From positions 154,250-218,249 of the forward strand of contig NW_005201240.1 in assembly GCF_000372725.1 (NCBI RefSeq): DNA of 64,000 bases. The letters run 5' to 3'. The notes beneath the pieces are model-generated. The model had not been told where the DNA came from, did no database searches, and was given only the letters and a program-made list of their open reading frames with translations. The position numbers and the translations under genes are program-made. Numbering within the stretch: position 1 is the stretch's first letter; each line of letters starts with the position of its first letter. This document shows, one piece after another, positions 1-64,000 of the stretch. The DNA comes from Emiliania huxleyi CCMP1516. Its lineage: Eukaryota.

Positions 1-329
1 CGCCGCTGCCGCCGCACTGGCACGAGGCGCGGGACCCGTCCAGCGGAGCAGTCTACTACTACAACGACCAGTCCAGCGCCACCACTTGGCACCGGCCCGG
101 CCCGCAGGCGCTTGGCCAGGCTGCGGGAGCGCCGTCGAGCAGGCCGTCAAGCGCACGCGCCGGCGGCCGGCGGCCCGGCTCGGCGCGGACCAGGGCGCCA
201 GAGGCGCGGCCGACCACCGCCGACGCTTCGCTCGGGCCCCGCACGCGGGTGGGGGGAGGGAGGCCGCCGCCAGCACCGAGGCCACGGACAGCCATCTCGC
301 CGCGCGAGTACACCTTTGGCCGCGGCTAG
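1..329 (+). CDS. 3' end of a WW-domain protein (5' part outside window)
   Basis: Frame starting at nt 3 reads PLPPHWHEARDPSSGAVYYYNDQSSATTWHRP, a WW consensus (LP.GW...G..YYYN.....TW..P), then a low-complexity tail to TAG at 327-329. Not in the ORF track. Confidence 0.8.
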   Translation, partial: PLPPHWHEARDPSSGAVYYYNDQSSATTWHRPGPQALGQAAGAPSSRPSSARAGGRRPGSARTRAPEARPTTADASLGPRTRVGGGRPPPAPRPRTAISPREYTFGRG

Positions 330-605
330 CGAGGAGCGCGCCGGCGGGAAGCTGTTTTTTTGTAGTGTACAGGGTTGGCCATCCAGCCCACTACTTCAGG
401 GGTGTAAATCTGTTCTTCGTTGAGAGGGAGGCGCGGGCGCGGGCGCGGGGCGCGGCTCCGATCCAGCTCGCGGCTGCACTGTCGGTGCGCGGAGTGCGGT
501 GCGGCTGTGACCTGACACCGTCAGGGGCGGGGAACCCGCAATTTGAAATGCTCCGGCATCTCAAATTGCCCGATACGATCTCCATTTTAATTGAGATTGC
601 CTCGA

Positions 606-780
606 GCATCCCAAGATGCATGAAGCAATTCAGGATGCGCGCGCATCCTGAATTGCTTCGCGCATCCTGAATTGCTTCATGCATCTTGGGATGCCTGAGG
701 CAACCAAAGATGTCCACGACATCCCTGATTGAGCCATTACATCCTGAGATGCTGGCCGGAGGGCGCTGCATCTCAGGATG
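606..780. repeat. Palindrome / inverted-repeat cluster
   Basis: Perfect 38-bp palindrome at 622-659. 35-bp inverted arms at 606-640 and 660-694. A second 13-bp stem at 740-752/768-780. Confidence 0.9.
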
Positions 781-932
781 GCTGAATTGGCGTCGCCATC
801 CCTGAGATGTGGCAAGCATTTTCAAATGGATATTTTAATCTCAGATAAATAAGACAATCCAGAATGCGCGCGATGTGCGACGAGGCCTAATAGTCCGCAG
901 CGCCCCCAATGGTGCGCCGCGTGGAGGGCGAG

Positions 933-1980
933 CTCTCCCTCTCCCTCTCCCTCTCCCTCTCCCTCTTACTCTCCCTCTCACTCTCTCTATTCTCACTCTC
1001 CCTCTTTCTCTCCCTCTTTCTCTCCCTCTCCCTCTCTCTCTTACTCTCCCTCTCCCTCTCCCTCTCCCTCTCCCTCTTCTCCCTCTCCCTCTTCCTCTCC
1101 TCTCCCTCTCCCTCTGCTCTCTCTCTCCTCTCCCTCTCCCTCTCCCTCTCCCTCTCACTATAACTCTCCCTCTCCCTCTCTCCTCTCCCTCTCTCCTCTC
1201 CCTCTACTAGTAACTCTCTCCTCTCCCTCTTACTCCCTCTCCCTCTCCCTCTCCTCTCTCCTCTCTCCCTCTACCTCTTACCCTCTCTCCTCTCACTCTC
1301 CCTCTCCTCTCTCCCTCTTACTCTCCCTCTCCCTCTTACTCTCCCTATCACTCTCCCTCTCCTCTCCCTCTCTCCTCTCCCTCTTACTCTCCCTATCACT
1401 CTCCCTCTCCTCTCCCTCTCTCCTCTCCCTCTTACTCTCTCTACTCTCCCTCTCCCTCTCCCTCTCCCTCCCTCTCCCTCTGCTATCCCTCTCTCCTCTC
1501 CCTCTGACTATCTCTCCTCTCACTCTCACTCTTACTCTCTCTACTCTCCCTCCCTCCCTCTCCCTCTTACTCTACTCTCCGTATCACTCTCTCCTTTCCC
1601 TCTTACTCTTTCTCCTCCCACTCTCTCCTCTCCCTCTCCCTCTCCCTCTCCCTCTCCCTCTCCCTCTCCGCTACTCCCTCTCCTCTCACTCTAACTCTCC
1701 CTCTCCCTCTCCCTCTCCCTCTCCCTCTTCCTCTTACTCTCTCTCCTCTCACCCTCTCTCTCCCTCTCCCTCTTACTCTCCCTCTCACTCTAACTCTCCC
1801 TCTCCCTCTCTCTCTAAGTCTCCCTCTGACTCTCCCTCTGACTCTCCTCTCCATCTCTCCGCTCACTCTCTCCTCTCCCTCTCCCTCTCCCTCTCCCTCT
1901 CCCTCTCCCTCTCCCTCTCCCTCTCCCTCTCTCCCTCTCTCTCTCTCTCTCCCTCTCCCTCTCCCTCTCCCTCTCCCTCT
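933..1980. repeat. ~1.05 kb degenerate (CTCTCC)n polypyrimidine tract
   Basis: Directly visible. The overlapping RGRG, LPLP and ERER ORFs are artefacts of the repeat. Confidence 0.97.
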
Positions 1981-3630
1981 TACTTCCAACCGCCAGCACA
2001 CCGCCAGACGGGCCAGCCTCCTCCTCCGCGGCCAGGGGCCTGCGCAGCCGCCCACGCCGTCTGCTGCGCAAGCACAGCCGAGTGGCGTGCGGGGTGTGCA
2101 CGTCTAGATCTCGCACAGCCACGCGGCGGTAGACAATCAGCACGAGGCGTGATCTCCGAACGTCTCGGGCACTTCACTCGGGCCTGCCGAGCCCAACAGC
2201 GCAGCAGCTTCGAGGCCCAGGAGCAGCCTGCTGTGTCGCATGGGTCGCGCGATGCAGCAGTTGTTGGAGCGAAGAAGCCCTGGGTTGCCGACCGCACTCC
2301 AAGTGCCAAGAAGCCGGGGCGGCCCGGGGCAACAAGTTTGAGCTCGTCCGAGCTCCACTCGTCGCGGAGGCCAAGTTTGAGCTCGTCTGAGCTCCGAGCC
2401 AGGAAGCGGGCGACAATGTGAGGCATAGTAGATTTGAGCGGCCCCGAGCTCCGAGCCGTTTGTTGTTTGATGTGTGTGAGTGAGTGAGGTTACCGACTGC
2501 ACTCCAAGTGCTCCAAGTGCCCTCTACAGTCGTAGACGGAGAAATCGGTTTAGCCTCTCGTTTTACAATATGAAATTCAGTCCCGTGCCTAGTGTAAAGA
2601 AAGAAAGAAAACAGACACCCCAAGGGAGGGATGGTGCCTAGTGTCGTCCGAGGGAGTTTCGTTGTAAACTTCTTTGCGGCTCCAGTGGTGTACCTGTGTT
2701 AGTGCCAGTGCGCGCCAGTCCCGTGCCCAGTGTATAAATACAACGGACATCCCAAGCTAGGGCTGGGTTCTGGGGGTGAGCTGGGTCGGCCATCTCCGGG
2801 GCTGCAACTCGCACGGTGGGTCCGCTCCCGGGCGAGCATCCGAGGCCTGCGGTCGTCCCTTCGCTGGGCGCGACCGCCATGGAGTTCCGCTGCACACAGA
2901 TCAGTGCATTTGTCGACTATTGCTCGCTCTCTGTGCAATCGCAACGCCAGAGGCCGTGCTTGGAGAATGGGTCGCGATGCTGCTGCGCCAGTGGATTGAG
3001 CCGCTCCGCAAGCTCCATCGGTGAGCTGCGGTGGCGCGCCGGCCGCTTCATGCATAGCTCTCGGGCGAGCTGCCGCAAACGCGTTTTCCGTCCGCCCGTT
3101 TCATCGAGTTGCCCGAGTGGTAAAATGCAATCGAAGTTGCCCGAATGGTTAACTTTGGCATTTGGTAAAAGTTGCCCGAGTGGTCAGGGGGGGGAAAACC
3201 AAAGCGGAAAGGTGGCCCCAAGAGCTAAAGGTCAACATCCCCTCCGGCTACGACAATGCGAACCTGATCTGGTCCTCACGGGGTTGACCCGTCTCCTCCA
3301 GATCGAGACGGACTTCATGGACGGCCGAGCAATATTTCTTCCTTACTATTATTAACTAATGCTTTTTGCACGGCTGAGCCCCCCCCCCCCCCCCCAAATG
3401 CCCCATCTCTCCTTCCTACGTGGCTAGTAGAGGTGTCCGTTTTATTTATTTATATATAATTTATATATTCGCTCGCTCAATGGACACCAATGCCGCGCCC
3501 CGCGGCAACTCATGGTAGAGTTGGACACACATGAGTCATGTCAAAATTTAAGAGGATGGTACCCTGCGCCAGTGCGGTACTCCGCCTGCGCACACTCCCC
3601 GGTTTGTGCATGCACATCATGTGTGAGCGC

Positions 3631-5981
3631 CTACAATGAGGGCGCTGCGAGCAGGGCGACGAGGTCCTGGCTGAGCGCCACGACGCAATCCGAGAAGGTG
3701 AACCGCTTGTGGTCGTGCGGATCGGTCGCGAGCAGAAGCTCCTCCACCGCGCCCTCGCTCTTGGCCGGCGCGATCGCGCGGACCAGCATGCGGAACCTAT
3801 GTCGAACACATTCATGTTTGGACGCACGGCATCGCCTCCCGCGCATGGCTTCGTCGCATCGCGTGAAGCAGACAGCCGAGAGACGACGGGTGTCTCAGCG
3901 AACGCTAGTTGGAGTGTGGGGGCGTGTCCCCGCATCTGGTTCGCGGTACGCATCCTCGTCGAGCACTCCGCGGCCTACAGGAAGGTTCCGGGAAGGCTCC
4001 GAGAAGGAGACAGGAGAGAGGGCTCGCCGACACTCTCTTCTGCCGGCGGTGTCGAGGGAGCGGAAGAGGACGACAAAGTGCTCCAGGAACTGGCGGTGGC
4101 CGTCGAGCTGAAAGTCGAGCAGCACCTGCGAGAAGCTTCCGAGAAAGTTCCGAGACGGCTCCGAGACGGCTCCGAGAAGGGGTGTCCAGGAAGACGAGAG
4201 CTGAGAGGGGAGGGACACCTGCAGCAGCGCCTTGTACGGCAGGGGCCTGCCGGCCCGCCTGTTTGCAAGGTCCCGAGCAGGTTCACTCCGCAGCGGTGCC
4301 GCGTTCTGCCCCGGCCCGCTCGCTCGCCTCGCAGCCGCCCCGCCGTCGCTCTCCCGCCGAGAGCGAGGCGCGCTGCGGCGGGGTCGCGCTCCCCCCCCCG
4401 CTGCCCCTCCTCCTCCCCCGCGGGGCGGTGAGTCTGCGGCGAGGGAGGCCGCCTGACACAGACACGCACCGCTCAAGAGAAGAGCTTCCGCGCTCGGCGC
4501 GTAGCGAAGTGCGGACTCCTTCTGCGCTAGCCTCGAGAGGAGGAGGGCCGCGTCCTCGGGCGCGTACCTGAGGGGCCGGGGACGTGTCGTGGACATGTCC
4601 TGCCACGTGTCGGTGCCGAGTCCGTTGGCGCGTGCATGTACAGCACAACGTCCCTCCACTCCTCCTCCTGCACCACGCCGCGCGTCTTTGCGAGGACTGA
4701 GCTCGCAACCTGCGGAGGCCGCGAGACAGGCGAGGGCGTGAGCAGGGACTGCCGCGCCGTTGCGAGCACCGCGCTCCCCACCTGTGCGTCCGACTTGTGC
4801 GGGTGCCTCCCCTTGAGGTGCGCCGTCAGCAGCGCGCGCACCGTCTCTTTGAGCTGCCGCTGCACGAGGCGGAAGGGCTCGTCTACCTGAGAGCCGAGAG
4901 AGAGAGAGCCGAGGTCGAGCCGAGATACGGACGCCGCACGGAGGCGGAAGGGAGGCGGAAGGGGGGCGTCGTCTTCCTCGTTGCGCAGGATGGCGCCGAA
5001 GGTGGCGACGTCGTTGTCCTCAGCAGAGAAGCGGCGCACCGCGTCCAGACAGGCGTCCACGTCGCGTGTGATGAGCTGCTTGAGGCCGTACTTCGTGTTG
5101 AGGTACGAGTACAGGTGCTGCTCCACCGTCTCGCGCAGCAGCTTGGCGTCCTGCGCACACCGCTCGTCGTGCCGCGCCTTGGAGGCGTAGAGCTCGTCGA
5201 TGAACTCACGCGCCGCCTATTCACAGCAGGAGGTGTGAAGAGACGCTGTTCACAGCTCGTCGATGAACTCGCGCGCCGCCTTGAGCGTCAGCGCCCGCCC
5301 CCCCCCCGCCGCCTCCCCCTCCGCCCGTGCCGCCTCGCCAGCCTCCGCCGAAGACGCCGACGCCGCCGCCGACAGAGACGACGCGAGACCGGCGGGCGGG
5401 TGCCGTTGCGGCAGCAGCGCGGTGGCGGCCGCCGCCTCCGCCGCCGCCACCTGCGCCCGGCGCCGCTCGCGCACGAGCGCGTCCGCCGCCAGCTGGGAGG
5501 CGCGCACCGCCTTGGTCCGCTCCTCCTCTGCAGCTTGCACTCTCCGCCCGAGCTCACCGGAGGCGTCGGACAGCGCCGCCGCCTCCGCCTCGGCGCGGCG
5601 TGCGCGCGCGCGCGCCTCGTCGATCGACTGCTCGCCCTCCCGCACCGCCTCTCCGACCAGCGCCGCCATCTCCTGCACGAGCCGGTCGTGCCACCCTCCC
5701 AGCTCCTGCAGCAGCGACGGCAGGCCCTTCGCCTCCTCGCCGGCCGCACCCGCCACCGCGGAGAGCTCGCCGATGCACTGCTGGTGCAGAGCGTGCCGCG
5801 CCATGAGCGTGTCGACCTGCCGAATCAGGCGGGGCTGCGGCTGTCCCTTCTTGGCCAGCGGCTCAAAGGGCTGAAGCTCCTCGAGCGCCCGGATGGTGGC
5901 ACACGCGCTCTCGGTTGGCGAGGCTGAGGTCGCCGCTGCCGTGCCACCGCTGCCTTCGGAGAACTCGAGAAAGGGATCCAT
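3631..5981 (-). CDS. Multi-exon coiled-coil/EF-hand-like protein, similar to the TSNAXIP1-like family of flagellated protists
   Basis: Exons read MEQHLYSYLNTKYGLKQLI...EDNDVATFGAILRNE|VDEPFRLVQRQLK, LLDFQLDGHRQFLEHFVVLFRSLD and DPHDHKRFTFSDCV. Family assigned from memory. Start codon uncertain. Confidence 0.65.
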
Positions 5982-8346
5982 CGACTTCGACCTCAAGCCC
6001 GACTGCTGTCAGGGAGACTCGTGTCGGATCTGCGACGCGACGCGAGGTCGACTTCGGAGCTGGCGGTTCGGAGCCGGTGGCTTCTCTATGTCGCTGTTCC
6101 AGTAAACCAAGGGGCCAAAATCCTGCTCGTGGGGACCCTCGCGAGTCAGCCCTCGGTCAGGTACTGCCAAAGGCGGCCACAAGCAGCACCATCGCTACCA
6201 GCGCCACCGTGCCGGCGCTGGTGAGCTCTGCGGCCCGTGTAGCGGCCCCTTAGCCCGTCGCCCGGGCACATGGCGCCCTCACACCGCTCCTCGCCCCCGT
6301 CTCGCAGGCCAAAATCGTCGACATCGCGTCGGCACTCTCTACGGCGCGCCTGGGCTCGCAGAGGGCGGCCTGGGCGGTGCAGGGTGGCTGGGCTGCCCCC
6401 CTCGCGCGGTGTGCCAAGCCTCGGGGGTCGGGGATACCATCTAGGGTCGCCGAGGGGGCGGGTCGGACGCCCGATCCGGCTGCTGGCCGGAGGACGTCGC
6501 CGGTTCCGCGATTTTGGGCGCCCCAGTCGCCTCCAGCCGGGCCGAGCGGCGCCAGCTGGTAGCTGGGGCCGCAGGGCGGTCGGGCCGACACCGTATGCTA
6601 GTCGGAGTGGATTGTCTAGGGGTGTAAAGGTCGGTAGAGTGTCCGTTTGTGGCCTCCGGACGGGCTCTGGTCGGGAGCCCGCCGGGCCGGCTGAGGCTGT
6701 GTGTCCGTCCACTGTGGACCCAGTGATGGCCTAGGAGCCCTGCACGGACGGTGTTTATGCTATATAACACCTGCGGACCGGAAGGTACCGCCGTGGCGCC
6801 GCGAGGGGCCGTCTAAGCGCCAGCGTGACCCTTCCCGGGCCCCCTTGGGTGGGCTCCGGTGCACCCGGGAAGGATACCATGCGCGGATCGACGCCCGAGA
6901 GATCCTGCCCCGAACGCGACGTGACACCACGCTCTGGATACACGCGTGGCGCGTACCATCCAACGAATTCTCAGGGCGCTGATACTCCGCCGAAGGTTTC
7001 GTAACGTGGCGCGGCTAAACCTTCGCCGGTTTTCCGTGAGAGAGCCAGAGCGGACCAGGCAGACAGAGAACACGCAGCCAACCGCAACGGCTTAAAACTG
7101 CATTTCCGGGCCAAGGCGTATTCCCAAACGACCGCAATCTCCTTACCTGGGAGACTGCTATGATGAACTTAGGTTACTTTAACCCAGAGTTGTAACTGTA
7201 GTATCACGCGACCGTTATACACACGGCGCCCCCCTCGCCCCCTGAGATTCGATTGAGATGCAGATGTCGACAGATGAGCTCGCCAGCTCGCGCGTGTGTT
7301 TCGTCGGTCGGCCGTCCTCTTTACACATCTCATTGAGATTGTTATCTAAATTCCATGTTCACAGCAATTATCGCCCCCTTTTCCCTCGCCGCGTAACTAG
7401 CGCCCCTTTTGAAAACTTTTGTTTCTTTAAACCCTTTTTTTCACCACCTGAGATCCCAAATCCCCATCCCTGCAATTATGACCCCATCACCCCAACTGCC
7501 CTGCCCTGCCCTGCCGTACTGTACTACCTGCCCGCCCGCATACTGCCGCACAACTGCCCTGCCCGATCCCCTACCTTCCACGGGTGTGAAACCCACACTG
7601 ACCACCCCTGCCCAAACCACACTGCCGAGGTGTGAATAACTGCCGCTCGCGAGGTCTCGGAGAAACTTATGAGCCGCGTATTATGGTGACAGCTGACGGC
7701 GGGATTTCCACTGGTTGGTGTTTCGTCCTCCTCGGAGTCGTCATCCCCGGCTTCCTTCCGCTCGGCTCTACGTTCAGTACGTTCGGCGTGGCTCACCCTC
7801 CATGCCGTGAACAGGCGCTTTATCCATCCTATGTTCTTCTCCCGCTCCTCTGCCCTTGCCTTGCTTGGTCTTGTCGTTGTTTCGCACCCATGTCTGTATG
7901 GCAATCGAAGCTGCCTTCCCTACTACCTGCAGTTCGCTGGTCACTTCCCCGGCGTGAGCGAAAAAGAAAGAAAGAAAGAAAACGGACAACCCAAGGGAGG
8001 GACAAGACACACACACCTCGCAGAGATTTCTTCATCCGAGGGAAAAAGAAAAAGCACTGCGCCGCGTGCCTCAGGTCCGCCTCCACAGACAGCTCTCACT
8101 CCTCTTGCCGCACGCCGGGGCCAAGGGGGCGCCGCAGACGAACAGCGCGCGGCCCCCTCGCCTCGCCGCGTGTCTCCGCTCGACCCTCCACCGCTCGCTC
8201 CCTCTCGATCGCGCGGCGTGTCTTGCCGTCGCGAGCGTCAGCCCGCGGGATGCCGCGAGCGAGGGCGCTGGGGGTGCCACTCTCGCCGAGTCGACACTCG
8301 TCCGACCTGTGCCCCGTCCCCCGCCCGCCCCGCGCGCAGTCCAGCC

Positions 8347-8796
8347 ATGGTGAACAAGAGGACCAAGAAGGCTGGCATCACCGGCAAGTACGGTGTGCGG
8401 TATGGCGCCTCGCTGAGGAAGACTGTCAAAAAGATGGAGATCTCGCAGCACGCGACGTACACGTGCGTCTTCTGTGGCAAGGACTCGATCAAGCGCGTGG
8501 CGACCGGCATCTGGCACTGCAAGGCCTGCAAGAAGACTGTTGCGGGCGGCGCGTACACGCTCAACACTGCACAGGTGCACGTCCCGTTCCCCCCCCCCCC
8601 CCCCCTCCCTCCTGCGCGACGCCGCAACCTCTCTGCGCTTGCTCGGAAACCCCCCGACCCCCCCCTCCCCCCTCTCTCCCGCCTGCCTGCTCCGCTCGCC
8701 CACTCACCCTCACCCCTGGCCGCCCCGGCCGCCCCGCCACAGGCTGCGCAGGTGCGATCGACGATCCGCCGCCTGCGGGAAGGCACCGAGGTTTAG
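8347..8796 (+). CDS. RPL37A: 60S ribosomal protein eL43 (L37a), 93 aa; exons 8347-8574 and 8743-8796
   Basis: [25 protein letters not shown]...CVFCGK...GIWHCKAC...[14 protein letters not shown] intron at 8575-8742. Confidence 0.97.
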
Positions 8797-9126
8797 AGGG
8801 CGTGCGCGTAAAGAGTCATGTGCGTCGGGGGAGGGTGTTGGGCGGCTGACGGTGGGGCGCGCTCGCGCTGGTGAGGGCGATTCCGATTGCAATGCACACA
8901 GAGCGTGCTCTCGCTTGTGGACAGAGTCCACCCGGCCAGTTAGCATCAGCAGCCTCTTCATGAATAGCTCTGAAGAGCTCTCTAATGAAAACAAGAAAGG
9001 ATAGCGACCTCTGAACACGTCCTCCGCCCCCGCACCTCCGCCACCCCGCACACCCGTGGGCCGTGGCCGCGTGCACCCGAGCATAGCCGTGTTGCGTGTA
9101 GGGGCTGTAGCGGCTCGCCTCGCATC

Positions 9127-10320
9127 TCAGACATCACCCTGGATCACGCCGCACTCCTCAAGGGCCATGCCACCCCGCCGTAGCTCTCTCGAGCGCCGCG
9201 GGCACCACCTCGAAGTCCATCTCCGGCCGCCGCACACGCACATGAGGAGCGCGACGCCGCCGGGCGCGACGTGCTTTGCGACAGTTACAGTTGCCCAGAG
9301 GGCCGGCAAGCAGCTCCCCAGAGCAGCTCCCCGGCTAGGCGAGGTCTGAGCCGATCAGGACAAGGGTAGGGGAGGGCCACGGGGCCAGGGGTCAGGGCTA
9401 GGGCCAGGGCCAGGGGTAGGGCTAGGGGTAGGGGTAGGGGTAGGGGAAGGGGTAGGGGTAGGGGCATTCCGCGCGTCAGGTATCGCGGCTGTATCTCGGC
9501 TGTATCTCGGCTGGCATCTCGGTGGCACCTCCGCGCGGGCTCAAAGTCTGCCGACAGGCATTCGTCCCAGTCTAGCGATGCCATCCTCGCGGGCACGCCT
9601 GACAGCGGCCTGAGGAAGGCGAAGCTGTACGAGTACTGACTAGCACTCCTCTCACAGCGCCGCACTCTCGGACACGCCGTTCCGGCGCGCGTTGGCGGCG
9701 AGGCACGGCCCAGACTTGAGGAGCGCTCCTCATCGCCGCAGAGGTCGGAGAGAGTGACGTGCGCCGCGCCTAATCTCGCGTGATCGGGAGATCTCGTGAC
9801 GGTCTCGGGAGATCTCGGCAGGCGGGGCCGCGCGCCGGCAAGCGCGGCGCTGATGCCTCCCACCCCGACGCCGCTACCGAGCTCGAGCACAGCTTTCCGA
9901 GTGTCGTTGCAGCCATGAGCTGAGGCCGACGCCGGCGTCCCACACCCGTGCGCCGACGCCGCACGCGGCGTCCGCTTCCTTCACCCGCTTCACCCTCAAG
10001 CCGGCTCCACAGCTTCCCGCTCCGGGGCCTCTCGCACTCGGGAGCAGAAATCTCCTTGTCCCGCCTCCCAGCCGCCCGCACGCCGCCGGGCCGCACACGG
10101 GTGCGCTCGGTGTCCGGCGCCTCAAACTCGACCAGCGGCGGCGGAGGCGTCGCCCGCCCGCAGGCTGCTCAGATACTCTATCACGAGACGGTCCTCATCC
10201 ACCGCGACCACGCCACGCTGCCGGAGGAGCCAAAAGTTGGTCGGCGTGCCGATCGTTCCGAGCGGCGGCTGGGTGCGCGAGCGTCGGAAGACAGGCGCGG
10301 GAGAGGAGCAGCATCCCGAG
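9127..10320 (-). pseudogene. METTL21/Methyltransf_16-like SAM-dependent methyltransferase, possibly disabled
   Basis: Motifs GARVWDAGVGLS, VLELGSGVGVGG, VTLSD, LDWDE and VLIGSDLA*. An in-frame TAG (~9335-9337) sits where the DxxY tyrosine is expected. Boundaries approximate. Confidence 0.6.
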
Positions 10321-10621
10321 TAGCAGTCGCAGCGGCAGCAGAAAAAGAAGGGCGAGCCTGCGTAACGAGTGGAACTCGTCGCGCGGCATGCCGGCCAGGG
10401 CCTGGGTATGCGGTGCAAAGAATTTTTTGTGACTCTTTTCTCCCAGTAAGCTAAAAGTCGTACATTTCGAGAGAGAACGTACATTTCAGAGATTTGTTGT
10501 ACAGTCTGTTGCGGGCATTGAGAAACCTTACCATTAAGAAACTCTACCAAGCGATTTCCGCAAAAATCTAAGAAACCACGGCGCGCGCGCCGAAGGCGCG
10601 GTCTCGGAACCGTACCCGTAC

Positions 10622-11493
10622 CGTGCGAGCCCCGCAGAGGTGCGGGCGAGAGGGCGGCCCGAGCCCGAAAGGGCCCGCCCTCGGCGTTGCTCTACATGGT
10701 AACGGATAAGAAGAGAAACACCCCCGGACTGGGACGCCGGCAGTCGAGTCGGGACACGCTGTGGTTCAGACGTCCCCCCCCTCGACGCAGTCGAGTCACT
10801 GACATGAATAGGGAGGAGAAAGTGTCCCCCACATATCACCACAGACGCAGCACAGGGGCTCCAATCCTGTCCCAGCCTGGGGGGCCTCGCTAGATCTCCA
10901 GTGGGGAGTGCGAGGGCTGGATCGACTGCAGTGTGGGTTGTGGACCGTCGGGATAGCGTGTGGCGTAGATGTTCTCCTGGAAGTAGAGAGGCCGATGTCT
11001 CTCGCCCTGCAGGAAGGAGAAACTCGGATGGTTGAGTGAAAACTCCTCCCTGCGGTATGTGCGCAGAACGGGTTGCGCTATGTGCAGCACGGTGTTGAGG
11101 GCTCGGGAGGGCAACGACGGCGGCGTTGCCGAGCTCGTACAGGGGCCTCAATCCTGTCCCTGATGGGGTGCGCCTCTCGCCGCGCGCGTAGCAGTCGGCG
11201 CGCGGGTAGCCTCAGAGATGCGCAGAGCGAGATGCGGTTATCGGCGAACCAAGCCCTGGGCTTGGATAAGGCGCGGCGTAGCCGCGGCGCAGTGGATAGC
11301 GTGAAGAGCCCACTCACTGTCGTGAGCAGACCGCCGCTACCACGTGCGAGCCCCGCAGAGGTGCGGGCGAGAGGGCGGCCCGAGCCCGAAAGGGCCCGCC
11401 CTCGGCGTTGCTCTACATGGTAACGGATAAGAAGAGAAACAGCCCCGGACTGGGACGCCGGCAGTCGAGTCGGGACACGCTGTGGTTCAGACG
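10622..11493 (-). mobile_element. TRIM-like non-autonomous LTR element (872 bp)
   Basis: 151-bp direct repeats at 10622-10772 and 11343-11493 (one mismatch seen). 5-bp TSD CGTAC at 10617-10621 and 11494-11498. On the minus strand a PBS-like TGGTAGCGGCGG follows the 5' repeat and a [13 protein letters not shown] precedes the 3' repeat. Confidence 0.88.
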
Positions 11494-12048
11494 CGTACTA
11501 CTCAAAAGTACAATATACTTTCTCACAGCACTAGCGAGATTTCGCGCGGAGGGCGTAGTGAAGCGCTGGGGCGCTCACTGTGTGTTATTCGGGTGGGGAT
11601 CCATCAGTGGTAACCGGCTTTAGTCACAGATCCAAGCTCAGACGCCACACCAACACCACAAACACGCTCACTTCGCCGCTGCTGTAGATGGGCCCCCGGG
11701 GGCCCATACTACGTCGAAGTACGGACCCGATCTCGGCACTCACGGGCTGTCACGCGCCCGCGCGCGGCGCGGGCCGCACCGCCCATGCCCCCGGGTCACC
11801 GACCACGCCTCTCGGCCCTCTCGGCCCTCAGGAGCGTGCGGGAGACCGGCGAGGGGCGCGCCGCGCGCCGCCTGCAGAGCCGCCAGAGGCATTGTCGCCT
11901 CCGCTGGCGGGGTTCCCGCGCGCGCCCGCCCGCGCCCGGACCCGCGCCCGCTGCGCCCGCGGGCTCCGGATGCGCCGCCCTCCGTCTCCTTCTTCTCGAT
12001 GGCAGTCCGCACGTGCTTGTCGACGGGTCGGCGGCGTGGTCGAGGGGA

Positions 12049-12487
12049 AGGTCGCCGGCGGCCGCAACTCCGCCGCCGTCGCTCCGCCGGCTCTGATCGA
12101 GTATCGGGCGTTGAGGGCGGCGGCGCAAGCGGATCTGGCGCATCCATCGCCACGAGCCTCGCGACCGCGGTCGTGGCACACCTGGCGGCGGCTCTCGGGG
12201 CCGTCTCTACGGCGCTCGACGCCGTGTGAGGTCGCCAGCGGCCGCAACTCCGCCGCCGTCGCTCCGCCGGCTCTGACCGAGTATCGGGCGTTGAGGGCGG
12301 CGGCGCAAGCGGATCTGGCGCATCCATCGCCACGAGCCTCGCGACCGCGGTCGTGGCACACCTGGCGGCGGCTCTCGGGGCCGTCTCTACGGCGCTCGAC
12401 GCCGTGTGAGGTCGCCGGCGGCCGCAACTCTGCCGCCGTCGCTCCGCCGGCTCAACCGAGTATCGGGCGTTGAGGGCGGCGGCGCAA
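12049..12487. repeat. 180-bp tandem repeat, ~2.4 copies
   Basis: Units beginning AGGTCGCC(G/A)GCGGCCGCAAC at ~12049, 12229 and 12409. Confidence 0.9.
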
Positions 12488-13764
12488 AGTGGGTCTGGTG
12501 CGCCACACGGCCACAACCCTTGCCACCGCCCTTGCCGCCGCCCTTGCCACCCTTTGCCGCCTTGCCTACGCCGCGGGCGGCGGTGAGAGCGGCCTGCTGG
12601 GCTAGCATGTTGTCCTTGCTGGGGACGGGCACGTGGAACGCACGTTATATGTTCGAACGGCCTCCGGGATTCAAACAAAAAATAGTCCAGGCCCTCTCGC
12701 AACCCCTCCGACCCCCTGGGACCCGTGGGCGTCGAAGAGGCGCTCTCGGGGGGCCGTTCTGAGTTCATACTACCTCGAAGTACAATATACTGCGTCAAAG
12801 CACCGGCCCTGAGTCCGGGCGCGGCCCCAAGAAAGGGCCCAAGGGTGGGCGACGGCTAGCGCACCACACCCCTCTCCTTAAAATCCCTGTGTGGTGGCGG
12901 CGTGCCGTCCTCCCATCCCTCCCTTGGTTGTCCGGTTTCTTTCTTTCTTTTTAGAAAGGGCCCACACACGAGTGTGAACAGGAGCCCCGCTCAAATTTTC
13001 TCTTCGCCTGCGGCGCGCCCCGCACTTGTCATTTTGCCCAAGTCTGCGGTGTTCGGGGCGGTGTGGATGGAGGTGTGTGCGTCTTCCTGTGATCCCAAGC
13101 AAGACGATCGGAGGGGTCCCGTACCATGCGGAATCGACCCTATCAAGTGCTCAAGTGCTCAAGACTGCTGACTGGCGCATCGGTCCAGCGCTTCCTTATT
13201 GTCATTTTACCTAAAAGTTCCTACGTCCCGGCTGACCTAAATAAATAAATAAAAACGGACACCTCTCTACTGTGAGATGGGTAAAAAGGAACAGGCCCCC
13301 GCCCTTGCGATCTTTGTGCAGGGACCAGGGTTCTTTGTGGGTGTGGTCGGCGACTAGCCGGGGTCGTCCTCCCGTTGGGGGACTAGCCTACTAGCCGTCT
13401 TCCACATGGTCCCTCGGGTCCCTGCTGCTCCTAATCTCTTCGTACATCCTCCTGCTGATCTCCGCAAAGTCCTGCTCCCTCCCTCGTCTCGCCCTGCGCG
13501 TCTGCTCCGCCTCACCGTCTTCTGCCCTGCGTCGTCTGGCGACACCCTAGGGAGTCTGCCTCTTCCTATCTCTCTTCGCAGTCTCTCTCCGATTCTCGCT
13601 GCAACCTTCATGCCACCTCGCGGTCGTCCCACTCTCGTCGTTCTCTCCCTTGTCATTTCCTCCTCTGTCGCGTCGTTCCCTTCTAGATGGCCACTGTGAT
13701 TTGTGTGAGCTGAAGCTCGAATTCTCTATTCGGTCGGCAAAGCGCGGCTGGGCGAGGCCGAGCG

Positions 13765-14657
13765 ATGCAATCTCGCCCCCTGGCTGCATTGCTGCGGCGA
13801 TCGCACGCGCGCAGTGGCAGCGTGGCTGGGAGGGAGTCGCGCTGGATGTCGACGTCGAGCTTCTACGATTCGCAGTCTGGTCGGCACATCACTCTGGACG
13901 AGTGGGTGCGCCTGTACGACCTCACGGCGCCCGCCACCGAGCTTGCTAGCGTTGACAGCGCGGACGACCTTCCTGCTAGTGGCGGCGTTCTGCTCACGCT
14001 AGCTGCTCGGGGCACCGAGGTAGAGGGCCGGGCGGAGGCAGTGGTGATCGCGCAGGCGGCCAAGGCCAGAGACATGCCGGTTCGGGCGCTGATCAGCAAC
14101 GCCTTTGGCTGCGAGGAGCACGGCTCGACGGACCCAAATGTCCTGCAGCTCGTTGCGGCCGAGCTGGCGGACGTAGGTGTCGACGTCATCACCCTCGGCG
14201 ACCAAGAGGTGCGCGAAGGCACCACAGTCGCCGCCGCCGCTCGACTGCGTAGTCACAGCCCCGCGACGCGAGTCTGTGCGCACCCGCCGCCACCGCTCTC
14301 CTGCCGTTCGCAGGGGTTCGGCAACGAGGATGCGCTCGAGGAGGCGGTGGAGGCGATCTGCTGGAACGACGTCGTCGGCGTGCCTCTCAGCCACCGGCTC
14401 GGCCTCCGTGCCGCACCCACCGAGGAGGGGATCCTCCTGTGCGGCACTGCGGTGGGCGCGCCACCGCCCCGCGCCGCCGCCGCCCCGCCGCGCTGGCAGG
14501 CCCGCCCCGCGCCTCGCCGTAGGCGGGCCCCCAGTTCGCGATCAAGCACATCGACGTGTGCTCGCGTGGCGAGCAGGCGCCGCAGGCGGGCGAGGTGGCG
14601 GCGCTGCTCAAGGAGAACGGGATCGAGCACGGCGTGGACGGCGGCAAACTGCCGTGA
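13765..14657 (+). CDS. HMG-CoA-lyase-like protein (divergent, likely organelle-targeted); introns 14209-14313 and 14452-14522
   Basis: VRALISNAFGCEEHG...LADVGVDVITLGDQEGFG resembles the HMGL s.afGCPyeG and isLgDtiG motifs. Arg/Ser-rich N-terminus. Splicing gives an open frame to TGA at 14655-14657. Confidence 0.6.
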
Positions 14658-16109
14658 GGGTTGGCGCGTGTGGCTTTCGAAAGGGCGGGGTAGCTGAGGG
14701 CGGGGTAGCTGGGAGAAACAGAAAGAGAATAGTGAAAGAGGGGGAGGCGAGGCGTGTCGGGTCTCTCTCTCTATGTGTGTATTCCCCCTAATCTCCCCTA
14801 AAAAGTTAATCGAGGGGAGGGAGGGGACCCTGAGTTGAGGAAATCGGAGGACGCGACCCACGTCGCCACAGACGGTCCCGCGCCTCGCCGCTATGACGGG
14901 GACACACCCCGCACCGTCCGCTGTGTCCCCGTCTTTGTCCGGAGTGAAAAGTCCAACGCGCTCGTCGGTGACGGCTTCCTCCAACCTGCGCCGCGCTCGG
15001 CGAACCTCGACAGCGCTTTCGGTGGCATGCAGCTCTTTGCGACAGAAGCCTGGAGAGCAGCTCCTCCGTGCTGCTCACACACTCTGCACAGCTGACACAG
15101 CCTATTGTGTGCGGCTGCCACAGCTGTGACAGCGATGGGCTCGCCCTCACTGGCCCTCAGTCACTTGTGCTGCGGCTTGTGTGAGCGACACTGCTCGGCG
15201 ACTGCCGGCACGCACTGTGAGACCATGGGGGGGAGGTAAAACCACGCTACCAGCGCTGGGTCACATCGGCCCCGAGGTCAGATCCATCTACTCTGTTGAT
15301 GACAAGACTTGTCTACCGGCTGGAGCCGAGCAGGAGGGCCCAGCGCACAACCCCTGGTCAACTCAGGGTCCACACCCCGTAATAAATAAAACGAGCAGCC
15401 CGCCGTAGCCGGCACCATCGCACCAACGCCCAACGCCCACCCCTCCAGAGAGGACCGCACCTTTCTTTCCGAGTGAACCACGTACACTTCAGGAGTGGCC
15501 GCGGCGCTCGGTCGGGTCGTAAACGGGAATAGAATAAAGGAGGGAAGACATCCCGCCACACACTCCGTCAGAGCCCCCTCCCCTCTTGCACGACAGGAAT
15601 TCTGACAAATTAACCAGCACAACTCAGAACGATGAGCTTGCTCATCCCGGAGTGGTTCGACTCCACACAAATCCGAGGCGGTGACGGGTACTGTCCCGGC
15701 GGTCTCAGGCCCAGTGAGGTAGTGCGCCAGACCTCCCCGGATCCTGCTGAACAAGCTCCTCTTGTAGCTCGATCGGTCACACCGCCATCGCCGTCGGGGA
15801 GAGGGGGGACGACACTGCTTCGGCAGCGTGCACCTCGATCCTGTACCGTGTTTGTTATGACCCCCCCAATGAACACACCAGTGAGGGAGGGCGAGACGAT
15901 CGAGGGGTCCCGTACCCTGCGGAACCGACCCTATCCAGTGCTCAAGTGCTCAAGATACATGTGCGTGTGGGTTAGAGCTCTACTCACTCTCGGGATCGTG
16001 TCCTGAGTAACCCGGGCAGACTTTAGGCTTGAGCTCTACCGTACCTAGGTAGTACCAGGGTAGCGTTAGAGCTCTCTGTCGGGCTCGCGCAGGTTTGAAA
16101 GTCAAGCCG

Positions 16110-18620
16110 ATGGTCCTCTGTGCGGCGGACGTCGACCGGCTGCGGCGCTACGCGACGCGCCGGCCCGCGCAGTCGCGTGAGGCCGCTGAGGCCGAGGTCC
16201 AGGCCGAGACGGAGAGGATCTGGCGCGAGCGCGAGGCCGCCGAGCTGCGTCGAGACCCGACCTTTGCGCAGATCCCGCGCTTCCACCTCAAGCGCTCTCA
16301 CGCCCCGCGCACGAGCGCCCACCGGGGCGGCGGCGGCGGTGGCGCGCGCGCGAGTGCCGCCAGCTCTGCCGACGACCAGCGGCGCGCGCTCGAGGAGGGC
16401 GTCGGCAAGCTCGCTCGCCGGCGGCTGCGCGAGCACATGCTGTCGCTCATGCTTGAGCCGGCGGAGCTGGACGAGTGCTGGCGGCTGCTGCGCGCGCACG
16501 CGTCGCCGCCCGCGTCGCCGCTCGACGAGCGCATCGACTACACCGGCTTCTGCCGCGTTGCGGACGCCATGCCCGCGCGGCTCGGCCGGCACTTTTTCGG
16601 CGCCGAGCACTTTTTGCGCTTCCCGAATGACCCGTGGGGGCGGGTGTCGATCGTACACTACTTTTGCTGGCTGCGCAGCAAGACCGCGATCCTGCGCACG
16701 CGGATCGAGTTCTCGATCTACGACCACTCCACCGATGGCACGCTTGGCGAGCGGGAGCGGGAGCCGCGGCGAGTGCGCAGATTTCTTGTTGCGGCTGATG
16801 CAGCTCCTTGTTGACAGGCGAGCGAGAGCTGGAGCAGTGGGTGTCGGACCTGCTGCCGCAGCTGCCGGCGCTGCGCGAGCTACGCGAGGAGTTCTTCCCC
16901 TTCTACAAGGCGACGAGAGACAGCCGAGAGACAGCCGAGAGACAGCCGAGAGACAGCCGAGAGACAACCGAGAGACAACCGAGAGACAACCGAGAGACAG
17001 CCGAGCTGCGCGAGGAGCTCTCCTCACCTGTGTGCAAGGTGACTGCCGTGCGAAAGTTCTTCTTCTTCCTCGACCCGCGCCGGCGCGGCCGCATGTCGCC
17101 ACCACCCCCAATGCTCTCCTCTGCGAGATCACCCGAGATTGCCCGAGACTAGGCGAGGCCGCATCTCGCTGCAAAAGATGCTGTCCTCGCCGATCATGCA
17201 CGAACTGCTCGAGCTGCGCAGAGGCGAGGCTTGCCGAGATGGGCCGAGATGGGTCGGCCGAGGGGGAGGGTGGCCGAGGGTGGCCGAGGGTGGCCGAGGG
17301 TGCTTCTCACGAGTCTGGTGGCTGTGCAGGCGACTTGGGCCAGGAGGAGCTGCGCCAGAACTGGTTCTCGCTTGAGTGCGAGACGCTGCACTGCAGGGCT
17401 GCATCGGCCAGAGGACGTGTCGAGGTGATGCCGATGCCGTGTGTTTCGTAGGTACGCAGAGATGCTCTACTCGGACTACCTCGAGCTCGACGCGGACCAG
17501 AACGGCATGCTCTCTGTCGGCGAGCTCATGCGCTTCCGCGGCGGCGCGCCGCCAGGAGGAGGGCTGACAGCGCCGTTCGTGCAGCGGGTCTTCCAGGATT
17601 GCCACCACGCACCACACACCGCACTTGCACCTCGGAGTCACTCGGAGTCACCTCGGAGTCACCTCGGAGTCCTCGTGGGTGATCTCGACCTGATCTCGAC
17701 CTGATCTCGACCTGATCTCGACCTGATCTCGACCTGATCTCGACCTGCAGGAGTGCCACACGTACCGCACCAAGAGCGACGACGGCGACACCAGAGCAAG
17801 CTCGACCGCAAGCCGTGGGCGGCGCCTCTTCACAGCGCCGGCCGTGAACAGGCGTCGCGCAGAGCGAGCTCGACTACAAGTCGTACCTCGACTTTGTGCT
17901 CGCGCACTCGTACAAGGGCACGCCCGAGGCGCTCACCTACTTCTTCAAGCTGCTCGACCTGCGCCGTGCAGGCCGGCCGCTCGGGCTGGACGCCGCCTGC
18001 ACTCCTTCCGCGCTGCATGGCGTGAGACTGTGTACTAGGCCGGCTGCTCGGGCTGGACCTCGCCTACTTCTTCCGCGCGGTCCTCGAGAAGTTTGACGAG
18101 CTGGGTGAGGAGCCGAACTGCCTGGTGGCGGACGTGCAGGCGTCGACCCGGACCACGACCATCACCCATGACCCTGACCATGACCCTCACCCCCCCTCAC
18201 CCCCACCCCCACCCCCACCCCCACCCCCACCCTCACCCTCACCTGCCTTTGACCTTCAGGACGAGATCTTCGACATGGTGAAGCCGGCAGACCCGCGCTA
18301 CATCACCCTGCAGGACCTCATCAACTGCAGGCCGCACCCGATGCGTTTCTCCTCCGCTCCGCAAATCTCGCCCTCAGGCGCCCCTCCCCCCTCGCAGGGT
18401 CGGGGATACCATCGTCGGCATGCTCACCGACGCGCACGCCTTTTACCAGCACGACCGGCGCGAGGAGCTCATGCCACACGACGGGGAGGGGACGGGCGAG
18501 GGGATGGCGGGGGAGGGGATGGCGGGGGAGGGCGAGGCGGAGAGCAGCGGCGATACCAGTGCTGGCCAGCCGCAGCGGGAGGCGGGGGGGCCTGCGCCGG
18601 CGGCGGTAGCATTCGGTTGA
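16110..18620 (+). CDS. PPP2R3C: PP2A regulatory subunit B''-gamma (PPP2R3C / TONNEAU2-like), multi-exon
   Basis: IPRF, RIEFSIYD, TAVRKFFFFLDP, NWFS, LDADQNGMLS, RVFQECHTY, DYKSYLDFVLA and DEIFDMVKPADPRYITLQDL occur in the expected order. Confidence 0.93.
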
Positions 18621-19084
18621 TGCGCATTGCGTCGCGTGGCGTGCCAAGTGCATATATTTTGCTTCTCTCGCTCCCCGCACTCTGGAGTCAGAGATCCACG
18701 GCTCACGCCTCAGTCACGGGACTCACTCGGGAGCTCGGCGGCTCTCTCTCAAAAGTGTCTCAAGAGACAAAGTCAAAGACCAATTGCTACATGCACAACC
18801 GCCCAAGTAGAGAGCCTCACACTCAAGACACTAGACAGAAGACACAAAAGTGAGAGCAATGTTTTTGACTTTGACTCTTGGGGGGGCGCGGGGGTGAGTA
18901 TAAAGTATACCGAACGCCTCCATGAGCAGCAGCTCGAGCCGCACGCGGGAGAGCTCGAGCAGCTCGGCGGCGGGCACGGCGAGCAGCACGCTGCGCTTCT
19001 GGTAGCGGCCTTTGAGCGCTTTGATGCGGACGGGGGGCGGGCGGCGGCGTCGCCCGCGGCCGCGGCGGGGCGGGGCGGGCGCAG

Positions 19085-21000
19085 TTGAAAGATTGGGGCA
19101 CACCCGTCGGAGCCATTTTCAGCCGTTGGCAATCGCCCAGGCCATCTTCCATGCCGCTTCTCCGGTGGAGCAGCGTCCAGAGCGCCTACGCGAGGTATGC
19201 AGTGGCGAAGTCAGATGTGGCGAGGGTTGCGCGAGGCCATCGTTGCGAGTCCCACGCCTTGAAGCTCAGCAGAAATCAGACATTCAGGGCCTGCGTACGT
19301 ACGGGGTCGAGAGTGGGCGCGATCAGTGCCTCGGAGCTCTTCGGAGGCGTCTCCCGTGGAATCGGCGGCTCACGCGCGTGTCAGGCCATCGGGCCCGGTC
19401 TCTCAGGCCACGCGGAGCCCACGAGCCCACGGGGTCCGGCCGCAGGGCCGCGCAGCTCTGCAGAGGCGGAGCGCGCTGCTGCCGTGCGCGCCCATGCGAT
19501 TAAAGCCGCGGAGGGCGTGCTCGCCGGGCGGCTCACGCAGCTCAAGAACTGGCGCAACCGGGCGAACGCGCGCGCGCGCTCCGCGGAGGCCAAGCTCGAC
19601 GAGGAGACCAAGAAAATTTCGAAGCTGCGCTCGCGCGCGGTCGACGCAGAGCACGAGGAGGCCGCGCTGCGGGCGCAGGTCGACGACCTGGTCGAGGAGA
19701 ACCGTGGCACAGGGGCGGAGAGGGAGGCGGAGCGCGAGTCACACAAGCGCATGCGCGAGATGCCGACGTGGGACGCGCGGCGCGGCGCCGGCGCGGGACG
19801 CGGCCGGGCGATGTTGCACTGGACGCACCGCGTGACGGTCTATGTGCTGCTCGCGCTGGGCACGCCTCCGCCTGCGGCAAGGCGATCGTCGCTGTAGTAA
19901 AACGTGCGGCGCCCTGGCTCGCGCCGGTCGAGCCGACCGTCAGCAGCATTCGCGAAATGCGCTTCGAGCTGTGCGCCTCGTCGAAGAGGCGATGGCGGCG
20001 CGGCGTGTGGCTGCGGCGCATCGCGTGCGGCAACTCGGCTTCGACGAGACCACGAAATTCCAGGACCCGTCTATGGTGACGAGCGTCCTCGTCGAGCCGA
20101 AGCCGGGCGCGGCGCTGCAGGTGATCATCCTGCGCGCGGCCTACTGCACGGGCGGCGGCACGGCCGAGCTTTGCGCGTCGGGGATCGAGAGCAAGTGCTT
20201 TGCTCGCTTGCGGCAGCACCTGACGGGCTGGCGCGACACGTGCAGGAGGCTGCACCCCGACCACGCCTGGACCGGTCCGGACCCGGAGCTGTGCGGGCTG
20301 CAGCGGCTCGGCGGCGGCGGCGCTTTTATCTCGGACACGTGCTCGGGCGCGCGGAAGACGACCGGGCTCCTCCTCGCCGAGGTTGCGCGGCAGGTCAAGG
20401 CCAAGTATGACCCGGCGGCGTGGGCGGCGCTCTCCGAGGCGGAGCAGGCGACCGCCATCACCGCGCACGCGACCCACTGCTGGCACCATATCCGGAACAT
20501 CGTCCTCAAGGCGCAGTCGACGGCGCAGTCGGCTCACGTGAAGGAGGCGCTAAAGGAGGAGCTCGAAACCTTCGCCGCGTACGAGCGCATGACTACGGAC
20601 TTTGACGCCGTGCTTCGCGCCGACTACTAGTACAAGGAGCTGCACCACGGCGGCCGCTACCACAAGGGGAAGGGGAAGGAGTTCGCCGAGGCCATGGCGA
20701 CGCCCACCCGAAGGCTTTCATGATGCTGTTCGAGCGCGCCGAGGGCGGGCGACAGGACCTCGACTATGACGCTTCCGTGCCCATGTACGTCAACGTGTTG
20801 TTCGTGAACGCCTGGCTGCGCACCCGCGCGTCTTCACTCCAAGTCGCACTCGAACACGCTTGAGGACTTCATCTACGTGACGCACTGTGCCATGGAGTAC
20901 GTGGCGATGATGCGCGCTAACGCTGCCATCGACCTCCTGATCGCGCGGCCGTGGGGCGCTGGCTCGCCGGGAACGGCTCCAAGCTGGTCAAGCTGGCCTC
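19085..21000 (+). mobile_element. Decayed DDE-type DNA transposase-like sequence
   Basis: Intron-less, with a coiled coil followed by LGFDETTK, FISDTC and HCWHH (CxxH). Broken by frameshifts (~19860-19990, ~20700) and TAG at 20628-20630. Superfamily not determined. Confidence 0.55.
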
Positions 21001-21129
21001 TCCATACTCCAAAATGCTCGCGCAACGCTGTCAGTCTGCACGCGCAGCAGCTCTCCGGGGTCATGCTCCATGGCCCAGGGCTATCTGCTACACTGCTGTG
21101 TGCTGTGTGGCTGCTGTGTGCTCACCTTT

Positions 21130-23178
21130 AGAATCACAAAACTTTGACAACGGATCACGGTCACACGCGCCATTCCGCATTCCCGCGAACTCCCCCTCAA
21201 TCGCTCTCCCCTGCATACCCGCCAAGCAAGCGGCTTTGTCGCCACTTTTCGTCTGGTGCCTCTCGCGCCTCTCGTGGAGCTGCACACAGCCCTGCGAGCT
21301 GCACAGCCCGGGCGCACTTCTGCAGCGCTCACGGAAGGGCAAACAGCCCGTACGCCTCCTCCTCGCTGTCGTCCCCCTCGCTCTCCCCAAAGGCCAGTCC
21401 GCCCACGCCGATCGCCCCCAGCCCGCCAACCGCCCCCAGCCCGCCCCCGCCCGCCGCCCCGCCCCCGACGCGCAAGCGCGAGATGAGGGCAGAGAGCGTC
21501 GTCGCAAGGCGCTGCCTGCCCCGGCAGGTGTCCCGGACGGAGCCCAGCGCGCGCAGCTCGTGCTCGCGCCGCCGCGCCTAATCTCGGGCGATCTCGATCT
21601 CGAGCGATCTCGACGTCCTCTCGGCGTGCTCTCGGGGCCTCACGCGCCGCGTGCTGGTCACAAAAGGTTTGCAGGTGCGCAGTCAGCTCGGGCGGAGGCA
21701 TCCTCTCGCCCTGCAGCGGCGAGCGCCTCGCCATGCAGGAGAGCATCGCCCCGCCCGCGAGCCGCCTGCGGTGAGGCGAGGGTGAAAGGTCGGGCAGCCT
21801 CCTCGCCACACACACAAGGCAGGGCAGGGGCCAGGCTGCGACCAGCTGGGCTGCGACTCCCGACTCCACGTCTAAAGAAAGGAGCTGGGCATGAAAAGTG
21901 CAAGGCTCGCTCATCTCGCCTCCATCTTGGCTCATCTCGGCTGCATCTCGCCTCGTCTGCCCGACCGCAGGAAGGAGCTCGGCCGCCAACTCGGGAAAGT
22001 CGAGGGGCGGCTCCGGAGTCGAGAGGCTCTGCAGCACCAGCACGGTGCCTGCGAGAGGGCCTCGAGGGTGATTGCTACACCGATGCATTCGCGAATACGG
22101 CGCGCGGCGCAACCGGCACGCGGCCTTTGGAGAGAGGCCGCGTCAGCACGCTGTATCTCGGCTGTATCTCGGCGATCTCTCGGCGATCTCTCGGCGGCCT
22201 TCGGAGTGAGGCCTCATCAGCACGCCCACCCGCCCGTTGTGTGACCAGGTGCCTGCAGGAGCCGGTCCGAGAAGGCTTCACAGACGCCCGCCCGCCTCCT
22301 CCCCTCCCCCCCCCCCCCCCCGTGTGGCGGGTCCAGGCGCCGTCAATGTCGGTGTAGAGCAGGCGATCCTCCACCACGTCGCTGCTACCGGCCGAGGGAA
22401 GCGGCCTGCACTGTCATCCACCGTCGATGAGTTCATCATCAATGAATGAGGTGAGCGCGCCGAGGGAAGCGGGCCTGCACTGGCACACCCACCCTCGCGA
22501 CTCGGACGCGCGGGAGAACTGGAAGGCGCCGTCCGCATAGTAGGTGTGCTCCTGTGATGCATCATCGACGAGATCACCAGTCACTCATGAGACGCGCCGC
22601 CCGCGTAGTAGGCTGTGCTCCTCTCCCCACGGCGTGAGGAAGGTGCCGTCCATCCACTCTGGCTGCCTCCGGAGCAGCCGCAGCCTCGGGCAGCGCCGCA
22701 TCGCCTCGAGGACGACGACGTAGCCCACGCACTCGCAAAAGGTCAGGTGCAGCTCCTAGACAGGCCGGGACACGTCGGGGACAGATCGTGGTCGCCGCTC
22801 GCAAACGGCGAGGTGCTCCTCGATCGCGGGGCAGCCGGCCACAACGAGTCTGACGCCGTTGTTCGTGACTCGCGCCGCGCCCGTGAGGTCGAGCAGCGAC
22901 AGCTGCGGCAGCCCCGCCACCGCGGAGAGGTGCGCGTCGCCGATCGGCACCCGGCGCAGCCGCAGCTCGCGCAGGCTGCTCAGTTGCCGGAGCGAGGGGC
23001 AGAGGAGGAGCGGCAGCTTACCCAAGGATAGCTCGGTGGCGGAGAGGCAGCGCTCCCGCTGGTCGCCGACTGCGGAACGCAGGGCGGCGCACGAGCAAGC
23101 GCAGTGCGCCCAGTCGGAGTGCGTGCAGTGCGCGAGCAGGAGGGCGAGCAGGTCCGGCGACAGGTCGAGCAGTTCCAT
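21130..23178 (-). CDS. F-box / leucine-rich-repeat protein, multi-exon (3' end uncertain)
   Basis: MELLDLSPDLLALLLAHC...CACSCAALR (F-box-like), then LRELRLRRVPIGDAHL, LSLLDLTGAARVTNNGV and GCPAIE|ELHLTFC (Cys-containing LRR). Confidence 0.7.
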
Positions 23179-23326
23179 GAGTTGGCTGGCGGGGACGAGT
23201 CCGGCTGGCCGGCCGGCTGCGCTGTGCTGGGCCGGCCCAATAAAATTCTGGCAGCAGAAAAAGAAAGTCCGGCGCCGAACTTTCCGAAGAAAGCCTCCCG
23301 GGTCTCTCTCTCTCGCGCGCCCATAT

Positions 23327-23548
23327 ATGCGGCCCACGTCTCGCCGCCTCTGCGACTTCCACGACCCCACGCGCCCTCCGCTGACGGCGGGCGAGCGGCT
23401 GGGAAACTTTGTCCACCGCGTCGCGGCGGGCGGGCTCATCGCGCTCACCCTCGCCGGCCTCGGCTACATTGGGCTCGCGTGCGTCGAGGTCTTTGGCAAG
23501 CACAGGCGGAGAAAGCTCGAGGCGTCGGCGGCGGCGCAGCCGCGATGA
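23327..23548 (+). CDS. Small single-pass membrane protein, COX14-like (73 aa)
   Basis: ERLGNFVHRVAAGGLIALTLAGLGYIGLACVEVFGKHRRRK: HR before a TM helix and a basic tail. Divergent from the F-box gene across ~150 bp. Confidence 0.5.
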   Translation: MRPTSRRLCDFHDPTRPPLTAGERLGNFVHRVAAGGLIALTLAGLGYIGLACVEVFGKHRRRKLEASAAAQPR

Positions 23549-23892
23549 TCGCTCTTCGGAACGGTCGAGAGCAAGATCGCAGATAAACGTGTTCTGGAGT
23601 TGGCCAACATGTCGGTGCTGTGGGGTGTGATGGCGGGGTGCGAGGCGAGCTGGGATTCGCCGTATGCCCCTGGGATCAACGGACGTGCATGAAGGGTCGC
23701 ACTTCGGTTGTGTGCTGTGCGCCTGTGCGCTTTGTGCGGGGTTGGTGCATGTCGGAGTCGCGCAGTCTGCGGACAGCACGCGGGCTGGGACGGCCTCTAC
23801 GGCTCTAAGTGCGTTGTGGGTGGATGCGCAGACAATTTGCCTCCGAGCGAGTGTCGAAAGAGTGAGGTTTTGAAACGGGAGGACACAGAACT

Positions 23893-24435
23893 CTATGACG
23901 GCCCCGTCGCACCAAAGAGGGGTGGCGGCACGATGTAGGTTCGCGTCTGCTGCGCGGCCCCCGCCGCTCCGGCGGCACCCGCGCCGCCTCCTGTGCGCGG
24001 CAGCTTTGCCCTCGTGACGCGTCCCTCGTAGTGCGTGACTCCCTCGAACGCCTCGAGCAGCACGCAATTGAGGGCCGACGCGGGCCACTTCCACAAAAAT
24101 GTCCACCCGGCGCACGCCTCGTCTGCGTTGCAGAGGCCGCAGCACGCCTGAGGAGAGCCAGCCATTGATTGGTCTCGTGCTCTCGCGAGCGGCGCCAGCG
24201 CTGCAGAGGCCGCAGCGCGCGCCTCTGCGTCCGCCGCGCGGAGGCGCCCGAGGACGGAAGGCGAGAGGGGCGTGGTGTGGAGCGAGTCCTTGTCTCCCTC
24301 GCCGCAGCCGTGCGAGTCGAGCTCGAACCGCTCCTAAGGTCCGGTCAGGGCAGGGCAGGTAGACGTCTCCACACACGCAAGGCCCAGTGCGCGCGGGTGA
24401 GGTGTGTGTGTGTGCGCGTGCGTGCGTGCGTGCGC

Positions 24436-24470
<35 letters not shown>

Positions 24471-24510
24471 TGTGTGTGTGTGTGTATGTGTGTGTGTGTG
24501 TGTGTGTTTG

Positions 24511-24586
<76 letters not shown>

Positions 24587-26942
24587 TGTGTGTGTTTGTG
24601 TGTGTGCTCGCTCCTCGTTGGGCGTGCATCGCTCGAGCGGTGCGTGGCTGTCGGCGGAGCGGTTGAGCGCCCGGATGGTACAGCGGAGCGCCTGCGGGAA
24701 GGCTGTGCAAGAAGGGTCCGAGACGGCCCCCCCGTCTGCGCAGAGGACGGGGCGGGCGACAGCAGCGCCTCGGCGAGCCACGCGGTGCGGTGGTCGGGGT
24801 GGTACACGGCGCGGTGCGGCGTCCCTGCGGGGGGAAGGCTCCGAGGAGGTGCCGAGAAGGCTCCTCGGTGCGAAGTGGGGGGGTCCGCACGGCGCTGGTG
24901 CGGCGCTCCTCCGACGAGATGGCGGAGGAGGGCGCCGAAGGGCGAGTTGAGCGGGCAGCCCGGCTTGAGGAGGGTGTAGCGGCGCGGGTAGCGGCGGAAG
25001 ACGACGGTGGTGAGCGCGTTCTGCTCGAACGGCCACTTGAAGGACCAGGTCGGGTTGCCGACCGGCCAGATCCATTCCTTCACTCGTAATTGTCAATGAT
25101 GAATTCTCAATGAGTAATTAACGGCTGCCGCCCGGCCAGATCCACTCCTCGATCGCTCGCAGGATGCCCGCGCCGGCGATCGGGGCGCCCGCGAGCAGGA
25201 GCACGCCAGAGTTTGCGAGGCCTGCGAGAGGAAGAGAGGAAGCCCCGGGTCAAGAAGAGGACGACTGGTGGCGGGAGGACGGCCGGGCTTGCGCGTGCCG
25301 GCCCTTGTATCGCGGCGCAGCTTCTGCGGTGGGAACTCCTGAGAGGAGAAGGGCAGGATGACAAGAGTGGGGCGACAGCATCGTCATACGCAGCTCCTGC
25401 GGCGGGGACGCCTCCGCCGCAGCGATCCACCGCTCGCCGCGAAGCAGGCCGGTCGCCTCGGGCAGAGGGAGGAAGCCGTAGATCAGGGTGCAACGGCAAG
25501 CGACGGGAGTGCGATAGCCAGAGCCGGTGCCTCGGCTGCCACACCTGTGCTATACTCCACTGAACTCCGCCGCTCACCGCCCTGTGCTGTCTGTACCACG
25601 CTACGATCACTCGCCTCGAGCAGAGGCGGCAGCGGCTGCCACACCTCGGTGACAAAGACGTCCGAGTCGATGTACGCCAGGTGGGCGTGCCGGCGGAGCA
25701 GGTAGCGGATCGCGGCGAGCTTAGCCCACGGCGGACCGCGGGGAGGGAAGGGGCCGAGGCGGTGGTCGGCGGGCAGCCCTACTCGCAACCCTTCTCTGGT
25801 GTGTGCGATGCCACCTGCCCAGTCTCGGCCCAGTCTCGGCCCAGTCTCGGCCCCAGTCTCGGCCCCGTCTCGCCTGGGCAGACGGGGTCGCGGTTGGTGT
25901 ACTGCTGCATCCCCTCCCTCCACGCCCACTTCGGCTCGGATCGCTGGCTCGGCTCGAGGGCGTCGTTCCAGTCCGCCTGTGGACGTGTCGTGGGCCGTGT
26001 CGTGGGCCGTGTCGTGGGCCGTGTCGTGGGCCGTGTCGTGGGCCGTGTCGTGGGCCGTGTCGTGGGCCGTGTCGTGGGCCGTGTCGTGGACGTGTCGTGG
26101 GACGTGTCGCGGCTCGAGGGCGGCGTCCCCGGCCCGCCTCGGTCACGCCGATGTGCAGGTGCGGGCACGGGTTCTCGAGGTAGAAGCGGTAGCCGTGCAG
26201 CTGCGCGTAGATGTGGTTCGTGACGAGCGCGAGCTGGAAAGTGCCCATCTTCTCCGTCCGCGACTGCAGCACCTCCTCGGGCGTCCCCTTGCCCTCGACA
26301 CCTGGAAGGAAGGTTCCGAGAAGGCTCGTGGAAGGCTCCGGCACCTCCTCGGGCGTCCCCTTTGCCCTCGACACCGGCGTTGCCGTTCGGGGCCGGCCCG
26401 CCGCCGTGTGCAGCGGTGGGACGCCACCTCTCGGTTAGCACGCTGCGCGGGAGGCCCCACTCTTCCGGAGAGCGAAGCGTCGTCCCGCCAACCTCGTACG
26501 CAAACGGTGGCCGCGAGTCAACCATCAGGATCGCCACGTCCAGCGCCGCCGCCGCCTCGCCGCCGCCGCCACTGCTGCCGCCGCCACTGCTGCCGCCGCT
26601 GCTACCGCTGCCGCCGCCGCCGCTGCTGTTGCCGGCGCTGCTGGCTCCCGCCTCGGCCGGCCGCGGCGGGCGGTACCAGCACTCTTGCTCCTTCATGAGC
26701 CAGCGTGTGCCAAGCACGCCATCCAGCTTGTTCTTGATGATCTTGTCGATGTCGGCGCCGTGCAGAGACCGTGCCTGGAATAGAGAGAGCGCCCGCAGGC
26801 CCTGCGCCGTCTCGAGGTCCGGCTTGCCGCGAACGTTGGCGGGCGGGCTGCGCAGGAAGTCGGGCGTGAGCGCCGGCGTGTAGCGGTCGGCTGGCCTGCT
26901 GAGGTACCAGTCGCCCTGCGCGAGGTCGATCGCGCGTGGCAT
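23893..26942 (-). CDS. GT34-like (GMA12/MNN10) glycosyltransferase with C-terminal PAN/apple-like Cys module, multi-exon
   Basis: NHIYAQLHGYRF, PPWAKLAAIRYLL, YIDSDVF (DxD), WPFEQNAL. C-terminal CCGLCNADEACAGWTF...CVL. Confidence 0.72.
24403..24606. repeat. (TG)n/(TGCG)n microsatellite, intronic
   Basis: Directly visible. Confidence 0.97.
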
Positions 26943-27336
26943 GCCGCGTGTTGTGAGAGCGGTTGCACAACACACACACGTGTGCCCCGGCCGCCAGCCG
27001 CGCTTAAAGAATTTAAGCTGCCACGTTTGTGCCGCATCCTGTGCCCCCGAGGCGAAGAAGCAAGAACAGGGCTGAAAACAATCACCGTAAACTTCCATAA
27101 GTAAAATGAATTAACTTCCAAAACTTCCAAAACGAGTTTTCCCCGCTGTCGGGATCTCGCACGACGTCCATTTCTCTGCATATGCTTGATGATTTTTTCT
27201 AGGCAAAAAAAGAAAAGGGACGCGGCCAAGGACCCAATAAGGCCGTGACGCCCTTAGACCCAGGTGCGTTGCAAGCGACTCGCCCCCCCGGGGGGCACAA
27301 GATCTCGGATCTCGGGCTTCTCCAACCGAGAGCTCG

Positions 27337-28826
27337 ATGCTGGACCCACCGCTGTCCCGCCGACTCCCGTCGACGGTCTAACTGTTCGTGCTCGGCGTGA
27401 TCGCCTTCCTCGCGATCGGCGCAACATCGCCCTCCTCGCTCCTCGTCGCCGAGAGGAGCAGCGTTCGCCACCCGGTGGTGGTCGTGGGGCCACTAATAGG
27501 ACAGACGCTGCAAGTCAATGATGCGCGATGGCTCCATCCGTGCAGCCCGTGGACGCCAACGTGGACAACGGCGTGGGTGAACTTGGACAAGTTTGCCGCA
27601 GTTTGTGCGTTTCACAGTTCCCACGCGCAGCTGGGACTCACCTTTGACCCGACGACGAACCGGACCAAGTCTCCGGAGCATGTGCAGGTGAGGGTTGCCG
27701 AGGGTTGGGCTGGCTTGACGGTTTTCGGATATGAGGTGTACGGCAACCTAACCCAACGGCTGGAATCCGAAGGGTTTGTCAGAGACGTCGATATCCTCCC
27801 GATGGGCTATGACTGGCGGTTGAGCGTTGCCGACTGGGAGCAAGAAGCCTTCCCTCGCTTCTTCAGGACAATCTCAGACGCGGTGTCGAAGAATGGTCAG
27901 CCGGTTGTGCTGACTGGCCTATCGATGGCGGCTCCGTTCACGCACGCGTTCCTGAGATGGGCAAACGCAAAGCGCGGGGGCAAGAGTTGGGTGCAAAAGA
28001 ACGTGCACGCCTTCGTGCCGGTCGGAGGCCCCTTCAATGGCGCAGTTAATGCGCTATCAGCACTCGTCGGCGGAATGGCCTTTGCCTACACGCCCCCGGG
28101 CCAGCCAGGCGCTGCCAAGTTCACGTGATGGCCGAGCAGGTGAGCGAGGAACACTTTGTGATAAAAGCCGTGGACGGGTTTGGGGCTGTACTGAAGGAGC
28201 TCCTCATGGATTGGCTCCTCACGGATTTCACGCGGCTGGCCCGAGAGTTTCCATCCTCGTACTGGATGTCGCCGGGCGTGGACGACTCCATACCCGACAG
28301 AAGCTACGTCACGCTCCAAGGGCCATGGGCGCAGCCAGAAGAGATCAAGGCTTCCGGCCTGCCATCTCTGTTCAGGAGGCTGCTCATGCACGACGAGGCG
28401 GAGCACATGAAATATGCCTTGTCTGTCGGGACGATCGAAGATCCTGGTGTCCCGACGCACTGCATTTACAGTCATAACGTGCGCACCTTTTCCCACCTCA
28501 CTTTCCCCGGGGCCTTCGCAGAGATCGGAGCTTCGGTCGAAATCGGAGATGGCGACGGGACGGTCCATTCTGACAGCTTGTCCGTGTGCGAGCGTTGGAA
28601 GAGCACGGTCAAGGTCTACAAACTGCCAGGTGTGCCTCACGAAGGCATGATGACCGTCGGGCAAGTCCATGATGTCATTGTGGGGGTAGCCAAGGATGAC
28701 GCAGCGCTCGACGCGTGGACGTCACCAGCTTTTGTGGACTTGGATGTGCCGCGAGACGGAATGACCAATGCGACTATCCTGGATGATTGGCAGGCCAGGC
28801 TGCTCGTGGCGAAAGAGGACGCCTAG
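27337..28826 (+). pseudogene. LCAT / group XV phospholipase A2-like alpha/beta hydrolase with a nonsense codon and a frameshift
   Basis: HPVVVV, GYDWRL, GLSMA (nucleophile elbow), GDGTV and the catalytic-His region are present. ATG 27337 is in frame but TAA lies at 27379-27381. The frame changes near 28090-28128. Confidence 0.7.
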
Positions 28827-29566
28827 CAGTCTCACCCCGGATAACCCAAGACCAATCCGCCGCCCCGCCGGTGCCGCCGCGGTCGATGCGGGCGCTCCTC
28901 CGAGATCTCGCCTTCGTCGCCGTGACATCCGCATGCTGCGGACACCGCCGCCCGTACTCTCTTCTCTCTCCTACCCTTTGGCCGGGGGCGTGCATTCGCT
29001 CTCCACTAGTTGGCCGCGGCGGTGGCCGCGCGTACTCTCGCGTTCTCGGCTCCCACGCTCTGGTCGCGCCGTGGACTCTCGGCCTGTCTGGCCGGGTCTC
29101 TCTCCGGGCACTGGGCTCTGCGTCTCTGGTCTGCGGGGCGGCAAGACATGGCTAGATATCATGTGGCGGGCAGCCTACGGTAGGCCCCACGTGATCTCGG
29201 AGGTAGAAAAAAACTGTTCATGTTCCACAAAATCAAAAACAAACACGATCGGGTGTAACCGGAAACCGCTGGACTCCACGGGAGCCCCACCGCCCCATTA
29301 TAAGTGCCGCAACCACCCCTGCTCTGCGCGCCGTCGCCGACTCTCGCGGAAGAGCCCTGCGCGGCGCGCGAGCCTGCAAGAAACGTGCTCGGGACAGAGC
29401 TCAGTTGCTGCTGCGCTGACGTCCACGGCAGCGGCATTGGCACCGGCTTCTACCGGGACGGCTAAGCGCGGTACGGGTGCCAAAAAATGGCAAAGCAACC
29501 GCCGACTTTGATTGGACGAGTGCCCCTTGGGTGCCTTACCCGGCGTTCAGCGGCTCGATCTCCAGA

Positions 29567-31550
29567 ATGTTCTCCCTCCTCTCGCTCGCCCCGTTCAGCC
29601 ACGGACACCCATTCGGCGAACCGTGCAACCTCACGGACTTCCCCTACATCCACCTCTCGTGGGATCCATTCGCCGGCGACGTGGGCCTGTACAAGGCAGC
29701 GCCCAAAGCCGAGCTGCCAACCTTCTCCACCGCCACACTTCGCCACCTCGTCGCCTCAGGTCGCGGGCTCCACGTCGACCGACGCAAAAAACATCACCAA
29801 GGAGTGCCACGGCGTCTCGCCCGAGGTTCACCTGAACTACGGACAGAAATACTACTTCGTGCAGAGCGACGAGTCGAACTGGTGGGCTTCTCGCAGAGCT
29901 CTGTCGCCCTCGGGGCACGCGAGCGGCTCAAGCGTCCACCCCCGCCCGCCTCTCCTCTTCGCAGGTACCACCCTGTCGGGTTCGCATACGAGGTGGGAGG
30001 GGCGCACAACACCTGCGCGTGCCCCGCTGACGCACCGGACTGCCCCAACATTGCCGTCGAGGGAGAGTGCCCCGAGCTCGGCGGCGAGGGGGTGGACGGG
30101 ACGATGTCCACCATCCAGTACATCACCAAGACCGTCGCGGAAACGAAAGACGAGAGTGGCTTCGGCCTCGACGCATACGAGCCCTTCTTCTTCTACCCTT
30201 TCGGCGACTGGTATGAGGGCTGCGGCGGCGCCGACGCACCCTGCCACGTCGAGTTTGCTGTGACTCAGAGAGCCCACTCCCGAGAGCTCAATACGAGAAG
30301 GCATGTATGATCGGTGTTCGTGTCGTGTCGTGTCGTGTAGGTCTCGGACCCCTCGCAGTTCCCGGAGGGGAAGCTCCGCAAGTACGTCTACTACTTCTGC
30401 CACATCCACCCGGGCATGTCGGCAAAGATCGTGCTCGAGAATCTGCCGAACCCGGACGGGGCCATCGTCCCGTACTGCGCGGATGGCTCAATCCCCGGCT
30501 GCCCCGAGCCGACGGCCCCCGACCCGTCCGACTTCGACGAGAAGTGCGGCACGTGGAACACAGGCGAGCACACGAGGGAGATCGCGCCTCTCCCCTGGGG
30601 AGGCGGCCTGGATCCGTCCTCGACCCGTCCTTTAGGTCCCTACGCCCCAGGGGCAACGCAGTACCCGCACTGCAAGGGCAAGAAGTTCCTCTGCAGCAAC
30701 GAGCCGAACAGCGAGGCGCCGGAGAACGACTTCAACGAGTGCCTCGAGGCGATCGACTGCCAGATGCACCAGGAGATGGCCGTCTCTGCGGAGGGCGCGA
30801 CGATGGCGGCCACCTTCCTCCGCCAGATGATCCCGCACCACGCCAACGCCGTCGCGATGGCCAAGACCCTGCTCAAGATGGACCCTGGAACCGTCGACAC
30901 GGAGGCGACATCCCCATCGCCCCCCTGGAACCCCCCCCCCCCCACTGACCCGTGTCTCCCCCCACACCCAAACCAGTTTGACGGCGAAAAGACGCTCAAG
31001 GGTCTGCTGATGGACATCATCAACGTGCAAAACTTCCAGATCGCCACCATGAAGGGCCTGCTCGAGGAGCCCCCCCCCCCCCCCCCCCCCCGCGCCCCGG
31101 CTGCGACGCGCCGAAAAAGGTGGAAGGACACCCCTCTCAGCACGCGGCTCGGCTGCCCGACGCGCCCTTGCCCGCGTCCGCAGCGGCGTCGAGCCGGCGG
31201 CGGCGCTTCTCGCGCCAGTCCGCCTAAAGCACGGGTAGATCTCGGGTAGATCTCGGGTAGATCTCGGGTAGATCTCGGGTAGATCTCGGCGAATCTCAGC
31301 TACATCTCACGCCAGTCCACCAACAGCGCGCCCGCGGCCGATGCCCCCTCCCGCCCTCTCACACCAACCGGCAAGCCTCGGTCGCTCGACTCGGCTCCTC
31401 GCCGCATCCACCCCCCCCCACTACCGCCCGTCGACCCGCCTCTGCGGACCCATCTCTCCGTCTCTCTACCTGCCGCCTCGTCGTCGTCGTCCTGGCGGCG
31501 GCGTGGAGGCCGCGACGGCGAGCGGCTGCGGCGGCCGGCCTGCGTTGTGA
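29567..31550 (+). CDS. Probable secreted protein with cupredoxin-type C-x-x-H-x-x-M motif and DUF305-like domain, multi-exon (3' end uncertain)
   Basis: NW|YHPVGFAY, YYFCHIHPGMSAKI, FLRQMIPHHANAVAMAKTLL, IINVQNFQI. Confidence 0.7.
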
Positions 31551-31566
31551 GCAGGACAGACTCGGG

Positions 31567-31640
31567 GTGTGAATACGAGTGGTGTGAATACGAGTGGTGT
31601 GAATGCGAGTGGTGTGAATGCGAGTGGTGTGAATGCGAGT
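31567..31640. repeat. 15-bp tandem repeat GTGTGAAT(A/G)CGAGTG x~5
   Basis: Directly visible between two convergent genes. Confidence 0.9.
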
Positions 31641-31654
31641 GTCTGGCCGTGCAC

Positions 31655-34085
31655 TCAGCGAGCCTCGCGTGCGTTACCGGAGCTGCGGAGACAGTGCGAT
31701 ACAGCCGAGCACGTGACCTCTCGAGCGCTGGCCCGATCCCCGCATCTACAGCCCCCGACAGGCGAGCGGCTGCGGCGGTGGCTCGCCGGCGCGCGGCGGC
31801 GGTCCTGCCGTGAGCGCGAGCGTGATCGCCGGTCTCTGCGAGGGCGGCTCCTCCGCCCCGAGTCTGAGTCGGAGTCCGACGACGAGGAGGAGGAGGAGGA
31901 GGAGGAGGAGGAGGAGTCGCCGCCCTTCTCCTCGGGCGGCAGCTTGGCGAGCTCGACTGTGCGCTGGTGGAGGAGCGGCTCGTCCACGGCGAGCCTGCAG
32001 GAGAGGACCCGAGAGGACCCGAGGTGACCAGAGGTGACCCGAGGGGACCCGAGGGGACCCGAGAGGACCCGAGGATACGGCTCCTCCACGGCGCGCCTCT
32101 CCGCGAGGCGCTTGGACATCTTCGGTCGCGACTTGACGACGCGCCGCCAGACAGAGTCGAAGGAGGAGCGAGGGCACAAGTTCTGCGTGACGGCGACGGT
32201 CACCTGTCGATCATTGGCGGCGGGTGCTTCGCTCGCTCGCGAGGGACCAGGCTCTGCGTGAGTTGCGGCGGCGTCACGTCGAGGTTGAGCACGCAGTGCC
32301 ACCAGCCGCCCGGCACATACACCGTCTCGCCTGCAGGAGAGTACCCGAGAGTACCCGAGAGTACCCGAGAGTACCCGAGAGTACCCTAGAGTACCCGAGA
32401 GGACCCGAGAGGACCCGAGAGGACCCGGCACGTACACCGTCTCTGCAGGCACGTCTCTCCCCGTCTCTCCCCGTCTCTCTCAATCTCTCCCCGTCTCTCC
32501 CCGTCTCTCTCCCCGTCTCTCTCCCCGTCTCTCCGTCTCTCCCCCCCCCCCGGCACGCACGCCGAGGGCTCCTCGGGGGGGGAGGGGCTCCTTCCAGTCC
32601 CGTGTGTACCACCGCCCGCACACAGTGGTGCGCGAAAGTGAGGGGCCCCGGTCCCTCTCGGCTGCCTCTCGGCTGCCTCTCGGCTACCTCTCTCGCCCGC
32701 GGTCTGCACGAGGGTGAGTGGGCGGTGGTCTGGGTCGGTCGCGGCGGCGAGCTTCGGGTAGACATTCGCCCACCACGCAACCGCCTCCCTGCCTAATGTT
32801 CAGTCTCCGACGGCCACTCCCTCGTCAACTCCCAACCCCTCGCCCGCACACGCGACCGCCTCCCCGCCTCCGTGCAGCTTCGGCGTCGGCTGGACGACCT
32901 CCTTCGGCACGTGGGGCGGGAGGAGCGCCTGGAAAAGAAAGCCGCCGGCTCACGAGACAGGAAGCGGGTCCGGAGCGGCGCGGTGGAGCGGCAGGAGAGG
33001 ACCCAAAGCTTGCGGCCCTGCAGCAGAGCGTTCCACGCCGACGTGCCGAGCGGGTCGATGTGGACGTACGAGCCGGAGCGAGCCGGGCCGAGCACAAACC
33101 AGCGATACGGAGGCCGCCGCCTCTCGCCCGCGTACCTAATCTCGGCTCCTCTCGCCTCCTCTCTCTCGCCCGCAGCCCTGCCAATGCAGCCCCATGGCTC
33201 TGGCTCATGCCGGCCGCAGTCTTCCGCGCATGGAGGGGCGCTTCTCGCCCGCGATACACCGGAGCAGGTCGCCGCAGGAGCACTGCGGCGGCTATATCTC
33301 CGCTGCCTCTCCGCTGCCTCTCCGCTGCCTCTCGGCTGCCTCTCCGCTGCCTCTCCGCTGCCTCTCGGCTGCCTCTCCGCTGCCTCTCGGCTGCCTCTCC
33401 GCTGCCTCTCCGCGGCGCGTACCGGAAGAGGTCGTCTGCAAAGTAGTGCGGCGGCGCGTAGTCGCGACCGAGCCGTGAGGTGCCGCTCCGCTCGGCAAAG
33501 GAGGAGTCGAAGACGTAGAGGGGAGAGTCATCGCGGCTCGTCGCGAGGTAGCGCAGGTAGTACCTACTCTCGACACCACCTCATCGCCTCGCCCGCAGAC
33601 CGACCCGGCGAGAGGCGCGGCGCGGGGCGGCGCTTGAGCTTGAGCCACACCGCGTACGAGTCGTCGTCCTCTCCGACCTTGAAGCGCTCGCCGCCATACT
33701 GCCGCAGCAGCTCGCCCAGCGACCACGCCCCGCCGCGGCCCTGCCTGTCGCCCGCCGCGCCCGCCGCCCAGCTTTCGGTCGCGCCACGGATCACCACCGG
33801 CCGCCGCGGCTGCTCCCAGTCGCGCACGAACTCCTCGCGGCTGACCTCGCGCGTGTCGATGCGCGGCCCGTTGTCCGGGATCGCCTCGAGCTGCGCGGCG
33901 AGCGCCGTGTCGGAGGCGAACGAGGCCTTGCGCCAGTCCTCGGCGGTGCGGCGTGGGTAGATGAGCCGCTTCGCCTTCCCGATGCGGCGCTCGAAGCGCT
34001 CGGCCGGCTCCGCTAGCAGCTCGCGCCAGGCGGGGTCCTCCGTGGGGACCGAAGGGTCGACCGTTGCGTCGGATGGCGTTGGCAT
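31655..34085 (-). CDS. JMJD6: JmjC-domain lysyl hydroxylase JMJD6, multi-exon
   Basis: [67 protein letters not shown] and a C-terminal poly-Ser tract. Confidence 0.93.
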
Positions 34086-35153
34086 TGCGCAGTCTCCTCT
34101 CGGGCACGTCGGCGTGGCAGGACAACGCGGGTGTATTCTTTTTTTTTGAGAGCGCCTTCGTCGTTGTTTGCTACATTGTAGGGCTGGGGGGCACTTCAAC
34201 CTGCAAAAACCTGGCCGGTCCCTGCGGTGCCCCTACCTCCTACCTACCTACCCACCCTACTTATGGGAAACTAAAAAAGAAATCACTGGAGGGGTGAAGG
34301 TGGGGATACCAACTTAAAGTGATGGGTGGTGGTACTCTCCTGCAACCACAGTCCTTCCTGTGACATGGCAGGCCACTCTCAGGCCCTACAAGCCTCAGAT
34401 CACCCATTTGGGGACGTTTGACATCGTGATTTGGCCGGAAATTTTCTTTTTCTGCTGTGAAAATTCCGCGTGAAGAGAGGGAAAACCCCGACGGGAGGGC
34501 CCAGACCTACCCTACCTACCCCGTCATGAGTGCCGCCCACGCAAAAAAAGAATACACCGGGACGAACCAAGAATTTTCGTTACATTTCGATGCCTGAGAG
34601 GCTGAGAGATTAGCACGCCCTTGGCGCGCTTGGTTTTGGAGCACTTGGAGTGCAGTCATTAACCGCACATCCAGGGCCGGGGAGCTAAGAAGCGCACCCA
34701 GCGGGCCGGATGATTGGCATCGGGTTGCGGGCAAGAGAGCCCTAGCCCTGGGGGTGCGCGTTCGCAGGGAAAGGGCCGTAAAGTAAACACGGGTCTCCGA
34801 GGGTTAGTCCGCGCTCCGGGTTTCCCCTAGCAGCGGAGCGCCCCCTCTACTCGGAGCTAGTAAACACCAGCCAGACATGCACACGACGTACAGCACACGA
34901 ACGACGTACCTACCTCCCCACTCGACGTCTCCCCTCTGGGCTTCTCCGTTCGGCCTCCCCACCCTCGGTCCGGAGGGGGGCCCCTATCCTCTCGGTCCTC
35001 CCCCCCACTCGCTTTCCGCTGGTTGGGCAACGGATGCGGGGCGCCGGGGCCCGGCTCCCCCTCCTAGCCTTCTTCGGCCGCGCGGCCCCGCCGCCGTTTC
35101 GTCCCCCTGCCTCTGCCCCTGTCCCTGCCCCCGCAGCAGCTGCCCCTGCCCCC

Positions 35154-35546
35154 ATGTCTTCCGAGGAAAAACAAGCCTATGCCTGGGGGATGCTGGGCAC
35201 CGTTCTGACAGAGGTGGCGAAGGCGCATGGACTGGGACCCGAGGCATGGGAGTCCTGGGCCGAAAAAGCCTTTGCGGAGTATGAAGCCGGGGAACTCAGG
35301 GACTACGTGATGCAGGAAGCGGCAAAACTCGTAGAGGAGATGAAGAAAACTGGAGCGACACCCGCCGAATGCTACACCTTGATTGAATCGGCAATTAAAC
35401 ACAAGATGTTCGACGCCGCGAAAGCAAGCGACTTGGACGCGTTCGACAGGGCCGTTGCAGCGGTCCGGGCCGACGATAAAGTATCGGACAAGATCAAACC
35501 TATCATTGCCGCTTGGAAGGACAAACAGCTTGGCAAGGGACTTTAG
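35154..35546 (+). CDS. Hypothetical intron-less helical protein (~130 aa), possibly element-borne
   Basis: MSSEEKQAYAWGMLG...KQLGKGL has a natural amino-acid composition and more A-rich codons than its neighbours. Confidence 0.4.
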   Translation: MSSEEKQAYAWGMLGTVLTEVAKAHGLGPEAWESWAEKAFAEYEAGELRDYVMQEAAKLVEEMKKTGATPAECYTLIESAIKHKMFDAAKASDLDAFDRAVAAVRADDKVSDKIKPIIAAWKDKQLGKGL

Positions 35547-36532
35547 ATGATTCGACCCCTGAAGAGGGCGGTAAGCCCAATTAATCTCAACTCACGTCCC
35601 TGACGGTTGCACGGGCTGCTGGCGGTGGTGGGTGCTGGCACAGCCGGCGTCGCGATCGGTGGCGCCGCCTTGGCGCAATTGCATTCAGTGGATGCAGAGG
35701 TAGGCGATGGGCGTCCCCGCCTGGCTCCCATTATGCCAAAAAAAACGGGTCCAATGTCCCACTTCCACCCCCGGGAATCCGGGAGGTCGACGAGTCGCGC
35801 CCGCACCCGCGGCCTCTCTATCGTCCTCGGCTCGCCCCCCCCCCCCCCGCCGGCTCCTCTTCAGGCTCGGGGAGGCGTGGCCCTCCCTGTCGAAGATCAC
35901 GGTGGTCCCCCACCGGCCCTGCCACTTCGCTGTTTTCGCGCACTTGGTTTGTCTTTCTTTCCAAAACTCCAAGTACTCCCCGGAGTCGCAAGTGTGCTCG
36001 CACGACACTGGGCAGGCAGGAGGGCCGCAGGGCAGGGCGAGCACACAGCACAAAGAATTTTGCGGTATACAGCACTAGGCACGGGCCTGGCACGCACTTA
36101 CTAACAATAAAACGGCCGGTCGCACGTCCACGCCTCGAGAGCAAGAAGCTCCGCGCCGCCCCGCCCGGCGCTGCCCACCCGCCAACCGGCTGCACCCGCC
36201 GACAGCAGGCGCTCGCGCCGGGTGTGGCTGCTCGGCCCTGCGCCGCAGAGACCGCGCATGCGCACAAACACTGCTCACGCTCACTGGGGGAAACGCTGCG
36301 GTCCCGGCTCCCTCGTACCGTACACGGGCTCCCCTAACGCGTCGAGCTAGCTCTCCGCCCCTCTTACTGTGCGTGTGCCACTCCTCTACTTCGTCTGCCT
36401 ATCGCACGCGTGGGGTGTGCTGCACAACGGTCCCGAGCGGACCTCCGTTCCTCTGTCGGTTGCACGTCCCCCAGAGCGCTCGCCCGCCTCTTTCGCGCCG
36501 CCTCCCCTTGAGAGACATCGAATCACCGCCCT

Positions 36533-37483
36533 TCACGCACCCGCGGCCCATCCGAGGACATAGACCTGCGTCCGCGGAGGCGACACATCAAGTGAAGCGG
36601 ACCGCCAGCTCGTGAGCGGCCACGGCTTAGCCATGCAAAACATGTCAGGGAAGGTGCGGTGGCGGCGGAGGCTGGGGCGGGGCGACACCTGCACGGGCAC
36701 GAGGAGCAGCAACGCGCAGATCATCTGCGCTGCGCTCGACCTGGCGAGACGCTTCGCGCCCTGCCAGAACCACGTGCGCCACGGCCCCGCGTGCCGCCGC
36801 GCCGCCCTCCACGCCGCCGAGATCTCCCGCCACATCTCCCGGCTGGCGGCCACTGTGCCCGACGCGAGCCGCTGAGTTGCGCGCCAGGCGTGCCTCGCGA
36901 GCGGGGTCGGCTCGCCCCCGATGGCGGTGGAGTAGTCTCGCCGGCTTGAAATGGCGGGCTGCACCCCATGCGGCGTATGCTCCAGGTACGGCATCAGCAC
37001 GAGCATCGTGTCCCGGGCCCGCCGCGCCGCGAGAGATGCGAGCCGCGCCGCCTCGAGGCAGCCCAGATTCAGGGTCGGCGCCAGCGCCTTGACTGCGGCG
37101 GAATAAGCCGCCCGCACCTCCGCTACGGAGGCTGCGGCGGACACGTTGAGGATGACCCACGGCAGGAGCTCCGTCCGGTCTGCAGCCTCGCAACTGCACG
37201 ACAAGAGGCCGCAACCAGAGGCGACGCAGGCTCCGGCGACCACCTCGCGGTTGGCGCTGCACCGGCCGCTCCGCCAGTGGCAGTCAATGCTGTCCTGGAG
37301 CGTGGCGCACTGCGCCGCTCCGCTGGGCAGCGAGTCGCCCAGCTCAGAAAAGCTGAAACGATGGTCTCCCGACTCGGCCCACATCCTCGCCGCCGCGTCT
37401 GCATGCCGCCAGGAGGGGGAAGGGAAGCGGGTGGCCCCACCCTTGGCCCCGGCGGCGGGCGCGCAGGCCAGCAGCAGCAGCAT
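36533..37483 (-). CDS. Signal-peptide protein with Cys-rich region and degenerate J-domain
   Basis: MLLLLACAPAAGA. PWVILNVSAAASVAEVRAAYSAAVKALAPT resembles DnaJ helices I-II but lacks HPD. Hydrophobic C-terminus. Confidence 0.55.
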   Translation of the reverse strand: MLLLLACAPAAGAKGGATRFPSPSWRHADAAARMWAESGDHRFSFSELGDSLPSGAAQCATLQDSIDCHWRSGRCSANREVVAGACVASGCGLLSCSCEAADRTELLPWVILNVSAAASVAEVRAAYSAAVKALAPTLNLGCLEAARLASLAARRARDTMLVLMPYLEHTPHGVQPAISSRRDYSTAIGGEPTPLARHAWRATQRLASGTVAASREMWREISAAWRAARRHAGPWRTWFWQGAKRLARSSAAQMICALLLLVPVQVSPRPSLRRHRTFPDMFCMAKPWPLTSWRSASLDVSPPRTQVYVLGWAAGA

Positions 37484-37558
37484 GTCGATCCGGCGCGTCA
37501 ACCGCGTCAACGGGCGTCAACTGGCGTCCCCAGGTGCAGTCACCTGCGTTAGGGTTTG

Positions 37559-38913
37559 TGTGAATCGGGAGGATGTAGCGATGTAGAGCACTAAAAAGGA
37601 GAGCAGGGAAGACGCGGTTGCAGACAAAGCAAACAGTCGGGAAGGACTTCGGCCCGACGGATGGCGTCTCACGACTGTTCACACACACTCTCTCCACAGG
37701 GGACAAGTCTCCTCTGAAAGCTCCTGAGTCGCCTTATCTCTCACACTCCCCCATTGTCTGCAGAGACAACAAAGGTAAGGCGTCGCGCTGATCAGAGGCG
37801 CGAGGTAGTGAACGTGGCATAGTGACCTTCCGTCTCCCGGGCTCAAGGTAGTAGCCTATCGGAGCGGTCGACTGGATGTCAATTGAACAACATGGGAGAA
37901 GCCGATCTGGTAGATCAGCGGACGAGCTTGGCTCGATGCTTGAGGAAGGTCGTCTTGTCGAGAGCCTTCGTCCAGATGTCGGCGCACTGGTCGCTGGTCG
38001 GGACGAACTCGGGCGAGGAGATGTTGTCCTCGTAGTGGAGGCGGCCGAGACGCAGGAACTTCTCAAAGTGTCGGTTGCGAGAGGTGACTCCACCGTTGCG
38101 GGTTGCGAGGACGACGCCGTTGCTGTCGGTGCGGATGGTAGTGGGCATCTTGAACCCGCCTCCGCCAAAGACAGCGACCTGCTGGCAAAACCGAAGGGAC
38201 ATGCTTGCGCCAGCGTAGGCGAAGGACTCGCTTTCGTAGGAGCTCTGCGCGCCGAGCCGTAGAACGCGAGAGCAGCTCGCGACGGGCGCTCCCCCATACC
38301 AGACGCCGTGGCCGTAAAAGGTGTCGGGAATCTGGTTGTACGACGAGTCGCAGTAGACAACCCCGTCGAGATTGGAGGAGGGCGCGCCGAAGAGGAGGCA
38401 CTTGTTTCCGACGCTGTCTCCGTTGTTCGGCTTGAGCAGGATGGAGTGCGTGGAGTCGGGCGGCATGTTGGAATACTTGTCAGACGTGATGTTGTGGTTC
38501 GTGTTGCCGGTGGACTCGGCCTTTCCTTTGGCGGGGTCCTCCATGATGATGCAGGTGATGTCCAGCTGGTTGTCGGCCTTGCCGCACAACTCAGGCTCCA
38601 TGTCCTCCAACCGTATCGAGCGGATGGAGTTGTCGCGCACGAGGTTGCGCGACTCGCAGACGGCCGAGGTGCCGTTCATGACGACCGAGGTGTCGTCGAG
38701 AATCTCACGCGAAGGTGCCATGTGAATCGGGTTCGGGAGGATGTAGCGATGTAGAGCACTAAAAAGGAGAGCAGGGAAGACGCGGTTGCAGACAAAGCAA
38801 ACAGTCGGGAAGGACTTCGGCCCGACGGATGGCGTCTCACGACTGTTCACACACACTCTCTCCACAGGGGACAAGTCTCCTCTGAAAGCTCCTGAGTCGC
38901 CTTATCTCTCACA
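37559..38913 (-). mobile_element. Internally deleted Ty1/copia LTR retroelement (1355 bp)
   Basis: TG...CA LTRs at 37559-37745 and 38721-38913 (6-bp indel). TSD GTTTG at 37554-37558 and 38914-38918. PBS-like TGGCACC and PPT TGGGGGAG on the minus strand. Confidence 0.93.
37915..38721 (-). CDS. Copia-type RNase H ORF inside the LTR element
   Basis: VYCDSSY, AQSSYESE, IRTDSNG, RNRHF and VPTSDQCADIWTKAL match the Ty1/copia RNase HI motif series. Confidence 0.85.
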   Translation of the reverse strand: MAPSREILDDTSVVMNGTSAVCESRNLVRDNSIRSIRLEDMEPELCGKADNQLDITCIIMEDPAKGKAESTGNTNHNITSDKYSNMPPDSTHSILLKPNNGDSVGNKCLLFGAPSSNLDGVVYCDSSYNQIPDTFYGHGVWYGGAPVASCSRVLRLGAQSSYESESFAYAGASMSLRFCQQVAVFGGGGFKMPTTIRTDSNGVVLATRNGGVTSRNRHFEKFLRLGRLHYEDNISSPEFVPTSDQCADIWTKALDKTTFLKHRAKLVR

Positions 38914-39066
38914 GTTTGCGGCAACTGGAGAGGGTGGGTCCGGTGCGCGGTCCTCGGTGGCAGGACGCCCTCCGTCCAAAACTCGCTAAAACGGGCAGGA
39001 GGAGGCCCGCGTCCGCGCGCCGCGCGCGGCAGTTCGGGGCGCATTTTTTTCGGGACGCCGACTTAG

Positions 39067-40539
39067 TTAGTGTGTATTCGCCGATATCTTGTTCAGCCCG
39101 TACATCGAGCGGCTCATGAGCTGTAGCGCGGCGCACGTGGGCATCCGGCAGCGCTCGTACCAGCGGAGCGCCTTCTGCGAGAGGCCGTGGCGGTCGAGCT
39201 GCGCCACGAGCTCCTCGACGTCGCCAAACGCCGTCGAGACGCCCAAGCCGAGCGCGGGCAGCTGCGCGTGCGCCGCGTCGCCCAACAGCGTCACGTGGCC
39301 GTCGCCCCACCGCCACGCCACGGGTAGCTCGGCGACGGTGCTCTCGATGACGTCGGCGGGCGTCGTCGCCTCGACGAGCGCGCGCACGCCGCTCGGCCAG
39401 CCGTTGCTCTTTGCGTACTTGGCCCCGAGGTCGGCGCGCAGCTCGGCGTCGCTGCCGTCGTGGTAGAGTTGCGCCGTCGGGTCGGCGGCGAGGTCGGTCT
39501 GGCTCCACATCACGCCACCGTCGGAGAGACCCATCGTCACCACCGAGAGGTTGTCGCCCGCCACGAAGCCCAGCTCGCCCGGCGTCGACGCGCCGCCGAC
39601 CGCCTCGTGCGCCGCCGCGACGCGCTCGGCGGGAAGCACCGAGAAGGTCGCGCGCAGCCGCGGGATGCGCTCGTCGCCGAGGAGCTGCGCACGCGTCGCC
39701 GAGCGGATGCCGCCCGCGTCAATCAGGTAGCGCACCGTGCGCGGCGGCTGCGCGGCGTCGGCAAAGTAGAGCGTCACACCATCCGCGTCGCCGTGCTGCT
39801 CGTACCGCTCGAGCTGGTGGCCAAAGCAGAAGAGCTCGTCCGGCAGGCCGACCCGCAACGCACGCAGCATGTCCCAGAAGCGCACCGCCACGAACGGCGC
39901 GCCGAGCACGCGCTTCGCGTCGCCGAGCGTGTCGAGCCGGAAGCTCGGCGCGTCCTCAGCGAGAGTGGTGAACGAGAGTGTGTGGATGGTCGTGCAGACG
40001 TCGAGCAGCTGCTTCTCGAGCGTGGGCGAGACGGCGCGGAGCGAGTTGAGCGCGAACGGGTGCATGAACACCGCAGCACCCACCGGGCGGAACGAGTCGC
40101 GTCGCTCGAAGATGCGGACCGAATGGCCGCGCTCGCGAAGCACGTGGGCGAGCACGAGTCCCGCCGGCCCGGCGCCGATGACGCCCACGTCGGCAGTCGG
40201 TCGAGGCGTGGCCGTCGGGACGGAGAGCGCCGCCGTGCCGGCGACGAGCGTGGATAGTATCTTCGTGGCTAGTACACGGTCGGCTTCTATCACGCTCGGC
40301 TTCTCACCGACGGTGGCTCTCGGCTCGCTGTTGTTTGTGTGAAAAAGCAGGTCGGATGTCGTAACACGATGGCCGAACTGAAAGGTGCCTATATGGGCTT
40401 CCAGTCTCGGACCTTCAAGACATGCGCTTTTGGCCGGTGGCCTCCTCGGACATGGTACCTCCGGTGAGATAGTGGCTGCCAGTTCGAGACTGGGGCCGAT
40501 CGAACTTGAGTTGTTCGGAGGAAGGCAGCGCGGAAGCAT
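39067..40539 (-). CDS. FAD-dependent monooxygenase (salicylate hydroxylase / zeaxanthin epoxidase-like), apparently intron-less; start uncertain
   Basis: VIGAGPAGL, FERR, IDAGGIRSATR, TLLGDAAHAQLPALGLG. Confidence 0.88.
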   Translation of the reverse strand: MLPRCLPPNNSSSIGPSLELAATISPEVPCPRRPPAKSACLEGPRLEAHIGTFQFGHRVTTSDLLFHTNNSEPRATVGEKPSVIEADRVLATKILSTLVAGTAALSVPTATPRPTADVGVIGAGPAGLVLAHVLRERGHSVRIFERRDSFRPVGAAVFMHPFALNSLRAVSPTLEKQLLDVCTTIHTLSFTTLAEDAPSFRLDTLGDAKRVLGAPFVAVRFWDMLRALRVGLPDELFCFGHQLERYEQHGDADGVTLYFADAAQPPRTVRYLIDAGGIRSATRAQLLGDERIPRLRATFSVLPAERVAAAHEAVGGASTPGELGFVAGDNLSVVTMGLSDGGVMWSQTDLAADPTAQLYHDGSDAELRADLGAKYAKSNGWPSGVRALVEATTPADVIESTVAELPVAWRWGDGHVTLLGDAAHAQLPALGLGVSTAFGDVEELVAQLDRHGLSQKALRWYERCRMPTCAALQLMSRSMYGLNKISANTH

Positions 40540-41618
40540 GACAAGAAGCGGGACAACCAGATTGCTCAGGCTGCGAAGCGGGAAGAACGACGCCTCCAGA
40601 AGGCCGCAAAGAGAGGATTGGCCGCCGCCCCGGACGAGGGCCTGCACTCCACGGACAAGAAGCGGCGGCGCTTGCTGGAGACGGGTGTGGCGGCGATCTC
40701 CGGCGTCTCGGGTTCGATGCCTACAAACCGGAGGGTGGCTGCGGGGGAGCTGGCGGCGCAGGCACTTGCCGCCTCGGTGCCCCCCCTCTCGCGCGATGGC
40801 GGCGGTGCTGGCTCTGAGCGACCGCGGGGCCGCCCCCAGACGCCGGGACCGGGGCCCGACAACATATGCGGCCTGGCGATTGGATCTGCCCCCGCTGCAA
40901 CTACCACAACTTCGCCAGAAACAGGACTTGTGGTCGCCGCCAGCGAGGGGGAACCTGCGGTGCGCCTAAAGTGGATGGGCCGTGGGGCGGCGGCGGCGGA
41001 CCTAGTGGTAGCGGCGGGGTGGGGCGCACCTACTAGCGACCCCCTGCCTCCTCCGCGTTGGGGCTGCTACCCTACTGGGGCTCCGGACTGTTGCCGTGGC
41101 TAGCTGGGTTGCTGCTGTTGCTGCTTGGCTCGTAATGCTGATGCCGATGATAGTGATGATAGTGTTCGACATGCTGGTGAGGATAACGGTAATGATGTTC
41201 AACATGCTGGTGGATTATGTCTGGATACGTGCCGCTGACGAGGATGATAATGGTGATGATGCTCGACTAACTGGGGTTGCTGCTACTGGTGACGATAACA
41301 TGGTACTGGTGCTGGATCGTCGCTGCTGCTTACGTTGACATGCCTGTGGGAGACGGGCCGCGCGTTAGCCGGAACGGGGCCATGCCAGGCGAGTCGCCTG
41401 CGGCTGGGACGCCAGCCGAGACTAACGGGTTTTCACAGAGGGCTAACGGGTATTTTCTTGCTTCGCTGCGCGGCCTGGGAATAGGTAGGTAGGTGGGGCA
41501 CGGAGCCTGGCGATTGGCGCCCGCAATAGGTAGGTAGGTAGGGCGTTTTGGTGCGAGTCGTGGAGAACAGACCCCCTATCTGGGTAGGAGCCGGAACCCA
41601 GAGGGCGGAAGGTGGGCG

Positions 41619-41791
41619 CTGGGTTCGGACTTTTTGCGGGGTATGGTATGGTAGTCACCTCGAGACCATACCCCCCGCCTGCTGACAGACCCAGCCTCCC
41701 GGCTGCCGGCCTCGGGCGGTCAGGACCATACCCCCCCACCCTTTGGGCCGCGATGGTACCATACCATACCCCGGAAAAAGTTGGAACCCTG
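41619..41791. mobile_element. MITE-like foldback element (~173 bp)
   Basis: 33-bp imperfect TIRs at 41621-41653 and 41757-41789, with a perfect core GGGGTATGGTATGGTA. No TSD recognised. Confidence 0.7.
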
Positions 41792-42355
41792 GGACACTTC
41801 TCCACGAAAAGAAGAATTTTAGGTCCCCTTCAGGGATACTGCGTAGCCCTTCCTGGTGGAGGCGCGCGATTCCGTGACTCTCCTTTTAACGCGCCAATGT
41901 ACCCTCACCGACGGTGCATGGAGTGAATCCGAGTGAAACTAGTTACGCCCGTGCGAAAAAGACGGAAAAAAGGCGGCATGATGACTGCACTCCAAGTGCT
42001 CCAAGATGACACTTGGACTTACAGGCACGACGAATGACAGGCGCCTCTCACCCCGCCGCGCGCTCGCGCCGACACAGCCGCGACGAGACGTGCAGCAGAA
42101 GGTGTCTTCTCGAGGGGTTCTCGAGTGTCTCGAAACGTGTCTCAAGCGACAAGCCGAATCGTACGCGTGCTCAATCATAATAAGCAAGAGTACCACCCAT
42201 AGCCGTACGAGGGAGAGTGAGAGAGGTGAGGGGGACGACGAGAGAGTAGAGAAGTGAGCTCTGAGTAGATTTGAGCAGGGCCAAGGGTGGAGAGAGGCGT
42301 GCATGCCGACACGCCGGACCGCACAGCACATGCAGGCGTGGTGACGGCGACCAAG

Positions 42356-43792
42356 CTAGACCCCGTTGGCAGCCGCCGTCGGGTGGAAGAAGAAGGCGGT
42401 GTACTCGCTGTCCGGAAGGTAGGGGACGTTCGTGGCGGTAATCGGCGGGGAGATCTGGCACTCGCCGGGCGCGCCGCCCTCCTTGTACTGGCAGCAAAAG
42501 TCCTTGCCGGCATAGCCCAAGAAGAACTTGTGGTACTGCGCGTAGCTGAGGCACGTCTGCTGGCAGGCCGAGGCGCTGTCCTCCGCCAGCTGCAGCGTGT
42601 GCATCGACGCGGGGACGTCGGGGCACTTGGCGCCGTTCTGCTGCTGCGACGGCTGCCAGACGCCGTTGAAGGCGAAGCCGGGCTCGATGCCGTTCGGCCC
42701 GTTCAGGTGGAAGCCGGGGTTCGTGTTTGTCATCTTGGGTACGTAGCCGCGAGAAGTCGCGTCCGTGTCGGCGCCAACGAGGCTGTCGATGGCAGCCACG
42801 AAGCCGTCTGCGGCGGCGACGAGGCCACGAGGAGAGGAGGGCGGAGAAGGCGGAGTCGCATCCGCCTGCTCGCCCTCGTTACCGTCGCCCATCATCATTG
42901 CCGCCATGCCGGCCATCGGGTGGCCCTGCGCAGCGAGTGCGACGCCCGCTAGCTCATTGTGGCCCGAGACGAGAGCCGCGCTCGCAAAGAGAGCGCTGGC
43001 AACATCGTCGTGCTCGGGGCTAGTGGGCACGTGTGGCACCGGGCGTAGGCCCGGGACGTTGGGGTGGAAGCCAGGCAAAGTTGCGGTGGGGAGCGAACGG
43101 CTGGTCGGCTGCTCCTTGTCGCCGCCGAAGGAGCCACCGTTGCCGCCGTTGCTGGGCTCGAAGCCGCCGTTCTGCTCCTCGTCGCCGCCGAAGGAGCCAC
43201 CGTTGCCGCTGTTGCTGGGCTCGAAGCCGCCGTTCTGCTCCTGCTCCTCGTCGCCACCAAAGGAGCCACCATTGCCGCCGTTGCCTGGCTCGAAGCCGCC
43301 GTTCTGCTCCTGCTCCTCGTCGCCACCAAAGGAGCCACCGTTGCCGCCGTTGCCTGGCTCGAAGCCGCCGTTCTGCTCCTCGTCGCCGCCGAAGGAGCCA
43401 CCGTTGCCGCTGTTGCTGGGCTCGAAGCCGCCGTTCTGCTCCTCGTCGCCGCCGAAGGAGCCACCGTTGCCGCCGTTGCTGGGCTCGAAGCCGCCGTTCT
43501 GCTCCTGCTCCTCGTCGCCACCAAAGGAGCCACCATTGCCGCCGTTGCCTGGCTCGAAGCCGCCGTTCTGCTCCTGCTCCTCGTCGCCGCCGAAGGAGCC
43601 ACCGTTGCCGCCGTTGCTGGGCTCGAAGCCGCCGTTCTGCTCCTCGATGCCTTGAGCGGGAACTTGCAAAGCAACACCACCCTCTGACGCCGGGAACTGC
43701 TTAGCGCGACCGTCTGGCACGTCGACGACGGGCACGGGCGCCGCGCAGGCGGTCGCCACGAGGACGATTAGGAGTCGCGAGTGGCAGAGCAT
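42356..43792 (-). CDS. Secreted acidic Gly/Asn-rich repeat protein with Cys-rich C-terminal module (478 aa)
   Basis: Signal peptide MLCHSRLLIVLVATACA. Eight EEQ(EQ)NGGFEP(S/G)N(G/S)GNGGSFGGD repeats of 63/69 bp. C-terminal CQQTC...CCQY...C. Confidence 0.85.
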   Translation of the reverse strand: MLCHSRLLIVLVATACAAPVPVVDVPDGRAKQFPASEGGVALQVPAQGIEEQNGGFEPSNGGNGGSFGGDEEQEQNGGFEPGNGGNGGSFGGDEEQEQNGGFEPSNGGNGGSFGGDEEQNGGFEPSNSGNGGSFGGDEEQNGGFEPGNGGNGGSFGGDEEQEQNGGFEPGNGGNGGSFGGDEEQEQNGGFEPSNSGNGGSFGGDEEQNGGFEPSNGGNGGSFGGDKEQPTSRSLPTATLPGFHPNVPGLRPVPHVPTSPEHDDVASALFASAALVSGHNELAGVALAAQGHPMAGMAAMMMGDGNEGEQADATPPSPPSSPRGLVAAADGFVAAIDSLVGADTDATSRGYVPKMTNTNPGFHLNGPNGIEPGFAFNGVWQPSQQQNGAKCPDVPASMHTLQLAEDSASACQQTCLSYAQYHKFFLGYAGKDFCCQYKEGGAPGECQISPPITATNVPYLPDSEYTAFFFHPTAAANGV

Positions 43793-45208
43793 GATGGGCG
43801 CTCGAGACGAGAGGCGGGTGCTTCTCGGGACGGACGAGCTCGGACTTGGAACTTACGCGACGTGGGTCAACAGCGACTCAATCCAACACGCAAATCCATA
43901 GGCAACGCGTAAGGCCAAGGGAATGGCAGAGTCGAACGGCGTCTTCCTTGAGGGAGTGCCCTCAACGCACCCTCTACGGGCGTTGCTTGCAGACAGACGG
44001 AGCGTGCAGGGACGCGAGCAGGCACTTGCTCTGCACACAGGGATTTTAAGGAGAGGAGGGTGGTACTAGCCGTCGCCCACCCTTGGGTATCTGCCTCTGC
44101 CTATCTCTCTTCGCAGTCTCTCGCCAATTCTCGCAGCGGTCTTCATCCCGGCATCCCCATCCCCTTCTTTTCCCGCGGGAAAATTCTTTTTCCTGACGTA
44201 GAATTCTTTCTTTCGGTCAAGAGACTTGAACCTCAAAAGGAGATCCAGAGCGAGAATCCGGAGTCGAAAAAAACAAAGAAAAAAGGAAGGAGGCTAGGAG
44301 GGTGCAGCCGAGGTGCAGTCGCGAGGTGCAGCCGAGGTGCAGTCGAGGTGCAGTCGAGGTGCAGTCGAGATTATCCTACATGGTGCGAGATCCGGGGATT
44401 GTCGTGGTGCTCCGAGATTGCCCGAGATTGCCCGAGCTCATGACCCCTGGACGTATCTTGAACACTCTGGCCTGGGCATCCAATGACCCCTGGACGTCCC
44501 CTGTAACTATTGATATTGATTATTGACAGCATCCCCTCTAACTATTGACAATATATTGACATATTGATCGCTGATTTGTCCCAGACATTGCTTAGATGTG
44601 GGCTGAAATCGAAAAAATCGCGAGTTCAAGGATGTCTGCAGTGATCTGTCGGCGGTCAGTACGACCGATCAGGTCGGAGTTTTCTGATGGTTAGAGGGTC
44701 TATCTGTATGTACTCCTCGAGATCTCTCCAAATCTGCCCTCTAATCAACCGTAATCATTCGGGAAGTCGGTGCTCTGAGCGACTCTGAGCGCCGGAGCCC
44801 CGTTTCCGCACTGCGGCGCGGGCGCACGGTGCCTCCGGGGGCCCCCGCCTCCCCCCAGAGTCCTGACCAGCCCAGGCCCAGCCTCTCCTCTAAATATTGC
44901 CATATGTATTGATATTGATCGCATCTCTAACTATTGGAGCAATATATTCAATATTTTGCGGGTGCCTTAATCGAGAGGTAAGTGCAGGCCCCGCCCCCGG
45001 CGCCAGCAGCAGCGTATTTACACGTTAGTACTGTTCTCTGTTGTGGAGCCCTCGCGCTGACGTACACAGGGCGAATGCGCGAGCGAACGGCGCCCTGTAC
45101 AAGATAGTGCAAGTACACAAAATTTGCTACGAGGGGCAGGCTATACAATACGCGGACGAAGCGCGCCAGTCGCGCCACACCACGGCCCTAGTCTTTCGCA
45201 GCCTCGCG

Positions 45209-47958
45209 TCACACCGCCTTTTTGAAGGTGGGTGCGCTCGAGGGGAGGGCGTCCATTGCGCGCAGCCCCGCCCGTGAGGTTGCGTACGAGCGCACGCGGC
45301 CCTTCTTGAGGTCGTGCACCTCCGAGCGGTTGCCCTCGCCCAGCATGGAGAAGGCGCTCATCTTGACGGCAAAGCACTCCCCCGCATCGAAGCCCGCGAC
45401 CGCCTGCATCTCCCCCATCAGCTCGACGCCGAAGAGAAAGTCGCGAAACTCGCCCGCAAAGTAGAGGGGCAGGCTGGGGACGGCCTTGAAGTCCGAGGGC
45501 GCGCCTCCCGCCGCGGCGCACGCCTCCTCGATGAGCGGCACGAGGCACTTAGTGTTGAGGTTGCCGAGCCTGCAGCACGGGGGCGGAGGAGGAAGGGGCG
45601 GAGGAGGGGTGGGGAGGGGTGGGGAGGGGCTGCAGCACCGCCGAAGACAGCTGACTCCGGCCGAACACGTGTCCTCTCAAGACCTGCTGGAGTACGAGGC
45701 GGTCCGTGGGCAGCATCTAGGCTACCGCGCCACAGGTATGCGAGCGACTTGTGCAGGGCCACGTCCATCAGGAACGGGTCGAGCCCGAGCTTGGGCGGCC
45801 GCAGCGGGTTTGGGCTAAAGGCCTTGACGGCGTCGAGCTTGGCTCGGGCAGCGTCCGTGTCGCGGATGTAGAAGAGCATCATGCACCAGTTGCCCGCCTG
45901 CAGGTCCCCCACCGCTCTCATCGCCATGAGCACGAGACTCGTGCATTCTCCCTGCACCCGCTGCGCGCCCAGTAGCGGTGGGAGATGTAGTAGCCGAGTC
46001 GGTCGGGCAGCACATTGCCCGCGGCGCAGGTGAGGCACTCGGCGCCCAGGTACACGAGTAGCAGCGGGCTCGCCTGGGGGTGAAGAGGATGTGAGCGTCT
46101 GCCCACACACATACAGCGGCGGGAGGCCCACTCAAAAGTGGGACTCTTTGACTGTGGCTCCCTCAAAGCGTGGCTCCTCAAGCGGTCGCCTGCGAGTAAC
46201 CTCGGGTGATCTCGGGTAATCAAGCGTGGCTCCTCAAGCGGTCGCCTGCGAGAGGCCCGCCCAGTCGAAGCCGAGGGTCTCGATGCGCCAGAAGAGGAGC
46301 GGCACGCACAAGCCGAAGCAGAGGTTCCAAGAGTACACGTCGAACGGCGCCTTATCGCAGAGGGAGGCGTGCAGAGGCCGACGCAAGGTGCGAGGAGAGT
46401 AGACGCATCGAGCGGCGCCGGCATCGCAAGGATGTAGGCGTGCATCGCGCCGAGAGAAGCCATCCCGAAGGCGACCGCACCTACTCGCGGCTCATCATAT
46501 CTCGCGGCTCATCTCGCGGCATCGGCGCATCTCGGCGCATCTCGGCGCATATCGGCGCATCTCGGATCATCTTTGCCGTCCGAGGGCAGCAGCAGCGCGA
46601 GCGGAGCCAAGTACCTAAGAGAAGCGGGCAGAGACCGCTCAGAGAAGCGTCCATTTTGGCCAGACCCCGGCCCTGCTCCACGCGCTCGACGGCCGCTGCA
46701 GCGTGCGCCACGGCCTGCCCGAACCTGGTCGGGGAGATTACCCGAGATTGCCCGAGATCACCCGAGATCACCCGAGATTACGTGCGCGACGGCCTGCCCT
46801 AACCTGGTCGGGGAGAGGTGGAAAGGAGAGCGGACGAGCAAGCCGGCGAGCCAGCGCCGCGCGGGCGCGAGGAGCATCGACTGCAGCATGAAGGGGCCTA
46901 CTCTCTGCTCAGCTCTCGGAGACTCTCTGCGACTCTCGCGAAAGGCATCGACCGCCGCAGGGAGGGGCGGCCGTTGACGTACTCGAACCAGGGCCCGATC
47001 TGAGGCGAGGCAAGGTACGGGTGGTGCACAGGTCTCCTCGAGCACAGGAGTGGGTTTGTCCGTGGCCCACGCCTTGCCCACGCCAGAGAAGAACCACTGC
47101 AGCAGCAGCGCGGTCTGCATGCCCGCGAGGCGGCCTAAGGTCACGCCAGCCCAGGTCACGCCAGCCCAGGTCATGCCAGCCCAGGTCACGCCAGGCCCAG
47201 GTCAGGCGTGCTCTCTCTCGCTGTTGAGGTCTCGGCCCGGCAGCCCGACGAGGCGACTCGGCGTCTGGAGTGCAAGGCCCGGGTGCGAGTGCGGTTGCGC
47301 GGGCGCGCCTCGCTCGGCGGGAAAGCATGCAGACAGCAGCACCGAGTAGTATGTGTGGCCGTTTGCGGCGTAGAACTGGGTCGAGTCGGAAAGGAAGTGG
47401 AACGCGTCGCAGCCGCAGATGAGCCAGAGGGCCTGGCGGGAGGGGTGCTGCTTGCTTCTGTGCAGCTCTGACTACTACCGCTAGCCGGAGGGCCTCGGTG
47501 CGGTACTCGCGAGAGGCGAGAAAGGCAAAGATGCCCACGTAGAACAGGAGGTGCGAGAGCAGGTCGACAGCCGTGCGCCGCGTACCGAGGACGGCCACCT
47601 TAGCCAGCTTGACGGTGCCGAGGCTGAGCCGGTACATCAGATTGCATGGCGGTCCGAGATGCCCGTAAATTGGACCTTGGCGGCAGCCGAGCGACTCGGC
47701 AAAGTGCTGCCAGACGATCAGCTTTACAAAGCCGTGCAACAGTGGCTGTTTGTGCGTGCTCGGGCCCACTGCGAGCAGAGTCAGCGCAAAGCAGCCGTAG
47801 TTAATCAGGAGGAGGGTGAAGTGCCAAATGTAGACGACTGCCGGACGCCTGAGTCCGTGGAGCATGATGTCGATGGCGCAGCGGTCGAGCCGCTCGGCAA
47901 GCGGCATCGCGCTCCACTGAGTGCTCGTCACCCCTTCCATGTCGCGAGGAGTCGCCAT
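45209..47958 (-). CDS. DUF3556-like multi-pass membrane protein, multi-exon
   Basis: KLIVWQHFAESLG, LGTRRTAVDL, WFFSGVGK, DVYSWNL and GNVLPDRLGYYISHRYW|AGNW resemble DUF3556 motifs as I recall them. Confidence 0.65.
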
Positions 47959-48259
47959 TTGGCGTTGTCGTGAGAGCACGTGGGCTCTATTTCGATGGCG
48001 TGGACCGGCACAAGGCGTTGTTGTCCGTGCAACTGTACCCTGCCGCAGTCAGCTGCTGTGTAGAGCTCTACCAGCGAAAAAGGAGAATTTTAGTATAAAA
48101 GGAGAATTATGGGGACGTGAATTCCGGCAAGGTTTTTGCTCGCCTTCCCTGGGACCCCGTGTTGCATGTCACTGTCATCACTGTGCGATTTCGGGGCCCG
48201 GTTGTGCGTTTACGTGAATTCCGGCCGTGACGAGAGAAGCTATAGATGCAGCTAACGGG

Positions 48260-51200
48260 GTGTCGCAGGAGGTGAGGCACGAGGACGCCCATGAGGACCG
48301 GTGGCCTGACCTACATCGAGAGGCTTCACCTATTATTCTCCTTCTCTCTCTCTCCTTCCCTCGCTCTCTCTCTCTCCCATTCCAGAGTGATGAATAGTCC
48401 GCCGTGTCCCCATATCCCTATATTCCCACACCCTGTGCAGTGGCACGTCGTTGACACCCAGACCCCTAATATTAGACATCTTGGGCACGTCACGCTTCCC
48501 CAACTCCCGTTGTGCAAGTTTGGCACGTCATAGTCTCTGACTGCTTTCGTGGGGCCGCCGCGCCGCGAGACAGTCGACCTCTCTACTGTTGTGACACCAC
48601 AACTCGGCGCAGCTGGCGTCTTTCCCCCCACCGGTGTGACACCACACCTTCGTACTTTGAATACTCTCTACAAACATGTCTTCCTCGGCTGAGGAGGCCC
48701 GCGACACTGCGGGCAATCTATCTCCCGCGACCAAGCCGCAGGACCGCGTACGACTCAACATACACGTGCTGGGCACCGATGATTCGGGTTCAGATGACCA
48801 TCTCTCGAGCGAGAGACGAGGGACGCCTCACGAGACTCCAGAGGGCCTAGACCGGGGCGATACCACCCGGTCAGACCACCCTGATCACCTCTACACCACG
48901 TTGGAGCGTACCGAGCCCAAGGACGACACCGATGCGCTGGACAAGCCATCGTCGCCTGGCTCCGCCGAGGTCAGGGCTACGCCAGCTGGAATGCCTTCTG
49001 CCAGGCTGCCGGCGAGCCCTCCTTCGGCGGAAGCCTTCGAACGTCTCGACGTCTGATGTTTGCGAACCGTGCGACGGCTGTTCCATGGATATGCCAAATG
49101 CGTCGCGATGCAGCCTCCACCCCTGGGTGTGCCGAAACGTTCCTACGTAGTGCCACACTCCCCAGCTGCCATTCATTGCCGCGCCCCTCCCCGGGGGAAT
49201 GGTCATGTTTGTGTCGCAGGAGGTGAGGCACGAGGACGCCCATGAGGACCGGTGGCCTGACCTACATCGAGAGGCTTCACCTATTATTCTCCTTCTCTCT
49301 CTCTCCTTCCCTCGCTCTCTCTCTCTCCCATTCCAGAGTGATGAATAGTCCGCCGTGTCCCCATATCCCTATATTCCCACACCCTGTGCAGTGGCACGTC
49401 GTTGACACCCAGACCCCTAATATTAGACATCTTGGGCACGTCACGCTTCCCCAACTCCCGTTGTGCAAGTTTGGCACGTCATAGTCTCTGACTGCTTTCG
49501 TGGGGCCGCCGCGCCGCGAGACAGTCGACCTCTCTACTGTTGTGACACCACAACTCGGCGCAGCTGGCGTCTTTCCCCCCACCGGTGTGACACCACACCT
49601 TCGTACTTTGAATACTCTCTACAAACATGTCTTCCTCGGCTGAGGAGGCCCGCGACACTGCGGGCAATCTATCTCCCGCGACCAAGCCGCAGGACCGCGT
49701 ACGACTCAACATACACGTGCTGGGCACCGATGATTCGGGTTCAGATGACCATCTCTCGAGCGAGAGACGAGGGACGCCTCACGAGACTCCAGAGGGCCTA
49801 GACCGGGGCGATACCACCCGGTCAGACCACCCTGATCACCTCTACACCACGTTGGAGCGTACCGAGCCCAAGGACGACACCGATGCGCTGGACAAGCCAT
49901 CGTCGCCTGGCTCCGCCGAGGTCAGGGCTACGCCAGCTGGAATGCCTTCTGCCAGGCTGCCGGCGAGCCCTCCTTCGGCGGAAGCCTTCGAACGTCTCGA
50001 CGTCTGATGTTTGCGAACCGTGCGACGGCTGTTCCATGGATATGCCAAATGCGTCGCGATGCAGCCTCCACCCCTGGGTGTGCCGAAACGTTCCTACGTA
50101 GTGCCACACTCCCCAGCTGCCATTCATTGCCGCGCCCCTCCCCGGGGGAATGGTCATGTTTGTGTCGCAGGAGGTGAGGCACGAGGACGCCCATGAGGAC
50201 CGGTGGCCTGACCTACATCGAGAGGCTTCACCTATTATTCTCCTTCTCTCTCTCTCCTTCCCTCGCTCTCTCTCTCTCCCATTCCAGAGTGATGAATAGT
50301 CCGCCGTGTCCCCATATCCCTATATTCCCACACCCTGTGCAGTGGCACGTCGTTGACACCCAGACCCCTAATATTAGACATCTTGGGCACGTCACGCTTC
50401 CCCAACTCCCGTTGTGCAAGTTTGGCACGTCATAGTCTCTGACTGCTTTCGTGGGGCCGCCGCGCCGCGAGACAGTCGACCTCTCTACTGTTGTGACACC
50501 ACAACTCGGCGCAGCTGGCGTCTTTCCCCCCACCGGTGTGACACCACACCTTCGTACTTTGAATACTCTCTACAAACATGTCTTCCTCGGCTGAGGAGGC
50601 CCGCGACACTGCGGGCAATCTATCTCCCGCGACCAAGCCGCAGGACCGCGTACGACTCAACATACACGTGCTGGGCACCGATGATTCGGGTTCAGATGAC
50701 CATCTCTCGAGCGAGAGACGAGGGACGCCTCACGAGACTCCAGAGGGCCTAGACCGGGGCGATACCACCCGGTCAGACCACCCTGATCACCTCTACACCA
50801 CGTTGGAGCGTACCGAGCCCAAGGACGACACCGATGCGCTGGACAAGCCATCGTCGCCTGGCTCCGCCGAGGTCAGGGCTACGCCAGCTGGAATGCCTTC
50901 TGCCAGGCTGCCGGCGAGCCCTCCTTCGGCGGAAGCCTTCGAACGTCTCGACGTCTGATGTTTGCGAACCGTGCGACGGCTGTTCCATGGATATGCCAAA
51001 TGCGTCGCGATGCAGCCTCCACCCCTGGGTGTGCCGAAACGTTCCTACGTAGTGCCACACTCCCCAGCTGCCATTCATTGCCGCGCCCCTCCCCGGGGGA
51101 ATGGTCATGTTTGTGTCGCAGGAGGTGAGGCACGAGGACGCCCATGAGGACCGGTGGCCTGACCTACATCGAGAGGCTTCACCTATTATTCTCCTTCTCT

Positions 51201-51744
51201 CTCTCTCCTTCCCTCGCTCTCTCTCTCTCCCATTCCAGAGTGATGAATAGTCCGCCGTGTCCCCATATCCCTATATTCCCACACCCTGTGCAGTGGCACG
51301 TCGTTGACACCCAGACCCCTAATATTAGACATCTTGGGCACGTCACGCTTCCCCAACTCCCGTTGTGCAAGTTTGGCACGTCATAGTCTCTGACTGCTTT
51401 CGTGGGGCCGCCGCGCCGCGAGACAGTCGACCTCTCTACTGTTGTGACACCACAACTCGGCGCAGCTGGCGTCTTTCCCCCCACCGGTGTGACACCACAC
51501 CTTCGTACTTTGAATACTCTCTACAAACATGTCTTCCTCGGCTGAGGAGGCCCGCGACACTGCGGGCAATCTATCTCCCGCGACCAAGCCGCAGGACCGC
51601 GTACGACTCAACATACACGTGCTGGGCACCGATGATTCGGGTTCAGATGACCATCTCTCGAGCGAGAGACGAGGGACGCCTCACGAGACTCCAGAGGGCC
51701 TAGACCGGGGCGATACCACCCGGTCAGACCACCCTGATCACCTC
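48260..51744. repeat. 951-bp tandem array, ~3.7 apparently identical copies
   Basis: Units start at 48260, 49211, 50162 and 51113. The ORF track repeats with period 951. Confidence 0.97.
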
Positions 51745-52435
51745 CACACGGGGGCAGCCGAGTTGGCGCCTGGACGCCGCTCGAGGCGACGCCCCTGCGC
51801 CCTCCCGGCTTTGCGACCCTCCCGGCTGGCGTACTCCCGGGGAGCAGCCCTCCCGGCTGGCCGTGGGTGCGAGGAATCGCAGGCTGGGTCGTGCACTCCG
51901 GCAGCCCCTCCTGGCCTCGCCCCTGCCTCCCGCAGCCTGACCGAATCCCACGGGTCCACTTGACGGTGTGGTTTCCGACCCCCCCGGGTGGTCCACCCGC
52001 CCCACGACTATTATCCTATCTCTCCGGGGGCCCTGTGGGGGGGAAGGGTGCGTAAGACAGGGCGTGGAATGGCGGGGCCGGGGGTGTCGTGCCTGTTTTT
52101 AATTTTAATAGTCGCCCCAGCCGCCGCCGCCCTTGCCGCGCCCGCCCGCCCTTGCCGCGCCCGCCCTCGCCGCCCTTGCCGCGCCCGCCCTTGCCGCGCC
52201 CGCCCTCGCCGCCGCCGGGCGGCGGCCTTTGCGCGTTAAGAATTCTTCTGAAAAACGGCGTTTTGGCCGAGGGGGGGGGGCCTACATTCATTGAGAGGTC
52301 TCGTCATTCGAAGCCTGCTGAAGCCTCACCTTTGATTGTCACCACCTAACAGGCGTCGCCTTTGCTGTGTCGCGTCCTCCGCGTAGCCAGCCAACCATCC
52401 ACATCCACCAGCACTCACCCTCCTCACCTCGCGTC

Positions 52436-52535
52436 NNNNNNNNNNNNNNNNNNNNNNNNNNNNNNNNNNNNNNNNNNNNNNNNNNNNNNNNNNNNNNNNN
52501 NNNNNNNNNNNNNNNNNNNNNNNNNNNNNNNNNNN
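52436..52535. other. Assembly gap (100 N) with probably low-quality flanks
   Basis: N run. The flanking DUR3-like sequence is degraded. Confidence 0.95.
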
Positions 52536-54807
52536 GTCTGCCCCACCCTAATGGTAACGGGCAGGGTGATCCAGGGGGGCCCCGCCGTGGTAAACCCCGC
52601 CTTGGCCATACATATGGTGGCGGCCAATTGCCTCATTCCCGTGGGGGTGATCCTCTACACATGGTTAGGGGGCTTAAAGGCCACTTTTCTCGCCTCGTGA
52701 ATCCAAACCTCGGGCAACAGGATAAGCCTCTTCGTTTTTATAGGGGGGGCCACCCCCCCCCCCCCCACCCACACACCACCACCACACACCACCACCACCA
52801 CTCCCCGCCCAAATTCCCCCCTCCCCCAGCCGCCCCGCCCCGCCCCGGCGCCGCCCACGCCCAACCCCCTCGCCATCCCCACCCGCAGGTACGTCTACGC
52901 CGTGCCGGGCGACATCGAGTGCACGTCCGCAACGGAGAAGCAGTGCAACGCGCTCGGCTCGGCGGCGCTGCTGTGGGAGCGGCTCCGCTTCCTCAACTAC
53001 CTCCCTGCCAAGACCGCGGGGATGACGTTCCCAGATGGCGCCTACGTGCCGACCGCGGACGATCCGGGACCGGGCAACTTTGAGAAACTCACGTACACCG
53101 AGAAGGACTACCACCACGGCCCCGTCAACGGCAACCGCGGCGGCTCGTACCTCACCATGCTCTCCGAGGACGGCCTCAGCTTCGGCGTCGTCAACATCGT
53201 CGGCAACTTCGGCACCGTCTTCGTCGACCAGTCCTACTGGCAGTCCGCCATCGCCGCGCGCCCCTCGTCTGCGCACCGTGGCTACCTGCTCGGAGGCCTC
53301 GTCTGGTTCACCATCCCCATGTCGCTCGCCACCGCGCTCGGCCTCTCGTCGCTCGCGCTCAACGTCAAGATGCCCGCCGACGAGGCCGCCGACGGCCTCG
53401 CGCCGCCCGCCGCCGCCATCGTCCTGCTCGGCCAGGGCGGCGGCATCATGATCATCATCATGCTCTTCATGGCGCGCGCTTCGACCCATCCACGTCCCCC
53501 CTTCCCCCTTCGCCCTTCCCCACACCGCCCCCCCTCGCCGCGCAGGCCATCACCTCGACCGGCTCCGCCGAGTGCATCGCCGTCGCCTCCCTCTTCGCGT
53601 ACGACATCTACCGCAAGTACATCAACCCCGAGTGCACCGGCGCCCAGCTGCTCAAGGTGTCGCGCCTTGTCGTCGTCGGCTACGGCATCGTCTGCGGCCT
53701 CTTCGGCTACTTCCTCTACGGCGTGGGCGTCGGCCTCGGCTGGGTCTACAACTTTATGGGCAACCCCGCCGCCCCCACCGCTATCCAGTCAGACAGCCCA
53801 CCCTGCATCCCGCGCCCTCTCGCCCGCTCACCCGTCGCTCACCCGGGCTGTGCCGCACGGACACGCGCTCAGGCACCATGATCGGCTCCGCCGTCATCCC
53901 CGTCTCGTGCTGCCTCTGCACGCGCTACATGACCAAGAACGGCGCCATCGCGGGCGCGTGGGGCGGCATGATCCTCGCCCTCGTCTCGTGGATGTCGGTC
54001 GCCGCCTCGCGCTGCACCAACGGCGACGACCCCGACGACCTCGCAGAGGGAGTGGACTGCGATACGGGTGCGACGCGACCACTCCCCACCGCCACGCGGC
54101 CGCCACGCCGCCACGCCGCCAGCTTGTCGAGCTCACTCCCCTCTGTGCGTCGTCCGCAGGCAAGCTCAACGTCGACACCCTCGGCAACATCAACGCGCAG
54201 ACCGCCGGCTCCGTCGTCGCGCTCTGCGTCTCGGGCATCATCGCCTTCCTCGTCGCGAGCATCGAGTACAAGATGGGCACGGAGCAGCCCTTCGAGTGGG
54301 AGAAAATGCGCGAGGGCATCAAGCGCGTCGAGCAGGCGAAACCGCACCTCCCCCCCCCCCCCCCCCCTTCCCGCCTCCCCAAAACTTCGCCTCCCGCGCG
54401 GCGCCCATTCATCCCCACCCCGCCCCGGGCAGAACGTGGCAGAGGCCCCTCAGTAGGGCCCCCCCTCACACGACACCCCTCCTCCCGCCGCGCCTTCCCC
54501 TCCGCAGGAGGCGGACGACGTCCCCGAGTACGAGATGACCTCCGAGTACCTCGACCCGGCCGCAAAGTACGTCTTCAAGTATGGCGTCGGCTACTCGGTC
54601 TTCCTCATCTTCGTCTGGCCGCTCGCCGTCATCGCGTGGGGCGTCTTCGACAAGGCCAACTACACGCTCTGGGCCTCGGTCGCCTTCTGCTGGGGCTACA
54701 TCGCCTCGGGCTTCATTGTCGTGCTTCCCATCTACGAGTCGTGGGGCTCGATCTCCAACGTGCTGACGTGCAAGAAGGCCACGCCGGCGACGAAGGAGCA
54801 GGCTTGA
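52536..54807 (+). CDS. DUR3: Urea active transporter DUR3 (sodium:solute symporter family); 5' part lost in the gap
   Basis: GVILYTWLGGLKATFLAS, GSYLTMLSEDGLSFGVVNIVGNFGTVFVDQSYWQSAIAARP, GYLLGGLVWFTIP, YDIYRKYINP, LPIYES. Confidence 0.93.
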
Positions 54808-55850
54808 GCCGCGCCCGGCGGCTCGAGAGCCTCCCCCCACTTCCCCCTACCCTCCGTTCCCCCGCGCCCGACGACCCCGGCGAGAATGGCGGCGCGAGGG
54901 CAAGCGCGCGCACCCACAAGCCGCCTCCTCGAGGGCTCGAGTAGAGGCGGCACGTGGGTGTGCGAGGCGCGCTGGCCTCTGGCCGGAGTGACAGGAGAGC
55001 GCGGGGCGTGCACATGCCATGAGGGGGAGGGAGGCGCGGAGGCTCGTGTGTACACTTGTGGACTGAGTAGTTGCTCGGGGCTTGCCTGTCGCGGGAAGCC
55101 GGGGTCAAGGGCGTGGCGCACCCGCACCGGGACTGGACTGTCACGTGTCAGTGCGGAGGTGGGGGTGTCCGCTGTCTGGCGTCTGCGCGTCGCAGGCGCA
55201 ACCTCTGAGCGGGGGAAATATATTAGTCGCGACCGAAATAAAAAGCGACCCAAAAAGAAAACAGAAACCCCAATCCCCAAACGAGGGATGCACCGGGATG
55301 GGAGGAGGACAGGGTCCCCCCACCTGCACGAGTAGGATTTTGCTTTTTTTGGAAGGACGATCAGCAGGGGCACAAGGCTCAAGGGACAGGCGCTCACAGG
55401 CACATACAGTAGCCATAGCGGGTCAGGCTCAGGGCTGTGGGCTCAGGGGGCTCTCCTCACTCCTGCACCTACCTGGTACCTGCTCCTGGCAAGACGGACA
55501 GCGACAGGCTCGCAGCGCGGTGCTCGGTCGTCGGTGGACTCCTAACTCCACTGGGGTCTCATCTCAGTCGTTCCCACTCAGGTCACGCGCTCTCTCTCTC
55601 AAGCGACGCGCATGTCTCTCAAGCGACGCGCGGCGCTTTCCATGTTCGAGGCAGACATGCTCGAGCGGGCGCGCCGCAAAGTGCGTGCGTCGCGCGACGC
55701 GGCGGAGCTGCTGCACTCGCCCGAGGCGATGGCAAAGTCGAATTCGACGCGCGCGCGGTCGGCGAGGGACAAGCGGCAGCTCGAATCCACTACAGCAGCA
55801 GGAGAGGGGCGGGGGGCGGTATAGCTTGATTGCTTTTGGCCCCCCCGCTA

Positions 55851-55963
55851 CACAGCAAAACTACGAGCATGGTAACGGGGGCTCGTTACGGGCCCGTACA
55901 CTACGAGCTTGGTAACGGGGCTCGTTACGGGCCCGTCCACGGCATGCTCGTAGTTTTGCTGTG
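55851..55963. mobile_element. 113-bp MITE with TA target-site duplication (Tc1/mariner-type signature)
   Basis: TA|CACAGCAAAACTACGAGCATG ... CATGCTCGTAGTTTTGCTGTG|TA: perfect 21-bp TIRs and an internal ~40-bp duplication. Confidence 0.85.
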
Positions 55964-56225
55964 TACCCGGTTGCACTCGTGCGACGTAGCGGGGGGGCAC
56001 AACTACGTTCACGAAAACATAAAAAGAAAGAAAGGCGCTGTGAAAGAGGCGGAAAACAGACACAAGAGACAACCCAAGCGGCAAGGGGCACCGCGGGCAA
56101 GCCCCCAGAACGCAGCTCTAGAAGCGCCAAGAGAGGGAGGGATGGGAGGTCGCAGAGGTCGGAGGACGGCACGATGACGAGAGATGCGGATGGCGATTTG
56201 ATAAGTGCACTCTAATTGCTCCAAG

Positions 56226-57927
56226 ATGGCCGCTTCTCAAGCTTCAGTTCCTCCATCGCCGAGGCTGGAGGACTATGAGATTGGACCGCTCCTCGGACGA
56301 GGCGCTTGCGGCGAGGTCCGGCTCGCCTCGCGGCGGCCGGACGCGGCAGCGAGTTGCGGCGCGGTGCAGCGGTGCGCCGTCAAGGTGATACCGCAAGGCA
56401 AGCCTTCATCTGCACGGGACGTCATGTGTGAGGTGGAGATGCTTCGGCGGTGCTCGCACCCTCACATCCTGCGGCTTCTCTCTGTCTGCGAGGACGGGCC
56501 CAACCTTTGCCTGCTCCTCGAGTTTTGCGCGGGTCCGGACCTGCAGCGGCTGCTCGACCTGCGTGGTGCGCTCCTTGAGGATGAGGCGAAGCGGATCTTT
56601 TCGCAGGTCTGCGCCGCACTCTGCCACCTCCGCGAGCGGCGCATCGTCCATCGCGACGTCAAGCCGGCCAACGTAGCGCTCAAAGCTGCACTGCCCGACG
56701 ACCGCAGCTCGTCGCTCTCGCGCTGCATCACAAAACTGCTCGACTTTGGCTTCGCTCGCGTGATCGATGTCGCGGTGGCCTCCCCCAGGGCGAGGAGGTG
56801 GGGCAAGCGGCGCGGCGACCGCTCCGTGCACGGAATCGATTCCGGGTCAAAGCACGGCGGCTCCAACTACGGCGGCTCGAAGCACGGCGGCTCCAACTAT
56901 GGCGGCTCGAAGCACGGCGGATCCGAGTGCGGATCCACGCACGGCGGCGAGACGACGGTGGAGCTCGAGATGGACGGCTCGCTCGTGTTTGACGGCAGCA
57001 CGCACTCGGCCGCGTGGCGGGGAGATTCCCCGAGATTACCCGAGATTACCCGAGATTGCCCGAGATTAGGCAGCACGCACTCGGCCGCGTGGCGGCGCAC
57101 AACCTACTTGCCGAGGAGCGTGCCGAGCAGCCCGACGGGGCGCCGCACCGTCGGCGAGGTGAGGATGACGCCGCTCGGGACGCGCCACTGGGCGGAGCCG
57201 CGGCTGCAGGCGGCGGGCCTGGGCGGCGGCGTCGGCGCGGACGGGCGGCTCGTCATGAGCCTCGACGAGGTGGGCCGTCTCCCTCCCCGAGATCATATCT
57301 CCCCCATATCTCCCTCATATCTCGTCCTACACGCGAGGAGGCACAGGCCGAGATCATATCTCCCCCATATCTCCCTCATATCTCGTCCTACACGCGAGGA
57401 GGCACAGGCCGAGATCATATCTCCCCCATATCTCCCTCATATCTCGATGAGGTGGGCCGTCTCCCTCCCCGCCTGGCCCAGCTGCCCTGGCGCGAGGCGG
57501 GACCCGCACCGTGCGGGCTGTAGGCGCTCCAGCTCGACACCTTCTCCCTCTCGCGGCTGCTGCGCTACATGCTCACAGGCGCGGTGGGGAGGCGAGGCGG
57601 ACCGGAGATCAAGGGAGCCGGAGCTGCGCCGCGCCCCCGCTGGTAGGCGCGCCGCCCAACCAGACCATCATGGAGGCGCTCGAGGCGCAGGGCATGGCGG
57701 GCTGTGGCTGTGCGGCCGCCCTGGTCGGCAGGCGGCCGCCGGCGAGGCGCGTGGTGCGCGAGCTGAGCGAGGTGAGCCCCGAGGCGCGGGAGGTGCTCGG
57801 CGCCCTGTCCCGCGGGGCGGCCGAGCGCGCCTCCGTCTTCGAGGCGTGCCGACACCGCTGGATTGCGGACGAGAGCGTGCACGGGCGCGCGCGGGGGTAT
57901 ACGAGCGACGAAGGAGCGGAGAAGTAG
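56226..57927 (+). CDS. Ser/Thr protein kinase (CAMK-like), multi-exon
   Basis: LGRGACGEV, AVKVI, HPHILRL, VHRDVKPAN, LDFG, GTRHWAEP, HRWI. Confidence 0.9.
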
Positions 57928-58135
57928 CAGAGCTTGGGTGCGATGGCGGTGGCTCCTACTCCCGTCCGTGCCCAGTGCTCTGAAGTCGCGAAATTCTTTC
58001 GTGCATCATGTCCGAAGCCTCAACCGTTGAATTCTTCATTTTAGAGCGCGCAGGTGCCGCTCGACTGTAGAGCTCTAGTGCGAACTCGCTCCCGTCCCTA
58101 GCTGCGCAACCCTGAGCCGAGCTCCAGTTTGCTCA

Positions 58136-60492
58136 ATGCCGCAGCACACCCTCTTCATCGCCGGCCCACGCCGCGCGCCCGCGGTGAGCGAGGCTGTCCG
58201 CGGATTGGCCGGCGCGCGCTCGGCAGACGACTGGCGCGTCGCCTTTGCGTGCGGCGAGGCCAGCGCTGCAGCGTGGCAGCCGGCGAGCGAGTGGCCGGCC
58301 GAGGCTGCGTCGTCGGCGGGGGTGGATGCGCGGGGTATGATCGCGAGGATCGCGCGCCTCCTCCAGCTCGTCCCCGCCGGCTCCTCGCTCGTGGTGAGGT
58401 GGGCCTTCGAGGGCGACGCGCCGACCGACGAGGCGCTCGGGTTGGGCGTGCACGCGGCGGTCAGCTTCTCCGAGGGCCTGGGCATCAAGGACTGCCGCAC
58501 GCTGGTAGTCGAGTGGCTCGACGACGGCCGCGCCGCGGACTCGGCCGCGCTCGACGTGTGGGCCGACGTGCTGCGCGCGGAGAGGGTGGCAGTCGCTGCA
58601 GACGCACCCGAAGAGGAGGCGCCGGCGCAGTGTCACGCACCCGGCCGCCGCCCGCGTCGCACGGTCTCTGACGCGGCTCCCGCTCCCCCCTCTCCTCCTC
58701 GCCGCAGGCCGCCCTGCTGATCTCGGGCGCGCCTCTGGACGGCTCCGCCCTGGGCGAGGGTCGCGCAGAGGCGCCAGGGCGAGGGCCAGGGAGAGGGTCG
58801 CGCAGAGGCGGAGGAGGCGCGGCCGCGCAGAGCCCGGTCGCGCCGCGGGCTGGTTCGGTTGCCGCCGCCGCCGCTTCAACGAGCAGCTCGTCCGGCGCAC
58901 CAGGGCAGGCGCCAGGGCAGGCATCAGGGCTCGCCCTCGCTGCCGGTAGCGAGGGCGGCTTGCAGCACGGCGGAGGGAGCAGCGACGGGCGAGGGGCAAG
59001 CCCTCGCTCCCGGCTGCGCCGCGCCGGCAGCAAGGAGCGGCCGCAGGAGCGGCAGGCGGCGGCGGGCGCCTCGCAGCCGCAAGCCGCCGCCGCCGCCGCC
59101 GCCGCCGCGCCCGCGCCGGGCGGGCGCACGGGCGCGGGGCCGTGCCTGCAGCGGGGTCAGAGCCTGGTCCGCGGCCAGAGCCTCGTGCAGGGCTGCGGCG
59201 GGACGAGGGGCGAGGCATGCCCAGGACACGTCCAGGACACGTCCGAGACACGCCCCTTCGGCGGCGGCCGGACGAGGGGCCAGGCGGCGGCGCGGAGAGG
59301 CGGGGAGGGCGGAGGGGTGGGTGGAGGAGGGGGAGAGGTGGGTCGAGGAGGGGGTCGAGGAGGCGGGGGGGAGGCGAGGCCAGCGGCGAGTCGGCGCGGC
59401 GCGGTTGTCTCGCGCGAGAGGCTGGCGGGGCTGCTGCGCGACGCGGTGGAGGAGGAGGCGCGGCGGAGCGGGCAGGCGGGCGGCGTGGACGGCGCGGACG
59501 GCGGCGGCGGGGCTGGCGCCGCGGCAGCGGGCGGGTGGGCGACGCTGCCCCCGCCGCAAGACGTGCCGCGTGTGGGCGGTGCGCATGTGGCGTACGAGAA
59601 CGAGGCCCAGGCAAAGGCGGTGGAGGCGCGGCTCCTCGTCGTCCTGCTCGCACCTCCCTCCCTCTCCTCTCCTCTCCTCCCTCTCCTCTCCTCTCCTCCC
59701 CCTCCCCCTCCTCGTCTCGCCAAACAGCGAGCGAGCGCAGCTTCTCGGCACTTTCCCGGCAGTTTCCCGGCACCTTCGCGGCACCTTCGACCGCAGGCGC
59801 GACTCAAGGCGCACACCCTCAAGCCAAAGGCTGAGCACGGCTCCATCCTCGCCCTGCTGCTGCCGGCGCTGTCCAGGACACGTCCATGACATGCCCGAGA
59901 CTTGTCCACAGGCTCCATCCTCGCCCTGCTGCTGCCGGCGCTGCCGTGCGCACGCGCCGGAGGGATGCCGCCCGAGCAAATCAGCCTGCAGCAGCCGCGC
60001 CGGACCGAGGCGCCGCCCGAGCAAGCGGCGGTTGGGCGGGGCGGTGCAAGCAGCAGCACGGGCGGTGCAAGCAGCAGCACGGGCGGCGCAGGCAGCGGCG
60101 TCGGCGCGGGCAGCGGCAGCGGCGTCAGCGCGGGCAGCGGCAGCGGCGTCGGCGGGTCATCGCCGCGCAACGACAGCTCCGAGCCGTCGGCAGCCCAGCC
60201 GGCCGTCCACGCCGACTTCGCCACGCACACCCTCGGCTTGGCGAGGAGGCTGGTGGCGGAGAAGGTGTGCGGCGGTCCCGCCGGAAGCGAGGAGCAGGGC
60301 GAGGCGGCGAGGTTGGCCGCCAGGCTGCAGAGCGCGCTTCACGCTCGCATGCGGCAGCGGCACACGCTGGGGGGGCAACGCCCGCCGCTTCGGAGCGCAT
60401 ACGACGCGGCCGAGGAGAGCCTCGCTGCCGTGTTTCGCGACGTGGTGCGAAAGGGGCTCGCAGCGCTCGAGTCGGAGCAGCACGCCCCGTGA
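58136..60492 (+). CDS. Hypothetical Gly/Ala-rich protein, multi-exon
   Basis: Successive plausible exons (ORF 58136.., LLRDAVEEE, YENEAQAK, HGSILALLLPAL, ORF ..60492) joined by typical local introns. Confidence 0.5.
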
Positions 60493-60868
60493 GCCTTGGA
60501 GTGTGGAGATATCACTTTTGAGTATTGAGAGTAGAGTGGGTCTCGTACTCTCGTCCAAACATAATATTAATATATAACAAAAGGTGATCGGCGTGTGTGT
60601 CAAGACGGGGCCCACCAATATCGCAGCGAACCGGAACGAGACACATCGGCGAGAGTTTCGGACTCGGGACTGCAGCGCGTGTACATCTTGCGTACTACTC
60701 TCACGGAGAGCGGGAGAGGGGAGTGGGCGCGGAGAGAGCAGCAGTGAGAGAGCTGTGGAGTCGCTGGAGGGAGGTGTCAGGTTAAAGAGAGAGAGCATGG
60801 GCAACAGAGCCGGGCTATGGACCTAGGCTTAGTCCTCAGAGCTACATGGGGACGGCCGCGCGAGACGG

Positions 60869-63800
60869 TCACTCCTCGGACTTGCCCGCCTGCTGCTCTT
60901 TCCACTTCTTGACCATCAGCTCGGTCTTGTCGCGCGGCGCGGGCACGTGCGCCTTGTACTCCATAGTGTACTCCCCCTTGCCCTGCGTCACGCCTCGCAG
61001 GTCGGACGAGAAGCCAAACATGCTCTCGAGCGGCACATCCGCGTCGATTGTGACGAACTCGGCGCCCTCCATGCTGTTGACCGTGCCCTTGCGCTGCGAG
61101 ACGAGCGCCACCGCGGTGCCCTGGAACTCGGCCGGCACCGCCACCTCCGTCGACATGAGCGGCTCCAGCAGCACCGGCTTCGCCGTCGCCATCGCCTGCT
61201 TGAAGGCGCCCTGCGCGGAGGGAAAGGAAGGGACGGGACGGGACGGGAAAGTGCGGCACACTTCTCCACTCACACGCTGCTAGGGCCAGGGCCGGGCAAC
61301 CCTCGCGTCTCCACACCTGCGCGGCGGCGCGGAAGGCCAGCTCGTTCGAGTCGACTGCGTGTGCAAGCCCGTCCTGCAGCACCACCCGCATCCCCATCAC
61401 CTGCGGGAGGCGCCAGCGACGTGTCGGGGACGTGTCGGGGCCATGCGCGCAGGACTCCTCGCAGGCCGTGTCACCGGCGAGCCCGTGAGAGTCCCCTTGA
61501 GCATCGCCTCGCGGAAGCCCTGTTCGCAGCTGCAGCCGTGAAGAGACGGTGCGCTGCTTCCTCGCGATTCGGATGGAGGGTGAAGGTGGCGGTGTGGTGC
61601 GGTGGCGTGTAGACGAGGGAACGGCAGCTGACAGCGGCGCCTTGTCGATCGCGGTGACGAACTCGGGCGGGATCATGTTGCCCACGAGCTGGTTATCGAA
61701 CTCGTACGCGCCCTGGCCGAGCGCGTCGGAGGAGATCGGCTCCACGTAGCCCTCCACCTGCTCTCGGTCAATCTCGGGTCATCTCGGGTAGCCCCGGGTA
61801 TCTCGACACCGCCTCGGGGTCCATCTGCACCCGCCCAAACTGGCCCGAGCCGCCGCTCTGCTTCTTGTGCGTGTAGGCAAACTTGGAGCGCGTCGACGCC
61901 GTCTCGCGGAAGGCAACCTTCGGGTTGCCCGTCGAGCACTCCACCCCGTACTCGCGCTTGAGCCGCTCCACGTAGATCTCGAGGTGGAGCTCGCCCATGC
62001 CCGAGATGATGGTCTGGCCCGACTCGTCGTCGGTGTGCACGCGGAAGGTCGGGTCCTCCTGGGCGGCATGGTTTGGAGGAGGTGTGAGACGAGGCTGAGA
62101 CGAGGCTGAGACGGGGTTCAGACGGGGTTCAGACGGGGTTCAGACGGGGTTCGGACGGGGTTCAGACGGGGTTCAGACGGGGTTCGGAGGAGCTCGCCCC
62201 GCTGCCGCGAGGGGCGGCGGGCGGCGCTCCTTGGTGAAGCGGCCGAGCGCCTTTGAGAAGTTTGGCGCGTTCTTGTCGGCAGGCACCAGCGCGAGCGAGA
62301 TGACCTGACGGACATGTCATGAACGTGTCCTGGACGTGTCCTGGACGGCACCAGTGCGAGCGAGCTGACCGGATCGGGGACAAACATCGACGTCATCGAC
62401 AGCTTCGTCTTGCCGTCGGTGAAGGTGGTGCCCGAGGCGCAGTCGACGCCGAACATGGCGACGATGTCGCCCGCGCCGACCGACTCGACGTCCTCCATCT
62501 CGTTGGCGTGCATGCGGACGAGCCGCGGGATGCGAACCTTGCGCCGGACCCGAGATTACCCGAGATTGTCCGAGATTATCCGAGATTTCCTGAGATTGCC
62601 CGAGATGGCGGGGGGGCGAACCTTGCGCCGGTCCGCCGCCATCGACTGGATCGTGTCGCCGCGGCCAACCTTGCCCTGGTAGATGCGCATGTACGTCAGC
62701 TGGCCGAACTTCCCCTCCTCGAGCTTGAAGGCGAGCCTATGGTCATGTCTCGGACGTGTCATGCACGTGTCCTCGACATGTCCCCTCCTCGAGCTTGAAG
62801 GCGAGCCTATGGTCATGTCTCGGACGTGTCATGCACGTGTCCTCGACATGTCCCCTCCTCGAGCTTGAAGGCGAGCCTATGGTCATGTCTCGGACGTGTC
62901 ATGCACGTGTCCTCGACATGTCCCCTCCTCCAGCTTGAAGGCGAGCCTATGGTCATGTCTCGGACGTGTCATGCACGTGTCCTCGACATGTCCCCTCCTC
63001 CAGCTTGAAGGCGAGCCTATGGTCATGTCTCGGACGTGTCATGCACGTGTCCTCGACATGTCCCCTCCTCCAGCTTGAAGGCGAGCCTATGGTCATGTCT
63101 CGGACGTGTCATGCACGTGTCCTCGACATGTCCCCTCCTCCAGCTTGAAGGCGAGTCCCGACGAACGGGTCCGACGACACACCCGTGAGCCCCACCTGCT
63201 CCTCGTCTTTGTCCAAGTCGAGCGCGCAGTTGGTCACCTCGGTCGGCGCCGGCAGGTAGCTCACCACGCCGTCCAGGAGCGGCTGCACGCCCTTGTTCTT
63301 GAAGGCGCTCCCCATGAAGACGGGCGTGATCGCATTCGCGATCGTCTGGCGCCGGATCGCGGCACGCAGCACCCCGAGCGGCGGCTCCTCCTCGGCGAGG
63401 TAGAACTCTGCTATCTCCTCGTCGGCGTCTGCGAGCTTCTCGAGCAGCTCCGCGCGCTTCTCCTCCATGGCGGCCTGCAGCCCGGCAGGAACCTCCCCCT
63501 CCTCCACCTCCTCCCCGCCAGGCCCGGAGAAGCGGAGGGCCCTGCGCTCCAGCAGGTCGACCACACCCTCGTGGTCGCCGCTCACGCCGATCGGGATCTG
63601 CATTGCCACCGCGTTGAGCCGCAGCTTATCGCGCAGCTGGCCGATCACCGCGTCTGCACGGCGGAGGATGGCCCGAGATGGCCCGAGATGGCCCGAGATG
63701 GCCCGAGATGGCCCGAGATGGCCCGAGATGGCCCGAGATGACCCAATCACTGCGTCTGTGCGGCGGGTGCGCGAGGGGTCGTCGAGGAGTATCTGGGAGG

Positions 63801-64000
63801 TGCCTGCGCAGTGTCCAGGCAGTGCCATCCCAGTGCCGTCGCAGCGTCCAAGCCACTGTCTCGGCGGGAGAAGTGTCCCGGAAGTGTCACCCCACCTGGG
63901 TCGGAGCCCTCGCGGTCGAGCTTGTTGATGAAGGCGAGCCGCGGGACAGAGTACCGCCTGAGGAGGCCGGGCGCCGGCGACACTCCGGCGGCAGCGCAGC
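60869..64000 (-). CDS. GFM1: Mitochondrial elongation factor G (EF-G1); 5' part outside window
   Basis: [83 protein letters not shown]. Confidence 0.96.
62711..63155. repeat. 70-bp tandem repeat (6 full copies plus a partial) forming an EF-G intron
   Basis: Units at 62711, 62781, 62851, 62921, 62991, 63061 and partial 63131. Confidence 0.97.

What the first reader, a model, noticed from the sequence alone, without database searches (positions are those of the whole stretch)
17597..63157. Repeated GA-AG introns whose donor is dictated by the duplicated exon
Seen: restoring the protein frame appears to need GA donors at five sites. These are PP2A B'' 17597-17750(+) (VFQ|ECH; intron GATTGCCAC vs exon GAGTGCCAC), F-box gene 22756-22818(-) and 22552-22620(-) (both followed by GAG-starting exons), EF-G 62059-62229(-) (RFTK|EDPT; the intron holds an in-frame stop) and EF-G 62737-63157(-) (FVG|LAFK). 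In four of the five the next exon also starts GA. Established: GA donors are very rare outside a few lineages such as dinoflagellates. Inference: the spliceosome here may need little more than exonic (A)G plus an intron-initial G. That tolerance would make the duplication mechanism viable.
Basis: partly seen in the sequence, partly recalled or inferred. Interest (0 to 1): 0.72.

Follow-up and report, generated by a model that had tools for sequence, protein, structure and literature searches.

The report
Algal introns copy the next exon
In the bloom-forming alga Emiliania huxleyi, three introns with the rare GA start are backed by transcripts (a fourth likely), and an intron's first letters usually repeat the start of the next exon, likely because new introns form when a short repeat piece inserts and duplicates the gene sequence beside it.

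Summary
The window is Emiliania (Gephyrocapsa) huxleyi. Four of the five GA-AG introns hold. EF-G 62059-62229 is spliced in 4 of 4 runs. Both F-box junctions are in transcript-derived proteins. The PP2A B'' junction rests on homologs only. The fifth (62737-63157) is spliced as stated, but its A is absent from an independent unspliced copy, so that donor is GC and matches its exon. Across 29 introns of four genes the donor dinucleotide equals the next exon's first two bases in 20 (permutation mean 9.8). GA donors precede 4 of 6 GA-starting exons and 0 of 23 others; no GG donor was seen. The clearest cases are a 16-40-nt copy of the next exon plus a short filler ending in YAG, and fillers recur between unlinked genes. 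Best reading: insertion with a long target-site-like duplication, donor from the copy, acceptor from the filler. GA donors (4%) are already published for this species, small introner families are tabulated for it, and dinoflagellates show the same GH/GH rule. The link to GA and the long copies was not found in print.

The parts
17597..17750 (+). PP2A B'' intron 6, GA-AG, phase 0 (VFQ|ECH); starts with a degenerate copy of the next exon, then two 11-nt satellite arrays
   Evidence: homology only, no reads laid
22756..22818 (-). F-box/LRR gene intron 1, GA-AG (AIE|ELH); short degenerate exon copy
22552..22620 (-). F-box gene intron 2, GA-AG (WGE|EHT); about 25-nt exon copy plus 42-nt filler
62059..62229 (-). 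mitochondrial EF-G intron, GA-AG (FTK|EDP); only a 5-nt boundary repeat, 11-nt satellite inside; mis-modelled in both CCMP1516 protein models
62737..63157 (-). EF-G intron (FVG|LAF): six 70-nt units, each a 26-nt exon copy plus 44-nt filler ending TAG; GA in this assembly only through the single A at 63156, GC in L040
62305..62369 (-). EF-G intron, GT-AG, 23-nt copy of next exon plus 42-nt filler of the same family as 62737-62782
62538..62621 (-). EF-G intron, GT-AG, 16-nt exact repeat across both boundaries; position shared with Isochrysis-like relatives
22406..22474 (-). F-box intron 3, GC-AG, exon copy on both sides
22253..22340 (-). F-box intron 4, GC-AG, degenerate exon copy
16747..16817 (+). 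PP2A intron 1, GC-AG, 18-nt exon copy plus 53-nt filler; site uninterrupted in 16 of 16 informative intron-reading homologs
16910..17038 (+). PP2A intron 2, GC-AG, ends in a degenerate copy of the upstream exon; site also interrupted in 4 of 16 informative homologs
17083..17152 (+). PP2A intron 3, GC-AG, 17-nt exon copy plus CCGAGAT-family filler
17785..17851 (+). PP2A intron 7, GC-AG, about 30-nt degenerate exon copy (frame-inferred)
17972..18038 (+). PP2A intron 8, GC-AG, 30-40-nt exon copy
16110..18616 (+). PP2A regulatory subunit B'' gene, 11 exons, 527-aa open frame (end approximate)
   Evidence: homolog P0136 hits PDB PP2A B'' 4i5l at E 6.7e-20
22253..23178 (-). F-box/LRR gene, first five exons (3' end unresolved)
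60869..64000 (-). mitochondrial EF-G gene, 3' part; runs off the window
59840..59911 (+). candidate intron of the same build (32-nt exact copy plus 40-nt filler of the EF-G filler family), GC donor; not validated
56995..57069 (+). candidate intron in a kinase gene (26-nt exact copy plus CCGAGAT filler), GC donor; not validated

Best explanation
These are GA-AG introns of Emiliania huxleyi whose first bases repeat the start of the next exon, likely because each arose when a short repeat-like piece ending in AG was inserted into coding DNA and the flanking exon sequence was duplicated. Shown: the splice points of 19 introns, the GC/GT/GA donor set, the match to the next exon, the 16-40-nt copies and the shared filler families. 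Inferred steps: (1) an insertion leaves a long target-site-like duplication; (2) the upstream copy becomes the intron's 5' end, so the donor is whatever the exon began with, and the filler supplies the YAG acceptor; (3) the insertion survives only if it can be spliced out exactly, which would need a G before the cut, a G plus C/T/A after it and about 60-75 nt of length; GA donors would thus be the birth state of insertions at G|GA sites; (4) the copy then decays, satellites expand, and weak donors would drift to GC or GT. The exon G at -1 likely makes up for the lost +2 pairing with U1 snRNA (recalled knowledge of GC-AG introns; no snRNA was examined). The inserting enzyme is not identified; repair of a staggered break with repeat-derived filler or a non-autonomous introner are both open.
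For: Joints in RNA-like contigs; transcript proteins. 29 introns: exon -1 G 28 of 29, next exon G 28 of 29, dinucleotide match 20 of 29, GA 4 of 6 versus 0 of 23 (Fisher 6e-4; 3e-3 if the window's A63156 is counted). Scored from +3 on, so not using the dinucleotide, 12 of 13 introns with an exon copy match against 7 of 16 without (before PP2A intron 5 was corrected by one base). 13 of 29 have a boundary copy above the 99th percentile of mismatched pairs; in 6 of the 10 with a next-exon copy the upstream exon does not end in AG. Fillers of four introns in two genes align at 79% mean column identity (the four were picked by eye, one is unvalidated); further families. Gain rather than ancestry: Isochrysis-like ORFs P0004, P0006, P0007, P0126 run through four EF-G intron sites unbroken; PP2A introns 1 and 3 are unbroken in 16 of 16 and 12 of 12 informative intron-reading homologs. 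Precedent: dinoflagellate GHNN TSD donors, GA enriched in young introns; an E. huxleyi 70-nt family listed as 'co-opt 5', carry 3''.
Against: Only 2 of the 4 GA introns carry a clearly long copy (scores 18.5 and 10; the others 6 and 3). Two introns with a copy of the upstream exon at their 3' end sit at positions shared with relatives (62538-62621; 16910-17038, 4 of 16), and the distant homolog P0193 breaks exactly at the PP2A GA site, so a copy does not prove recent birth. The filler motifs are also common satellites (59 CCGAGAT copies in the window), so family likeness may reflect later expansion. No terminal inverted repeats (longest exact match 3-7 nt in 19 introns). That the truncated homologs are genomic is inferred. 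Only four genes, three chosen because they hold GA donors; ten PP2A introns are frame- and homology-inferred.
Confidence: 0.62

Rival explanations
1. Pure tandem duplication of an exon segment holding AG|G gives both splice sites; filler and satellites grow later.
For: All four GA introns follow an exon ending AG; 22406-22474 and 62538-62621 have repeats on both sides; the genome is rich in tandem repeats; mechanism described in PMC3443670.
Against: 6 of 10 strong copies follow exons not ending in AG; exact 24-32-nt copies sit directly beside 32-49 nt of unrelated filler, and similar fillers recur in different genes.
Confidence: 0.15
2. Old introns are rewritten in place: repair templated by spliced mRNA or cDNA, or slippage across a boundary, replaces one intron end by exon sequence, and only G-C/T/A starts survive.
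For: Explains an intact YAG acceptor behind a copied donor, and fresh copies at shared positions (62538-62621; 16910-17038); P0193 breaks at the PP2A GA site.
Against: Several next-exon-copy introns are absent from relatives (EF-G FVG|LAF in four ORFs, PP2A introns 1 and 3); does not explain shared filler families.
Confidence: 0.13
3. The match is a by-product of a strong G|G splice consensus and GC-rich composition, with no link to origin.
For: GC is the commonest donor and GC the commonest exon start; PMC4028052 attributes GC donors to high GC content.
Against: Permutation keeps both compositions and gives 9.8 against 20; copies reach 16-40 nt.
Confidence: 0.05
4. The GA junctions are artefacts of reverse-transcriptase template switching between direct repeats, or of assembly error.
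For: True for one base: A63156 is missing from other copies. Direct repeats favour template switching (mentioned in PMC7072748).
Against: The joins restore frames conserved in other species, recur in four studies, end in YAG (27 of 29) or AAG, and GA was Sanger-checked in this species.
Confidence: 0.04

Closest known systems
E. huxleyi non-canonical donors (Feldmesser et al. 2014, PMC4028052)
   Same: Same species; GC 56%, GT 40%, GA 4% of 241 curated junctions, acceptor AG; supplementary legends note bases that fit either side of a junction.
   Different: In the parts read, GC is attributed to genome composition; no link to the next exon, to duplication or to intron origin is drawn.
Dinoflagellate introner-like elements (Roy et al., bioRxiv 10.1101/2020.10.14.339549)
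   Same: Donor recruited from the duplicated target (GHNN), acceptor carried by the element, GH at the next exon's start, no GG, GA in young introns.
   Different: There: fixed 3-8-nt TSDs and families with inverted repeats. Here: copies of 16-40 nt, no inverted repeats found, fillers built of 10-11-nt periodic motifs.
E. huxleyi Introner families in supplementary tables (PMC9860276; PMC12130899)
   Same: Five families, 37 or 70 nt, 653 copies; three families, one of 5 introns of about 70 nt with '10bp terminal direct repeats', 'co-opt 5' carry 3''.
   Different: GA = 0 in all five families, TSD mostly '?', no discussion in the main-text passages searched. Whether these families are the fillers seen here could not be tested: no sequences were seen.
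Daphnia pulex new introns from staggered break repair (PMC4202315)
   Same: Direct repeat of the adjacent exon at the far end of a new intron, filler insertion, internal repeats.
   Different: Repeats there are 4-12 bp; here longer, and they set a non-GT donor.
GA/GG donors of Eurytemora affinis and Oikopleura dioica (PMC7072748; PMC5714493 abstract only)
   Same: Frequent GA-AG introns with conserved upstream exon AG.
   Different: There a GA consensus with downstream A and a candidate U1 variant; E. affinis also uses GG, not seen here.

Membership tests
GA-AG spliceosomal intron | Excised from transcripts with GA first and AG last | tested here: met
   62059-62229; F-box pair at protein level; PP2A by homology only; 62737-63157 is GC in L040
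GA-AG spliceosomal intron | Recognised by U1/U5/U6, branch point and lariat | not testable with these tools
   No genome held; no Rfam hit in the window; PMC11347168 found no high-confidence minor snRNAs in this species
Introner (transposon-derived intron family) | Sequence family shared by unlinked introns | tested here: inconclusive
   Four fillers at 79% column identity and other pairs above shuffles, but the motifs are also abundant satellites
Introner (transposon-derived intron family) | One splice site co-opted from a flanking direct repeat | tested here: met
Introner (transposon-derived intron family) | Short target-site duplication of fixed length (3-8 nt) | tested here: not met
   Copies of 16-40 nt, variable; a fixed short TSD in older introns is not excluded
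Introner (transposon-derived intron family) | Terminal inverted repeats (DNA-transposon type; not all families have them) | tested here: not met
   Longest exact match 3-7 nt in 19 of 19 introns examined
Introner (transposon-derived intron family) | Recent gain: absent in relatives or polymorphic between strains | tested here: inconclusive
   Absent at several sites, shared at others; homolog DNA not seen
Intron gain by tandem genomic duplication (AGGT model) | Both splice sites come from the duplicated segment | tested here: not met
   Upstream exon does not end in AG in 6 of 10 strong copies; possible for the other 4
Intron gain by staggered double-strand break repair | Direct repeat of adjacent exon plus inserted filler | tested here: met
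   the same footprint fits an element with a long TSD, so it does not separate the two

The most novel reading that the evidence does not exclude
E. huxleyi makes introns on a genome scale by inserting 40-50-nt modules of 10-11-nt periodic repeats with unusually long (16-40 nt) target duplications, by a route that is not a classical DNA transposase. Its GC-majority and GA donors are then simply the exon letters found at the insertion site. This would account for a third or more of its introns and repeat, independently, the dinoflagellate G|GH splicing rule.
Probability: 0.3. Interest if true: 0.8.

Novelty: new variant of a known kind. Interest (0 to 1): 0.55.

Why it matters
Where new introns come from is a long-standing question, and few lineages keep a readable footprint. 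If the reading holds, a cultured, much-sequenced alga with many strains gives a direct population test of intron birth, and explains why its donors are mostly GC with some GA. It also matters in practice: both CCMP1516 EF-G models fail at the GA intron, and a one-base difference turns a GC donor into an apparent GA one.

Tried and rejected
No whole genome is held, so no genome-wide table or snRNA search. The run search listed no holder on record as RNA; the contigs used are guessed RNA. No reads were laid across the PP2A and F-box junctions. PP2A search among longer proteins found nothing at E 1e-15; single PP2A exons gave no Pfam or useful PDB hit. Rfam: 0 hits. A filler motif had 0 matches in viral contigs. 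Earlier findings: none. Of 80 metagenome loci only L040 was this species' DNA. One search is discarded (my coordinates were off); one search had PP2A intron 5 off by one, fixed; a notebook count of 5 of 10 is corrected to 6 of 10. The loose window scan was too noisy. The stricter one gave 28 hits at 853 YAG|G sites (32.8 per 1000; controls 3.9-20.8), 19 with G at -1; three of these have GG starts but look like shifted or low-complexity matches, so GG is not excluded. Rejected: CG-AG or CA-AG registers (donor not G); nearby GT/GC donors for four sites (3 or more codons away, against transcripts); reading the A63156 gap as only mis-laid mRNA (L040 is unspliced). Papers with nothing on the point in the passages searched: PMC10290126, PMC12480563, PMC2784329.
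Full report
Identity. The largest EF-G exon (63160-63651) is 100% identical to P0001, named by its source a mitochondrial elongation factor of Emiliania huxleyi CCMP1516; transcript-derived P0002 and P0003 are 99% identical and Isochrysis galbana 74%. GC is 0.59-0.75 and 10-11-nt tandem arrays are common. No whole genome is held.

The five sites. Each interval begins GA and ends AG, and GA..AG is the only G..AG register among the positions over which the junction can slide. Each read-through meets a stop. EF-G 62059-62229 is skipped in 4 of 4 runs of 4 studies and P0002/P0003 read RFTK|EDPT; both CCMP1516 models, P0001 and P0130, go wrong exactly here. The F-box junctions are in P0121 and P0127, and unspliced P0128/P0129 show a GAR start in other copies. 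For PP2A B'' a ten-intron model gives a 527-aa frame whose homolog P0136 hits solved PP2A B'' subunits; P0136, P0141 and P0228 keep FQ|E. No reads were laid there, and a G|GT donor three codons upstream is frame-compatible, so this site is likely rather than shown.

The fifth site. 62737-63157 is skipped in 2 of 4 runs; in the other two the contigs break at the repeat and lack A63156. L040, an unspliced metagenome contig, differs from the window over about 1 kb by three substitutions, a 30-nt repeat-length change and that one A. Without it the intron is six exact 70-nt units and begins GC, like its exon. The A is an assembly error or a private allele; I cannot tell which.

The rule. I collected every intron I could place: 13 from read joints (16 joints were not shown), 2 from L040 against P0003, 4 from P0121, and 10 from the PP2A model. 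The F-box 3' end was left out because P0121 seems to retain intron there. In the 19 transcript-supported introns the exon ends in G in 19, the next exon begins with G in 18, and the donor equals the next exon's first two bases in 13 (permutation mean 5.8, p 0.00025; within genes p 0.005); GA donors precede 3 of 4 GA exons and 0 of 15 others. With all 29: donors GC 17, GT 8, GA 4, GG 0; -1 G 28; match 20 (mean 9.8, p 1e-5; within genes 3e-4); GA 4 of 6 against 0 of 23 (p 6e-4, or 3e-3 counting the window's A). These counts use the L040 allele at 63157. The three GG-starting exons have GC or GT donors, so the tolerated set looks like G|G-C/T/A, on small numbers.

Anatomy. 13 of 29 introns have a boundary copy above the 99th percentile of mismatched pairs: 10 copy the next exon at the 5' end, 4 copy the previous exon at the 3' end, one does both. 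The clearest are 16-40 nt of exon copy followed by 27-58 nt of filler ending in YAG, most 63-75 nt long in all (which includes ten unvalidated candidates). In 6 of the 10 the upstream exon does not end in AG, so the acceptor cannot come from the duplication. Fillers recur: those of 62737, 62305, 61401 and candidate 59840-59911 align at 79% mean column identity, and a CCGAGAT-based family joins 17083-17152 with candidates at 31224, 46190 and 56995. There are no terminal inverted repeats. Among the GA introns only 22552-22620 and 17597-17750 have a clearly long copy.

Age. Four Isochrysis-like ORFs that appear to come from genomic contigs (one of 13 kb) run unbroken through four EF-G intron sites, including FVG|LAF, and break at RKK|, the site of 62538-62621. 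Of 100 PP2A homologs, 47 passed 40% identity and score 150, and 29 of these end in unrelated tails as if reading into an intron; among the informative ones, intron 1 is unbroken in 16 of 16, intron 3 in 12 of 12, intron 2 broken in 4 of 16, and the GA site unbroken in 2, broken exactly in one distant protein (P0193) and two residues later in another. So next-exon copies tend to be lineage-specific, but copies also occur at shared sites. That these proteins are genomic is inferred, not seen.

Mechanism. I favour (0.62) insertion of a short repeat-derived piece ending in AG with a long duplication of the target. The upstream copy supplies the donor, so its second base is the exon's second base; exact removal is possible only where the cut falls in G|G-C/T/A and the insert is long enough. 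GA donors would be the birth state at G|GA sites. Candidate 25339-25411 (intron GC, exon copy GA) would fit later GA-to-GC change but is unvalidated. The role of -1 G in pairing with U1 is recalled knowledge, untested here. Rivals: pure tandem duplication (0.15), rewriting of old introns by mRNA-templated repair (0.13), compositional coincidence (0.05), artefact (0.04).

What is known. PMC4028052 (passages, section 15 whole, supplements 1, 3, 6; figures and supplements 2, 4, 5, 7 not seen) reports GC 56%, GT 40%, GA 4% for this species. bioRxiv 10.1101/2020.10.14.339549 (parts 1-2 of 4; supplements not seen) describes the same GH donor and GH exon start in dinoflagellates, from short TSDs. PMC9860276 (passages and supplement rows, file cut when stored) lists five E. 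huxleyi families with no GA donors; PMC12130899 (one passage and supplement rows, files 13-14 not searched) lists three, one with 10-bp terminal direct repeats that co-opts the donor. PMC3443670, PMC4202315, PMC7072748 and PMC11347168 were read as passages; PMC5714493 as a listing with the start of its abstract. The 2013 genome paper is not held and its supplement may bear on novelty. Ten searches showed no paper linking E. huxleyi GA or GC donors to the next exon or to long duplications.

Verdict. It works like a TSD-co-opting introner but fails the short fixed TSD and inverted-repeat tests, so I do not file it as a classical one. New variant of a known kind; interest 0.55.

Noticed in passing
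window 63654-63895 (-): This EF-G intron holds an internal copy of its acceptor and next exon start; run X2 shows a joint 63755->63896 that uses the internal AG.
   Followed up: no
window 62737-63157 (-): Each 70-nt unit carries its own TAG acceptor and GC donor, so stepwise or alternative splicing is possible; unit number may vary between strains (L040 ends inside the array).
   Followed up: partly
window 5217-5279(-), 25339-25411(-), 25977-26137(-), 26302-26374(-), 31224-31320(-), 31995-32096(-), 32793-32867(-), 46190-46245(-): Further candidate copy-plus-filler introns in other genes; two differ from their exon copy at base 2 (GC vs GA, GT vs GC).
   Followed up: partly
window 57287-57446: 61-nt unit repeated 2.6 times with CCGAGAT and 11-nt subrepeats; may be another amplified intron unit in the kinase gene.
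   Followed up: no
window about 48000-51800: A motif recurs every 951 nt four times (48337, 49288, 50239, 51190) and the region has almost no contig cover.
   Followed up: no
window 52889-54807 (+): Highly covered membrane-protein gene with four RNA-confirmed introns (GC, GC, GT, GC) and no long exon copies; looks like a DUR3 urea transporter (name recalled; Pfam scan of one exon was empty).
   Followed up: partly
window 17376-17451 (+): The only one of 29 introns without G at -1 has a canonical GT donor.
   Followed up: partly
window 22125-22229 (-): The F-box gene's 3' part has an exon-copy repeat with no exact G..AG register, and two transcript proteins read through it; real structure unresolved.
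   Followed up: partly
window 43109-43646 (-): Coding-like 69-nt repeat, eight copies, masked from the scan.
   Followed up: no
whole window: Most short tandem arrays have a 10- or 11-nt period, close to one helical turn, and occur in both orientations inside introns.
   Followed up: partly
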